Assembly (NCBI GenBank): GCA_048886685.1
Contig: JBHLKM010000011.1
Location: forward strand, 47,115 to 111,114
Origin: Candidatus Hodarchaeota archaeon
GTDB taxonomy: Archaea; Asgardarchaeota; Lokiarchaeia; Sigyniarchaeales; SOKP01
Length of the DNA: 64,000 nt
Direction: 5' to 3'
The translations under genes and the position numbers were made by a program. Below are positions 1-64,000 of this stretch, piece by piece (position 1 is the stretch's first letter; each line of letters begins with the position of its first letter). The notes under the pieces were generated by a model. The model was not told where the DNA came from, did no database searches, and saw nothing but the letters and a program-made list of their open reading frames with translations.

Positions 1-309
1 ATAACAGAAAAACCAGATCCACAAGGAAAACCAAAGTATCTTATTATTGGAGGGGGAATCGCTAACTTTACTGATGTAAAAGCAACTTTCACAGGGATAG
101 TGAGTGCTATTAAGAATTCTGTAGATAAATTGAAGAGAGCGAATGTTAAAATACTCGTACGCCGTGGAGGACCTAATGAGAAACAAGGTTTAGAACTGAT
201 GAAACAAGTCGGTGAAGACACCGGAATCCCAATTGAGGTTTATGATAGATATACACACATGACCAGAGTGGTTGAACTAATTAAAAAAGCAGAAAAGGGT
301 AAAACCTAA
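1..309 (+). CDS. aclB: ATP-citrate lyase beta (ATP-grasp/citrate-binding) subunit, 3' part; starts before the window
   Basis: Frame 1 is open from base 1 (ITEKPDPQGKPKYLIIGGGIANFTDVKATF...VRRGGPN). GGGIANFT and RRGGPN are ACL citrate-binding-domain motifs. Lies directly upstream of aclA. Confidence 0.9.
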   Translation: MTEKPDPQGKPKYLIIGGGIANFTDVKATFTGIVSAIKNSVDKLKRANVKILVRRGGPNEKQGLELMKQVGEDTGIPIEVYDRYTHMTRVVELIKKAEKGKT

Positions 310-311
310 AA

Positions 312-317
312 AGGAGG
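312..317 (+). promoter_or_regulatory. Shine-Dalgarno site of aclA
   Basis: AGGAGG ending 10 nt before the ATG at 328. Confidence 0.6.
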
Positions 318-327
318 AGATATCAAA

Positions 328-2163
328 ATGGAAGATTACGATTTGTTTGATAAAAATACACAAGCCATTATTTATGGTTTTCAAGCAAGAGCCATACAAA
401 GAATGTTAGATTTTGATTACGTTTGTAAAAGAGAAAAACCATCAGTTGCAGCAGTAATTCGCCCAACTCAAGCTGCTGCTGTTGCGTACCACAAAGTATT
501 TTGGGGATCAAATGAAATTGTTGTTCCCGTATATAAAACCCTCCAGTTAACCATTAAAAACCATCCTAATGCTGATGTCATGGTAAATTTTGCTTCATTT
601 CGATCTGCCTATCCCACAAGTAAAGAAGCGCTTGAATCTGAGACAATTCGGACAGTTGCCATTATCGCGGAGGGTATGCCAGAAAGACAGACTAGACATT
701 TGATCAAGATTGCTAATGAAAGAAATAAAGTAATTATTGGTCCTGCAACGGTGGGTGGAATGAAAGCTGGTGCCTTTAAGATTGGAAACACTGCTGGAAC
801 TATTGAAAATATAGAGTTATCCAGACTTTACAGGCCAGGTTCAGTTGGATTTGTATCTAAATCTGGTGGTTTATCTAATGAGATGAACTTCATGATTTCT
901 CAAACTACTGATGGAATTTATGAAGGGATAGCAATTGGGGGAGATAGATACCCAGGTTCTCAATTAATTGATCATCTATTGCGTTATGAAGTTAATCCTA
1001 ATATTAAAATGCTAGTTGCATTAGGAGAAATTGGTGGGAAAGATGAATATGCTATTGTTGATGCAATTAAAACCGGAAAAATAACTAAACCTTTGGTTAT
1101 TTGGGTTGCAGGAACAGGTGCGAAAATATTGCCAGCTGGATTACAATTCGGACATGCTGGTGCTATGGCGGGGAGTGATATGGAGACTGCTGAAGCAAAA
1201 AATAAAGCTTTAAAAGAAGCTGGAGCAATTGTACCTGATTCATATGAAGATTTAGACAAATTGATAAGGCAAACTTTTGATAAATTAGTACAGGAAGGAA
1301 AAGCAAAACCCGCGGAAGAATTTGAACCACCAAAAATACCTCTTGATTTTAACGATGCGACAAGATTAGGTTTAGTAAGACGCCCAACTGATGTTGTGGT
1401 AACTATAAGTGATGATCGTGGTGAAATAGTAACATTTAATCAAGTACCACTTGATAAGATTATAAGAGAAAATAAATCGTTAGGCTATGTTATTGGTTTG
1501 CTCTGGTTTAAACGTGAGTTACCAGAATTTGCGCAGCAGTATATTGAAATGGTTATAAAGTTAACTGCTGATCATGGTCCTGCTGTTTCAGGAGCGCATA
1601 ATGCAATAATTACAGCTAGAGCGGGAAAAGACTTAATGTCTGCTTTAGCAAGTGGAATTCTCACGATTGGTCCTCGATTTGGTGGTGCAGTTTCAGATGC
1701 AGCTAAATATTTCAGAGAAGCAATGCAAAAAGGAATGACTCCTGTTGAATTTATGAATTATATGAAGGATGTTGCAAAAATAAACATTCCGGGAATTGGT
1801 CACAGAGTCAAGTCAGTTCAAAATCCCGATATGCGTGTTGTTTTGTTAAAAGAATTTATATTCAAGAACTTTCCGAAGCATCCTCATTTGGATTACGCTT
1901 TAGAAGTTGAAAAAGCTACAACCTCAAAGCGAAATAATCTTATACTAAATGTTGATGGTTGTATTGGGATTACTTTTTTAGATTTATTGGAAAACTTAGA
2001 TTATACCAGAGAAGAAATTGAAGATGTAATTTATAGTGAAGCTTTAAATGGTCTCTTCGTTTTAGGAAGATCCATTGGAATGATGGGGCATATCTTTGAT
2101 CAGAAACGTCAAAGAGCAGGTTTATTCCGCCAACCTTATGATGAAATATTATTTACCGAATAA
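328..2163 (+). CDS. aclA: ATP-citrate lyase alpha subunit (CoA-binding, phospho-His and citryl-CoA lyase domains)
   Basis: NFASFRSA, IIGPATVGG, catalytic FGHAGA; C-terminal citrate-synthase-like ADHGPAVSGAHN, PGIGHRVKS, LILNVDG. Confidence 0.93.
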   Translation: MEDYDLFDKNTQAIIYGFQARAIQRMLDFDYVCKREKPSVAAVIRPTQAAAVAYHKVFWGSNEIVVPVYKTLQLTIKNHPNADVMVNFASFRSAYPTSKEALESETIRTVAIIAEGMPERQTRHLIKIANERNKVIIGPATVGGMKAGAFKIGNTAGTIENIELSRLYRPGSVGFVSKSGGLSNEMNFMISQTTDGIYEGIAIGGDRYPGSQLIDHLLRYEVNPNIKMLVALGEIGGKDEYAIVDAIKTGKITKPLVIWVAGTGAKILPAGLQFGHAGAMAGSDMETAEAKNKALKEAGAIVPDSYEDLDKLIRQTFDKLVQEGKAKPAEEFEPPKIPLDFNDATRLGLVRRPTDVVVTISDDRGEIVTFNQVPLDKIIRENKSLGYVIGLLWFKRELPEFAQQYIEMVIKLTADHGPAVSGAHNAIITARAGKDLMSALASGILTIGPRFGGAVSDAAKYFREAMQKGMTPVEFMNYMKDVAKINIPGIGHRVKSVQNPDMRVVLLKEFIFKNFPKHPHLDYALEVEKATTSKRNNLILNVDGCIGITFLDLLENLDYTREEIEDVIYSEALNGLFVLGRSIGMMGHIFDQKRQRAGLFRQPYDEILFTE

Positions 2164-2247
2164 TAATTTTTAAATTCAATTTTTTTATAATCAAAAATTA
2201 ATAAAAAAAGAAATTTTAAAAAAACCAAATATTTGGAGGAAATTTAA

Positions 2248-3438
2248 ATGACTGATATAGTTGAAAACGCAGTAAAACATTTTGAGACTCTTGTTAAAGA
2301 GCAATTAGAACGAGTCGAGAGAATGAAAAAGGCTGCAGATTGGACAGACTATTCCAAATTAAAACCGATTATTATTGGAATTGTTGGAGGGGATGGAATT
2401 GGACCATACATTACGAAACATGCTCATAAGATTTTAGATTTTTTACTTAAAGATGAAGTAGATAGTGGGGCTGTAGAATTTAGAGTTATTGAAGGATTGA
2501 CTATTGAAAATCGAGCAAAAGTAATGAAGGCTATTCCTGATGATGTTCTAGAGGAAATAAAGAGATGTCATGTCTTATTAAAGGGTCCAACTACTACACC
2601 ACGGAAAGGCGATAAATGGCCAAATATCGAAAGTGCTAATGTAACAATGAGACGTGAGTTAGATTTATTCGCCAATGTACGCCCTGTGAAAGTTCCAGAA
2701 TTAGGAATAGATTGGATGTTCTTCAGAGAAAATACTGAAGGTGCTTATGTATTAGGATCAAAAGGAATTAACATTTCTGATGATTTATCCATTGATTTCA
2801 AAGTGATAACAAAACAAGGTTCAGATAGAATTATTCGTCTAGCGTTTGATTACGCAGCTAAAAACAATATAAACCGTGTATCTGTAGTAACAAAAGCAAA
2901 TGTCGTAAAAGCTACAGATGGTAGATTTCTCGCCATGGCAGAAGAAATCGCTAAAGAATATCCCCAAGTAAAATGGGATGATTGGTATATAGATATCGCT
3001 ACTGCAAAACTCGTTGATCCTGCACGTCAAAAAGATTTTAAAGTATTTGTTGCCCCTAATCTTTATGGAGACATCATAACTGATGAAGCCGCTCAACTTC
3101 AAGGAGGAGTTGGAACAGCAGGGAGTGCAAATATAGGGAAAGAATATTCAATGTTTGAAGCTATTCATGGCTCAGCTCCTCGAATGATTGAGGAAGGAAG
3201 AGCTCAATACGCTGATCCTTCAAGTATCATAAAAGCTGCAGCACTACTTTTAAACCATATAGGATTTGTGGATAAAGCAAAACAACTTGAAATGGCTCTT
3301 GATATATGTGCAACTTATGAGAAGAAATTAAAAATGACTGGAAGAGATACCGGTGCTACAGGTGAAGAATTCGCAAAATATATTTTGGATACCCTACAAG
3401 ACCCAAACCTTGAAGAAAAATGGAATAAATATCAATAA
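2248..3438 (+). CDS. icd: Isocitrate/isopropylmalate dehydrogenase family protein, probably isocitrate dehydrogenase
   Basis: GDGIGP, LKGPTTTP, SANVTMRRELDLFANVRP, RENTEGAY, KANVVK, NLYGDIITD, FEAIHGSAP; follows aclBA. Confidence 0.75.
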   Translation: MTDIVENAVKHFETLVKEQLERVERMKKAADWTDYSKLKPIIIGIVGGDGIGPYITKHAHKILDFLLKDEVDSGAVEFRVIEGLTIENRAKVMKAIPDDVLEEIKRCHVLLKGPTTTPRKGDKWPNIESANVTMRRELDLFANVRPVKVPELGIDWMFFRENTEGAYVLGSKGINISDDLSIDFKVITKQGSDRIIRLAFDYAAKNNINRVSVVTKANVVKATDGRFLAMAEEIAKEYPQVKWDDWYIDIATAKLVDPARQKDFKVFVAPNLYGDIITDEAAQLQGGVGTAGSANIGKEYSMFEAIHGSAPRMIEEGRAQYADPSSIIKAAALLLNHIGFVDKAKQLEMALDICATYEKKLKMTGRDTGATGEEFAKYILDTLQDPNLEEKWNKYQ

Positions 3439-3457
3439 TTATAATTTTATTGTCAAA

Positions 3458-3475
3458 TTTTTTTATTCTTTTTTT
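3458..3475 (+). terminator. T-rich archaeal terminator after icd
   Basis: TTTTTTTATTCTTTTTTT about 20 nt after the stop codon. Confidence 0.45.
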
Positions 3476-3537
3476 AAATTGAATATAAATCTAATTAGAT
3501 AAGGAAACAAAATTCTTTTATTGGGTTTTATTAGGAT

Positions 3538-3815
3538 TTAGTATTTTATGATATTTATACCTTCAATTCTCTCAAAATGACTTATATTTCTAGTTATTAT
3601 ATCCTTAATCCCATTTGTTAACATGATACTAGCAATTAGAATACCATTATCATCTATTCTTTGTCCTTGGGAATCTAAAATATCATAAATCTCAGCTGCC
3701 CTTTCAGCTTCTTTATATCCTAAAGCAAAGATCTAGTTCTTTCAAACCCAATATTCATTTCATAGACAGTAATAGAAGTAATATGAATCAGATCTTCTCG
3801 ATCTTCAATTGTTTT
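3538..3815 (-). pseudogene. Degraded PIN-domain (VapC) toxin
   Basis: Minus strand reads IEDREDLIHITSITVYEMNIGFERTR, shifts frame, then FALGYKEAERAAEIYDILDSQGQRIDDNGILIASIMLTNGIKDIITRNISHFERIEGINIIKY*. PIN C-terminal motifs are present; the N-terminal strand and middle are missing. Confidence 0.75.
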
Positions 3816-4039
3816 TTTGAATAAGCAAAATTCTTTTTTTTCTCTAAGTCCTCTAAAAAATTTATTATTTGATTCAATGTCATTGTAATTATGTATTGTT
3901 AAACTCCTTAAATATAATAATAGGAAAATTGTTTATTAATATTTTAGAATCAATTGCATTCTAAAAACAATTAAATAAAAAAAATCATAAAGCGATTGGC
4001 TATTTTTAATAAATTATAATAGTCTTGAGTTTATATCAA

Positions 4040-4357
4040 TTAGTAATTAATTTCATTCATAATTTCGTAATGCTGTGAGAATTTATCATGTCTTAAAAGA
4101 ATTTCTTTTGCTTTTTGAGGAACAAAGGATTTCTGATACTCTTCCCCGGCAAATTTTTTAACGGCATCTAAATTATCAAATACCATTATAGTAATAAATT
4201 CAACCTCATTTTCTAAGGGGCGTCTTAAAAGAATTATTTTTTTATATCCTTTTATGTTTCGATTTTCAATAGATGGAAATATTTCTTTTCTCAATAGGTC
4301 TTCATATATATCAGCATTTTCAAATGAAGTCCAACCATGCCAGATTCTTGCTATCAT
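4040..4357 (-). CDS. Antibiotic biosynthesis monooxygenase-like dimeric alpha/beta barrel protein
   Basis: MIARIWHGWT...EVEFITIMVFDNLDAVKKFAG...VP...HYE pattern typical of this family. Confidence 0.75.
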   Translation of the reverse strand: MIARIWHGWTSFENADIYEDLLRKEIFPSIENRNIKGYKKIILLRRPLENEVEFITIMVFDNLDAVKKFAGEEYQKSFVPQKAKEILLRHDKFSQHYEIMNEINY

Positions 4358-4415
4358 TTTTTAGATGTGTTTATTTATAATTTTTAATGAGATTACGCTT
4401 AAAGATATATTTTTT

Positions 4416-4838
4416 CTATACAATAGGATCGATTATTTCAAGATTTGGAATTTTTTTAAATATATTATCATGGGTACATATCTTCATGATTTGATTCATT
4501 TCTAGAAATGAAAGGATTGTTGCATCTCTTCCTCCTATTCCAGTGTGAGAGTATTTACACAATGTTGAGAAAATGAGATCTAGATCTTCGAATTCTAAAT
4601 TTCCAACAATAAAATCTATTGATGAAAATAATTCCCATTTCTCTTTAGCTATTTCTGATCCCAATCTTTTGACTAAATAATGCATTACTTCCATCAATAC
4701 AAGTGTATTAACTGCTAAGAGGCCTTCATCATATAGATTATTGAAATGCTTTTTAACCAATTCGTGTTCAACTGTGGTTTTATCAAATAAATAGATCCAA
4801 TAGTTAGAATCCACAAAAATTATTGGTTTTTGGTCCAT
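4416..4838 (-). CDS. vapC: PIN-domain toxin (VapC)
   Basis: FVDSNYW, E in VLMEV, GRDATI, ICTHD acidic PIN residues; overlaps the upstream antitoxin stop. Confidence 0.85.
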   Translation of the reverse strand: MDQKPIIFVDSNYWIYLFDKTTVEHELVKKHFNNLYDEGLLAVNTLVLMEVMHYLVKRLGSEIAKEKWELFSSIDFIVGNLEFEDLDLIFSTLCKYSHTGIGGRDATILSFLEMNQIMKICTHDNIFKKIPNLEIIDPIV

Positions 4839-5062
4839 ATGCTTTTAATCATCTCTGGTGTTAGTTTTTCTTCTAATGGAGTTGTTATGCATCCCACAAG
4901 TTTATCGAATATTTCTTCTTTTGAGGGGCTTTTCTTAATATTAATTGAATTATCCGGATTAACCTTAATAGTTAACTTATCACCTGGCTGTATTAGTAAT
5001 TTTTCACGTATTTTTGAAGGCAATGTTAAACGACCACGTTCATCAATTTCAACCTTTCCCAT
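4820..5062 (-). CDS. AbrB/MazE/SpoVT-family antitoxin (VapB)
   Basis: MGKVEIDERGRLTLPSKIREKLLIQPGDKL is a classic AbrB fold. Start placed at ATG 5062 rather than TTG 5134. Confidence 0.85.
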   Translation of the reverse strand: MGKVEIDERGRLTLPSKIREKLLIQPGDKLTIKVNPDNSINIKKSPSKEEIFDKLVGCITTPLEEKLTPEMIKSIWTKNQ

Positions 5063-5211
5063 ATAATCGCCCATAATATTTATATCTGTACGAAATGTAA
5101 GTCTGCAATGTGTGGGTTGTTTTTCCCTTTTCAACCAATAACTATTAGTACAAATCCCAAATTAATTATTATATAATACTATAAAGAACACTTTAAGAAT
5201 GGTTTTTATCA

Positions 5212-6552
5212 ATGAAGAAAAAGAGAGTAATTATAATTGGTGCTCTTGGAATGGATTTTCATGTTTTTAATACTGTTTTCAGGGATAATGAAGAATATGA
5301 CGTAGTGGCTTTTACTATTGCGGGAGAGCAAAACATTGGTACTACTGAAGAAGCTGAACGAAGATTTCCGGCTAAATTAGCAGGGAAATTATATCCAAAT
5401 GGAATTCCGATGGTATCAGAAGATTTACTCGAAGATTTAATTAAAAAACATAACGTTGATGAGGTTGTTTTCGCGTATTCAGATGTTTCTCATGAAGAAG
5501 TTATGCATAAAGCTTCCAGAGCCCTTGCTGCAGGAGCAAATTATCGATTAATTTCTGGAAGATTCACTCAATTAAAAGCGAATAAACCTGTAGTTGCTAT
5601 ATGTGCAGTAAGAACAGGTTGTGGCAAGAGTCAAGTTTCTCGAGCTACATATCGATATTTAAAGAGTAAAGGATACAAAGTTGTAGCTATTCGCGAGCCA
5701 ATGCCTTATGGTAATTTAATTCAACAAAATGTCATGCGATTCGAAAAATATGAAGATTTAGATAAATACGATTGCACCATTGAAGAGCGTGAAGAATATG
5801 AACCTTATATAAGACAAGGATTAGTAATTTATTCTGGAGTTGACTATGAAAAAATAATAAGAGAAGCAGAAAAAGAATCGGATGTTATTATTTTTGATGG
5901 GGGAAATAATGAGATTTCTTTCTATCTTACGGATTTACTATTCGTTGTTGTCGATCCTTTAAGACCAGGACACGAAAACAAATATCATCCAGGAGAAGTA
6001 AATGCTAAATATGCTGATGTTTTTGTAATTAACAAGATGAATAGTGCGAAACAAGAAGATGTTAAAATTGTGGAAAAAAATCTTGATGAATTAAACCCAA
6101 ATGCTATAAAAGTTTATACTAATTCGTTAGTTAAAGCAGAAGATCCATTAAGATTAAAGGGGAAAAAAGTTGTAGTTGTAGAAGATGGTCCTACTTTAAC
6201 TCATGGAGGGATGTCGATTGGCGCTGCATATGTTGCTGCTAAAAATGCAGAAGCAAAAATAATAGATCCTAGAAAATTTTTGGTGGGATCCATGAAGGAT
6301 GTTTTCGAAGATTTCCCTCAAATAACACAGATTGTACCTGCTATGGGTTACACTGACCAACAAATAGAAGATTTAGAGAAAACACTTAATAATGTGAAAG
6401 CAGATATAATCTTGAATGGAAGTCCTATAGATTTAAACAAATTAGTCAAGGTAAATAAACCAATTGTAAAAGTATCATATGATATCGAATCAATAGGAAG
6501 TCCTACGATTGAAGAATTGCTTGATGATTTTATTAATAAATTCTTAGAATAA
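5212..6552 (+). CDS. arcE: COG2403 P-loop protein, arginine synthetase (ArcE)-like
   Basis: DFH.FN, LAG.LYPNGIP, FAYSDVSHE.VMH.AS, AVRTGCGKSQ, PMPYG, CTIEEREEYEP, DGGNN, EDGPTLTHGGM, PAMGY match Thermococcus ArcE as I recall it; OTC, carbamate kinase and OAT lie nearby. Confidence 0.75.
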   Translation: MKKKRVIIIGALGMDFHVFNTVFRDNEEYDVVAFTIAGEQNIGTTEEAERRFPAKLAGKLYPNGIPMVSEDLLEDLIKKHNVDEVVFAYSDVSHEEVMHKASRALAAGANYRLISGRFTQLKANKPVVAICAVRTGCGKSQVSRATYRYLKSKGYKVVAIREPMPYGNLIQQNVMRFEKYEDLDKYDCTIEEREEYEPYIRQGLVIYSGVDYEKIIREAEKESDVIIFDGGNNEISFYLTDLLFVVVDPLRPGHENKYHPGEVNAKYADVFVINKMNSAKQEDVKIVEKNLDELNPNAIKVYTNSLVKAEDPLRLKGKKVVVVEDGPTLTHGGMSIGAAYVAAKNAEAKIIDPRKFLVGSMKDVFEDFPQITQIVPAMGYTDQQIEDLEKTLNNVKADIILNGSPIDLNKLVKVNKPIVKVSYDIESIGSPTIEELLDDFINKFLE

Positions 6553-6589
6553 TAGTAATTTTTGTTGGTTTATAAGCTGATTAATTTTT

Positions 6590-7093
6590 TTAGCCAGTCG
6601 TTATTTTGTAATGAATGTAAAAAACAAGCCCTATACAAAATACACCAAGATCCATTAATATAGCTCCAAATAATGTACTATACACACCAAGTCCTATGTT
6701 TACAGCATCATCAAAGAGAAGTGGCGTTCCTATAGAATTAGAGTACACGGCAGTCATTGGCCATCCAATGAAGTCTAAAATCCAATGACTAAAAACGAGA
6801 AATCCGATAATTATACTAATTTGATAGACTTCTGCATTCCACATTGATGAATTATTTTTATTTTCTTGGTTTTTTTTTGAATTGAGACGCATTTTAATAA
6901 GTGCCGTTATAATTATCGCTATTATTGACCAAAAAATGCTCATAAACAGCCCATGTGTAATCCATATTGCGAATAAAAATATAAAAGATAATAGATCAAT
7001 AAACATAACACTTATTAACAAAATCCAGAGGGAAACTTGAGGAGTGAAACGCTTTGCTGCTAATCCTATTCCAAAATGAGCTAAAGCAGGCAT
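6590..7093 (-). CDS. Membrane-bound metal-dependent hydrolase-like protein (YdjM-like)
   Basis: Several TM helices with spaced ligands H(AHFG), D(IDLL), H(THG), H..D(SHWILD). Confidence 0.6.
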   Translation of the reverse strand: MPALAHFGIGLAAKRFTPQVSLWILLISVMFIDLLSFIFLFAIWITHGLFMSIFWSIIAIIITALIKMRLNSKKNQENKNNSSMWNAEVYQISIIIGFLVFSHWILDFIGWPMTAVYSNSIGTPLLFDDAVNIGLGVYSTLFGAILMDLGVFCIGLVFYIHYKITTG

Positions 7094-7225
7094 GTGATTT
7101 GAAAGGTTAAAATTATTTATAAAAATTATCTATTCTAAAATTTATTTGAATAATATTTAATTCAAAAGTCTCATTAAATCATCCATAATCTAAAATTTTG
7201 TTTTTAATTTAATAATTAGAACTGA

Positions 7226-9421
7226 ATGGAGCAAAATTCTATGATTTTGGCAGAAAAAAAATATGAAATCTACGAAGTTCAGAAGGGTTATGCTAATAGA
7301 ACCCTGTATATTAATCTTTCTAACAATGAGATTACGATTAAACCTGTTTCTGATGAAATGAAAGATAAATTCATTGGTGGAAAAGGTTTTGATTTGTGGC
7401 TTATGTGGAATTCTCTTCCAAAAGATGGTATAATTAAATGGAATGATCCTGAAAATGAGATTTGCATTTCTTCTGGTCCCTTAGGAGGGAGTATATTTTA
7501 TCCTGGATCAGGGAAGTCACTTGTGACCACAATATCACCATTGACAGGTATTATTGTGGATTCTAATGTTGGAGGTTATTTTGGACCATATCTTAAATTT
7601 TCTGGATTTGATGCATTAGAAATTCAAGGAAAAGCCCAAAAGGATGTTATTATTTATATTGATGGAATGGAAGGATTAGTTCAAATTAATGAAGTTAAAG
7701 ATTCCGATGGTTTCTCAGAATATTCTCATGAACTTACTCAACAATTAACTGAAAAATATGCAAAAGAAGACTCTGAGAAGCGACAGATCTCAGTAGTGAG
7801 CTCTGGTCCTGCCGCCAAGCATTCAAAATGGGGGATGCTTAACTTTTCGTGGTATACAACAACCCGTAAACATGCTTCTGTTAAACAAGCTGGCCGAGGG
7901 GGAATAGGGACCGTGTTTAATTATAAGAATATAAGAGCCCTCGTTTGTCGGGCACCTAAAGTAACAATAAAATCAAATAATCCAGCGGATTTAGATGCTG
8001 CTCGAGAATTAGGAAAAGTTCATAGCAAGGAAATTGTAGATATTGATCCAACTCAAAATGAGATGAGAAGAGTTGGGACGGGTTATTTACCAGATATAAT
8101 GAATGTTGTCGATCTATTACCTGTAGAAAACTTTCGATTTGGATCTCATAAAGAAATCAAAGATAAAAACATACCATTTAATCGTGAGGAGATGCGTACA
8201 GTTTACCATGTTAGAGAAGGAGCAGATGGGTGTTGGATAGGATGTACAATGTCCTGTTCACATTATACTCTTGGGCATAAAGTCATGACTGGCCCATTTA
8301 AAGGTCAAGAAGTAATTGTTGAAGGTCCTGAATATGAAACTATAGCGGGATGTGGTTCAAATTGGGGTGTTTGGGATATTAAATGGGTACTTGAAGTTAA
8401 CTTTTATTGCGACACGTATGGGTTGGATACAATCTCAACTGGTACAGGAATTGGATTTGTAATGGAATGTTATGAAGAAGGAATATTAAACAAAGAAATT
8501 ACAGGAGGACTTGAACTTAATTTTGGAAACGCCGAAGCTGCTTTAGAATTAATTCATCAGATGGCACGTGGGGAAGATTTTGGAGTTGTGGTAGGGCAAG
8601 GAATAAGAGAAATGAAGAAAATTTTTGCTGAGAAATATGGTGGAGACCCTCAATTTCTTCAAGATATAGGAATGGAACACAAGGGTTTGGAATTCTCAGA
8701 ATATATAACAAAAGAATCTCTTGCACAGCAAGGAGGATACGGATTAGCACTTAAAGGCCCTCAACATGATGAAGCATGGCTGATTTTCGAAGATATGGTA
8801 AGAAATACACTTCCTACATTTGAAGATAAAGCAAAGGCTTTACGTTGGTTTCCTTATTGGCGGACATGGTTCGGTTTGAATGGTCTCTGTAAACTACCCT
8901 GGAACGACGCTATCGGACCCCAAAATAAAGATTTGCCAGTAAAAGATCCAGAAACAGGTGAACTACTTCAAGCAAGAATACCATATCATGTTGAGTGGTA
9001 TGCAAAGTTTTTCTTTGCAGTTACTGGAAGGCAATCTACTCCAGGTGATCTTATTAAAATGTCTGAACGAGTCTATAACTTCCAAAGAATATTTAATATT
9101 AGATTAGGTCAGGGTTTACGCGAAGGTGATTCTAATTTGCCTTATAGAGCAATGGGACCTGTCTTACCTTTAGAATATGAAAGCAGATTAGAATTATATG
9201 ACTCTCAATTAAAGGATTTAGGATTTAATATTGAAGGAGAAACAACTAAAGAAAAGATTAAAATCCTCCGAAAACATCGTGAAGAACAATATTCAAAACT
9301 TCAAGATGCAGTTTATAAAGAACGTGGTTGGAACCAAAATGGGTGCCCAAGAATAGAAAAAGTCAAAGAGTTGGGAATAGACTACGATGATGTAATATCT
9401 TTAATAAAACCATATCAATAA
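7226..9421 (+). CDS. aor: Tungsten-containing aldehyde:ferredoxin oxidoreductase family protein
   Basis: SPLTG...SNVGG.FG, QAGRGGIG, CWIGCTMSC, GPEYET, DTYGLDTIS, GLCK, YKERGW. Confidence 0.9.
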   Translation: MEQNSMILAEKKYEIYEVQKGYANRTLYINLSNNEITIKPVSDEMKDKFIGGKGFDLWLMWNSLPKDGIIKWNDPENEICISSGPLGGSIFYPGSGKSLVTTISPLTGIIVDSNVGGYFGPYLKFSGFDALEIQGKAQKDVIIYIDGMEGLVQINEVKDSDGFSEYSHELTQQLTEKYAKEDSEKRQISVVSSGPAAKHSKWGMLNFSWYTTTRKHASVKQAGRGGIGTVFNYKNIRALVCRAPKVTIKSNNPADLDAARELGKVHSKEIVDIDPTQNEMRRVGTGYLPDIMNVVDLLPVENFRFGSHKEIKDKNIPFNREEMRTVYHVREGADGCWIGCTMSCSHYTLGHKVMTGPFKGQEVIVEGPEYETIAGCGSNWGVWDIKWVLEVNFYCDTYGLDTISTGTGIGFVMECYEEGILNKEITGGLELNFGNAEAALELIHQMARGEDFGVVVGQGIREMKKIFAEKYGGDPQFLQDIGMEHKGLEFSEYITKESLAQQGGYGLALKGPQHDEAWLIFEDMVRNTLPTFEDKAKALRWFPYWRTWFGLNGLCKLPWNDAIGPQNKDLPVKDPETGELLQARIPYHVEWYAKFFFAVTGRQSTPGDLIKMSERVYNFQRIFNIRLGQGLREGDSNLPYRAMGPVLPLEYESRLELYDSQLKDLGFNIEGETTKEKIKILRKHREEQYSKLQDAVYKERGWNQNGCPRIEKVKELGIDYDDVISLIKPYQ

Positions 9422-9456
9422 AAATTAAATTACTTAATTACTAATATAGAATCCAA

Positions 9457-11541
9457 ATGGAGAACATAACCTCCCATCCCATATTGAAAATACCTGAAAG
9501 AAAAAAGGTCAACTTTAGTTTTAACGACAAACAGTTATACGGATATAAAGGAATGGTAATCTCTTCAGCACTTTTTCTTAATAAGATCAAAATTTTTGGA
9601 CATCATGTTAAGGATTCAAGCCCTCAAGGAATTTTTTGCGCAAATGGGCAGTGTTCACAGTGTAATGTCATAGCTAATGGGATTCCGGTTAAAGCATGTA
9701 TGACTTCTCTCAGAGAAGGGATGATTATAGAAAGTTGTAATGGATTGCCAGAATTACCTGCTAAAGATGAACCAGTTAAGATAGGGGATCCTGAGATTAT
9801 TGATCTTGAAGTTCTAGTGATTGGTGCTGGCCCCGCAGGGTTATCTGCAACTAAAATCTTAGGAGAATCTAAACTTGAGGTTTTATTAGTCGATGATAAA
9901 GATAGACTTGGAGGTAAGTTAGTTCTTCAAACTCATAAATTTTTTGGTTCTCAAGAGGATGTTTATGCAGGGAAACGCGGTATTGAAATAGCAGAAATTC
10001 TTGGGCAATCCGTACTTTCATTAGAAAATGTTCAAGTTTGGCTTAATAGTGTGTGTTTAGCAGTTTTTAACGATGGGTATGTTGGAATTCTCAAAAATAA
10101 TAAGGAATATGTATTAGTTAAACCAAATTATCTTCTTGTTGCTACAGGGGCACGTGAAAAGATGTTAGTTTTTCCTGGTAATACTTTACCGGGAGTATAT
10201 GGTGCGGGGGCATTTCAAACATTAGTAAATCGTGATTTAATTAGAGCTGCTGAAAAAGTGTTTATTGTTGGAGGAGGAAATGTTGGTTTAATTGCAGGTT
10301 ATCATGCTATTCAGGCAGGAATCGAAGTTATTGGACTAATTGAAGCAATGCCTCAATGCGGGGGGTATAAGGTTCATGAAGATAAGTTAAGACGATTAGG
10401 TGTTCCTATTTTCACAAATCATACAGTAATCTCTGCAAATGGAGATAATAAAGTTGAGTCTATAACTATTGCTCAGATAAATAATGAATTTAAACCCATA
10501 TCTGGAACTGAAAAAACCTTTTCCTGCGATACTATCTTGATAGCAGTTGGTTTAAATCCAGTTGATGAGTTTTACCAAAAGGCAACGGAATATGGTTTAA
10601 AAGTTTGGGTCGCCGGAGATGCCCAAGAAATAGCAGAAGCTTCTGCAGCAATATTCACGGGTAAAATTGAAGCTTTAAAGATATTAAAAGAGATGGGAAT
10701 TAAAACAGAAGAGGATTTAAAAACCCTTCAGGAAATTTCTGAAGTTATGAAGTCAAAACCTCCACCCCCAATTGATGTAGACTTTACATATAAAGAAGAA
10801 GGTATTTTTCCAGTATTCTATTGTAATCAAGAAATACCTTGCAACCCTTGTACCACAGTATGCCCAAATCAACAGATTGAAACAATTGACAATTTAATTA
10901 CTCAATTGCCTTATTTTAAAGATGATCAAGAATGTATAGGATGTGGTAAATGTGTTGCTGTTTGTCCTGGGTTGGCAGTTGTGTTAAAGGATTACAGAAA
11001 GGATAAAAAAAATCCATCCGTAACGTTTCCTCTCGAACTCACCGAAAAAAGGCTTGAAAAAGGTCAAGAAATTGTTGTTACGAGTAATGATCAAGAATTA
11101 GGTCAATTTGAAGTCTATAGAGCAAGGATTCTAAAAGAATTTCCAAAAACTCAATTAATAACTGTTAAATTACCATCAGAAATAGCAAAACAAGCAGTTG
11201 CCATTAAATTATTTAAAAGCATGTATTCTGAGCCTATTGACATCTATCAAAAAGAATTTACTGATGACGCTACGATTGTTTGTAGATGTGAGCGTGTATC
11301 GGTTGGAGAGATACGTAAATGGATTCGTTCAGGTGTAAAGGATTTTAATGAATTAAAAGCTTTAACCAAAGTTGGAATGGGTGCGTGCGGTGGAAAAACT
11401 TGCACTCCTCTAATTAATAAAATATTTCAAGAGGAAGGTATTTCGATTGATGATATTATTCCTGGAACGAAACGCCCATTATTTATTGAAGTGCCGATGG
11501 GAATTTTTGCTAGTGCTAGAGAAAAAAAGGACTTGATATAA
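9457..11541 (+). CDS. Multidomain FAD/Fe-S oxidoreductase, proline dehydrogenase/sarcosine oxidase alpha-like fusion
   Basis: N-terminal 2Fe-2S (CANGQCSQC...C), GAGPAG and GGGNVG Rossmann motifs, ATGA, 2x4Fe-4S (CNPCTTVC; CIGCGKCVAVCP), C-terminal BFD-like (CRCE...GMGACGGKTC). Confidence 0.85.
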   Translation: MENITSHPILKIPERKKVNFSFNDKQLYGYKGMVISSALFLNKIKIFGHHVKDSSPQGIFCANGQCSQCNVIANGIPVKACMTSLREGMIIESCNGLPELPAKDEPVKIGDPEIIDLEVLVIGAGPAGLSATKILGESKLEVLLVDDKDRLGGKLVLQTHKFFGSQEDVYAGKRGIEIAEILGQSVLSLENVQVWLNSVCLAVFNDGYVGILKNNKEYVLVKPNYLLVATGAREKMLVFPGNTLPGVYGAGAFQTLVNRDLIRAAEKVFIVGGGNVGLIAGYHAIQAGIEVIGLIEAMPQCGGYKVHEDKLRRLGVPIFTNHTVISANGDNKVESITIAQINNEFKPISGTEKTFSCDTILIAVGLNPVDEFYQKATEYGLKVWVAGDAQEIAEASAAIFTGKIEALKILKEMGIKTEEDLKTLQEISEVMKSKPPPPIDVDFTYKEEGIFPVFYCNQEIPCNPCTTVCPNQQIETIDNLITQLPYFKDDQECIGCGKCVAVCPGLAVVLKDYRKDKKNPSVTFPLELTEKRLEKGQEIVVTSNDQELGQFEVYRARILKEFPKTQLITVKLPSEIAKQAVAIKLFKSMYSEPIDIYQKEFTDDATIVCRCERVSVGEIRKWIRSGVKDFNELKALTKVGMGACGGKTCTPLINKIFQEEGISIDDIIPGTKRPLFIEVPMGIFASAREKKDLI

Positions 11542-11543
11542 CA

Positions 11544-12710
11544 ATGGTTGAATATGATGTAATTATCATAGGGGCTGGCAGCGTTGGTGTACCAACAGCT
11601 TTAGCAGGTGCAAATGATGGCCTTCGAATACTAGTTCTCGATTTATTACCTTCAGTTGCTCAAGGGGATAATAAACACGCAATAGGAGGAATCCGAGCGA
11701 CTCATTCCCACATAGGGAAAGCCTTACTTTGTCAAAGATCGATAGAGATCTTTTCTACATGGGAAGAAAAGTATGGGGATGATATTTGGTGGCATCAAGG
11801 GGGATATACTTTTTTAGCTTTTACGGAAGAAGATGAGAAAATGCTAAAAGATACCGTAAAACTCCAAAAAAAAAATGGTTTAAATATAAATTTTGTTGAT
11901 ACTGAGAAAATTAAAGAAATTATACCAGGGATTAATGATGATGGGTTATTAGGAGGAACATATAGTCCCGAAGATGGGAATGCTTCACCCTTATTATCTT
12001 TACATGCATTTTTTCGCCAGTCAAAAGAATTAGGTGCTGAATATCACTTTAATGAAAAAGTTAATAATATAATTATAAAAAAAGATAAAATTAGGGGAGT
12101 TAAAACAACCAAATCAAAATATAAAACTAATTTTGTTATTAATGCTGCTGGTGCTCATGCTAAACATATAGGTGCCATGGTTGGTGTCAATTTCCCCGTT
12201 GATCCTGAGTCTCATGAAGCAGGTATTACTGAACCTGTTAAAAAATTCTTTTCACCAATGGTGGTTGACGTTCGACCGTTTGTTGATGAAAAATTTGGAG
12301 GTTCTAAAAATTATTACTTTTATCAAAATGATGAAGGAAAGATATTATTTTGTTTGACCCCCAATCCAAACATTTTTGGTATTGACCGTAGAGAAACTAG
12401 CTCGTTTTTACCTCAAATTTCAAAAAGAATGGTTAAGCTTTTGCCTCGTTTAAGGAATTTAAAAATTAGAAGAACATGGCGCGGTTTATACCCAATGACG
12501 GTAGATGGGAATCCAATTGTAGGTAAGATTGATGAGGTAGATGGATATATTAACGCTATTGGAATGTGTGGGCAGGGTTTCATGTTAGGACCTGGTTTAG
12601 GAGAACTTATAGGTCGACTTCTAAATCAAAAATTGAACTCTCAAGACCATGAAATTTTAAAGAGTTTATCCTATAAACGTGAATATTTTAAAGAAGAAGT
12701 ATTAAAATAG
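11544..12710 (+). CDS. FAD-dependent amino-acid dehydrogenase, DAO/sarcosine oxidase beta/proline dehydrogenase beta family
   Basis: IIIGAGSVG, NAAG, RTWRGLYPMT.DG.P, GMCGQGFMLGPG; starts 2 nt after the alpha-like gene. Confidence 0.85.
   Translation: MVEYDVIIIGAGSVGVPTALAGANDGLRILVLDLLPSVAQGDNKHAIGGIRATHSHIGKALLCQRSIEIFSTWEEKYGDDIWWHQGGYTFLAFTEEDEKMLKDTVKLQKKNGLNINFVDTEKIKEIIPGINDDGLLGGTYSPEDGNASPLLSLHAFFRQSKELGAEYHFNEKVNNIIIKKDKIRGVKTTKSKYKTNFVINAAGAHAKHIGAMVGVNFPVDPESHEAGITEPVKKFFSPMVVDVRPFVDEKFGGSKNYYFYQNDEGKILFCLTPNPNIFGIDRRETSSFLPQISKRMVKLLPRLRNLKIRRTWRGLYPMTVDGNPIVGKIDEVDGYINAIGMCGQGFMLGPGLGELIGRLLNQKLNSQDHEILKSLSYKREYFKEEVLK
12184..12608 (+). repeat. Copy 1 of a 425-bp direct repeat (3' half of the FAD oxidoreductase gene)
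   Basis: Aligns without gaps to 13734-14158 (offset 1550); I counted about 24 mismatches by eye. Confidence 0.95.
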
Positions 12711-13094
12711 ATTAGAAGGATCAGGATCTTGAATTCTACGTAATTTAAGAGATTCAAGAATATTAATAATTTCTTTTTCATTAGATGTTGGGTAAAATTT
12801 CTTCAATATCTTTTTTAAAATCAAATTTATTAGTATAAAAATAAATGTGCTTAATAAACTAGGAATTGTTATAGAAGAAATTATGATTTGAATCAAATCT
12901 TCCCTTGTAACATCTGTTGGTCGATATATAAGAGTATGTGGAAGCGGGGGGTAAAAGAGAATAACTAAAATCGAGAACATACTCATTATGATTAAAGCTA
13001 CTGATAATATTATCCCCCAATAAGATACCCTTTTAGCAATAAAAATAGATTTAAACTTCTTTGTTGAAGTAAAAGTTTGATTTCTATTAGCCAA
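12702..13094 (-). CDS. Hypothetical two-TM membrane protein
   Basis: 130-aa ORF (TTG start) with two hydrophobic stretches; stop overlaps the convergent gene. Confidence 0.55.
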   Translation of the reverse strand: MANRNQTFTSTKKFKSIFIAKRVSYWGIILSVALIIMSMFSILVILFYPPLPHTLIYRPTDVTREDLIQIIISSITIPSLLSTFIFILINLILKKILKKFYPTSNEKEIINILESLKLRRIQDPDPSNLF

Positions 13095-13216
13095 TTCTAC
13101 TCACATTCCAACTAATAATATCTGCTTATTAAAATTCATTAGGTAAGATTTGTTTTTATAATTAATGCTTAATTGGTAAGTATTTAATTCATATAATGAT
13201 TAATCCAAATAAGAGA

Positions 13217-13422
13217 ATGGAATTTGGTTCACTAATAAAAAATGGAATAGCTCTCGATAAAACCGGAAAACCAGATTATATGGGAGACCTTATAGTTTCT
13301 ATTCGAAACCAATCTTGGAAGGTATAAAAGATCCTTTTGATTTCTTCTTCGAAGAAAATTATGATTTTGACAGTTTAAGGAGGATCAAACAAGAAATTTT
13401 AGAAAAATATTTAAAATCTTGA
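13217..13422 (+). pseudogene. Highly degraded remnant of an N-acyl-D-amino-acid deacylase (amidohydrolase) gene
   Basis: MEFGSLIKNGIALDKTGKPDYMGDL resembles MNFDILVKNGKIIDGAGNPGY*ADI at 14279; a second frame carries KDPFDFFF. Confidence 0.45.
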
Positions 13423-13506
13423 ATTTATTTGATTCATTAATTATTAACTATAATTTAAGGAATTTAACATTATATATAATTAAAAACACTGAAAATGCGA
13501 TAAATT

Positions 13507-13733
13507 ATGGTTAGACATTTACTTAAAATATCAGATCTTTCGAGGTCAGAATGTGAACTTATTATAAATAAAGCAATAGATATTAAAAAAAGTCCTAACA
13601 AATATTATAAATCTCTCGAGCATGAAACACTTCTAATGTTATTCGAAAAACCATCTTTAAGAACACGTATCTCATTTGAAACTGGAATGCAACAATTAGG
13701 GGGTCATGCTATTTTTTACTCGATTAAAGATTC
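13507..13733 (+). pseudogene. 5' fragment of a second ornithine carbamoyltransferase, broken at codon ~76
   Basis: MVRHLLK...FEKPSLRTRISFETGMQQLGGHAIFYSIKDS is nearly identical in protein to 15776-16003; it then joins abruptly to oxidoreductase sequence. Confidence 0.85.
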
Positions 13734-14260
13734 GTGTCAATTTACCCGTTGATCCTGAGTCTCATGAAGCAGGTATTACAGAACTTGTTAAAAAATTCTT
13801 TTCACCAATGGTAGTTGACATTCGACCGTGTGTTGATGAAAAATTTGGAGATTCTAAAAATTATTACTTTTATCAAAATAAGGAAGGAAAGATATCATTT
13901 TGTTTGACCCCTAATCCAAATATTATTGGTATTGACCGTAGAGAAACTAGCTCATTTTTACCTCAAATTTCAAAAAGAATGGTTAACCTTTTGCCCCGTT
14001 TAAGGAATTTAAAAATTAGAAGAACATGGCGCGGTCTATACCCTATGACGGCAGATGGCAATACAATTCTAGGTAAGATTGATGAGGTAGATGGATATAT
14101 TAACGCTATTGGAATGTGTGGGCAGGGTTTCATGATAGGACCTGGATTAGGAGAACTTTTAAGTCGCCTTTTAACAGAAAAAACATCCAGTAGTGATAGA
14201 GAAATTTTAGATAGTCTTTCATCTACTCGAGATTTTGGTATAATAGAAGAATTAAAATAA
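13734..14260 (+). pseudogene. 3' half of a duplicated FAD oxidoreductase (repeat copy 2), lacking the FAD-binding N-terminus
   Basis: About 94% nucleotide identity to 12184-12608, then a different C-terminal tail; no GxGxxG. Confidence 0.85.
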
Positions 14261-14278
14261 AAATGGCGAATATTTAAA

Positions 14279-14506
14279 ATGAATTTTGATATATTAGTAA
14301 AAAATGGAAAAATTATCGATGGTGCAGGAAATCCCGGATATTGAGCTGATATTGGAATAAAAAACGGCAACATAGTGAAAATTCACCCAAAATTAGATGT
14401 TCATACAGCAAAAGAAGTAATTAATGCTTCAGACATGATTATATGTTCTGGGTTTATTGATATGCATTCCCACACCGATGTTATCGGTGCTTTTATTTCA
14501 GAATGA
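14279..14506 (+). pseudogene. Truncated N-acyl-D-amino-acid deacylase/amidohydrolase
   Basis: MNFDILVKNGKIIDGAGNPGY*ADIGIKNGNIVKI...INASDMIICSGFIDMHSHTD...*. Has the HxH metal motif, an in-frame TGA at 14342, and ends after 75 codons. Confidence 0.85.
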
Positions 14507-14609
14507 GTTAAGATTTGCCAATGGTCAGGAGTATCAAAATTAAATTAGCTCGCTGCACAAAAATGTAAATAACTTTTAATATTCAATTTCACTAATAATT
14601 AGGAGAACA

Positions 14610-15680
14610 ATGAGTTTTGAAAATTTATTATTAGGAATTACAACTTTTATTGCAGGTTCATTATCACTAACTAATGGAATACTTACATATGTTTATGCAA
14701 GAAGAAGAAAGAATCGTGTTATATTTTTGTTTTCAGCAAATTGGTTTCTTCAAGCAATATTCTGGTATCTGGATGGTACAGCTCATTTAACTTATACTCC
14801 TTTAATTATGGCAATCTCATTTATCCCACACACTTTAGGGGTGCTATTTCTCTTTACCTATATAGAGCTTATTGAAAAAGAAAATGTAAGTTCTTTAAAA
14901 GTTACATTCTTAGTTATTATTGAATTGTTGTTTGTATCTTTAGCATTTCTTCCAGGTGGAATGGAAGTTATTCCTGATTATGGTGTTCATATCATTGGGC
15001 TCTGTAGAATATTTCAAATTATTTTCCTTATCATCTATGTTTTCTACTATTTTACTTGGAGTTATAAAACATGGAGGAGATCCCCTAATGAATTAAGAAA
15101 AAAAGCATCACTTCTATTATTAGGAAGCGCATTATTTTCTATTGTAACAGTTTTGATGTATGTAGTTGGAACCCTCGTAAAAATATTCAATCCTCTTGGA
15201 TTTGTTGTCCATGGAATTGGAGCTTTGATTACTGTAATAGTAATCTGGCAGGAACCAAAACTCATATACGTATTACGTTTTAAGGCATACAGGCTCATTG
15301 TATTGGAAACAGGTAGCGGTACTGCCCTATATAAACATGATTGGGCAGAATTAAGAAATATTGACGAAAATTTCTTTTCTATGATGCTTCAAGCAATAAG
15401 TAATGTGTTGAATGAGCTTCTTCACAAGGGGGAAGTCCGTGAAGTTCATACAGATCAAGCAGTTCTTCTTATCCAACATAATGTTCAATATCCAATTGCT
15501 TCTGTGTTAGTAGCTTCAAAATCATGCAAATCGTTAAGATATGGTTTAAAGGAATTCAATGAACAATTCGTAACAAAATTTTCTTCAGACATTGAGATTA
15601 GTTACCAAAATGTCAGTAGATTTAATGATGCAATTATCTTAGTTAATAAAATTTTTGATTTTGTACCAGAATATAAATAG
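14610..15680 (+). CDS. 7-TM membrane protein with a C-terminal longin-like domain
   Basis: Seven hydrophobic helices in aa ~5-215, then LIVLETGSGTALY...DENFFSMMLQAIS...EVREV...VLV...L..F...F, a longin-like pattern. Confidence 0.65.
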   Translation: MSFENLLLGITTFIAGSLSLTNGILTYVYARRRKNRVIFLFSANWFLQAIFWYLDGTAHLTYTPLIMAISFIPHTLGVLFLFTYIELIEKENVSSLKVTFLVIIELLFVSLAFLPGGMEVIPDYGVHIIGLCRIFQIIFLIIYVFYYFTWSYKTWRRSPNELRKKASLLLLGSALFSIVTVLMYVVGTLVKIFNPLGFVVHGIGALITVIVIWQEPKLIYVLRFKAYRLIVLETGSGTALYKHDWAELRNIDENFFSMMLQAISNVLNELLHKGEVREVHTDQAVLLIQHNVQYPIASVLVASKSCKSLRYGLKEFNEQFVTKFSSDIEISYQNVSRFNDAIILVNKIFDFVPEYK

Positions 15681-15775
15681 TAGATTTTCGGCAGTAATTG
15701 AGTTCTTATTTAATTTATATCTAATCTTTCTTTCTATTATTATAATTATTTCTAATAATTTCAAATTGAATAAAA

Positions 15776-16708
15776 ATGGTAAGGCATCTATTAAAAGTCT
15801 CTGATTTTTCAAAAGAAGAATGTAAAAGAGTTATTAGTAAATCTATTGAAATTAAGAAAAATCCTAAAAAATATGATAAAGAATTAGAAGGAGAAACTCT
15901 TTTAATGCTATTTGAAAAACCTTCACTGAGAACCCGAATTTCTTTTGAAACAGGTATGCAACAATTGGGTGGACATGCTATATTCTATTCAATCAAAGAT
16001 TCCCCTTTGGGTAAAAAAGAAAACATTAGTGATACAGCTAAAGTCGCATCAAGATTTGTCAACATAATAGCTGCTCGTGTCTTTAAAAGGCAAGATATTA
16101 GGGCTCTTGCAAAATATGCCGATGTTCCTGTTATTAACATGCTTGATGATTTTGCGCATCCATGTCAGATTCTTGGGGATTTTCAAACAATCAAAGAAAA
16201 GAAGGGAAGTCTTGATAACTTTAAATTATCCTATTTTGGAGATGCTAATAATAATGTTACCTATGACCTAATGAGGATGTGTGCAATGTTTGGTTTAAGA
16301 ATGGATGTTACTTGCCCTATTAATCCTGAATATTCACCTGAACAAATTGTTATAGATGAAGTATCAGAACTCTCCAAAGATAATGAGGCTGAAATAAAAG
16401 TAGTTCATGATGCACTTGAAGCTGCCAAAGATGCCGATGTGATATATACTGATAGTTGGATGAGTTATGGAATACCAGCAGAGCAAGAAGAAGAGCGAAA
16501 AAAAGCTTTTATGCCCTATCAAGTTACCTCTTCAATTATGCAAGCGGCTAAGCCAAACGCAATTTTTATGAATTGTTTGCCTGCAATGCGAGAATATGAA
16601 CAAACAGCTGATGTTATTGACGGACCACTATCAATTGTATTTGATCAGGCCGAAAATCGTCTACATATACAAAAAGCAATTATGCTCTTTTTACGAGAGA
16701 AATTTTAA
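15776..16708 (+). CDS. argF: Ornithine carbamoyltransferase, probably catabolic
   Basis: KPSLRTR, HPCQ, GDANNNVTYDLMR, YTDSWMSYG, MNCLPA, AENRLH. Confidence 0.92.
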   Translation: MVRHLLKVSDFSKEECKRVISKSIEIKKNPKKYDKELEGETLLMLFEKPSLRTRISFETGMQQLGGHAIFYSIKDSPLGKKENISDTAKVASRFVNIIAARVFKRQDIRALAKYADVPVINMLDDFAHPCQILGDFQTIKEKKGSLDNFKLSYFGDANNNVTYDLMRMCAMFGLRMDVTCPINPEYSPEQIVIDEVSELSKDNEAEIKVVHDALEAAKDADVIYTDSWMSYGIPAEQEEERKKAFMPYQVTSSIMQAAKPNAIFMNCLPAMREYEQTADVIDGPLSIVFDQAENRLHIQKAIMLFLREKF

Positions 16709-16730
16709 AAAGTCTATCTTATCCACTTAT

Positions 16731-16776
16731 ACTTCTTCGTGACGAGATGGTGCGCCGTCTGCAGAACAAGAGAAGT
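16731..16776 (+). other. GC-rich intergenic hairpin, candidate structured RNA
   Basis: ACTTCT pairs with AGAAGT; AGATGG-TGCG-CCGTCT forms the apical stem-loop; GA is opposed to GA internally. Confidence 0.35.
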
Positions 16777-16939
16777 TCCCACCAGGAATGCCTAGTCAAG
16801 ATTTCATAGAATATAGATTTGGAACTATTCCATCTAATTATACTAAAATAGGATTTTTCTGAGAAAAATTTTAAATAATAAGTTAAATATTATCTATTTT
16901 TCCTTTACTTTTGTGTAATTTTATCTAGAGGTTTATTAA

Positions 16940-17854
16940 TTGAAAACATTGATTGTAGCACTGGGCGGGAATGCGCTAATCAAGTTTGGTGATGAAGGGA
17001 CAACAGAAGAACAATTTCGAAACTTACGAGTACCAATTAGTCAAATTGCGAAATTAGCAAAAGAATATAATATAATTATAACTCATGGTAATGGACCACA
17101 AGTAGGCAATCTCTTACTACAACAAGAAGCCACTCAAGCTGTTTCAAAAAGGCCATTACAAATTCTCGTAGCAGAGACGCAAGGTCAGATTGGTTTTATG
17201 ATAGAATCCACTCTAGATGAAGAATTAATGAAAATTGGTCTTGATGAAGAAAAACTCTTTCTTACTGTTCTTACATATGTGAAGGTGGACGCTGAAGACC
17301 CAGCATTTTTGAATCCAACTAAACCTATTGGCCCCGCTTATGATGTTCCAAAACCGGGATATGTGAAAACTGCAAAAGGTTATCGACGTGTAGTTCCATC
17401 GCCTAAACCTATTAAAATTTACCAGTGGCGTGAAATAAAAAAATTAATGGAATTAGGGAGTTGGATTGTAATCGCTTGCGGAGGTGGTGGTATTCCTGTA
17501 ATAAAAGAAAAAAAGAAATTATATGGGGTAGAAGCTGTAATTGATAAAGACCTAGCGAGCGCTAAATTAGCTGAACAAATTAATGCCGACATTTTATTAA
17601 TAGCAACCGATGTTGAAAAAGTTTCTCTTAATTATGGGACCTCAGACCAACAAGAATTAGACAAATTATCAATCTCTGAAGCAAAAAGGTATTTAGAAGA
17701 AAATCAATTCCCAGCAGGAAGTATGGGCCCAAAAATTCAAGCTGTAATAAATTTTTTGGAATCAGGTGGAGAAAAAGCAATAATAACGTCTATTGATAAA
17801 ATAATAGAAGCTTTAGATGGAACAGCGGGAACACACATTCATTCAAGTAATTAA
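16940..17854 (+). CDS. arcC: Carbamate kinase
   Basis: VALGGNAL, THGNGPQVG, PTKPIGP, RRVVPSP, CGGGGIPV, EAVIDKD, GSMGPK. Confidence 0.95.
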   Translation: MKTLIVALGGNALIKFGDEGTTEEQFRNLRVPISQIAKLAKEYNIIITHGNGPQVGNLLLQQEATQAVSKRPLQILVAETQGQIGFMIESTLDEELMKIGLDEEKLFLTVLTYVKVDAEDPAFLNPTKPIGPAYDVPKPGYVKTAKGYRRVVPSPKPIKIYQWREIKKLMELGSWIVIACGGGGIPVIKEKKKLYGVEAVIDKDLASAKLAEQINADILLIATDVEKVSLNYGTSDQQELDKLSISEAKRYLEENQFPAGSMGPKIQAVINFLESGGEKAIITSIDKIIEALDGTAGTHIHSSN

Positions 17855-17901
17855 ATTACACAATAAAATTTTTGAAAATATGAACCTTATAAAGATTTGA
17901 A

Positions 17902-18282
17902 ATGAATGAAATTAAAAATCTTATTGAGGACTTAGGAATTGCGGCATTGGAGGCCAATACAAAAATTGCTAGGATCGCAGTTGTCTCTGATTCAGGAAAT
18001 ATAATTTTCCAGACAGAAAATTTTGATCTAACCAATCAAACAAAAATTATATCTGATGTCATTAAGGGTATCCGCTCTTTTGTTTTTAATAATATAGAAT
18101 TTTCGGTTGATGAAACTAACACTGAAGGAATTATAGGTACAAACGATGGTGGTATGGGGCATCTAATTTTCATTCCTTTTCAAGGAGGTGTGCTTGTAGC
18201 ATATGCCATGCCTAAAGCAGATCCAATGAAAGCATTATTATTTCTAAAAGATTATGCGAGTAAATTGAATGGGAAGATATAA
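17902..18282 (+). CDS. Asgard-type profilin
   Basis: IAVVSDSGNIIFQTENF, IIGTNDGGMGHLIFIP, GVLVAYAMPKADP and LKDYASKL match Lokiarchaeal profilin motifs as I recall them (IAIIG.DG.II.QTENW, IGTN..GKGHV, P.AGP). Confidence 0.75.
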   Translation: MNEIKNLIEDLGIAALEANTKIARIAVVSDSGNIIFQTENFDLTNQTKIISDVIKGIRSFVFNNIEFSVDETNTEGIIGTNDGGMGHLIFIPFQGGVLVAYAMPKADPMKALLFLKDYASKLNGKI

Positions 18283-18435
18283 TTTAAAATTTAATAAAAT
18301 TAGTAGAATTCAATAATATTCTTTTATTTTTGTTTCTCTCTAACGATAATATATATTGAAAAAATAACGATTATAGTTCCAAATAAATGGAATAAGGTAA
18401 AAACTTCGCCAAGAATTAACCTGGAAAACTGAAAT

Positions 18436-19695
18436 TTACTTGATCAATACTTTTTCAATAATTTCAATAGCCCAATCAATTTCTTCTCGAGTAATTACTA
18501 AGGGGGGGGCAAACCTAATTGTTGTAGAATGAGTATCTTTTGCTAAAATTCCATTGTCTTTTAATTCTTCAACAATTTGTCTTGCATCTTCAGTAAATTC
18601 TACAGCCACAAGTAGTCCTTTACCTCTTACATCTTTGATTGGAATTTTCGTTCTTTTTTCTGCAATTTCCTTAAGTCTCTTAATAAAGTAAGATCCCATC
18701 TCTTTTGATCGCTCAGCAAGATTCTCACGTAAATGAATGTCTATAGATTTCATTGCAACTGCACATGCTAAAGGATTTCCCCCAAATGTGCTTCCATGAG
18801 TTCCAGGTTTAATTACATCTGGTCCTATAATATCTTTAGTTGTAACACATGCAGAAACGGGATAAACGCCACCCCCCAGAGCTTTACCTAATAACAACAT
18901 GTCTGGTTTTACATTTTCATGATCACAGGCAAAAAGTTCACCAGTTCGACAAAAACCAGTTTGAATTTCATCTAACACCATCAAAATATTATATTTAGTA
19001 CAAATATCTCTAACTTTCTTCAAAAATCCTTCTGGAGGGACATTTACACCAGCTTCTCCTTGTATAGGTTCAAATAAAAAAGCAGCTACTTTTTCGGGTC
19101 CAGTTTCTAAAATAATATTCTCCAATTCTTCAGCGTCTCCGTAAGGTATCATAATAAATCCCGGAGTATATGGGCCAAAATTTCCATAATAACGAACTGC
19201 TGAAATATCGGAACTAAAGCCAACAATAGTTATTGTCCTACCATGAAAATTATTTCGACATACAATAATTTTAGCTTCATTTTTAGGGATTTTTTTCTTA
19301 ATATAACCCCAAGCTCTTGCCATTTTTAAACCTGTAGATACTGCTTCTGTTCCAGTGTTCATTGGAATGCTCATTATCCCAGAATTTGTTGGATCGTTGA
19401 TGTGTGGACCTACAACTTCAGCTAGCATTTTTAAAAAAGGTCCCATTAAATCATTATGAAAGGCTCGAGAAGTTAAGGTAACGATATCTGCTTGTTCTTT
19501 TAAAGCTGCGACAATTTCAGGATGACAATGACCAGTATTCTGGCTTGAATATGCTGATAAACAGTCCAAATATTTATTACCTTCTGGATCATACACCCAA
19601 ACTCCTTCTGCTCGGGAAATTACAACGGGAATAGGATGATAATTATGAGCACAATATTTCAAATCCATTTCAATATAATCTTTTGATGTTGGCAT
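18436..19695 (-). CDS. rocD: Ornithine--oxo-acid aminotransferase
   Basis: AHNYHPIPVV, DCLSAYS, GHCHP, LTSRAF, PMNTGTEA, FHGRT, EPIQGEAGV, DEIQTG, LLGKALGGG, HGSTFGGNP. Confidence 0.92.
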   Translation of the reverse strand: MPTSKDYIEMDLKYCAHNYHPIPVVISRAEGVWVYDPEGNKYLDCLSAYSSQNTGHCHPEIVAALKEQADIVTLTSRAFHNDLMGPFLKMLAEVVGPHINDPTNSGIMSIPMNTGTEAVSTGLKMARAWGYIKKKIPKNEAKIIVCRNNFHGRTITIVGFSSDISAVRYYGNFGPYTPGFIMIPYGDAEELENIILETGPEKVAAFLFEPIQGEAGVNVPPEGFLKKVRDICTKYNILMVLDEIQTGFCRTGELFACDHENVKPDMLLLGKALGGGVYPVSACVTTKDIIGPDVIKPGTHGSTFGGNPLACAVAMKSIDIHLRENLAERSKEMGSYFIKRLKEIAEKRTKIPIKDVRGKGLLVAVEFTEDARQIVEELKDNGILAKDTHSTTIRFAPPLVITREEIDWAIEIIEKVLIK

Positions 19696-19826
19696 GTTTT
19701 TTCATATCTCATTATTTTCTTCTAGTATTATTTAATTATATGAACATTTTCATTAAAAGTTTAAATGTTCTTTTCTTGGTCTTGGGAAGAAGATGGATTT
19801 TTTAGAAAAAAACAGCAATACATCGA

Positions 19827-19842
19827 CAAAAAAGTTTAAATA
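19827..19842 (+). promoter_or_regulatory. Candidate BRE plus TATA box
   Basis: CAAAAAAG-TTTAAATA about 75 nt upstream of the acylase start. Confidence 0.35.
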
Positions 19843-19916
19843 TATTTGGGTCAAAAAGAATAATTACAAAAAAATTTGCAAAAAAATTAAATCCAAAAAG
19901 AAGTGATCTATTTAAA

Positions 19917-22385
19917 ATGAAGAAAAAATTATGGATTTGGTTATTGTCAATAATAATATTGTTTCTAATTATTCCAATCACACCAACGAATGCATGTGGT
20001 TGGCGTTGGAATCGTAGAAAAATCACTATAATAAGAGATAACTATGGTGTTCCTCACATATATGCTAGAACAAAAGAAGGATTAGCATTTGGATGTGGTT
20101 ATGCTATGGCTCAAGATAGGCTATGGCAAGCAGATTTATATAGAAGAATTGCGTTTGGTAGCCTTGCTGAAATTAATCCTTTTGTATCTATAGATGATGA
20201 TTATGAGATTAGAACTTTGGGATATAGTAGGGAAGAACTCCTTGAAAATTTTGAGAATTGGGAACCAAAATATCCAAAGGCAAAACTTAAAGAAATGATG
20301 TTAGCCTATATAGAAGGTGTAAACCTTTACATTTCAGAAGCAACAACAGCGCTTGCTAAAGGAGATACATCTCTTATGCCCATGGAATATCTTGTATTTG
20401 ATGTACTACCAGAACCTTTTACAATTGAAGATAGTGTTGCGATTACAGTTATGATGGCTTGGCAATTTGGCTTATGTGGGGGAGGTGAGCTCGGTTTGGC
20501 TGCTAGTTACCTAGCTCTTGCCAGTAAGTATGGACCAGCCCTTGGAATGGAAATATTCAATGATCTTTACCCTCAAGTCGATCCAGGAGCTCCAACAACA
20601 ATTCCAAGCACTGGATGCTATGGTCCTAAATGTGGAGGTTATTATAGTATACCTTCGCTACCTGGCAATATTGGGAAAATATACAAGAAATATGAAGCCA
20701 CCAAGATGGGTCACGATCAGTTATTAGAATCAATGGGTATACCTACAAAATTTGGAAGTAATGCATGGATGGTTAATCCATGGAAATCTGAAACTGGAAA
20801 CGCAATGCAATTAGGAGGACCACAAATGGGACACTCAACTCCTCAAATTGTTTTGGAAGTTGGGTTGCATGGTGCTGGAATTGATGCTGTTGGTATGATG
20901 ATGCCCCAAGCACCGTCCATCTTGATTGGTGTAAGTCAACATGGTGCGTGGACCTCAACCACAGGTTCTTCAGATAACGCTGACACATACATTGAAATGT
21001 TGAATCCTGGTAATCCTTACCAATATTGGTACAATGGTGGATGGGTTGACATGGAAAAAAGAACAGAAATAATTTATGGTTATAAGAAATTATATAGTGA
21101 ACCAAGAGATATTTATCGTACGGTTCATGGCCCTATCATTGCTTGGGATTTAGATAACAATCTTTGTTATTCCATGAAAGTATCATGGTACAAGAATGAG
21201 TTAGCAGCTGAAGAGGGTTGGTCTCTCTTTCAACAAGCAGAAGATATCTGGGATATGCAAGAAGCTTGTAAACTCGTAGATCTAAGTCATAACTTCTATT
21301 GGGTAGATAGAAAGGGAAATATTGGATACTGGCACTCTGGTAAGTACCCAATTAAACCAACTTCTGGTGTTGGGGGGAGAATAATAGATGATAGGTTCCC
21401 TCTAAACGGAACAGGGGAAGAAGAATGGGTTGGTGTTACGGGTTTTGATGAGATGCCAAGGTGCATCAATCCTAAACAAGGTTATCTTGCCAATTGGAAC
21501 AACAAACCAATTGCTGATTGGCCATATCGAGAAGCTGATTGGGGCGAAGTTCATGGCGTTGGATGGATACAGGAGCAATTAGCAATGGGGGGTAAAATTT
21601 CATTTAAAGACATGGAAGATATCAACCGTGATACTGGATATGCACATTATGCTGGAAAGTATTTCCTTGATTTTCTCATAAATGCGGCTAAAGGTGATTC
21701 AAGTATTCCAGCCGAAGTTATAGATGTTCTTGAAGCATGGGATTGGCACTATAATGATGTAGAATATCCGAAATATCCTGATGATCCTGATCCTACCTAT
21801 GATGATCCCGGTCTGACTATCTTTGATAAATGGTTTGAAAAGGTTGATAATGCAGTATTTGATGATGATTTACCTCCTGGTGTAGGAGGCGGTGCTAGCA
21901 CACTTCTTCATGTTTTCGACGGAGTAGATTCAAAATTAGCACTTAATTTTGATTATCTTGGTGAGGAACCTCGTGATACTCTGATAGTTCGAGTGTTGAA
22001 AGAAGCTCTTGCTGAATTAGAATTAGAATATGGATCAAGTGATGTATCAGATTGGCTCACTGATGTTCGAATAACAAAACTTACATCGCAAGGAGCTCTA
22101 CCTACACCTGAAATGCATACTATGAACCGAGGAACTTATAATCACATAGCAGAAATGCCAAAATGGCGATGGTGGCATAGATGTAGGCGCCCTGATCCTA
22201 TTGCAGTAAACGTTATCCCTCCTGGACAAAGCGGATTCATAACCTTAATAGATGGTGTGCCTTATATAAGTCCTCATTGGAATGATCAACTTGAGTTATA
22301 TGACACCTGGACATATAAACCCGTACGTTATTGTTTTAGGGCTAACTGGAAAGTAAGAGAATCAGTTACGCGTCTACGGTATTAA
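19917..22385 (+). CDS. Secreted penicillin acylase-family Ntn hydrolase
   Basis: Signal peptide, IRDNYGVPHI, GYAMAQDRLWQ, autoproteolytic GSNAW, RTVHGP, NPKQGYLANWNNKP, PPGQSG. Confidence 0.9.
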   Translation: MKKKLWIWLLSIIILFLIIPITPTNACGWRWNRRKITIIRDNYGVPHIYARTKEGLAFGCGYAMAQDRLWQADLYRRIAFGSLAEINPFVSIDDDYEIRTLGYSREELLENFENWEPKYPKAKLKEMMLAYIEGVNLYISEATTALAKGDTSLMPMEYLVFDVLPEPFTIEDSVAITVMMAWQFGLCGGGELGLAASYLALASKYGPALGMEIFNDLYPQVDPGAPTTIPSTGCYGPKCGGYYSIPSLPGNIGKIYKKYEATKMGHDQLLESMGIPTKFGSNAWMVNPWKSETGNAMQLGGPQMGHSTPQIVLEVGLHGAGIDAVGMMMPQAPSILIGVSQHGAWTSTTGSSDNADTYIEMLNPGNPYQYWYNGGWVDMEKRTEIIYGYKKLYSEPRDIYRTVHGPIIAWDLDNNLCYSMKVSWYKNELAAEEGWSLFQQAEDIWDMQEACKLVDLSHNFYWVDRKGNIGYWHSGKYPIKPTSGVGGRIIDDRFPLNGTGEEEWVGVTGFDEMPRCINPKQGYLANWNNKPIADWPYREADWGEVHGVGWIQEQLAMGGKISFKDMEDINRDTGYAHYAGKYFLDFLINAAKGDSSIPAEVIDVLEAWDWHYNDVEYPKYPDDPDPTYDDPGLTIFDKWFEKVDNAVFDDDLPPGVGGGASTLLHVFDGVDSKLALNFDYLGEEPRDTLIVRVLKEALAELELEYGSSDVSDWLTDVRITKLTSQGALPTPEMHTMNRGTYNHIAEMPKWRWWHRCRRPDPIAVNVIPPGQSGFITLIDGVPYISPHWNDQLELYDTWTYKPVRYCFRANWKVRESVTRLRY

Positions 22386-22721
22386 AAACGAATATTAATA
22401 AACAAATATTTAATTAAAAATTAATCTTTTTTTTTTATCTTTTAAAGAAATTCATTCTAAGAACAATAAATTTTTTTTAAAAGCTTTTCTGTTTACAAGC
22501 TCACTAAAAGCAAAAGATACTAACATTTTAGCATAAGTTCCAAATCTCGTTAATTTATAATATTAAAGAACTCATTAAAGTTTTCGATATTTTAGATTCA
22601 AAACCTTTAAGAGAAATTAAACAAATGAACGTGATTTTCAGCGATCTAGCTGGAGCCGAATTTATACGGATAGGATGACAAAATAGTGTAAATGGTCAAA
22701 ATGTAATCGAGGGAAAATTTT

Positions 22722-23513
22722 TTAATCTAATTCTTTTCTTCTTACAAGTTCTTTTATAAAAAAAGATGCGACAATCTCAGCATAAGTACCGGGACCAAAA
22801 CCAGCGTCGTATCCTAATTCTTTTGCTAATTCATTACTTATTCTGGCACCACCACAGATGAGAATTACTTGATCTCTTATTCCTTCAGCCTCTAATAGTT
22901 CAACTAATTCGGTTAGGTTTTTCACATGAATATCTTTTTGTGTGACTGTTTGTGAAACTAATAAGACATCTGCTTTTAGTTCTATTGTTCTTTTGACAAA
23001 CTCTTCATTTGAGACTTGGCTTCCTAAATTATAAGTTTCTATCATTTCATATTGTTCAAGACCATGATGTCCAGTAAAACCTTTCATGTTAATAATTGAA
23101 TCAATTCCTACTGTATGAGCATCTGTTCCTGTTGATGCTCCAAGAATAACTAACTTACGTCCTATCTTTTCTTTTATGAAATTATTAATATCTTCTTTAG
23201 ACATAACATTTACTTCTACAGTTTCTACTTGAATTTTAGTATAATCGATTGTATGAATTGACTTTCCATAAATTACAAAAAATGTGAATCCTTTGTCTAG
23301 CGCAGAATGATATGCTATTTCAGGATCTTTCAACCCCATTTTTTTTACAAGTTCTTTAGCTGCTTCAATTGATTTTTCATCATTATCAACTGGAAGTGTA
23401 AAACTTAATTGTACCTTTCCATCGTTCATTGTATCTCCATAAGGTTTAATTCTTGTTATATCAAGATTCTTATCAAAAGTTTCCTTTCCAGTTGGATTTG
23501 GCCCGCCTCCCAT
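22722..23513 (-). CDS. kamE: Beta-lysine 5,6-aminomutase beta subunit (B12-binding)
   Basis: KPYGDTMNDGKVQLSFTLP, DAHTVG (DxHxxG), PLP lysine in NMKG, SQTVTQ. Confidence 0.95.
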   Translation of the reverse strand: MGGGPNPTGKETFDKNLDITRIKPYGDTMNDGKVQLSFTLPVDNDEKSIEAAKELVKKMGLKDPEIAYHSALDKGFTFFVIYGKSIHTIDYTKIQVETVEVNVMSKEDINNFIKEKIGRKLVILGASTGTDAHTVGIDSIINMKGFTGHHGLEQYEMIETYNLGSQVSNEEFVKRTIELKADVLLVSQTVTQKDIHVKNLTELVELLEAEGIRDQVILICGGARISNELAKELGYDAGFGPGTYAEIVASFFIKELVRRKELD

Positions 23514-23514
23514 T

Positions 23515-25104
23515 TTAGTTCCCTCCTTTTGTTAATTCTCTAATCATAAGTTCGATAAATGGATTAAAATAATCTTTCTCTTTCTTAATTACACCATCTA
23601 ATCCTTTACCACCATCTAACGGTCTTTTAATTCCAGCGAAGATTCCTTTTTCAATAGTTCTAAACAAACCTTGTTCTTCGATTTCCTTTAATAAATCATA
23701 AGCCTTGTTAAGAACATTATCGACTCTTCTTTGCATTATTCCCCCACTCTTAAATACTATTTCTTCACTGATAGACTTCATATTATTGAACACATAACGA
23801 GCATTTTCAATAGATAATGCTCTATCTGACATAAAGGGCGTATGTATTGCTTCTGTTAACATACCAAGGAGGTGAATTTTTTGATTCGTCATAATAGTAA
23901 TCATATTAAATAAAGCATCTTGAATATGACCTTTGAATATATTTCCTGTCATATATTTAGTTGGAGGCATGTATTTAAGTGGAGCATTAGGAAAAATCTC
24001 TCGTGTCATTTGAGCTTGTGCTAATTCATATAAAAATCCGTTTTCTAAATCAGGATTCATCTCAAATGCATGACCTAATCCCATTTGTTCTTCTCTTAAT
24101 CCTGCGAGTAAAGCAAATTGTTCATTAATAAATTCAGAAGCAAGAACTGTGTGGGCTGCTTCAAATGCATCGGCTGTAGTTAAGTAGTTATCTTCTCCAG
24201 TATTTATGATTACACCAGCATAAGCATTTATCATTCTTGAAAAGTACTGGTCAATAATAGTTCTTTTCATATTAATATCACGGAATAAAATCCCATAAAG
24301 AGCATCGTTTAACATCATATCAACCCTTTCAAAAGCACCTATAGCAGCAATTTCCGGCATACATAAACCAGAGCAATAATTAGTTAGTCTTATATATCTC
24401 CCTAATTCTTCACTCACTTCATCTAAAGCCTTTCTCATAAGTCGAAAATTTTCTTGAGTAGCATATGTTCCGCCAAATCCTTCTGTTGTTGGACCAAAAG
24501 GAACATAATCGAGTAAACTTTGCACTGTAGATCTAATAACAGCAATTACATCTGCACCTTGTTTTGCTGCAGCTTGAGCTTGAATAATATCCTCATAAAT
24601 ATTTCCTGTGGCTACAATAACATATATTAAAGGCCCTTCCTTATCACCATATTTTTTAAGCAATTCTTCTCTCTTTTTTCTATTTTGAGATATTAGTAAT
24701 AATGATTCTTGAGCAATGAGATTTACAGTTGCTTCGATCTCGGATCGATCTTTTAATGGTAATTGGGTTAAATCTAATTCTTCCTTAGTTACTTTTTCTG
24801 CTATCTCTTGCGGTGAAAGACTTGTATGCAATATAGCATTACCAATATAAGTAGCAGCACCAACATTAAGACCATTTCCCTTTTTGATATTTTCAACAAC
24901 AACATTAGCTAAAGGAACATCAAATTCATCTACACCATCTATACCAAATAATCTGCAGACAGTTCTTTCAATTGTGGTAGTAGTATGTTGATCGATGAAT
25001 TTCTGGGTATCTAACGCAATGACTTTCGCTGCTTCTCTTGCTTTCTTAACAATTGAAAAATCTAAATTCAATTTACTTTTTCGGTTTATTTCTTTTTCCT
25101 CCAC
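23515..25104 (-). CDS. kamD: Beta-lysine 5,6-aminomutase alpha subunit
   Basis: YVIVATGNIYED, GADVIAVIR, NYCSGLCMPEIA, NTGEDNY, KYMPPTK, MLTEAIHTP. Confidence 0.95.
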   Translation of the reverse strand: MEEKEINRKSKLNLDFSIVKKAREAAKVIALDTQKFIDQHTTTTIERTVCRLFGIDGVDEFDVPLANVVVENIKKGNGLNVGAATYIGNAILHTSLSPQEIAEKVTKEELDLTQLPLKDRSEIEATVNLIAQESLLLISQNRKKREELLKKYGDKEGPLIYVIVATGNIYEDIIQAQAAAKQGADVIAVIRSTVQSLLDYVPFGPTTEGFGGTYATQENFRLMRKALDEVSEELGRYIRLTNYCSGLCMPEIAAIGAFERVDMMLNDALYGILFRDINMKRTIIDQYFSRMINAYAGVIINTGEDNYLTTADAFEAAHTVLASEFINEQFALLAGLREEQMGLGHAFEMNPDLENGFLYELAQAQMTREIFPNAPLKYMPPTKYMTGNIFKGHIQDALFNMITIMTNQKIHLLGMLTEAIHTPFMSDRALSIENARYVFNNMKSISEEIVFKSGGIMQRRVDNVLNKAYDLLKEIEEQGLFRTIEKGIFAGIKRPLDGGKGLDGVIKKEKDYFNPFIELMIRELTKGGN

Positions 25105-25139
25105 TTATCTCACTTTTTTTTAATAAAAATTCTAAAAAT

Positions 25140-26174
25140 TTAATCATTAACTCCAAGATTATAAACAGGAATTTTTAATTTCTCTTGTAGTGATTTTAAA
25201 AACTTATTTTTATCAAATTCGTATCCATACGGAGAAGTTGGGTTTATGGTTATTGCTATTATATTTATAGGATTTAAAACTTTTAAAATTCCACCCTTTT
25301 TGAGGAATTTTTTTGTTGTATTTTGACTTAAAAATAATTTTGTACCATCTTCCACTAAAAAAGTAATTCCTTTATACTTTTGCGTGGATTTCATCAAGCC
25401 TTCTAAGAGTTTATCTGTGACAGCACCATTTATTATTACATATTGAGAATCATCATCTAAATTTGCACTGATATTATAAGCAGAATCTAAAGCTGTTGCT
25501 ACATTTAAAGAATGTATCTTATTATTCTTATCAATAATACTCACTTTTGATTCATTTAAGAGAATTTTCGAGAGTTTTTTAATTTCTAAGTTTTTCTCTT
25601 GCTCTAAATTTAATAAATTAATAGTATGAGCTGTTAAATTAATCACTTCATTCATATTTCTTGATACAGAAGCGCCTGTTGAAAGAATTGTAGCATCCGA
25701 AATTAAAGGTGTAGCATATGCTCTCCTGTCAAATGCTCCATCCACTAAAATAAGATCACAACCTAACTTCCTTAATTCTAAACAAATTATCATTAAATGC
25801 TTATTTATTGAAGGTCCAGCTAATTCAATATAGCCTTCACTTAGGGCTTTTAAAATCATAATTTCCCCTAAAGGAGTATTGAATCCTGTCTTTTGAATTA
25901 TTTCAAATTTAATTTGGCTCTCTTCATAGCATTGTTGGGCTGTTACTACATAAGTTCCTTTCTTTACATATATCTGAGGTTTTGGCAATTCAGTAATAAC
26001 ATCGTACTTTTCACCATCTCTCCCTATTGAAGTAATCCCTAATGTAATTTGCTCTCCAATATTTCTTATAATAAAATTTAGTGTAGTTGTTTTACTCACA
26101 TTTTTAGCGAGCCCTATTATTGAGATTATTTTTTGTTGGTCAATTCTATTTAAAATCTCAGATAATAAGTCCAT
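25140..26174 (-). CDS. kamB: Lysine 5,6-aminomutase accessory/reactivase subunit
   Basis: IIGLAKNVSKTT, TSIGRDGE..D, TPLGE, AGPS, VDGAFDR, ILSTGA, INPTSP; lies between kamA and kamD. Confidence 0.8.
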   Translation of the reverse strand: MDLLSEILNRIDQQKIISIIGLAKNVSKTTTLNFIIRNIGEQITLGITSIGRDGEKYDVITELPKPQIYVKKGTYVVTAQQCYEESQIKFEIIQKTGFNTPLGEIMILKALSEGYIELAGPSINKHLMIICLELRKLGCDLILVDGAFDRRAYATPLISDATILSTGASVSRNMNEVINLTAHTINLLNLEQEKNLEIKKLSKILLNESKVSIIDKNNKIHSLNVATALDSAYNISANLDDDSQYVIINGAVTDKLLEGLMKSTQKYKGITFLVEDGTKLFLSQNTTKKFLKKGGILKVLNPINIIAITINPTSPYGYEFDKNKFLKSLQEKLKIPVYNLGVND

Positions 26175-26282
26175 TTTCTCCCCAAAAGAAATATTATACT
26201 CATTAGTAAATGATATAAAACGTAATTATTTAAATTTTGAATATAAATTATCAAATACAATACTAATTATTTGCTATACTAA

Positions 26283-27521
26283 TTATTTAGTAAGGTTTTT
26301 TCTACGAGATTTTCTAAGGAGATCTTCAGGTTCAATTGTTATTTTTTGACCACTTAATAATGCACTGACACCAATCTGTTTTCCACAATCTTCACAATGA
26401 CAATTGGGGAAATAATCGTCTGGTTCCTCATATGTAGTTATAACTCCTTCGAAATTTCTTAATACGACACGGGTATTTCCTTGAGAGATAGTATAATCCG
26501 GCATCACAGGAATTTTTCCTCCGCCCCCAGGAGCATCAACAACGAAAGTTGGAACACATAATCCCGAAGTATGACCTCTCAAACCTTCAATAATTTCAAT
26601 ACCTTGAGCTACACTGGTCCTAAAATGTCCAAGTCCAAGAGAAAGATCACATTGATAAACGTAATAAGGCCTTACTCTAATCTTTACTAATCCTTGCACT
26701 AATTTTTTCATTACATGAATACAATCATTTACGCCTCTTAATAAAACCGATTGATTGCCTAGAGGAATTCCAGAATCAGCTAACATTTCACACGCCTTCG
26801 TGGAATCTTCTGTAATTTCATTTGAATGGTTAAAGTGAGTATTAAACCAAATAGGTTGATACTTTTTTAGCATTTCACATAATTCTGGGGTGATTCGGAA
26901 CGGATTTGTCACCGGTGCTCTAGACCCAATGCGTATTATTTCTACATGAGGTATTTCTTTTAACTGCTTTAGAATTTCTTCCATTGTTTTATTAGAAATT
27001 AATAATGCATCACCACCAGATAAAAGTACATCCCTTATAGAAGGATTTTGTCGAATATATTCTATACATTCGTCTATTTGCGATTGTGGAGGTGCCATAT
27101 CATGATGTCCAGCAAACCTTCTTCTTGTACAATGTCTACAATACATCGAACAGTTTTCTGTAACTAATAATAATACTCTGTCTGGATACCGATGAGTTAA
27201 TCCTTCTACGGGAGAATCTACATCTTCACTTAAAGGATCTTCAAGGTCACCAGTATATCTTTCTAACTCGTGAATTGTTGGAATTGCTTGTTTTCTAATG
27301 GGATCATAGGGATCATCAGGATCGATTAATGATAAGTAGTAGGGCGTAATTGCCATCCTATACTCTTGTAGAATTCTTGGATCGTCTTCTTCTTTGGTTA
27401 GTTTGATATATTTTTTAAGTTCTTCCAAAGTTGTTATTCTATTTTTAACTTGCCATTTCCAATCATTCCAATCCTCATCACTTACATGAGAAAATATTTC
27501 CTTTCTTCTATTGACTTTCAT
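26283..27521 (-). CDS. kamA: L-lysine 2,3-aminomutase (radical SAM/PLP)
   Basis: [26 protein letters not shown] lysine in [11 protein letters not shown]-terminal Zn site CHCEDC. Confidence 0.95.
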
Positions 27522-27608
27522 AATAATAAATTAAAACTCTAATTCGAATCTTATTAAGATAAAGAATTCATAAACTAAAAATTTTGCTTAAATTGATGAT
27601 TTATATCA

Positions 27609-37076: not shown

Positions 37077-38183
37077 ATGAAAAGAATAGGGTTGATAATT
37101 AATCCCATAGCTGGAATGGGGGGAAGTGTTGGTCTTAAAGGGACGGATGGGGATATCTATCAGAAAGCAGTAAAAATGGGGGCTAAACCTATAACTCCAA
37201 AAAGAGTGAGTGAGTTATTATCCCATATAACACGCAAAAGAGAGATATTTATGTTGGTAGCACCAGGTAGGATGGGTGCGGATGTTATTATAGATAAAGG
37301 TATTGAATTTGAAGTAATTGGGGAAATTGATGAAATTACATCAGCGGAAGATACAAAAAGAATAGCTAAACAGATGGTTAAGACAGGGATTGATCTACTG
37401 ATTTTTTGTGGCGGGGATGGAACCGCGAGAGATATTTATGATGCAATTGGATTAGAAAAACCAGTAGTTGCTGTGCCTGGAGGAGTAAAAATGTACAGTT
37501 CTGTTTTCTCCTTTAACCCTAGAACAGCAGCTCAAATAATTGACGGTTTTCTAGGTGATTTTATTCAAACTGAAGATAGAGAGATATTAGACATTGATGA
37601 GAACCTTATAAGAAAAGATATGTTAATATCGACTCTATATGGCTATTTAAAAGTTCTTAAATTTAGAAATTTAGTCCAAGCAGGAAAAATTGGTTCAAGA
37701 TTTGGAAGAACAGTTGAGGAAAATAAACAAGAAATTGCTCGATTCATAGTTGAGAGTATGGAAGATAACATCTTATACTTATTAGGTCCTGGAACAACAG
37801 TAAAAGCAATCACCGATGATTTAAAACTTCCAAAAACACTACTTGGGGTTGATGCGGTTTACAATAAAAAAGTATTGGGCAGTGATTTAAATGAAAACGG
37901 GATACTTAACTTATTGGGCACCTATTCTAAAGTTGAGATTATCATATCTCCTATTGGTGGCCAGGGATTTATATTTGGGAGAGGTAATAAGCAATTTACT
38001 CCTAAAATTCTTAAACAAGTTGGGAGTAAGAACATTAAAATTGTATCAACGGTAGAAAAGATTCGAGAACTTGATTGTTTGAGAGTTGATACAGGCAATA
38101 TCGGTGTTGATAATAATCTTAAGGGATTTGCAAAAGTTATCATCGGATATATGGAAGAAACAGTTATCCCTGTTGAATGCTAA
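37077..38183 (+). CDS. ATP-NAD kinase-like protein (COG3199)
   Basis: INPIAGMGGSVGLKGTDG, GGDGTARD, PGGVKMYS, GPGTT, TLLGVD, GGQGFIFGRGN, VDTG. Confidence 0.85.
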   Translation: MKRIGLIINPIAGMGGSVGLKGTDGDIYQKAVKMGAKPITPKRVSELLSHITRKREIFMLVAPGRMGADVIIDKGIEFEVIGEIDEITSAEDTKRIAKQMVKTGIDLLIFCGGDGTARDIYDAIGLEKPVVAVPGGVKMYSSVFSFNPRTAAQIIDGFLGDFIQTEDREILDIDENLIRKDMLISTLYGYLKVLKFRNLVQAGKIGSRFGRTVEENKQEIARFIVESMEDNILYLLGPGTTVKAITDDLKLPKTLLGVDAVYNKKVLGSDLNENGILNLLGTYSKVEIIISPIGGQGFIFGRGNKQFTPKILKQVGSKNIKIVSTVEKIRELDCLRVDTGNIGVDNNLKGFAKVIIGYMEETVIPVEC

Positions 38184-38249
38184 TTTGATTGAGAAAAGAT
38201 ATAATTAAAAATTTTATAATTCTAATAATTAAGATTTTGTTACCATTTT

Positions 38250-38576
38250 CTATTTAGGAGGAGTCATCCCAATCACAGGAAGTGATTCCATTATTGACAA
38301 GTAGGTTTTAGAAGTCATCGATGAGCCTTCAATTTTTTTCGCAAGTTCTAGATAAAGCTTACTTAACTCAATTGATGCCTCAATAAATGTACCAGTCACC
38401 TCCCAGATCGTTGTAGCTACAGATCCATCTTCAGTGCTCATTAAACCAACTATCCTTTTTGCGGGTTTTCCTTCACGATAAAGATTAGAAAACTTATTCA
38501 TTACTTCAAAAAAAGCTTTTCCTGCATCTTCTGCTCTAATAGCAGGAAACCTAGTTGTTATTACAATATATACCAT
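38250..38576 (-). CDS. Hypothetical protein, possible dimeric alpha/beta barrel
   Basis: 108-aa ORF with an AAGGTGA SD-like motif upstream. Confidence 0.6.
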   Translation of the reverse strand: MVYIVITTRFPAIRAEDAGKAFFEVMNKFSNLYREGKPAKRIVGLMSTEDGSVATTIWEVTGTFIEASIELSKLYLELAKKIEGSSMTSKTYLSIMESLPVIGMTPPK

Positions 38577-38836
38577 TTATTTCACCTTATTTTGATTTGA
38601 TAATTGAATTTCCAAAAATTCAAATTATCATTATACAAACTTGTATAAAAAGTTTATCTATTTTTTTATTTAATCCTAAAAAGGATAGTATTGCTTTTTC
38701 AATATAAAAAATATTTTTAAAAATGAATCATAATTTAATAGATCATTACTTATATGAAATATACTACTTATCTCTGTTATTTTATCTATTTGGTAATTAG
38801 GGACACAGCTGATAAAAAAAGAGGTTTTAAGATATA

Positions 38837-39955
38837 TTGCTAAAAAGTGAAGTTATCAAAAAAGCATTAGAGTCAGGTTTTGAAGATATTGGGTTTACAA
38901 CCATGGAACCCTTTGAGTCTCAAAAAGAGATTTTAGATTCTAGAAAAGAAGAATATGGATGGACTTTAAAAAAAGGTATTGAACTCATAAAAGGTTTAGA
39001 TCCTAGAAATATATTGCATAATGGTAAATCTATTATAGTTTTGATTGATGTTTATTTTAAGGAAGCTTATCCATCTTCTTTAGAAGGTCATTTTGGTCGT
39101 TGTTATCTAGATGATGATCGAATTACCAGAGGTCAGTTATACCAGCGCATCAAATCATTCCGAAGTTACTTACGAGATAATGGGATTGATTCCAGAGCAC
39201 CATTTAATATTCCACATCGATTAACAGCTGCGAGAGCGGGATTGGGCACTTTTGGAAAGAATAATTTTCTCTATTCAAATAGAATTGCTCGAAAAAGTTC
39301 TTGGATATCTCCCATACCCTTAATAGTCGATTATGAATTCGAGCCTGATGAGCCTTCAATAGAAGTTGGGTGCCCAAAATGGTGTAAAAATACTTGTATT
39401 GCTTCTTGTCCCACTGGTGCTCTCAGAGCTCCAAACAACATTGATCCTCGAAAATGTATATCTTATCTCAGTTATTATCAAGAAGGAATAACTCCTTTAG
39501 AGATTCGGGAGCAGATGGGTACCTGGGTGTATGGATGTGACCGATGTCAGGAGGTATGTCCTCGTAATAGAATGTGGTTATCACAAGATTTACCTCCTAA
39601 TGAAAGAGTGATAGCTAAAATGAATGATTTTGATTTATCTAACTTACTTCATATGGATCAAAAAACTTATCAAACAAAAATTTGGCCACATATGTTCTAT
39701 ATGTCCTTTGAAGAAATATGGCGTTGGAAAATGAACGTTGCAAGAGCTATGGGAAACACACTTGATCCTAAATATATTCCTGATTTAATTAGAGCTTTCG
39801 AAGAAAACGAAGACAAGAGGATAAAAGGTATGATTGCCTGGGCTTTGGGACGAATAGGAGGAAAAGAATCTAGAAATGCTTTAGAACGCTTTAGAAGCAA
39901 TAATAACGGTTCAGTTAAAAACGAAATTGAACTTGCTTTAAGGGATTTAGCTTAA
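38837..39955 (+). CDS. QueG/reductive-dehalogenase-like cobalamin and 2x[4Fe-4S] protein with a C-terminal HEAT repeat
   Basis: AARAGLGTFGKN, CPKWCKNTCIASCPTGAL, KCISY, YGCDRCQEVCP, NVARAMGN, AWALGRIG. Confidence 0.8.
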   Translation: MLKSEVIKKALESGFEDIGFTTMEPFESQKEILDSRKEEYGWTLKKGIELIKGLDPRNILHNGKSIIVLIDVYFKEAYPSSLEGHFGRCYLDDDRITRGQLYQRIKSFRSYLRDNGIDSRAPFNIPHRLTAARAGLGTFGKNNFLYSNRIARKSSWISPIPLIVDYEFEPDEPSIEVGCPKWCKNTCIASCPTGALRAPNNIDPRKCISYLSYYQEGITPLEIREQMGTWVYGCDRCQEVCPRNRMWLSQDLPPNERVIAKMNDFDLSNLLHMDQKTYQTKIWPHMFYMSFEEIWRWKMNVARAMGNTLDPKYIPDLIRAFEENEDKRIKGMIAWALGRIGGKESRNALERFRSNNNGSVKNEIELALRDLA

Positions 39956-39976
39956 AAAATATAAAATAAAAAAAAA

Positions 39977-41866
39977 CTATTTAATTATGTTTAATTCTTT
40001 CAGCTTTTCATCAGTAGGACGACCCGTTTCCAAATCCCAACCTCTAAGTTCATAGTATTTCTCTAAATTTTCATTTAATTCAATTTTCACATCGGTAGTC
40101 TTTCCAGATTTTAATACTTTCAGAACATGATCAGGTAATCTATCATCTGCTCTAGTTATCCCTAAATTACAATTTATAAGCCTCTTCAGAGTATTGATTC
40201 GTTCTCCAACGGATAAAAGCGTATTATTATCATAATTAAACCCTGTTGCTGCATTTACATGTCCTATAATATGCTCTAAACTGGGATGAGGAAAATTACA
40301 GTTTACTGCCGAATCATCGATAGCTCTTATATCTTGTAATGAAATAACACCTTTCTCTCTTCGTTTAATGCTAATTCTATCTCCAGCTTGAACTTTTAAA
40401 TTAGCAGGAAAATTAAGAGAGCCCATTTCTGCTGTATACCAATCACATTTTGTATGATTAGCACCAACACAACATGTTATATAACTTAATGCTTGTCCAG
40501 CAAAGGCTCTGGGATCATGCATAGGTATTTCTAATCCTTTTACGTGAGCAGCCAATTCTGGGTCTACTCCAAGCTTTTCTGCCATTATTCGTACACCATC
40601 AGCAAGTATATTTCCAATACCTTGCCTTTTAGAGATCATTTCTATTAGATTTAAAATTAGAGTTCCATTCCCCCAATGAATTTCTTCAAGAGATATTTTG
40701 TGTAAATGTTGCTTTATCTGTTCAATGCCAAGCTTGTTCTCAACTAGATATAGTAAAAAGGCGATACTTACACCACATGAAATAGTATCAACTCCATAAA
40801 CATTACTTAAATGATGGGCTAAAATAACTTCTCTAGAATCAAAAAAACCACATAAAGGACCAAAAGCAGCAACAGATTCATATTCAGGACCATCTACTAT
40901 AATTTCTTTACCATTATCTTCTACAATTGTTCGTTTCCCGCATTTTATTGTACAACCAGCGCATCCGTAATCTAATACGGGATATTCTTCTCTCAATGTC
41001 TTCCCTGTCAATTTTTCAGCAAAAAATTCAGTTTCAGTAAAATAGTACGCAGGAGTATCCCCAAGCGCCATTCCTATATCAAGATAACCGTTGGTACCAT
41101 ATAATGTAAATAAAAATACCCCTAAACTCGCAGTTGCATCTCCTTTTAGCGCGTCTTCAGCTTGCTTAATTAATTCTTTTCCAAGATTACTATCAACTAT
41201 TTGGACTCTACCACTTCCTAAAACTGCTAGTGCTTTTAAATTTTTTGAAGCCATAAGTGACCCTAATCCACATCTTCCAATAGCTCTTCCTTCGTCGTTT
41301 ATCATAGCAGCATACTTTACTAAATTTTCTGCTGCTTGACCAATAGTTACAACTCTCACTCGTTCATTATTTAATTCTTTTTTTATCAATTCCTGTGTTT
41401 CATAAGTATCCTTACCCCAATACCCACTTGCGTCTTTAATTTCAATAGTTTTGTCATGAATATATAAAAAACATGGAGTATTAGATTTCCCAGTAATAAC
41501 TATCGCATCAAAACCACTATTTCTTAATGAGACACAAAAAAAACCTCCAGAAGTACTTTCTCCCCAAATTTTGGTGAGGGGGGAAATCCCTGTTACCGAA
41601 TATCTGCCTGAGGATGGTCTAATAGTACCTGTTACTGGCCCTGTTGCAAAGATTAGAGGATTAATTTCATGAAAGGGATCATTTTTTAAGGTTTCATAAT
41701 CACTTCCTGATAATAAATCATAGGTTAATTTGGCACTTAATCCTGTTCCACCTAAATATTCTCTGGCAATAGTGTGGTCTAAATCTTTAGTTTCCCATTT
41801 CTTATTATTTAAATCGACAAATGCAACCTTTCCATTATAACCAATTAATTCTTCACTCATTTTCAT
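39977..41866 (-). CDS. aor: Aldehyde:ferredoxin oxidoreductase (second AOR-family gene)
   Basis: YLGGTG, SPLT..WGESTSGG, GRCGLG, CAGCTIKC, GPEYES, GVDTIS, VKGLEIPMHDPR, YYELRGWD. Confidence 0.9.
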   Translation of the reverse strand: MKMSEELIGYNGKVAFVDLNNKKWETKDLDHTIAREYLGGTGLSAKLTYDLLSGSDYETLKNDPFHEINPLIFATGPVTGTIRPSSGRYSVTGISPLTKIWGESTSGGFFCVSLRNSGFDAIVITGKSNTPCFLYIHDKTIEIKDASGYWGKDTYETQELIKKELNNERVRVVTIGQAAENLVKYAAMINDEGRAIGRCGLGSLMASKNLKALAVLGSGRVQIVDSNLGKELIKQAEDALKGDATASLGVFLFTLYGTNGYLDIGMALGDTPAYYFTETEFFAEKLTGKTLREEYPVLDYGCAGCTIKCGKRTIVEDNGKEIIVDGPEYESVAAFGPLCGFFDSREVILAHHLSNVYGVDTISCGVSIAFLLYLVENKLGIEQIKQHLHKISLEEIHWGNGTLILNLIEMISKRQGIGNILADGVRIMAEKLGVDPELAAHVKGLEIPMHDPRAFAGQALSYITCCVGANHTKCDWYTAEMGSLNFPANLKVQAGDRISIKRREKGVISLQDIRAIDDSAVNCNFPHPSLEHIIGHVNAATGFNYDNNTLLSVGERINTLKRLINCNLGITRADDRLPDHVLKVLKSGKTTDVKIELNENLEKYYELRGWDLETGRPTDEKLKELNIIK

Positions 41867-41883
41867 TCACTTCTATTTAATCA

Positions 41884-43176
41884 TTAAAAATCTATATTTT
41901 TTCCATCCCAGGCATATTCAAATATTTTTTTATAAAGGGTTTTACTCATAGGTCGGTAAGATAAAAGAGTAACGATATCATTATCTGCATATTCTGTTAA
42001 AACATCAAGTTTTTCCATGTATTCTTCTTTAGTTATTGATGGTTGACTCAATTCCTTTACACATACTGGTCCATCCATCGAATGGATAAACTTTTTTACT
42101 GCATTCATTAATTCTTGAAATAATGTATTTCTATCTTTATTATCAGGAGTTACGTTAAAAATAGGGCATAAATCTTTCCATCTATCTGTGACTTTCGCCT
42201 GAAATCCTATAGAATACGGTAAAAACAAACCCACAGACAGACCATGATGTACCTTAAAAACTTTTCCGAAACTATGACCTAAAGCATGATCAATCCCAGG
42301 AACAGTGTTCCCAAATCCAAGTCCTCCTAATAATGCAGCTAATTGCATGTGGGCTCTGGCTTCTGTATCACCTTTTCCATATTTATAGGCTCTTGGAAGG
42401 TATTTTATAACTTCTCTTATCGCAGCTATGTTTATAGCATCAGCAAGCGGATTTCCCCAGTTAGATACGTAACTGCCAAAAGCATGAGCGAACGCATCTA
42501 AACCAGATCCTAATGTTAAGAAGGGAGGCATATCTTCAACAAAAGCTGTATCGAGGATAGCAATATCAGGAACCAGTTCGGCATTATTCACAGCTAATTT
42601 TTTATGAGGTGTCCTATTAGTATCGGTAAGCATTGAAGTCCCTGTTACTTCTGATCCAGTTCCAGAAGTAGTAGGAATTGCCACTAAATATCTAACTTTT
42701 TTCCGTAATCCTAGAGGATCACCAATGGGAAGGAGCATAAATAAATTGGCATCAGGTTTCTCATATTTTAGCATAATTGATTTTGCAGCATCCATAACGC
42801 TACCACCCCCAATTGCAATAATCATTATTGGTCTAAATTCTTCACAAATTCTGACTCCTTCATCTATGTTAGCAAATGGTACTTCTGGTTCTATTCCAGA
42901 AAAGATTTTATATTCGATTTCATTAAAATCAAGGTCTTCAGTTACTTTACTAGTAAATTTTTGAGTAAAGGAATCAACTACAATCAAAGCTCTTCTATCT
43001 TCTTTATCAAGGATAGCTTTCATTAATGAAGCCATTGATGAGACACCAGCTTTCCCCATATATACGATTGGTGAATTAAAGGAAGACGTAATTCCTCTAA
43101 TGGCTTTACCACCGAATAATCCCATCATATCCTTGATCATTTGCATTTCATACCATGCAGGTTGCTTTCCACTCAT
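41884..43176 (-). CDS. Iron-containing alcohol dehydrogenase
   Basis: IGGGSVMDAAK, IPTTSGTGSEVT, DAFAH, HALGH, HHG. Confidence 0.9.
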   Translation of the reverse strand: MSGKQPAWYEMQMIKDMMGLFGGKAIRGITSSFNSPIVYMGKAGVSSMASLMKAILDKEDRRALIVVDSFTQKFTSKVTEDLDFNEIEYKIFSGIEPEVPFANIDEGVRICEEFRPIMIIAIGGGSVMDAAKSIMLKYEKPDANLFMLLPIGDPLGLRKKVRYLVAIPTTSGTGSEVTGTSMLTDTNRTPHKKLAVNNAELVPDIAILDTAFVEDMPPFLTLGSGLDAFAHAFGSYVSNWGNPLADAINIAAIREVIKYLPRAYKYGKGDTEARAHMQLAALLGGLGFGNTVPGIDHALGHSFGKVFKVHHGLSVGLFLPYSIGFQAKVTDRWKDLCPIFNVTPDNKDRNTLFQELMNAVKKFIHSMDGPVCVKELSQPSITKEEYMEKLDVLTEYADNDIVTLLSYRPMSKTLYKKIFEYAWDGKNIDF

Positions 43177-43482
43177 AAATGATCTACTCTCTTAAATTTA
43201 TTCAAATTGATTTTCATTTTTTTTAAAAGTTTGTTAATATAGATATTTATTTAATTCCTTAATAAATCCTTAAGGTAAAAATCTAGAAAAATTGAAATTA
43301 TCAATTAAAACAGTTTATCTTTGTTATTAAATTCGTGGGTTGGTTTTTATATTTATAATTTTTACATCCATTCTCAAAAAATCTTGTTAAAGAATCGAAT
43401 ATAGAATCAAATGTAGGATTATATTAATTTACAATTGTTCATAAAAATAATCATTATATTCAACCATACAAAATGATTAGAG

Positions 43483-44325
43483 ATGAGTAGGAAAATAAAT
43501 ATAATTTCCATAATAGGTGCAGGTTATTTAGGCAAGCAAATTATTGAGAAATCTCTTTTATACAATTATAACATCAGAGTTTATGATACTAATCAAGAAG
43601 ATTTAAGTATATTTGCGAAAAATATGAGAGAAAAGATAAAAGAAAAAAATTTGAAAGCATCAATCACTCAATATTCTACTATCGCGGAAGCTGTTAAAGA
43701 CGTAGATTTGGTAATTGAAGCTGTTCCAGAAAAGCTTGATTTAAAAAGAGAAGTCTTTTCACAGATAGATAAGGTAGCTTCGCCTCACACTATAATTGCG
43801 ACGAATAGTTCATCAATACCAATCTCAAAAATAGAAGATGTTGTTGAAAGAAAAGATAAAGTTATGAATATTCATTTTTATGATCTTTTCAAGCTTCCAC
43901 TAGCAGACATTATGCGCGGAACTCAAACTAGTCACGAAACGTTTGAAAAAGGTAGGATCTGGTTAGAGAGTATTGAAATCACTCCTCTTGAAGTTAAAAA
44001 AGAGTGTTATGGCTTTGTTATGAATAGAATATGGAGAGCGATTAAAAAAGATTGTCTGAAGATATGGGCAGGAGGGCATGCAGATATTGAAACGGTTGAT
44101 AATGCTTGGAAAACTTTTTGTCAATTTTTTATTACAACTGATTTTGGACCATTTCAATTCATGGATCGAATTGGATTAGATGTAATTTATGATATTGAAA
44201 TGTCTTATTTCAAAAATAGTGGTATTCCCGATGATAGACCACCTGACGCATTAAAAGAAATGGTAGAAAGGGGAGAATTAGGAATAAAATCTGAAATAGG
44301 CTTTTATAATTACAAAAGTCAATAA
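43483..44325 (+). CDS. 3-hydroxyacyl-CoA dehydrogenase family protein
   Basis: GAGYLG, IEAVPEKLDLK, ATNSSS, HF, GFVMNR, GPF..MD.IGLD. Confidence 0.88.
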   Translation: MSRKINIISIIGAGYLGKQIIEKSLLYNYNIRVYDTNQEDLSIFAKNMREKIKEKNLKASITQYSTIAEAVKDVDLVIEAVPEKLDLKREVFSQIDKVASPHTIIATNSSSIPISKIEDVVERKDKVMNIHFYDLFKLPLADIMRGTQTSHETFEKGRIWLESIEITPLEVKKECYGFVMNRIWRAIKKDCLKIWAGGHADIETVDNAWKTFCQFFITTDFGPFQFMDRIGLDVIYDIEMSYFKNSGIPDDRPPDALKEMVERGELGIKSEIGFYNYKSQ

Positions 44326-44391
44326 GTTTTTTTTCTATTTTTAATTTAAAAAAGTAATCCTTATAGTCTTATTTTTTATTTACTATCACAA

Positions 44392-45108
44392 ATGTCGGAA
44401 AATAGAAAAAAGGATATACAGCGGATTAAAGAATTAGAAAGTATTAATTTAGCTACTGATGATATCAGAGATCTTGTGGTTCAGACTAAAATTGAAGTAG
44501 AAAAAGATAATGAATTATTAGCTCAACGGAATAATGAAGAATTACGGGAACATAATATCAAATCAGTAGATATTGTGGGTGCTATTGGTGCAGGTAAAAC
44601 AGCATTAATTGAAAAAATAGTAGAAATATTATCAGAAAAATATAGGATCTTAGTAATTTGTGGTGATATAACTACTAGAGTAGATGCTGATCGAATTCAG
44701 GCACATAATGCAGAGACAATTCAAATTAATACTGGTCGAGAATGTGCTTTAAATGCATATCATATACACCAAATCATTGAAAATAAGGATTTAAATGATT
44801 ACGACTTACTATTCATCGAAAACGTAGGAAATCTTATTTGTCCATCAGATTTTACTCTTGGAACAGATAAACGAATCACTGTAGTTTCTACGACTGAGGG
44901 AGAATGGGTAATAGAAAAGCATCCTATGCTTTTTAAGATGTCTCAAGTCGCAGTTATTAATAAAATTGATTTAGCTGAGAGATTGGGCACGAATATTCAA
45001 AAAATGGTAAAAGATGCAAAAGAAATAAATCCAAACATAGAAGTCATTACTACTAGTGCTAAAACTGGAAAAAATATTGAAAAATTAATTGAAATATTAG
45101 AATTATAA
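44392..45108 (+). CDS. hypB: Hydrogenase nickel-incorporation GTPase HypB
   Basis: GAIGAGKT, DADRI, ENVGNLICP, STTEG, KHP, NKID, SAKTG. Confidence 0.85.
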   Translation: MSENRKKDIQRIKELESINLATDDIRDLVVQTKIEVEKDNELLAQRNNEELREHNIKSVDIVGAIGAGKTALIEKIVEILSEKYRILVICGDITTRVDADRIQAHNAETIQINTGRECALNAYHIHQIIENKDLNDYDLLFIENVGNLICPSDFTLGTDKRITVVSTTEGEWVIEKHPMLFKMSQVAVINKIDLAERLGTNIQKMVKDAKEINPNIEVITTSAKTGKNIEKLIEILEL

Positions 45109-45128
45109 TTCCAATCTGATGAATAAAA

Positions 45129-45551
45129 ATGAAAGAATTATTACAACAGTTAGAACAATTACTTAACGAACAAGATTTAGATTTATTAAAGATCCAAAAT
45201 TTAAAGGCTGAGATTCTAAAAAATCATATTAAAGGATTGAGAATTGAAAATTATATAGGTGATTATCCTACTTTCATGGAACCGGTTATTCTTGGAGATA
45301 GCGTTAAGATCGGCGATGATGTACTCATCGGACCAAGAGTTTATATAGGCAGTAATTCAGAAATTGAGGACTATGCAGAGATTTCAAATTCTATAATATT
45401 TGATAACGTAAAGATAGGTAGTAATTTCAAATTAGATAATTGTATAATTATAAAGGATAGCAAACTCAATTTTGACAATTTTAATAATAGAAATTGTATC
45501 ATAAAGGGAATTGTAGATTCTGAAGAAGAATTAGAGATAATTTTACTCTAA
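45129..45551 (+). CDS. Hexapeptide-repeat (left-handed beta-helix) protein
   Basis: PVILGDSVKIGDDVLIGPRVYIGSNSEIEDYAEISNSIIFDNVKIG repeats. Confidence 0.75.
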   Translation: MKELLQQLEQLLNEQDLDLLKIQNLKAEILKNHIKGLRIENYIGDYPTFMEPVILGDSVKIGDDVLIGPRVYIGSNSEIEDYAEISNSIIFDNVKIGSNFKLDNCIIIKDSKLNFDNFNNRNCIIKGIVDSEEELEIILL

Positions 45552-45557
45552 TTCTCA

Positions 45558-46202
45558 TTAATAGTCTAATTTTTGACCAAGAACGTATCTTACTATATGT
45601 GTATGGGGTCCTCCGGCTCCATGATTTTCGCGCTCTTCTATAATCCCTGTTTCAATAATTTTAAAATCTTTAAAGTGATCAACTAGATCATTTTCAGTAA
45701 AATAATGTGTGGGTCTTCCTGGCTTACTTTCGAATGTATTTATCTCTAACACTTTTCCTTTACCAAAACTGGACTCTTTTTCAGAAAATACGGTAAAAAA
45801 GATAAAGCCATTTGTATTCAATTGATTAAAACAATTTTTAAGAAACAAGAAACGTTCATCTTTGAGAAATAAATGAAGTGTGTTGAAACAATATATGGCA
45901 TCGAATTTTACATCAATAAGCTCCAATTCGAGAATAGAATAATTAAAGAATTTAGTTTGAGAATCGAATTTTTTAGCTATTTCAATAGCAATTTCGGAAA
46001 TTTCAACGCCTATAACTATATAATCATGTTCTGAAAAAAATTTTGTATGTCTTCCATATCCCGACCCTGGAATAAGAATGTTCTGGATATTATATCTCTT
46101 AAACAGCTTTAAAGCATATAAAGCAGATTGACTGGGTGATTCTCCCCAAATTTTACCTTCTTTTGAAAATCGAGTATTCCAATAAGCCTTATTCTTATCC
46201 AT
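45558..46202 (-). CDS. Class I SAM-dependent methyltransferase
   Basis: YWNTRF, LIPGSGYGRH, FDAIY, LHLF. Confidence 0.8.
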   Translation of the reverse strand: MDKNKAYWNTRFSKEGKIWGESPSQSALYALKLFKRYNIQNILIPGSGYGRHTKFFSEHDYIVIGVEISEIAIEIAKKFDSQTKFFNYSILELELIDVKFDAIYCFNTLHLFLKDERFLFLKNCFNQLNTNGFIFFTVFSEKESSFGKGKVLEINTFESKPGRPTHYFTENDLVDHFKDFKIIETGIIEERENHGAGGPHTHIVRYVLGQKLDY

Positions 46203-47607
46203 TTTTATAACTAGTTTTTTTATTCAGTTTCTCTCCATAATTGTATAAATTAAGAAATGCTTTTGCTGCTCTTTCAAAACTAGGGAAAATTGGGACGCCC
46301 ATTTCAATAATTTTTTTTCTATATTTTTCTCTTTTTTGAAAACCAGCAAATGGCAAAGAAAGAAAAAAAGGTTTTCCTTGTTTATGACATAGATTTTTGA
46401 GAAATAACAGATTTTCGAAATAGTTTTCTAACGTATTTTTATCCCAAGGCTGATATGTTTCGGCCAAGACACCACTTATATAGGGCTCCTTAATTGCAAT
46501 TTCAGCAATATTAGAGTATTCCTCTGAAAAATTTTTCCATGGAAGATCCAGTGGATTTACTACTCCTCCAAATCTAATTAACTTTTTTAATTTTACTTGA
46601 GTTTCTTGGCTAAATTCAGGGATTTTAGCTCCAAGTTGAGTTATTAAATCAGTGGCTATTGTTGCGCTTCCACCCGACCATGTCATTAATAGAATGCCTT
46701 TTTCACGGGGAAGCATATCCTTATAATAATAAAATGCAAGGGTGGTATCTGTTAATTCTTCAAATGAGCGAACATTAATACAACTCGTCTGATTGAGTAC
46801 TGCATCCCAAATTTTATTCGAAGTTGTCAAACTTCCCGTATGTGACTCTGCTGATCTTTTTCCTGCTCCTGTCTTTCCACTTCTTAAGAAAATTACTGGT
46901 TTATTTGTCATTTTTAGTACATTATATAAATTTTGCCCTTCATTTTTATGATATCTTGAAAACCCTTCAAGATAAACTCCTATAATATCAGTTCTATCAT
47001 CTTCATTGTAGTATTGTATGAGATCTGTCACGTTTACTGATATAGAATTGCCGATACTCGCAGCCCATGAAAAATTAACACCCAAATAATTTAAATTGCC
47101 AACAAATCTTTCCGTGAGGTCACCAGATTGGGAGATAAATGCCACATTACCTATAGGATCTTTTTTGAAAGAAGAATTAAATGAAAACCGACCACCTGTA
47201 GAATATAATCCCATACAATTTGGTCCAATAGCTCGAGTAGAACTATTTTTTAGCAGATTGTATATTTCATCCTCGATTTTTTCTCCCTCTTCATCAAATT
47301 CACCTGTACCAGCTGAGAAAATATGAAGAGTTGCGAAATTTTTACTAATGCAATTTTTTACAACATCGACTAATTGATTTCGATTAACTGCAATTATAGT
47401 GTGATCTATCCCATCGGGAAGTTCGGATACATCCTTAAAACAATCAATTCCGAATAGCTTTTCAGTTCCTTTAGAAACTATGTATAGCTTGCCAGTAAAA
47501 TCTCTATCAACTAATCCTTTTAACTGCCATTCTCTCTTCTTTGAAGCACCAATAAAGGCTATAGTTTTAGGATAGAAAAGTTTTTCAAAATAATTTATCT
47601 GTCCCAC
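46195..47607 (-). CDS. acdA: ADP-forming acyl-CoA synthetase alpha subunit
   Basis: PKTIAFIGAS, SAG, IGPNCMG, ISQSG, SIGN, YLEG, phospho-His AESHTGSL, SGG, NPLDL; GTG start. Confidence 0.8.
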   Translation of the reverse strand: MGQINYFEKLFYPKTIAFIGASKKREWQLKGLVDRDFTGKLYIVSKGTEKLFGIDCFKDVSELPDGIDHTIIAVNRNQLVDVVKNCISKNFATLHIFSAGTGEFDEEGEKIEDEIYNLLKNSSTRAIGPNCMGLYSTGGRFSFNSSFKKDPIGNVAFISQSGDLTERFVGNLNYLGVNFSWAASIGNSISVNVTDLIQYYNEDDRTDIIGVYLEGFSRYHKNEGQNLYNVLKMTNKPVIFLRSGKTGAGKRSAESHTGSLTTSNKIWDAVLNQTSCINVRSFEELTDTTLAFYYYKDMLPREKGILLMTWSGGSATIATDLITQLGAKIPEFSQETQVKLKKLIRFGGVVNPLDLPWKNFSEEYSNIAEIAIKEPYISGVLAETYQPWDKNTLENYFENLLFLKNLCHKQGKPFFLSLPFAGFQKREKYRKKIIEMGVPIFPSFERAAKAFLNLYNYGEKLNKKTSYKNG

Positions 47608-57958: not shown

Positions 57959-58792
57959 TCAGCTCATTTTTATAGAATTAAATACAAACATGGCTTCACA
58001 ATTATAATTTATTATCAATTTGAAATATTGGTTGATTTTCTGAATTGTTTCTTCCATTGTATAGTAAGGTGGTTTGAACCATCCTCTTCTTGAATAATAA
58101 TTTTTAACAACCAAATCAGTTCTTTTTCTTATCCCTTTAATATAGAAACATCCGAAGAACTGCCCCTCAATTTTTAAAACTCTTGCTATTTCTTTTAAAG
58201 CTTTACTTTTATTGGGGAAGGCGTGAAATCCATTCATTGAAATTAACATCTCTATTGATTGATTTAAAAAAGGTAAATATCCAACATCCGCATGAAGATA
58301 TATTATATTTGTTATGTTATTTGCTGTATACTTTTGTTTAGCAAATTTTAACATGTTAATTGAATAATCTGCAACGATTATTGTTGCATTCGATAAATTT
58401 TTATACTTTTCACATGTAAATATGCCTGTACCTACAGGAATATCAAGCAATATTCCATTGAAATTTTCAGGTATAAAACCAACTACTTGAGGAGCATAAT
58501 CATCATGCTTAATACCCCATACAAACTTATCAAAAAGCCTTATTAATAAACCAGGTTTTTCAAAGATCTTCTCATATCTCTTGGCTCTCTTGGCATAAGC
58601 GTCAATGTTTTTTCTACTCTCTTCGGGAACAAAATCAATAATGTCATCAATAATAGAATATTCTACCGTGTTATCATCAGTTATTAATTTTTGCTTATTA
58701 ACATCTAAATTTAAAGTTCTTCCAGATATTGGACACTGAATAATTTTCTTAATTTTTTTAAATGTAAACTCATCCATTTTTAGTATCAGCAC
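57959..58792 (-). CDS. SAM methyltransferase with an N-terminal Trm112-like segment
   Basis: IIQCPISGRTL...YSIIDDIIDF, then LLDIPVGTG, ADYS, ADV..LPF, NGFHAFP. Confidence 0.8.
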   Translation of the reverse strand: MLILKMDEFTFKKIKKIIQCPISGRTLNLDVNKQKLITDDNTVEYSIIDDIIDFVPEESRKNIDAYAKRAKRYEKIFEKPGLLIRLFDKFVWGIKHDDYAPQVVGFIPENFNGILLDIPVGTGIFTCEKYKNLSNATIIVADYSINMLKFAKQKYTANNITNIIYLHADVGYLPFLNQSIEMLISMNGFHAFPNKSKALKEIARVLKIEGQFFGCFYIKGIRKRTDLVVKNYYSRRGWFKPPYYTMEETIQKINQYFKLIINYNCEAMFVFNSIKMS

Positions 58793-58950
58793 AAAAAAAT
58801 GAAGGTAAATTTAAATCCGTGATATTTATATTTTTTTCTAGGTTGTTTACAAATTTAAGAGCTTCCTCTTCCTTTCCTTCATCTAGCAATTTCCTTGCTT
58901 TGTTTATTTCCTCTTGCAGTGATTCAGTAATACTCTTCTCGCTCTGTCAT
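58786..58950 (-). pseudogene. Possible remnant of a TPR-type helical protein N-terminus
   Basis: EKSITESLQEEINKARKLLDEGKEEEALKFVNNLEK; the ATG at 58950 is out of frame with it. Confidence 0.35.
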
Positions 58951-58981
58951 TAAAGATCGATTCAATATCAAAACAAAAGAA

Positions 58982-59362
58982 TTATTCTACTCTCTTTACT
59001 GTTCCTTGAAAAGAAGAAAATTGTAAAAATGTTTTTGCATCTCCTTCGATTTTCGCAAAAATGTTTACTGGAGACGCTGCTTTTGGCTTGTCGTCTGTGC
59101 TAGCAGGTGTTGGCCCAAAAAAGATACAAAACCCATTCCCACTCGGCCAAAATCCGATATCTCCTACCTCACAGTCAACTTGAGAATTTTCTTGACCTAA
59201 AGAAACGGGAATTTCACCGTATAATTCTTCTCCCCATCTTGCTAGATTGACTTCAAAAGGCAAGGCGTTCCAAATAGCTTTACATGTCTTTGGATTTTTA
59301 TCAGTGAGCAATTTTGCTTTCATTTGCCCAATTTTTTCATTTTCAATGATAATATACTGCAT
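58982..59362 (-). CDS. Cyclophilin-like fold protein (DUF369/TM1367 type)
   Basis: PKT..AI..ALP, RWGEELY, VGDIGFWPSG.GFCIFFGPTP, ASPVN. Confidence 0.85.
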   Translation of the reverse strand: MQYIIIENEKIGQMKAKLLTDKNPKTCKAIWNALPFEVNLARWGEELYGEIPVSLGQENSQVDCEVGDIGFWPSGNGFCIFFGPTPASTDDKPKAASPVNIFAKIEGDAKTFLQFSSFQGTVKRVE

Positions 59363-59444
59363 ATCAATTTCACAATCAAATTAAATTTTTAATAGAAATT
59401 AAGCAATTTTATTATTTAAACCATCTTGATATTAAATTGAGTAA

Positions 59445-60257
59445 ATGATTTTAGAAAAAACTGTTAGACTTATAAAGCAAATCTATGAAGATCATAATAT
59501 AGTTCCTCCAAAAATTAGTAATGTTGTTATAGGGTTGGGTTATACAGGGGTAGAAGTATCCAATTCTGGGCAAAAATCAGTTTTGGGATTAGCTTCTACA
59601 TTACCAAGTATAATAAATAGTGCTGACTGTAGTAAAATTAACTTTGCTGGAAATCTTACTAACAAGAAACTTTTAGAATTATTAGAGTGGTCTTACTTGG
59701 CGCCAAGTTTGAAAAAAATTATAGGAATTGCTACAATAAATGCCGCCTCTCAGCATATTCTTAGAATATATAATCCTTATTCCAAAATGATTGGAGATCC
59801 CTTAAATTATTTAGAAATTTACCAAGATACGAGTATCACGATTATAGGATTAATGAAACCGCTTATTCGAAAATTAATTAAAAACACAAGCAGCATTACA
59901 TTAGTGGAAGACACTATTTCATTCCCAGAAGAATTCAGTGAATTCAATTTCCGGAGAAATATAGTTGAATTAGAGAATGAGGAGATATCTACCGATATTC
60001 TATTTTGTACCGGTACATCCTTAATAAACAATACTTTAGAGAAAATTTTAAACCTTTTTAGAAATAAAGCGCGAAAAATAATAGTGATGGGGCCGTCTGT
60101 AGGCCTGTTACCTGATGTTTTGTTTGATTGTGGTGTAGATATAGTCGGAGGAATGGAGATTACTGACTCAGAAGCAACCTTGAAGATTTTACAAGAAGGA
60201 GGAGGGACACAATTATTTAAGAAATTTGGTAAAAAGTACAATTTAATAAAGAGATAA
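59445..60257 (+). CDS. DUF364-family Rossmann-like protein
   Basis: IGLGYTGV, IGIATINA, TGTSLINNT, MGPS, PDVLF..GVD.VGG. Confidence 0.8.
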   Translation: MILEKTVRLIKQIYEDHNIVPPKISNVVIGLGYTGVEVSNSGQKSVLGLASTLPSIINSADCSKINFAGNLTNKKLLELLEWSYLAPSLKKIIGIATINAASQHILRIYNPYSKMIGDPLNYLEIYQDTSITIIGLMKPLIRKLIKNTSSITLVEDTISFPEEFSEFNFRRNIVELENEEISTDILFCTGTSLINNTLEKILNLFRNKARKIIVMGPSVGLLPDVLFDCGVDIVGGMEITDSEATLKILQEGGGTQLFKKFGKKYNLIKR

Positions 60258-60309
60258 CCCATTATTGTTTTATAAAATAATTTTTAAAAATAATTCAACT
60301 CAATCGATA

Positions 60310-60837
60310 ATGAGTGCTGATTATACTTTTAAAATAATTATCATAGGACCAGCAGCGGTCGGCAAATCCAGCCTTATACGACGCTTTGTTGAAAATCGTT
60401 TTTCATCTGGATATAAATTCACTATAGGAGTAGATTTTTTAGCAAAAACTGTGGAATATGAAAAAGGAAGGTTAGCAAGACTTTCCATATGGGATGTAGG
60501 GGGCCAAGAACGTTTTAAATTCTTACGTCGTAGTTTTTATGAAGGAACCTACGGAGCAATATTAGTTTTCGACCTCTCGAGAGCAAATACATTTCCTCAG
60601 ATGAAAGATTGGCTTATAGATATGCATAGCATAATTGAGAGAAAGATTCCTATTGTAATTTTAGGAAATAAATCCGATTTATTACCGGAGGTTGGTGAAG
60701 TAATTAATAGAGACGAAGCTAGGCAATTTGCTGAAAATGAAGAAAGTATTTATATTGAAACTTCTGCAAAGACAGGTGATAATGTTGAACATGCTTTTAC
60801 CGAACTAACTCAACGCATGATTAAGTACAATACTTAA
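60310..60837 (+). CDS. Rab-like small GTPase 1
   Basis: GPAAVGKS, TIGVDF, WDVGGQE, GNKSD, ETSAK; start placed at ATG 60310. Confidence 0.92.
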   Translation: MSADYTFKIIIIGPAAVGKSSLIRRFVENRFSSGYKFTIGVDFLAKTVEYEKGRLARLSIWDVGGQERFKFLRRSFYEGTYGAILVFDLSRANTFPQMKDWLIDMHSIIERKIPIVILGNKSDLLPEVGEVINRDEARQFAENEESIYIETSAKTGDNVEHAFTELTQRMIKYNT

Positions 60838-60984
60838 CAAATTTGTGCAAAAAGATAAAATCTGCACTCTACATAGTTTTAAAAATATTATATCGTCTCT
60901 ATTTAAATGAATCGTTTGTGAAAATGTTTAAATATCTAATTAAGATTATTAATTAGAATCGCAAAAATATCTAAAGTTGTATTA

Positions 60985-61521
60985 ATGCCATTATATGTAT
61001 TTAAGATAATTATAGTTGGTAGCGCCGCCGTAGGAAAAACTAGTCTTTTACATAGATTTGTAGAAAATAAGTTTAATTTTAGATATAAGCTTACAATTGG
61101 AGCTGATTTTTTATCTAAAGTAATTGAAGGATACCCAAATCCCGAAACCACCTCTAAATTACAGATATGGGATATTGGGGGTCAGGAAAGATATAAATTT
61201 TTAAGATCGAGCTTTTTTGATGGGGCTAATGGAGCATTAGTAGTTTTTGATATTTCAAGATGGCATACATATGAAGAATTAAATGATTGGATTTCCGATT
61301 TACGAGAATTTGCTGGAGAAAATGTTCCTTTTATATTAATAGGGAACAAGCTTGATCTTATTAAAGAAATCTATGGAGAATACGATAAAGAAAGCGCTGA
61401 AGAGTTTGCGAAAAGTGAAAAATCATATTTTATAGAAACTTCAGCTAAAACAGGCGAAAATGTTGAGGGTGCGTTTCTAAATCTTACTCATAAAATGATA
61501 AAAAATCAAAAAATCGCGTAA
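60985..61521 (+). CDS. Rab-like small GTPase 2
   Basis: GSAAVGKT, TIGADF, KLQIWDIGGQE, GNKLD, ETSAK. Confidence 0.92.
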   Translation: MPLYVFKIIIVGSAAVGKTSLLHRFVENKFNFRYKLTIGADFLSKVIEGYPNPETTSKLQIWDIGGQERYKFLRSSFFDGANGALVVFDISRWHTYEELNDWISDLREFAGENVPFILIGNKLDLIKEIYGEYDKESAEEFAKSEKSYFIETSAKTGENVEGAFLNLTHKMIKNQKIA

Positions 61522-61550
61522 GATATTCTAATTCTCTTAGAACTTATCGA

Positions 61551-64000
61551 CTAATCAATAATTCTAATAATGGCAAGTGATAATAAATTTGTATAAAATT
61601 TAGCTAAATTACGTCTTTTCATTTCATTTAATAAATCTTCACGCTCAAAAGCAATATCATCTAATTTCTTTTCTATAATTTCTATATCTCTTTCAATAAA
61701 CTTGATTTCTTCTTCTAAATTCTGTATATCCTGTAACCTTTTCTGTTTCCTCGTTTCATCCTTCAAATTGTTTATATTTTGTAGTTGCCGTTGTGTTGGT
61801 CTATTTTTCTCATTTCTTTCTAATTTCAATTTCAATGATTCTAATTTTAAGTTTAAAACTCTTTTGTTATGTTCATAAATTTTTTTCTTTTTGTTTCTTT
61901 CTAAATTAAATATTTTATCATTCAGTTTTCTAACTTCTCTTTTCCAAATTGATGTCTTATATTTGATGATCTTTTTTGCCTTATTTTGGAGATTTAGAAT
62001 AAAATTGCTTTCCAGATTAGTTTTTTCTATGTTTTTATTGAATTGAAAGATTTTATCATAATTTTCTATATCTAAAACCACACTTTCAAAGTCCTCTATT
62101 TCTTTCCCATTTTTATCCACAATTATGGGGGAAACCTGACTTTCAATTATATATCCTTGAAATTTAACTATGAATATAAACAGAAATAATTCTTCTTGTA
62201 ATGTAATATCGGAATTGAAATATTTTCGTAAATTTTGTTTTTTTATTTCAAAAATTGTATAAACACCTTTAAACGAATCCTCTCTACAGACATCTAAAAC
62301 AGCATTAATTAATGGATGACCCAAGGCAAAAAAATCAATTTCTTCTTTTTCTCTTGCAAATTCTAAATTAAATGTACCAGTATATTCATTTTGAAGTTTG
62401 TATTTAGGATTTTTTAATAAAATATCATTGATTTTTATCTTTAATATAATATTTTCCGATTCCTTTGTTTGAACTAAATCAATTTTAATATTTTCTATGA
62501 ATCCATATCTGTTATTTTCGAGATTTAAAAACTGGTTCATAAGGAGAAATAATTCATTATGGGTTAACTTCACATCAATACAAGAGGCTAAAGAGCTGAT
62601 AAGACCTTCCATCTGGAATGATTTTTTATCTATCATTAAATCATCTAATTGCATCTCGATTTCTTTTGCTTTTTTAATCTCTTCATCTAATGTTCGATAG
62701 AATTCATTAAGTTTTTTCCTCCTCTTACCATCATCTTCAGCGAAAATAACGTTTTTAAGATCTTTTTCAACTCTACCGATAATTGGTTCGAGAATTCCTA
62801 TTGATTCTTCAAATAAATTAATTCTATTTATTAAAGCATAAACTACGTCTGTTTCAACAGTACCTTCCATATAAAAGTTATATATATAAATTTCTCTTGA
62901 TTCTTGTCCAATTCTATCAACACGCCCAATTCTTTGTTCAAGTTTCATTGGGTTCCATGGTAAATCATAGTTAATGAGTGTTCTACAAAATTGAAAATTT
63001 CGACCTTCACCTCCTATTTCCGTTGAAAGCAGTATTGAAAACCCTCGATAATTTCGGAATCTTTCAACAGCTTCATCTTTTTGTTGTTTATCTAATCCTC
63101 CATAAAAAGCTTCAACAAAATAGCTATTTTCCTGGTTTTCTAATAGCTCCTTTAAATATTTAAGAGTGTCAACAAACTGTGTAAATACTATAACTTTTTC
63201 GTTAGAATTATTAGAATATATCTGATCAATGATTTCCACTAATCTATCAGATTTAGAATCATAAGGAATTTTCTTTAATTTATTATAAAACTCCTTTAAA
63301 ATCTTTTCCTGGTTGAATATACTGAAAGCCTCTTCAGATTGCTTTTCTGTTAATTTTTTTTTATTCTTATCAAATGGTTCAGAATCAAGGAACTCTTCTT
63401 CTAATTCTAGCTGAAAATATTCAGGATCCTCTTCTTTTATAACATCTATGTTAAGAAAAATATTTTTATAACGAGTTATTTGTTCTAATCTACGCTCAAG
63501 GCTCTTGAGAATTGCATATTTAGAGCTTGTTAATAATTTCTGAAGAGTAGTTATCACAAATCCAAAACCAACATTTTCTTTGCTAATAGATGAATTATAG
63601 ATTTGAGCAAGATATAAACGAATTTCGTTATAGACTTCTAATTCTTCCTTGGTTGGATTAATTATTATAGTATTGACATTCCTTTTATTTAGAAATTCTT
63701 CTGAAAAAACATTTTTCTTTCGGTTTCTAATAATTAAATTCGATAAAGTATGATCTGCTTCTATTTTTTTAAATAAATTTTCTTTAAATGAATCGTTGCT
63801 TAGTTCTGATAGAATTTCCTTATCTGTCCAATTTTTATTTACATATCGTAGATTTTTCAACAATTTTAAAGTATTTTTAACTTCAAAGTTGTTTAAATTA
63901 TCAATTTGATTTATATTTGTAATAAGAAGATTGATAAATTGCAAGTTTTTTCTAAAATGTTCAAATTCACTAAATGAATTAAAAATTTCAGGATGTATAA
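61551..64000 (-). CDS. SNF2/RapA-like helicase, C-terminal part; starts beyond the window end
   Basis: Frame open to the window edge (IHPEIFNSF...); EKVIVFTQFVDT, STEIGGEGRNFQ, INYDLPWNPMKLEQRIGRVDRIGQ; C-terminal coiled coil. Confidence 0.88.
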   Translation of the reverse strand, partial: IHPEIFNSFSEFEHFRKNLQFINLLITNINQIDNLNNFEVKNTLKLLKNLRYVNKNWTDKEILSELSNDSFKENLFKKIEADHTLSNLIIRNRKKNVFSEEFLNKRNVNTIIINPTKEELEVYNEIRLYLAQIYNSSISKENVGFGFVITTLQKLLTSSKYAILKSLERRLEQITRYKNIFLNIDVIKEEDPEYFQLELEEEFLDSEPFDKNKKKLTEKQSEEAFSIFNQEKILKEFYNKLKKIPYDSKSDRLVEIIDQIYSNNSNEKVIVFTQFVDTLKYLKELLENQENSYFVEAFYGGLDKQQKDEAVERFRNYRGFSILLSTEIGGEGRNFQFCRTLINYDLPWNPMKLEQRIGRVDRIGQESREIYIYNFYMEGTVETDVVYALINRINLFEESIGILEPIIGRVEKDLKNVIFAEDDGKRRKKLNEFYRTLDEEIKKAKEIEMQLDDLMIDKKSFQMEGLISSLASCIDVKLTHNELFLLMNQFLNLENNRYGFIENIKIDLVQTKESENIILKIKINDILLKNPKYKLQNEYTGTFNLEFAREKEEIDFFALGHPLINAVLDVCREDSFKGVYTIFEIKKQNLRKYFNSDITLQEELFLFIFIVKFQGYIIESQVSPIIVDKNGKEIEDFESVVLDIENYDKIFQFNKNIEKTNLESNFILNLQNKAKKIIKYKTSIWKREVRKLNDKIFNLERNKKKKIYEHNKRVLNLKLESLKLKLERNEKNRPTQRQLQNINNLKDETRKQKRLQDIQNLEEEIKFIERDIEIIEKKLDDIAFEREDLLNEMKRRNLAKFYTNLLSLAIIRIID

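What the first reader, a model, noticed from the sequence alone, without database searches (positions are those of the whole stretch)
5212..19695. Arginine-synthetase (ArcE)-type energy-conserving arginine catabolism in an Asgard archaeon
Seen: an ArcE/COG2403 homologue (5212), OTC (15776), carbamate kinase (16940) and ornithine aminotransferase (18436) lie within 15 kb, and the window has no arginine deiminase. Known: Thermococcus ArcE reversibly converts arginine + ADP + Pi to citrulline + NH3 + ATP, replacing deiminase, so with OTC and carbamate kinase the route gives 2 ATP per arginine. Inference: this organism ferments arginine by that route and passes ornithine to glutamate semialdehyde through RocD. 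Automated pipelines would probably label 5212 as a 'GTPase' or 'cDPG synthetase' and miss the pathway.
Basis: partly seen in the sequence, partly recalled or inferred. Interest (0 to 1): 0.82.

Follow-up and report, generated by a model that had tools for sequence, protein, structure and literature searches.

The report
Loki-type Asgard arginine synthetase island
This Asgard archaeon has the recently discovered two-ATP route for breaking down arginine, inside a conserved gene island that also handles ornithine and proline; the route is already known, but its key enzyme here is a divergent form whose nearest relatives include proteins of single-celled eukaryotes.

Summary

- **Key gene.** Gene 5212-6552 belongs to the ArcE (arginine synthetase, TK2200) family and is not a cDPG synthetase. 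It is 56% identical over its full length (523 bits) to a Thermococcus protein that carries both TK2200 termini. It scores only 25 bits against solved cDPGS, and a rooted tree separates the two families (100/100).
- **Pathway genes.** OTC, carbamate kinase and ornithine aminotransferase all pass curated cut-offs.
- **Missing alternatives.** The genome (100% complete, 8.4% contamination) has no arcA, argG, argH, argC, proA or proB above cut-off, and no arginase. It does have CPS.
- **Synteny.** The order ArcE–AOR–proline-dehydrogenase-like pair–OTC–CK, with OAT convergent, is conserved across the organism's family and one sister-family genome. The other sister-family genome examined has a tight ArcE–OTC–CK–OAT cluster.
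- **Phylum sample (200 genomes).** ArcE was found in 167, arcC in 150 and argG in 35. No genome had a bona fide arcA.

Catabolic direction is inferred, not shown. This ArcE belongs to a divergent subclade (R14M, H162E, W228F, one insertion) that groups with Creolimax and a probable protist protein.

Michimori et al. 2024 already note arcE in Lokiarchaeota. This scan found the same island earlier on other genomes.

The parts
5212..6552 (+). arcE: arginine synthetase family protein (446 aa), divergent Loki-order/eukaryote-linked subclade
   Evidence: 56% identity and 523 bits over 440 aa to Thermococcus ArcE P0404/P0280. Only 25 bits to cDPGS 9sxb. Lies in the ArcE clade of the rooted tree. Walker A R134-T-G-C-G-K-S. 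AF2 model pLDDT 92, with best folds cDPGS 8ORK and LpxK 4EHY. Single copy in the genome.
6590..7093 (-). 167-aa ORF of unknown function between arcE and AOR; present only in same-genus relatives
   Evidence: No Pfam hit. tblastn finds it in G131, G176 and G191 but not in other genera.
7226..9421 (+). AOR-family tungsten/molybdopterin aldehyde:ferredoxin oxidoreductase (731 aa); proposed glutamate-semialdehyde oxidase (inference)
   Evidence: AFOR_N and AFOR_C Pfam domains. Best PDB hits are P. furiosus AOR 1aor (190 bits) and FOR 1b25 (162 bits). Conserved position directly after arcE in 12 genomes.
9457..11541 (+). Fe-S flavoprotein (694 aa), alpha-like subunit of a proline-dehydrogenase/sarcosine-oxidase-type complex
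   Evidence: Fer2_4, Pyr_redox_2, 4Fe-4S and BFD domains. PDB 2gag_A 73.6 bits and 1y56_A (PH1363) 72.3 bits. Conserved position.
11544..12710 (+). FAD dehydrogenase (388 aa), beta-like catalytic subunit; probable L-proline dehydrogenase
   Evidence: DAO Pfam 200.7 bits. Best PDB hit 1y56_B at 192 bits, against 88 bits or less for true sarcosine oxidases. Conserved position.
13507..14260 (+). chimeric gene remnant: first 76 codons of an OTC joined to the last ~176 codons of the DAO gene; looks like a tandem-duplication scar
   Evidence: Pfam OTCace_N positions 1-78 and DAO positions 220-352. 80% and 82% aa identity to the intact copies. Direct repeats D1 and D2. Absent from relatives, where DAO and OTC are adjacent.
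14610..15680 (+). 356-aa ORF with no family match, inserted between DAO and OTC; specific to this genome, not part of the conserved island
   Evidence: No Pfam or NCBIfam hit. No tblastn or blastn match in the 20 related loci.
15776..16708 (+). arcB/argF: ornithine carbamoyltransferase (310 aa)
   Evidence: TIGR00658 361 bits (cut-off 281). Putrescine carbamoyltransferase scores only 283 bits against a 500-bit cut-off. Conserved position.
16940..17854 (+). arcC: carbamate kinase (304 aa, TTG start)
   Evidence: TIGR00746 372.6 bits (cut-off 358). Single copy in the genome at C11:64057-64956. Conserved position.
17902..18282 (+). 126-aa ORF of unknown function; not conserved in relatives
   Evidence: No family hit. 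No match in related loci.
18436..19695 (-). rocD: ornithine--oxo-acid aminotransferase (419 aa), convergent on arcC
   Evidence: TIGR01885 527 bits (cut-off 378). Adjacent to CK in all 13 own-order loci; co-directional ArcE-OTC-CK-OAT in G093.

Best explanation
The locus is a Loki-type Asgard version of the arginine synthetase pathway. Inferred by homology to T. kodakarensis TK2200: ArcE (5212-6552) converts arginine + ADP + Pi to citrulline + NH3 + ATP. Assigned by curated family models: OTC phosphorolyses citrulline to ornithine + carbamoyl phosphate, and carbamate kinase makes a second ATP. OAT then passes ornithine to glutamate 5-semialdehyde/P5C. The genes conserved between arcE and arcB suggest a common sink. 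A PDH1-like proline dehydrogenase would feed proline into the same P5C pool. The AOR-family tungstoenzyme would oxidise the semialdehyde to glutamate while reducing ferredoxin; this last step is inference only. Shown here: family membership, gene content, absence of alternative enzymes, and conserved synteny. Inferred: activity, direction of flux, ATP yield, and the AOR substrate.
For: 1. Orthology. P0001 is 56% identical, 77% similar and scores 523 bits over 440 aa to P0404 (T. peptonophilus). P0404 has both TK2200 termini deduced from the published primers and belongs to a 90%-identity cluster spanning Thermococcus and Palaeococcus.
2. Not cDPGS. The score against solved cDPGS is 25 bits. 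In the tree cDPGS and ArcE are separated at 100/100. Thermococcales carry both paralogues. No cDPGS was found in the window's genome.
3. Fold. pLDDT is 92. The best matches are cDPGS and LpxK 4EHY, the latter being the neighbour reported for TK2200.
4. Partners pass curated cut-offs.
5. No alternative Arg-Cit enzyme. arcA, PF02274 and argG are absent, the argH-like hit is purB, and the arginase-family hit is agmatinase-like.
6. Catabolic context. CPS is present, so CK is not needed to make carbamoyl phosphate. argC, proA and proB were not found, so there is no de novo ornithine. Neighbours include a lysine-fermentation cluster, a second AOR, an ACS and a peptidase.
7. Synteny. ArcE-AOR-PDHa-PDHb-OTC-CK/OAT is found in 12 genomes. 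G093 has ArcE-OTC-CK-OAT with gaps of 87-148 nt. ArcE and CK are 54 bp apart in family f16.
8. Co-occurrence in family f1. Both genes present in 22 genomes, both absent in 13, discordant in 5.
9. A CK-ArcE fusion protein exists elsewhere (P0128).
Against: No enzyme assay exists for any Asgard ArcE. The Loki-order clade replaces residues that are 80-91% conserved in the rest of the family: R14->M/Y/F, H162->E, W228->F and D234->E, plus a 5-aa insertion. By analogy with cDPGS, these could lie near the substrate site. The ArcE reaction is near equilibrium (PMC11032458). The genome lacks argG/argH yet has CPS, so a biosynthetic or bidirectional role is not excluded. In family f1, ArcE and argG are nearly complementary. 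No arginine transporter or arginine/ornithine antiporter was identified in the island. The AOR substrate is unsupported by any direct evidence, and two generic aldehyde dehydrogenases exist elsewhere in the genome. The assembly has 8.4% estimated contamination, although the synteny with same-genus genomes argues that this contig is native.
Confidence: 0.78

Rival explanations
1. ArcE works mainly in the synthetic direction here. Citrulline made by OTC from ornithine and CPS-derived carbamoyl phosphate is aminated with NH3 and ATP to arginine, replacing the missing ArgG/ArgH.
For: No argG and no argH in a genome scored 100% complete. A full CPS large subunit is present. In family f1, 9 of 12 argG-positive genomes lack ArcE and 21 of 28 argG-negative genomes have it. 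Three g3 genomes (G128, G146, G179) have argC and the ArcE island but no argG. Michimori et al. raise this possibility for organisms with CPS, ornithine synthesis, ArcB and ArcE but no ArgG/H.
Against: The window's genus has no argC, proA or proB above cut-off, so ornithine cannot be made from glutamate. Carbamate kinase is kept in the island and is lost together with ArcE. Three f1 genomes (G070, G134, G185) and families f19 and f16 have argG as well as ArcE and CK. The island is embedded among catabolic genes.
Confidence: 0.12
2. The divergent Loki-order ArcE has changed substrate and acts on another guanidino or ureido compound rather than arginine/citrulline.
For: Coordinated replacement of several otherwise highly conserved residues flanking the Walker B-like DGGN motif and in the N-terminal motif, plus an insertion. 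[quoted passage not shown]
Against: The neighbours define the intermediates. The carbamoyltransferase scores as OTC, not putrescine carbamoyltransferase. An ornithine-specific aminotransferase is always adjacent, and G093 has ArcE-OTC-CK-OAT as one tight co-directional cluster. No other arginine-to-citrulline enzyme exists to feed OTC.
Confidence: 0.05
3. The main role is supplying carbamoyl phosphate for pyrimidine synthesis and [NiFe]-hydrogenase maturation, as shown for T. kodakarensis in 2026, rather than energy gain.
For: This role is demonstrated genetically in T. kodakarensis (PMC13260591). ArcE occurs without CK in some Asgard families: f3 has ArcE in 4/4 genomes and CK in 0/4.
Against: That role applies to Thermococcales that lack CPS. 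This genome has a full-length CPS large subunit at 1453 bits, and it retains CK in the island.
Confidence: 0.04
4. The gene is a cyclic 2,3-diphosphoglycerate synthetase or a generic GTPase, as public annotations say.
For: Source names. A weak cobW match (19 bits, below cut-off). The best structural neighbour is cDPGS.
Against: Only 25 bits and about 19% identity to solved cDPGS. True cDPGS proteins carry Pfam PF27272, whereas the ArcE-type proteins do not. The two families sit on opposite sides of a 100/100 branch. Thermococcales encode both as separate paralogues.
Confidence: 0.01

Closest known systems
Arginine synthetase pathway of Thermococcus kodakarensis: ArcE TK2200, ArcB TK0871, ArcC TK2158 (Michimori, Yokooji, Atomi 2024, PMC11032458; Michimori et al. 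2026, PMC13260591)
   Same: The same three enzymes are present. ArcE is 56% identical to a near-TK2200 Thermococcus protein, with the same length, the same P-loop and the same LpxK-like fold. arcA is absent. The paper itself lists Lokiarchaeota among lineages with arcE homologues.
   Different: In T. kodakarensis the three genes are dispersed (TK2200, TK0871, TK2158) and CPS is absent. Here the genes form a conserved island with OAT, an AOR and a proline-dehydrogenase-like pair, and CPS is present. This ArcE belongs to a separate subclade with non-conservative changes at R14, H162 and W228 and an insertion. No member of that subclade has been assayed.
Cyclic 2,3-diphosphoglycerate synthetase (M. 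fervidus 8ORK/8ORU; 9sxb; Pfam PF27272; PMC10690619)
   Same: A distant homologue with the same two-domain architecture (N-terminal domain plus LpxK-like P-loop domain). It is the best Foldseek match (E = 4e-18).
   Different: About 19% identity and 25 bits. It is a separate clade and a separate Pfam family with a different substrate. It coexists with ArcE as a paralogue in Thermococcales and is absent from this genome.
Classical arginine deiminase (ADI) pathway, arcABC
   Same: The same OTC and carbamate kinase steps, with the same net conversion of arginine to ornithine, CO2 and 2 NH3.
   Different: The hydrolytic deiminase ArcA is absent from this genome and from all 200 sampled genomes of the phylum at the curated cut-off. 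It is replaced by an ATP-forming P-loop enzyme, giving an expected yield of 2 ATP rather than 1.
Pyrococcus horikoshii L-proline dehydrogenase PDH1 (PDB 1Y56) and P. furiosus AOR/FOR tungstoenzymes (1AOR, 1B25)
   Same: The beta-like subunit scores 192 bits to 1y56_B. The AOR-family protein scores 190 bits to AOR and 162 bits to FOR.
   Different: The alpha-like subunit here carries extra 2Fe-2S, 4Fe-4S and BFD domains and matches PH1363 only weakly (72 bits). The tungstoenzyme is longer (731 aa against about 605-620 aa), and its substrate is unknown. In the literature held here I found no description of these genes linked with arcE/arcB/arcC.

Membership tests
ArcE / arginine synthetase (TK2200 family) | Full-length sequence homology to the characterised T. 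kodakarensis enzyme | tested here: met
   56% identity, 77% positives, 523 bits over 440 of 446 aa to P0404, which carries both TK2200 termini (MAEKKKKRVLI......KNCEKLKK) deduced from published primers. TK2200 itself could not be fetched.
ArcE / arginine synthetase (TK2200 family) | Falls in the ArcE clade, apart from cDPG synthetases, in a rooted tree | tested here: met
   The cDPGS clade and the ArcE clade are each supported at 100/100. The window protein is nested among ArcE-type sequences.
ArcE / arginine synthetase (TK2200 family) | P-loop (Walker A) nucleotide site in an LpxK-like core fold | tested here: met
   R134-T-G-C-G-K-S is conserved. AF2 model pLDDT 92. Foldseek finds LpxK 4EHY at E = 4e-8, the same neighbour reported for TK2200.
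ArcE / arginine synthetase (TK2200 family) | Retention of all strongly conserved family residues | tested here: inconclusive
   Most are kept. R14, H162, W228, F111 and D234, which are 80-91% conserved elsewhere and present in Thermococcales, are replaced throughout the Loki order, and a 5-aa insertion is added. Their roles are unknown because no ArcE structure has been solved.
ArcE / arginine synthetase (TK2200 family) | Co-occurrence with arcB and arcC in a genome lacking arcA | tested here: met
   OTC and CK lie 9-10 kb downstream on the same strand, and there is no arcA or ADI superfamily member in the genome. Synteny and co-loss are seen in relatives.
ArcE / arginine synthetase (TK2200 family) | Catalyses Arg + ADP + Pi <-> Cit + NH3 + ATP | not testable with these tools
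   Requires an enzyme assay.
Cyclic 2,3-diphosphoglycerate synthetase (PF27272) | Significant sequence match to characterised cDPGS or to the PF27272 profile | tested here: not met
   25 bits to 9sxb. The precomputed Pfam column shows PF27272 on true cDPGS but none or cobW on the Asgard and Thermococcales ArcE-type proteins. PF27272 is not in the local Pfam library, so no direct hmmscan was possible.
Arginine deiminase pathway (arcABC) | Presence of arginine deiminase ArcA | tested here: not met
   TIGR01078 and PF02274 give no match in the genome. 0 of 200 phylum genomes score over the cut-off.
PDH1-type L-proline dehydrogenase | Beta (catalytic) and alpha subunits homologous to P. horikoshii PH1364/PH1363, encoded side by side | tested here: inconclusive
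   The beta subunit is clear: 192 bits to 1y56_B against 88 bits or less for sarcosine oxidases. The alpha subunit scores only 72 bits and has extra Fe-S domains. Substrate not testable.

The most novel reading that the evidence does not exclude
The Loki-order ArcE is a distinct, functionally modified lineage that is specifically related to ArcE of unicellular eukaryotes (Creolimax and a tetraspanin-linked protist contig) rather than to ArcE of other Asgard families. This would imply gene exchange, or shared inheritance, between Loki-type archaea and eukaryotes for an ATP-yielding arginine pathway. In these archaea ArcE is wired into a seven-gene island in which a tungsten AOR replaces NAD-dependent P5C dehydrogenase, so that arginine and proline oxidation deliver electrons to ferredoxin.
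Probability: 0.3. Interest if true: 0.75.

Novelty: new variant of a known kind. Interest (0 to 1): 0.55.

Why it matters
Asgard archaea are the closest known prokaryotic relatives of eukaryotes, and the cultured ones live by syntrophic amino-acid fermentation. If the island works as proposed, arginine gives these energy-limited cells two substrate-level ATP instead of one. Ornithine and proline carbon would then enter glutamate through a ferredoxin-linked step that can drive H2 or formate transfer to partners.

The survey adds three points.
- ArcE is the rule in the phylum (167 of 200 sampled genomes), while arginine deiminase was not found at all.
- Public annotation systematically mislabels the gene as cDPG synthase or GTPase, so metabolic reconstructions of Asgard genomes probably miss the pathway.
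- The Loki-order enzyme forms a separate clade with eukaryotic sequences and has altered conserved residues, which makes it a worthwhile target for biochemistry.

Tried and rejected
- **Fetching TK2200 by exact primer match in genome contigs.** The primer dTK2200inF gave no hit, and a P. chitonophagus CPS primer used as a Thermococcales anchor also gave no hit. I solved this instead with a 43-aa bait made of the primer-derived N-terminus plus the family motif.
- **Guessing Thermococcales members by amino-acid composition.** This, together with the listing of cluster members and the look-up of encoding contigs on representatives, led nowhere.
- **Supplement of the PNAS paper.** It is not held.
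- **ESM Atlas.** It returned only 'putative GTPase' clusters and holds no structure.
- **Direct PF27272 search.** This was impossible because the family is not in the local Pfam library. A protein query was used instead.
- **Provenance of P0121.** The look-up of encoding contigs closed before I could examine its contig, so the origin of that 655-aa sister sequence is unknown.
- **Were the OTC'/DAO' fragments the native alleles?** They are no closer to relatives than the intact genes are.
- **Residue-level placement of R14/H162/W228.** I could not place them relative to the active site because model coordinates are not exposed.
- **Rejected readings.** cDPGS and GTPase, and arginase (the family hit is agmatinase-like).


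Full report
**What is there.** The stretch 5212-19695 holds these ORFs:
- a 446-aa protein (5212-6552, +);
- a 731-aa AOR-family tungstoenzyme (7226-9421, +);
- a 694-aa Fe-S flavoprotein (9457-11541, +);
- a 388-aa DAO-family dehydrogenase (11544-12710, +);
- OTC (15776-16708, +);
- carbamate kinase (16940-17854, +, TTG start);
- ornithine aminotransferase (18436-19695, -).

OTC, CK and OAT each exceed the curated NCBIfam equivalog cut-offs: 361 against 281, 372.6 against 358, and 527 against 378 bits. The carbamoyltransferase scores as OTC and not as putrescine carbamoyltransferase (283 bits against a 500-bit cut-off). The first protein has no curated family; its only match is a sub-threshold cobW hit. 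Sources name its near-identical relatives in public data 'predicted GTPase' or 'cyclic 2,3-diphosphoglycerate synthase', from MAGs labelled Promethearchaeota, Lokiarchaeota and other Asgard names. The window lies on contig C11 of a 4.42-Mb assembly scored 100% complete with 8.4% contamination.

**Is 5212-6552 an ArcE?** Michimori et al. (PMC11032458) identified TK2200 of T. kodakarensis as arginine synthetase. It catalyses Arg + ADP + Pi <-> Cit + NH3 + ATP, with a ΔG°' of about -6.8 kJ/mol in the citrulline- and ATP-forming direction. The paper states that homologues occur in Lokiarchaeota and that cDPG synthetases are only distant relatives.

I could not fetch TK2200 by exact primer match. 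The primers in the 2026 follow-up paper do give its termini: MAEKKKKRVLI... and ...KNCEKLKK. A short bait built from that N-terminus plus the family motif retrieved named Thermococcales proteins. One of them, P0404 (T. peptonophilus, 448 aa), carries both termini exactly. It sits in a 90%-identity cluster of 201 members spanning Thermococcus and Palaeococcus.

The window protein is 56% identical and 77% similar to P0404 over 440 residues, at 523 bits. Against solved cDPGS it scores 25 bits. Genuine cDPG synthetases carry their own Pfam family, PF27272, in the precomputed annotation. They coexist with ArcE-type paralogues in P. furiosus, P. horikoshii, T. chitonophagus and Palaeococcus pacificus. 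In maximum-likelihood trees rooted on cDPGS, the two families are separated by a long branch with 100/100 support, and the window protein is nested in the ArcE side. The window's genome has a single ArcE-type gene and no cDPGS.

An AlphaFold model built from a 47-sequence alignment is confident (pLDDT 92, pTM 0.90). Its best structural neighbours are cDPGS (19% identity) and then LpxK 4EHY, the same neighbour reported for TK2200.

**What else can the genome do with arginine?**
- No arcA (TIGR01078) and no member of the wider ADI Pfam family.
- No argG.
- The only argH-like hit is purB, at 449 bits against a 326-bit cut-off.
- No argC.
- The better arginase-family hit is agmatinase-like (165 bits), not arginase (88 bits against a 228-bit cut-off).
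- proA and proB were not found above cut-off in ten genomes of the genus, this one included.
- A full CPS large subunit is present at 1453 bits.
- proC and an OCD-family gene are present, plus two generic aldehyde dehydrogenases that reach no equivalog cut-off.

ArcE is therefore the only candidate enzyme linking arginine and citrulline. Ornithine cannot be made de novo from glutamate, and CK is not needed to supply carbamoyl phosphate. Together these favour catabolic use.

**Conservation.** I sampled 200 genomes of the phylum.
- ArcE-type genes occur in 167 (69 of 84 high-quality genomes).
- Carbamate kinase occurs in 150, of which 133 score over the cut-off.
- argG occurs in only 35.
- arcA scores over the cut-off in none.

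Within the organism's own family (40 genomes), ArcE and CK are both present in 22, both absent in 13 and discordant in 5. argG is present in 12, and 9 of those lack ArcE.

I fetched 20-kb stretches around ArcE from 20 genomes and mapped the window's proteins onto them. The order ArcE-AOR-Fe-S flavoprotein-DAO-OTC-CK, with OAT convergent, is kept in all eleven family members examined (four genera) and in one sister-family genome. It is often a compact block of about 11 kb. Another sister-family genome (G093) has ArcE-OTC-CK-OAT co-directional with gaps of 87-148 nt. In a different family (f16), ArcE and CK are 54 bp apart. In families f5, f7, f13 and f19, ArcE stands alone.

Elsewhere in the protein universe a carbamate kinase-ArcE fusion exists: P0128, whose kinase part scores 314 bits against a 266-bit subfamily cut-off. 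The clustering criterion is therefore met.

**The extra genes.** The DAO-family protein's best solved relative is chain B of 1Y56, at 192 bits against 88 bits or less for true sarcosine oxidases. To my knowledge 1Y56 is the P. horikoshii L-proline dehydrogenase PDH1 complex. The larger subunit weakly matches the partner chain PH1363 and carries extra Fe-S domains. The tungstoenzyme is closest to P. furiosus AOR and FOR.

A coherent reading follows. Proline (through the dehydrogenase) and arginine (through ornithine and OAT) converge on P5C/glutamate semialdehyde, and the AOR-type enzyme oxidises that aldehyde to glutamate with ferredoxin. The AOR step is inference only. The genome also has two generic NAD(P) aldehyde dehydrogenases.

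The rest of the window fits an amino-acid fermentation lifestyle. It holds lysine 2,3- and 5,6-aminomutases, a BKACE enzyme, a CoA-transferase, a second AOR, an Fe-ADH, an ADP-forming acyl-CoA synthetase subunit and an M20 peptidase.

**A divergent ArcE.** I aligned 20 close Asgard homologues with 35 diverse representatives. The window protein keeps Walker A and nearly all conserved positions. It differs at residues that are 80-91% conserved elsewhere: R14->M, H162->E, W228->F, F111->Y and D234->E, plus a 5-residue insertion at 43-47. The insertion is the only low-confidence block of the model.

Mapping these positions on ArcE from 20 genomes shows that the whole suite is confined to the organism's own order. 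Other Asgard families keep the TK2200-type residues.

The nearest non-Asgard sequences share the derived states in whole or in part. P0132 is from the ichthyosporean Creolimax fragrantissima (EukProt). P0122 lies beside a tetraspanin gene on its contig, and tetraspanins are to my knowledge a characteristically eukaryotic family. In the careful tree, Loki-order ArcE plus P0122, its 655-aa sister P0121 and Creolimax form a clade with 100/97 support. The other Asgard families lie elsewhere, near Thermococcales, Bathyarchaeota and Pseudothermotoga with weak backbone support, and green-algal homologues are separate again.

This agrees with an earlier report of this scan on another genome (e1-5570354). 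Whether it reflects transfer or shared ancestry, and in which direction, is open. The bootstrap had not fully converged, the model was LG+G4, and many rows have deviant composition.

[quoted passage not shown] The changed residues could therefore touch the substrate site. The invariably adjacent OTC and OAT argue that the product is still citrulline.

**Direction and rivals.** The biosynthetic reading is not excluded. The reaction is near equilibrium, argG/argH are missing, CPS is present, and ArcE and argG are nearly complementary within the family. Three g3 genomes have argC and the island but no argG.

Against it, this genus lacks any route from glutamate to ornithine. CK travels with ArcE. 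Several genomes and families carry both argG and ArcE+CK.

The carbamoyl-phosphate-supply role shown in T. kodakarensis (PMC13260591) is less needed here because CPS is present.

I rate the catabolic two-ATP pathway at about 0.78, biosynthesis as the main role at about 0.12, a changed substrate at about 0.05, carbamoyl-phosphate supply at about 0.04, and cDPGS/GTPase at about 0.01.

**Novelty.** The pathway and its enzyme are known (2024), and the paper already mentions Lokiarchaeota. The library held here has no paper that treats ArcE in Asgard archaea beyond that line. Three things appear undescribed in the held literature:
- the phylum-wide prevalence of ArcE with no deiminase;
- the conserved seven-gene island with AOR and the proline-dehydrogenase-like pair;
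- the divergent, eukaryote-linked ArcE subclade.

All three were noted earlier by this scan on other genomes (e1-5570349, e1-5570354). I class the finding as a new variant of a known kind, of moderate interest.

Noticed in passing
window 13507-14260: A chimeric remnant: the first 76 codons of an OTC (80% aa identity to the intact gene) run straight into the last ~176 codons of the DAO gene (82% aa identity; 94% nt identity over 300 nt). The order DAO - OTC' - DAO' - OTC is what a tandem duplication across the DAO/OTC junction would leave. Relatives have DAO and OTC adjacent.
   Followed up: partly
window 22722-32715 (- strand): A lysine fermentation-type cluster: lysine 5,6-aminomutase subunits (OAM_dimer/B12-binding and Lys-AminoMut_A), lysine 2,3-aminomutase, a BKACE beta-keto acid cleavage enzyme, a family III CoA-transferase, a class-III aminotransferase and a methyltransferase. 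KamD and KamE also follow the arginine island in same-genus relatives.
   Followed up: partly
window 14610-15680: A 356-aa ORF with no family match sits between the DAO remnant and OTC. It is absent from all 20 related loci, so it is an insertion specific to this genome. An earlier first-reader note (e1-5575279) reads it as a 7-TM protein with a longin-like tail; I did not test that.
   Followed up: partly
window 4416-5134 (- strand): A PIN-domain protein and a MazE/AbrB-type antitoxin overlap just upstream of arcE: a probable toxin-antitoxin pair.
   Followed up: no
window 328-3438: An ATP-citrate-lyase-like protein (CoA-ligase plus citrate synthase C-terminal domains, 611 aa) is followed by an isocitrate/isopropylmalate dehydrogenase. 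The dehydrogenase is also directly upstream of arcE in genus g3 and in G164.
   Followed up: partly
window 39977-43176 (- strand): A second AOR-family tungstoenzyme (629 aa) lies next to an iron-containing alcohol dehydrogenase.
   Followed up: no
window 51305-57100 (- strand): A very long ORF of 1931 aa; not examined.
   Followed up: no
proteins P0280-P0297 against P0414-P0504 (other genomes): Thermococcales encode both a true cDPG synthetase (PF27272) and ArcE. NCBI nevertheless names many of the ArcE proteins 'cyclic 2,3-diphosphoglycerate synthase', a systematic misannotation that extends to Asgard MAGs.
   Followed up: yes
protein P0128 (766 aa, unnamed Logan contig): A natural fusion of a carbamate kinase (314 bits against a 266-bit subfamily cut-off) to an ArcE domain.
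   Followed up: yes
protein P0183 (806 aa): An ArcE homologue interrupted by an intein with a LAGLIDADG homing-endonuclease domain.
   Followed up: no
genomes G128, G146, G179 (genus g3, same family): These carry argC and the ArcE island but no argG. ArcE might serve arginine biosynthesis there, or the argC hit might be a LysY.
   Followed up: no
genome families f3, f13, f15 of the phylum sample: ArcE is common but carbamate kinase is rare or not found (f3: ArcE 4/4, CK 0/4, argG 4/4, in genomes of 1.3-1.4 Mb). ArcE may have a different role there.
   Followed up: no

Follow-up and report, generated by a model that had tools for sequence, protein, structure and literature searches.

A WOR-family protein encoded beside a proline dehydrogenase-like pair in Lokiarchaeia: a candidate glutamate-semialdehyde:ferredoxin oxidoreductase

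Most WORs characterised so far detoxify a broad range of aldehydes; none of the clades of about 720 amino acids is among those characterised, and the main text of the same study is silent on proline and glutamate (PMC13328260). For WORs of this length, its neighbourhood tables list soxA/B-like genes with worSL, proA and proB in the case of Geosporobacter; other members have proC or P5CDH beside them (PMC13328260 supplement). Of the better known enzymes, GAPOR and GOR replace an NAD(P)-dependent step and give reduced ferredoxin, and the FOR of P. furiosus (PDB 1B25/1B4N) prefers glutaric dialdehyde. The L-proline dehydrogenases of Thermococcales comprise PDH1, an alpha4beta4 enzyme (PDB 1Y56), and PDH2, with the gene order pdhAFXB (PMC4364671). 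In Thermococcus kodakarensis ArcE, ArcB, ArcC and OrnAT lead from arginine through ornithine to glutamate semialdehyde (GSA) and on to proline. Elsewhere, GSA is oxidized to glutamate by the NAD-dependent P5C dehydrogenases RocA, PruA and PutA, which are unrelated to WORs in fold and cofactor, give NADH rather than ferredoxin and are practically irreversible.

The window considered here, a stretch of 64,000 nucleotides from a Candidatus Hodarchaeota archaeon (contig JBHLKM010000011.1), carries the same arginine-to-GSA gene set as T. kodakarensis, with a WOR gene and a PDH-like pair that would provide a route to or from glutamate. On the forward strand a 446-residue ArcE-like arginine synthetase (5212–6552) precedes a WOR/AOR-family large subunit of 731 residues (7226–9421), an Fe-S flavoprotein of 694 residues termed alpha (9457–11541) and a DAO-family catalytic subunit of 388 residues termed beta (11544–12710). 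The last three genes are separated by gaps of 35 and 2 nucleotides and are presumably co-transcribed; open reading frames, Pfam and NCBIfam agree with the preliminary description on this arrangement among arginine and ornithine genes. The putative ArcE weakly resembles cyclic 2,3-diphosphoglycerate synthetase and bears the Atlas name ‘putative GTPase’; it would catalyse Arg + ADP + Pi ↔ citrulline + NH3 + ATP, and it fits the descriptions of ArcE homologs in Lokiarchaeota (PMC11032458). Further downstream on the same strand are ornithine carbamoyltransferase (OTC, ArgF/ArcB; 15776–16708; TIGR00658, 361 bits, cut-off 281) and carbamate kinase (CK, ArcC; 16940–17854; TIGR00746, 373 bits, cut-off 358). 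They are met convergently by an ornithine aminotransferase on the reverse strand (OAT, RocD; 18436–19695; TIGR01885, 527 bits, cut-off 378), predicted to interconvert ornithine plus 2-oxoglutarate and GSA plus glutamate. The window contains no detectable P5C dehydrogenase, as had been stated.

Beta and argF are separated by 3 kb of other DNA, part of which is a decayed duplicate on the forward strand (13507–14485). Here a 5′ part of argF (73.6% identical to 15776–16002) is joined to a 3′ part of beta (92.9% to 12181–12632), whose reading frame runs to 14260; next comes the 5′ part of an amidohydrolase gene, broken by a frameshift, whereas 11 relatives carry this gene intact behind beta. A scan for sigma-70 promoters and terminators, based on a bacterial consensus ill-suited to an archaeal host, gave chance-level matches, and a plasmid search returned no match for the WOR. 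DNA contigs of one sequencing study span the wor-alpha-beta region.

The WOR displays AFOR_N and AFOR_C domains and, in comparisons of its predicted structure, the AOR/WOR fold. It belongs to an uncharacterised clade of about 720 residues whose identity to solved WORs is about 30% or less. This group is probably that of clades 1–7 of Schut 2021 and Putumbaka 2026, as the lengths (716–727 residues), the hosts (Synergistota, Bacteroidota, Clostridia) and the WorS/ThiS and sox-like/proAB neighbours are alike, an assignment made by length, hosts and context and not by comparing sequences. The phylogenetic placement advocated earlier covers the clade itself, which divides into subclades; characterised WORs and PDH2 beta were compared through HMMER and structure scores. 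The [4Fe-4S] ligands C336, C340, C344 and C555 are present in 188 of 188 clade members, and the second-shell residues T285 (177 Thr, 11 Ser), E371, Y493 and H514 are retained in all of them. The metal is taken to be tungsten rather than molybdenum from the rule for the family; the genome has one PBP_like_2 solute-binding gene, not typed as TupA.

The fold matches that of FOR (TM 0.86, Z 39.7) and the pocket is FOR-like; with FOR the protein shares the Thr/Glu/Tyr/His second shell, the HxEAWxI and C[KR]LPW motifs and a basic pair: R546 and K556, invariant in the clade, align within the latter motif with R481 and R492. A role for these two FOR arginines was reportedly described by Hu et al. in 1999. 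FOR binds glutarate (PMC12096430), and a semialdehyde is the substrate proposed for the target. D515, in place of the Lys beside the catalytic His of FOR, could accept the alpha-amino group. The likeness is not that of orthologues: the target is 26–30% identical to FOR (162 bits, where full-length proteins of its own clade exceed 390), is about 110 residues longer and has a Cx3Cx3C spacing, and FOR ties by Z with AOR_Pf, AOR_Ca and the A. mobile WOR, so that it does not qualify as the orthologue. Scores against the models for GAPOR, an enzyme for another substrate (48 bits, cut-off 1300), and YdhV/BamB (105 bits, cut-off 868) are far lower still than required; the Tyr and His lost in the latter are kept in the target.

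The alpha subunit combines a [2Fe-2S] Fer2_4 domain (residues 16–95), an FAD/NAD(P)-binding Pyr_redox_2 domain (118–378), two [4Fe-4S] clusters in Fer4 (456–504) and a BFD-type [2Fe-2S] Fer2_BFD domain (607–659), with all cluster cysteines invariant in 28 sequences. This order is that of pdhA-pdhF-pdhX of the alpha-beta-gamma-delta L-proline dehydrogenase fused into one chain, and with the DAO-domain beta behind it the whole PDH2 module set is present; an unfused four-gene version is seen in L174. Heteromeric L-proline dehydrogenase is among the top two solved matches of alpha, whose AlphaFold model is mediocre (pLDDT 69, pTM 0.55) and was used for the fold family only. Among solved proteins, beta is nearest to the P. 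horikoshii L-proline dehydrogenase beta (192 bits for 1y56_B, against 88 for the beta subunit of sarcosine oxidase). Its residues R51, Y316 and M347 and its RxW motif (R310/W312) are invariant in 71 of 71 clade members, RxW being an FMN motif (PMC4575208). Unlike PDH1 and PDH2, the pair is linked to a WOR; beta shares just a third or so of its residues with PDH1 beta and has GIRATH for GIRQQF and CGQGF for SGHGF at substrate-side motifs, and BjOpnDH2, a close relative of L-proline dehydrogenase, is inactive on proline (PMC4575208). On balance alpha-beta is probably a fused PDH2-like L-proline dehydrogenase and the WOR a GSA:ferredoxin oxidoreductase.

The preliminary description had offered as an alternative that glycine or sarcosine is oxidized and the aldehyde product in turn; this product would be glyoxylate or formaldehyde. 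The automatic names ‘sarcosine oxidase’ and the Arg51-type site that beta shares with sarcosine oxidases speak for it, yet the scores fall far below cut-off (soxA 155 against 1164 bits, soxB 103 against 529, ThiO 112 against 251), alpha has no folate-binding GCV_T domain at its C-terminus according to Pfam, gamma/delta genes (soxD/soxG) are missing, the GxGFK motif has Met where sarcosine oxidase has Lys, and no one-carbon genes recur nearby. This alternative has become very improbable.

Across 71 related genome loci, in counts limited by contig ends, alpha is found in 51, beta in 44, ArcE in 44, OTC in 42, CK in 31 and OAT in 25. The gene order is therefore not due to chance, and since the genomes are related the counts are not independent. 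The target triplet is embedded in a cluster conserved in Lokiarchaeia, arcE-wor-alpha-beta-argF-arcC/rocD. WOR is present, nearly always as a single copy, in 86 of 120 Lokiarchaeia genomes, 68 of which also have beta. Conservation of the triplet with argF/rocD, put forward earlier as a test, holds for the recurrence but not for strict linkage: inserts of more than 1 kb, often with thiC, part wor from alpha in 8 of 53 Lokiarchaeial loci, and in three complete genomes wor, alpha-beta and the arc genes stand at separate sites. In complete genomes the ArcE-like gene and argF-arcC show an operon-like arrangement.

Outside the Asgard archaea, clade members are 56–61% identical to the target WOR. Among 73 metagenome loci alpha/beta occur in 22, in gene orders that differ from those of Lokiarchaeia, proC in 15 (directly adjacent and co-oriented in 11), proB-proA directly upstream of wor in four, and cyclodeaminase-family genes, below all specific cut-offs, in six. 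At least one marker neighbour is present in 38 loci and none in 35, many of them short; among loci of at least 8 kb, 15 of 39 are without. In Bacteroidales wor and pruA lie within 5.1 kb in at least 11 of the 70 genomes carrying both. The proC, proBA, PruA, cyclodeaminase-family and alpha-beta contexts belong to separate subclades of the WOR tree. The predicted metabolite common to these neighbourhoods is GSA/P5C, and WOR and alpha-beta are, to judge by gene order, pathway partners and not an obligate triplet: beta is missing from 90 of 91 Bacteroidales with WOR. As 70 of these 91 keep PruA, WOR is not a plain substitute for it. That WOR and P5C dehydrogenase exclude each other is refuted in this order (odds ratio 2.7 towards co-occurrence, among kin that are not independent). 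A substitution of proBA by WOR wherever it adjoins proC is likewise refuted, with proA in 15 of 18 Lokiarchaeia that have WOR without beta.

The target genome (100% complete, 8.4% contamination) was searched for rocA and putA, as had been recommended, and none was found: two ALDHs are far under the RocA cut-offs (311 against 648 bits) and there is no Pro_dh domain. No RocA scores above cut-off in any of the 120 Lokiarchaeia. In the proposed pathway, presumably catabolic, arginine would be converted to citrulline by ArcE with a gain of ATP, then to ornithine and carbamoyl phosphate by OTC, with CK yielding ATP, and OAT would give GSA; proline would enter as P5C/GSA through alpha-beta, a heteromeric PDH2-like enzyme interconverting L-proline and P5C with its small Fe-S subunits fused into alpha. 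The WOR, predicted to interconvert GSA, the open form of P5C, and glutamate at its W-bis-pterin site without NAD or ATP, would then run towards glutamate, standing in for the missing P5C dehydrogenase and sending two low-potential electrons through its [4Fe-4S] cluster, with ferredoxin or an Fe-S partner as acceptor. Proline oxidation is endergonic by about 38 kJ/mol even with NAD+ as acceptor, so that only the WOR step can yield reduced ferredoxin. The earlier claim of a ferredoxin-yielding module may hold for that step and fails for proline oxidation alone, which would have to be coupled to the WOR or to use an acceptor of higher potential; alternatively, alpha-beta may reduce P5C and dispose of the WOR electrons (2 GSA → Glu + Pro). 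The idea of an AOR acting on GSA at the junction of proline and arginine turnover gains support, except that the enzyme is no simple replacement of P5C dehydrogenase. This support comes from the Lokiarchaeial synteny, the GSA/P5C linkage in at least five lineages, the FOR-like pocket, the absence of RocA and the kinship of beta with L-proline dehydrogenase. A literature search, mostly without subscription papers, found no description of a tungsten GSA oxidoreductase.

The energetics also bear on the possibility of a single complex of WOR and alpha-beta, with alpha as a fused WorS/WorN that couples the exergonic oxidation of GSA to the endergonic transfer of electrons from proline to NAD+ (net Pro + 2 NAD+ → Glu + 2 NADH, about −1 to −12 kJ/mol): either such coupling or some other sink is called for. 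The Fer4 and NAD(P)-binding domains of alpha resemble WorS and WorN, the separate subunits of the NAD+-using Class III WORs; alpha itself groups with the alpha subunits of PDH and sarcosine oxidase and travels with beta. A small Fer4 gene upstream of wor is found in none of 79 loci with alpha-beta and in 10 without. Nevertheless, many genomes have the genes parted by insertions or at unlinked sites, alpha shows no recognisable bifurcating-flavin architecture of a known kind, and the genomes L160, L161 and L163, with alpha-beta elsewhere, still carry a WorS gene. A predicted complex of WOR with alpha residues 440–600 scored under the mark and reads neither way. The complex thus appears distinctly unlikely. 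Improbable, too, is a general aldehyde-detoxifying AOR placed near amino-acid genes through peptide fermentation only: detoxification is the default role of characterised WORs and many wor loci stand alone or adjoin thiS/thiF-like cofactor genes, but about ten other WOR paralogs in the genome could serve, the charged pocket residues are near-invariant from archaea to bacteria, and GSA-specific linkage occurs in separate subclades. Other substrates are unlikely, whether glutarate, 2-oxoglutarate, aminoadipate or hydroxyglutamate semialdehyde for the WOR or pipecolate, hydroxyproline or a D-imino acid for beta. The FOR-like pocket, the sub-threshold cyclodeaminase-family genes, the amidohydrolase after beta in 11 loci and a Cloacibacillus WOR gene preceded by a split PDH and by an AcnX that matches cis-3-hydroxyproline dehydratase best, though below cut-off, would accommodate them; the recurrent neighbours proC, proBA, pruA and rocD are all GSA/P5C-specific, and no lysine-pathway gene recurs among the gene clusters found in at least three non-Asgard loci.

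A mainly reductive role on the same substrate is possible but rather doubtful: with reduced ferredoxin, the WOR would turn glutamate into GSA at no cost in ATP and supply ProC for proline and OAT-OTC-ArcE for arginine. Since proA, argC and argG were not found in the target genome, which has proC and carB, the WOR could also make GSA there. Both proA and argG are missing from 59 of 68 genomes with WOR and beta, argG accompanies WOR and proA in 16 of 17, and in many loci wor adjoins proC or sits downstream of proBA. With proBA, ProB, ProA and WOR would form an ATP-driven cycle from NADPH to ferredoxin, like PGK/GAPDH/GAPOR, for which the GAPOR cycle is a precedent (PMC3585446). A point against the main, catabolic reading is that in five of five tested Lokiarchaeia of the proBA type with WOR, RocD scores below cut-off, and as their genera lack alpha-beta and ArcE no catabolic source of GSA is visible there. 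ArcE is reversible and proposed to be biosynthetic in some organisms, but the formation of proline from arginine in T. kodakarensis is explained by ArcE and OAT without a WOR (PMC11032458); moreover, peptide-feeding archaea can import both amino acids, acid reduction demands very low-potential ferredoxin, and the proximity of pruA in Bacteroidales indicates catabolism. A tentative extension would make the whole clade reversible glutamate/GSA:ferredoxin oxidoreductases, also reducing, that take part in the ATP-driven ferredoxin cycle with ProB/ProA or, with the fused alpha-beta, in an electron-confurcating step that couples the oxidation of proline to that of GSA.

A physiological role has been defined for only five of 92 WOR clades (PMC13328260). 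GSA is a specific and testable candidate substrate for a large one, with members in most Lokiarchaeia, in 41% of the Bacteroidales sampled and in Bathyarchaeia-like, Desulfobacterota-like and Synergistota genomes; assays are feasible, as Acetomicrobium mobile, Cloacibacillus and Geosporobacter, which carry probable members, are in culture. If correct, it would supply a ferredoxin-linked step in the anaerobic fermentation of arginine and proline in sediments and digesters and fill a gap in an Asgard pathway. If reversible, the reaction would constitute a new route to proline and ornithine, and in Lokiarchaeia without proBA, argC and argG it would provide an ATP-free entry from glutamate to proline and arginine.

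The source genome (4.4 Mb) is AT-rich and includes the window on its contig C11. Three ORFs on the + strand encode an AFOR-family protein of 731 aa (wor, 7226–9421), a Fer2_4/Pyr_redox_2/Fer4/BFD flavoprotein (alpha, 9457–11541) and a DAO-family protein (beta, 11544–12710), with gaps of 35 nt between wor and alpha and 2 nt between alpha and beta. This arrangement is as the preliminary description had it, and the cluster is a real, conserved feature. In the window, OTC (ArgF), carbamate kinase (CK, ArcC) and a RocD-type OAT pass curated cut-offs, and a 446-aa gene upstream of wor fits a putative ArcE, arginine synthetase. Further upstream (328–3438) lie a fused ATP-citrate lyase-like alpha/citryl-CoA lyase gene and one of the isocitrate/isopropylmalate dehydrogenase family, likewise upstream in relatives at 6 and 12 loci, respectively, which could feed or consume 2-oxoglutarate for OAT. 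Positions 13507–14485 hold a decayed chimeric duplicate of 5′ argF (73.6% nt) and 3′ beta (92.9% nt), followed by a frameshifted amidohydrolase start; its divergence is too great for a simple assembly repeat and its junction is spanned by one contig of a possible source sequencing run. A second WOR of ordinary length (629 aa, 27% to the first) adjoins an iron-containing alcohol dehydrogenase at 39977–43176 (−), and the 1931-aa product of 51305–57100 (−), which matches an Ig-like domain (Big_1) weakly, is a probable large surface protein.

The predicted model of the 731-aa WOR (pLDDT 84.5) matches formaldehyde:ferredoxin oxidoreductase (FOR), AOR and A. mobile WOR equally well (Z ∼40), with identity to any solved member of ∼30% or less. 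Exhaustive searching placed it in a compact clade of 700–740-aa proteins, and nearly all its named close relatives are Promethearchaeota/Lokiarchaeia; archaeal and bacterial members group together with support of 0.999–1.0. The genome encodes about ten other WOR paralogs, and the five included in the tree fall outside the clade. In protein length, hosts and gene context it corresponds to clades 1–7 of a 2026 classification, none of which is listed as characterised. Since four Fe–S cysteines and a Thr/Glu/Tyr/His second shell, that of aldehyde-oxidising WORs (PMC12096430), are kept in 188 of 188 members, the clade enzyme should oxidise an aldehyde. Profile alignment through the C-terminal pocket extends best with FOR, and the invariant R546 and K556 align with FOR R481 and R492. 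FOR has been crystallised with glutarate, whose distal carboxylate is reportedly held by these two arginines (Hu et al. 1999). The invariant acidic residues E497, D515, D523 and D561 could bind an amino group.

The best solved match of beta is the P. horikoshii L-proline dehydrogenase beta subunit (192 bits, versus 88 for sarcosine oxidase beta). In the four-subunit Thermococcus proline dehydrogenase the order pdhA–pdhF–pdhX corresponds to the domain order of alpha, and a Cloacibacillus locus carries an unfused form of alpha beside a WOR of the same clade. The sarcosine oxidation offered earlier as an alternative is unlikely: alpha–beta fails the sarcosine oxidase cut-offs, and both the folate domain and the small subunits are missing. 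Proline is a somewhat likely substrate of alpha–beta, yet unproven, because beta forms a separate tight group with altered substrate-side motifs and a close L-ProDH relative does not use proline.

Across 71 related genome loci the order arcE–wor–alpha–beta–argF–arcC recurs, with rocD convergent (alpha in 51, beta 44, ArcE 44, OTC 42, CK 31, OAT 25). The triplet itself is not fixed: 8 of 53 loci carry an insert of more than 1 kb between wor and alpha, and three single-contig genomes carry wor, alpha–beta and arcE–argF–arcC–rocD at three separate places. At five loci thiC sits between wor and alpha (L003:5814–7085 and four others). Fifteen (L001:3473–4036 and 14 others) have between arcE and wor a gene called flavodoxin-like from its sequence pattern, with no NCBIfam match, whose product is a possible low-potential electron carrier for WOR. 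A 540-aa amidohydrolase 3′ of beta in 11 Lokiarchaeial clusters (L015:8255–9877 and 10 others), with a D-aminoacylase-like N-terminus and a PRK09061 match below cut-off, could point to substrates that are N-acyl or D-amino acids.

Of 120 Lokiarchaeia, 86 have WOR, 75 beta, 71 ArcE, 34 argG and 24 proA, and none has a RocA above cut-off. Two gene sets, with WOR as their common component, are nearly exclusive. Type A combines WOR, alpha–beta and ArcE, with both proA and argG absent in 59 of 68; type B combines WOR and proA, with argG in 16 of 17 and almost never alpha–beta or ArcE. In G001–G119, proA accompanies ArcE in one genome only; sets like type A include genera g1, g2 and g11 and complete genomes, and sets like type B g3, g5–g7, g9, g10 and most of g12.

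Outside these clusters, alpha and/or beta occur in 22 of 73 non-Asgard metagenome loci, upstream or inverted. A proC gene is found in 15, adjacent and co-oriented in 11 of them (upstream of wor in one lineage, downstream in two), and a cyclodeaminase-family gene in six; proC also stands no more than 2 kb from seven stand-alone Lokiarchaeial wor genes. Four loci (L109, L114, L143 and L144, e.g. L144:3243–7834), on Bathyarchaeia-like contigs, show a co-oriented proB–proA–wor run, a candidate ATP-driven NADPH-to-ferredoxin cycle. Published tables list split alpha, beta, worSL, thiS, proA and proB for Geosporobacter. Among 221 sampled Bacteroidales, WOR occurs in 91 (41%) and beta in one; PruA accompanies WOR in 70 of the 91, with wor and pruA at most 5.1 kb apart in at least 11. 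There wor often stands beside ThiF-like and ThiS-like genes and sometimes pruA or a proline dehydrogenase gene (G120–G340; L178–L207). To our knowledge, tungsten enzymes have been little studied in this order. These neighbourhood types fall in different WOR subclades, and the metabolite common to ProC, ProA, PruA, RocD and proline dehydrogenase is glutamate-5-semialdehyde or its cyclic form (GSA/P5C). One metabolite behind recurrent neighbours is the strongest argument that GSA/P5C would be the substrate, and it is independent of the window; against it, about 40% of the longer non-Asgard loci have no marker neighbour, and the counts come from related, non-independent genomes. The Cloacibacillus cluster (L174:215–10976) looks like a hydroxyproline-type pathway: besides worS and an 862-aa WOR of the same clade, it encodes three RraA-like aldolases and an AcnX dehydratase and has split PDH-like genes. 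A 2.1-kb contig of a Rikenellaceae bin (L047; G120:C380), whose WOR is 77% identical to the Lokiarchaeial one (the bin's own copy, 56%), is probably misbinned.

In the proposed pathway, arginine would be converted via citrulline to ornithine with a gain of two ATP through ArcE and CK (PMC11032458). OAT and alpha–beta would both supply GSA/P5C, which WOR would take to glutamate, releasing low-potential electrons. No Pro_dh domain occurs in this genome, and neither of its two ALDHs is a RocA. Standard potentials give ∼−25 kJ/mol for GSA to ferredoxin, ∼+38 for proline to NAD+ and ∼−1 to −12 for both steps onto NAD+. Given these estimates, the 'ferredoxin-linked amino-acid oxidation' of the preliminary description is valid for the WOR step and not for proline oxidation. 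Overall, the interpretation given there is partly supported. Proline oxidation would need coupling or a further sink, or alpha–beta would run as a P5C reductase. As to direction, proC, carB, OTC, OAT and ArcE are present in this genome and proA, argC and argG were not found in it, a gene set that fits either arginine and proline uptake from peptides or ATP-free GSA synthesis from glutamate. Type B genomes show no evident catabolic source of GSA, which leaves as an option a putative ProB/ProA/WOR cycle by analogy with the GAPOR cycle, its precedent (PMC3585446).

A search of the reachable literature returned no paper on a WOR with GSA as substrate or such a pathway role. The protein families are known; the substrate and the role in the pathway would be new for WORs.
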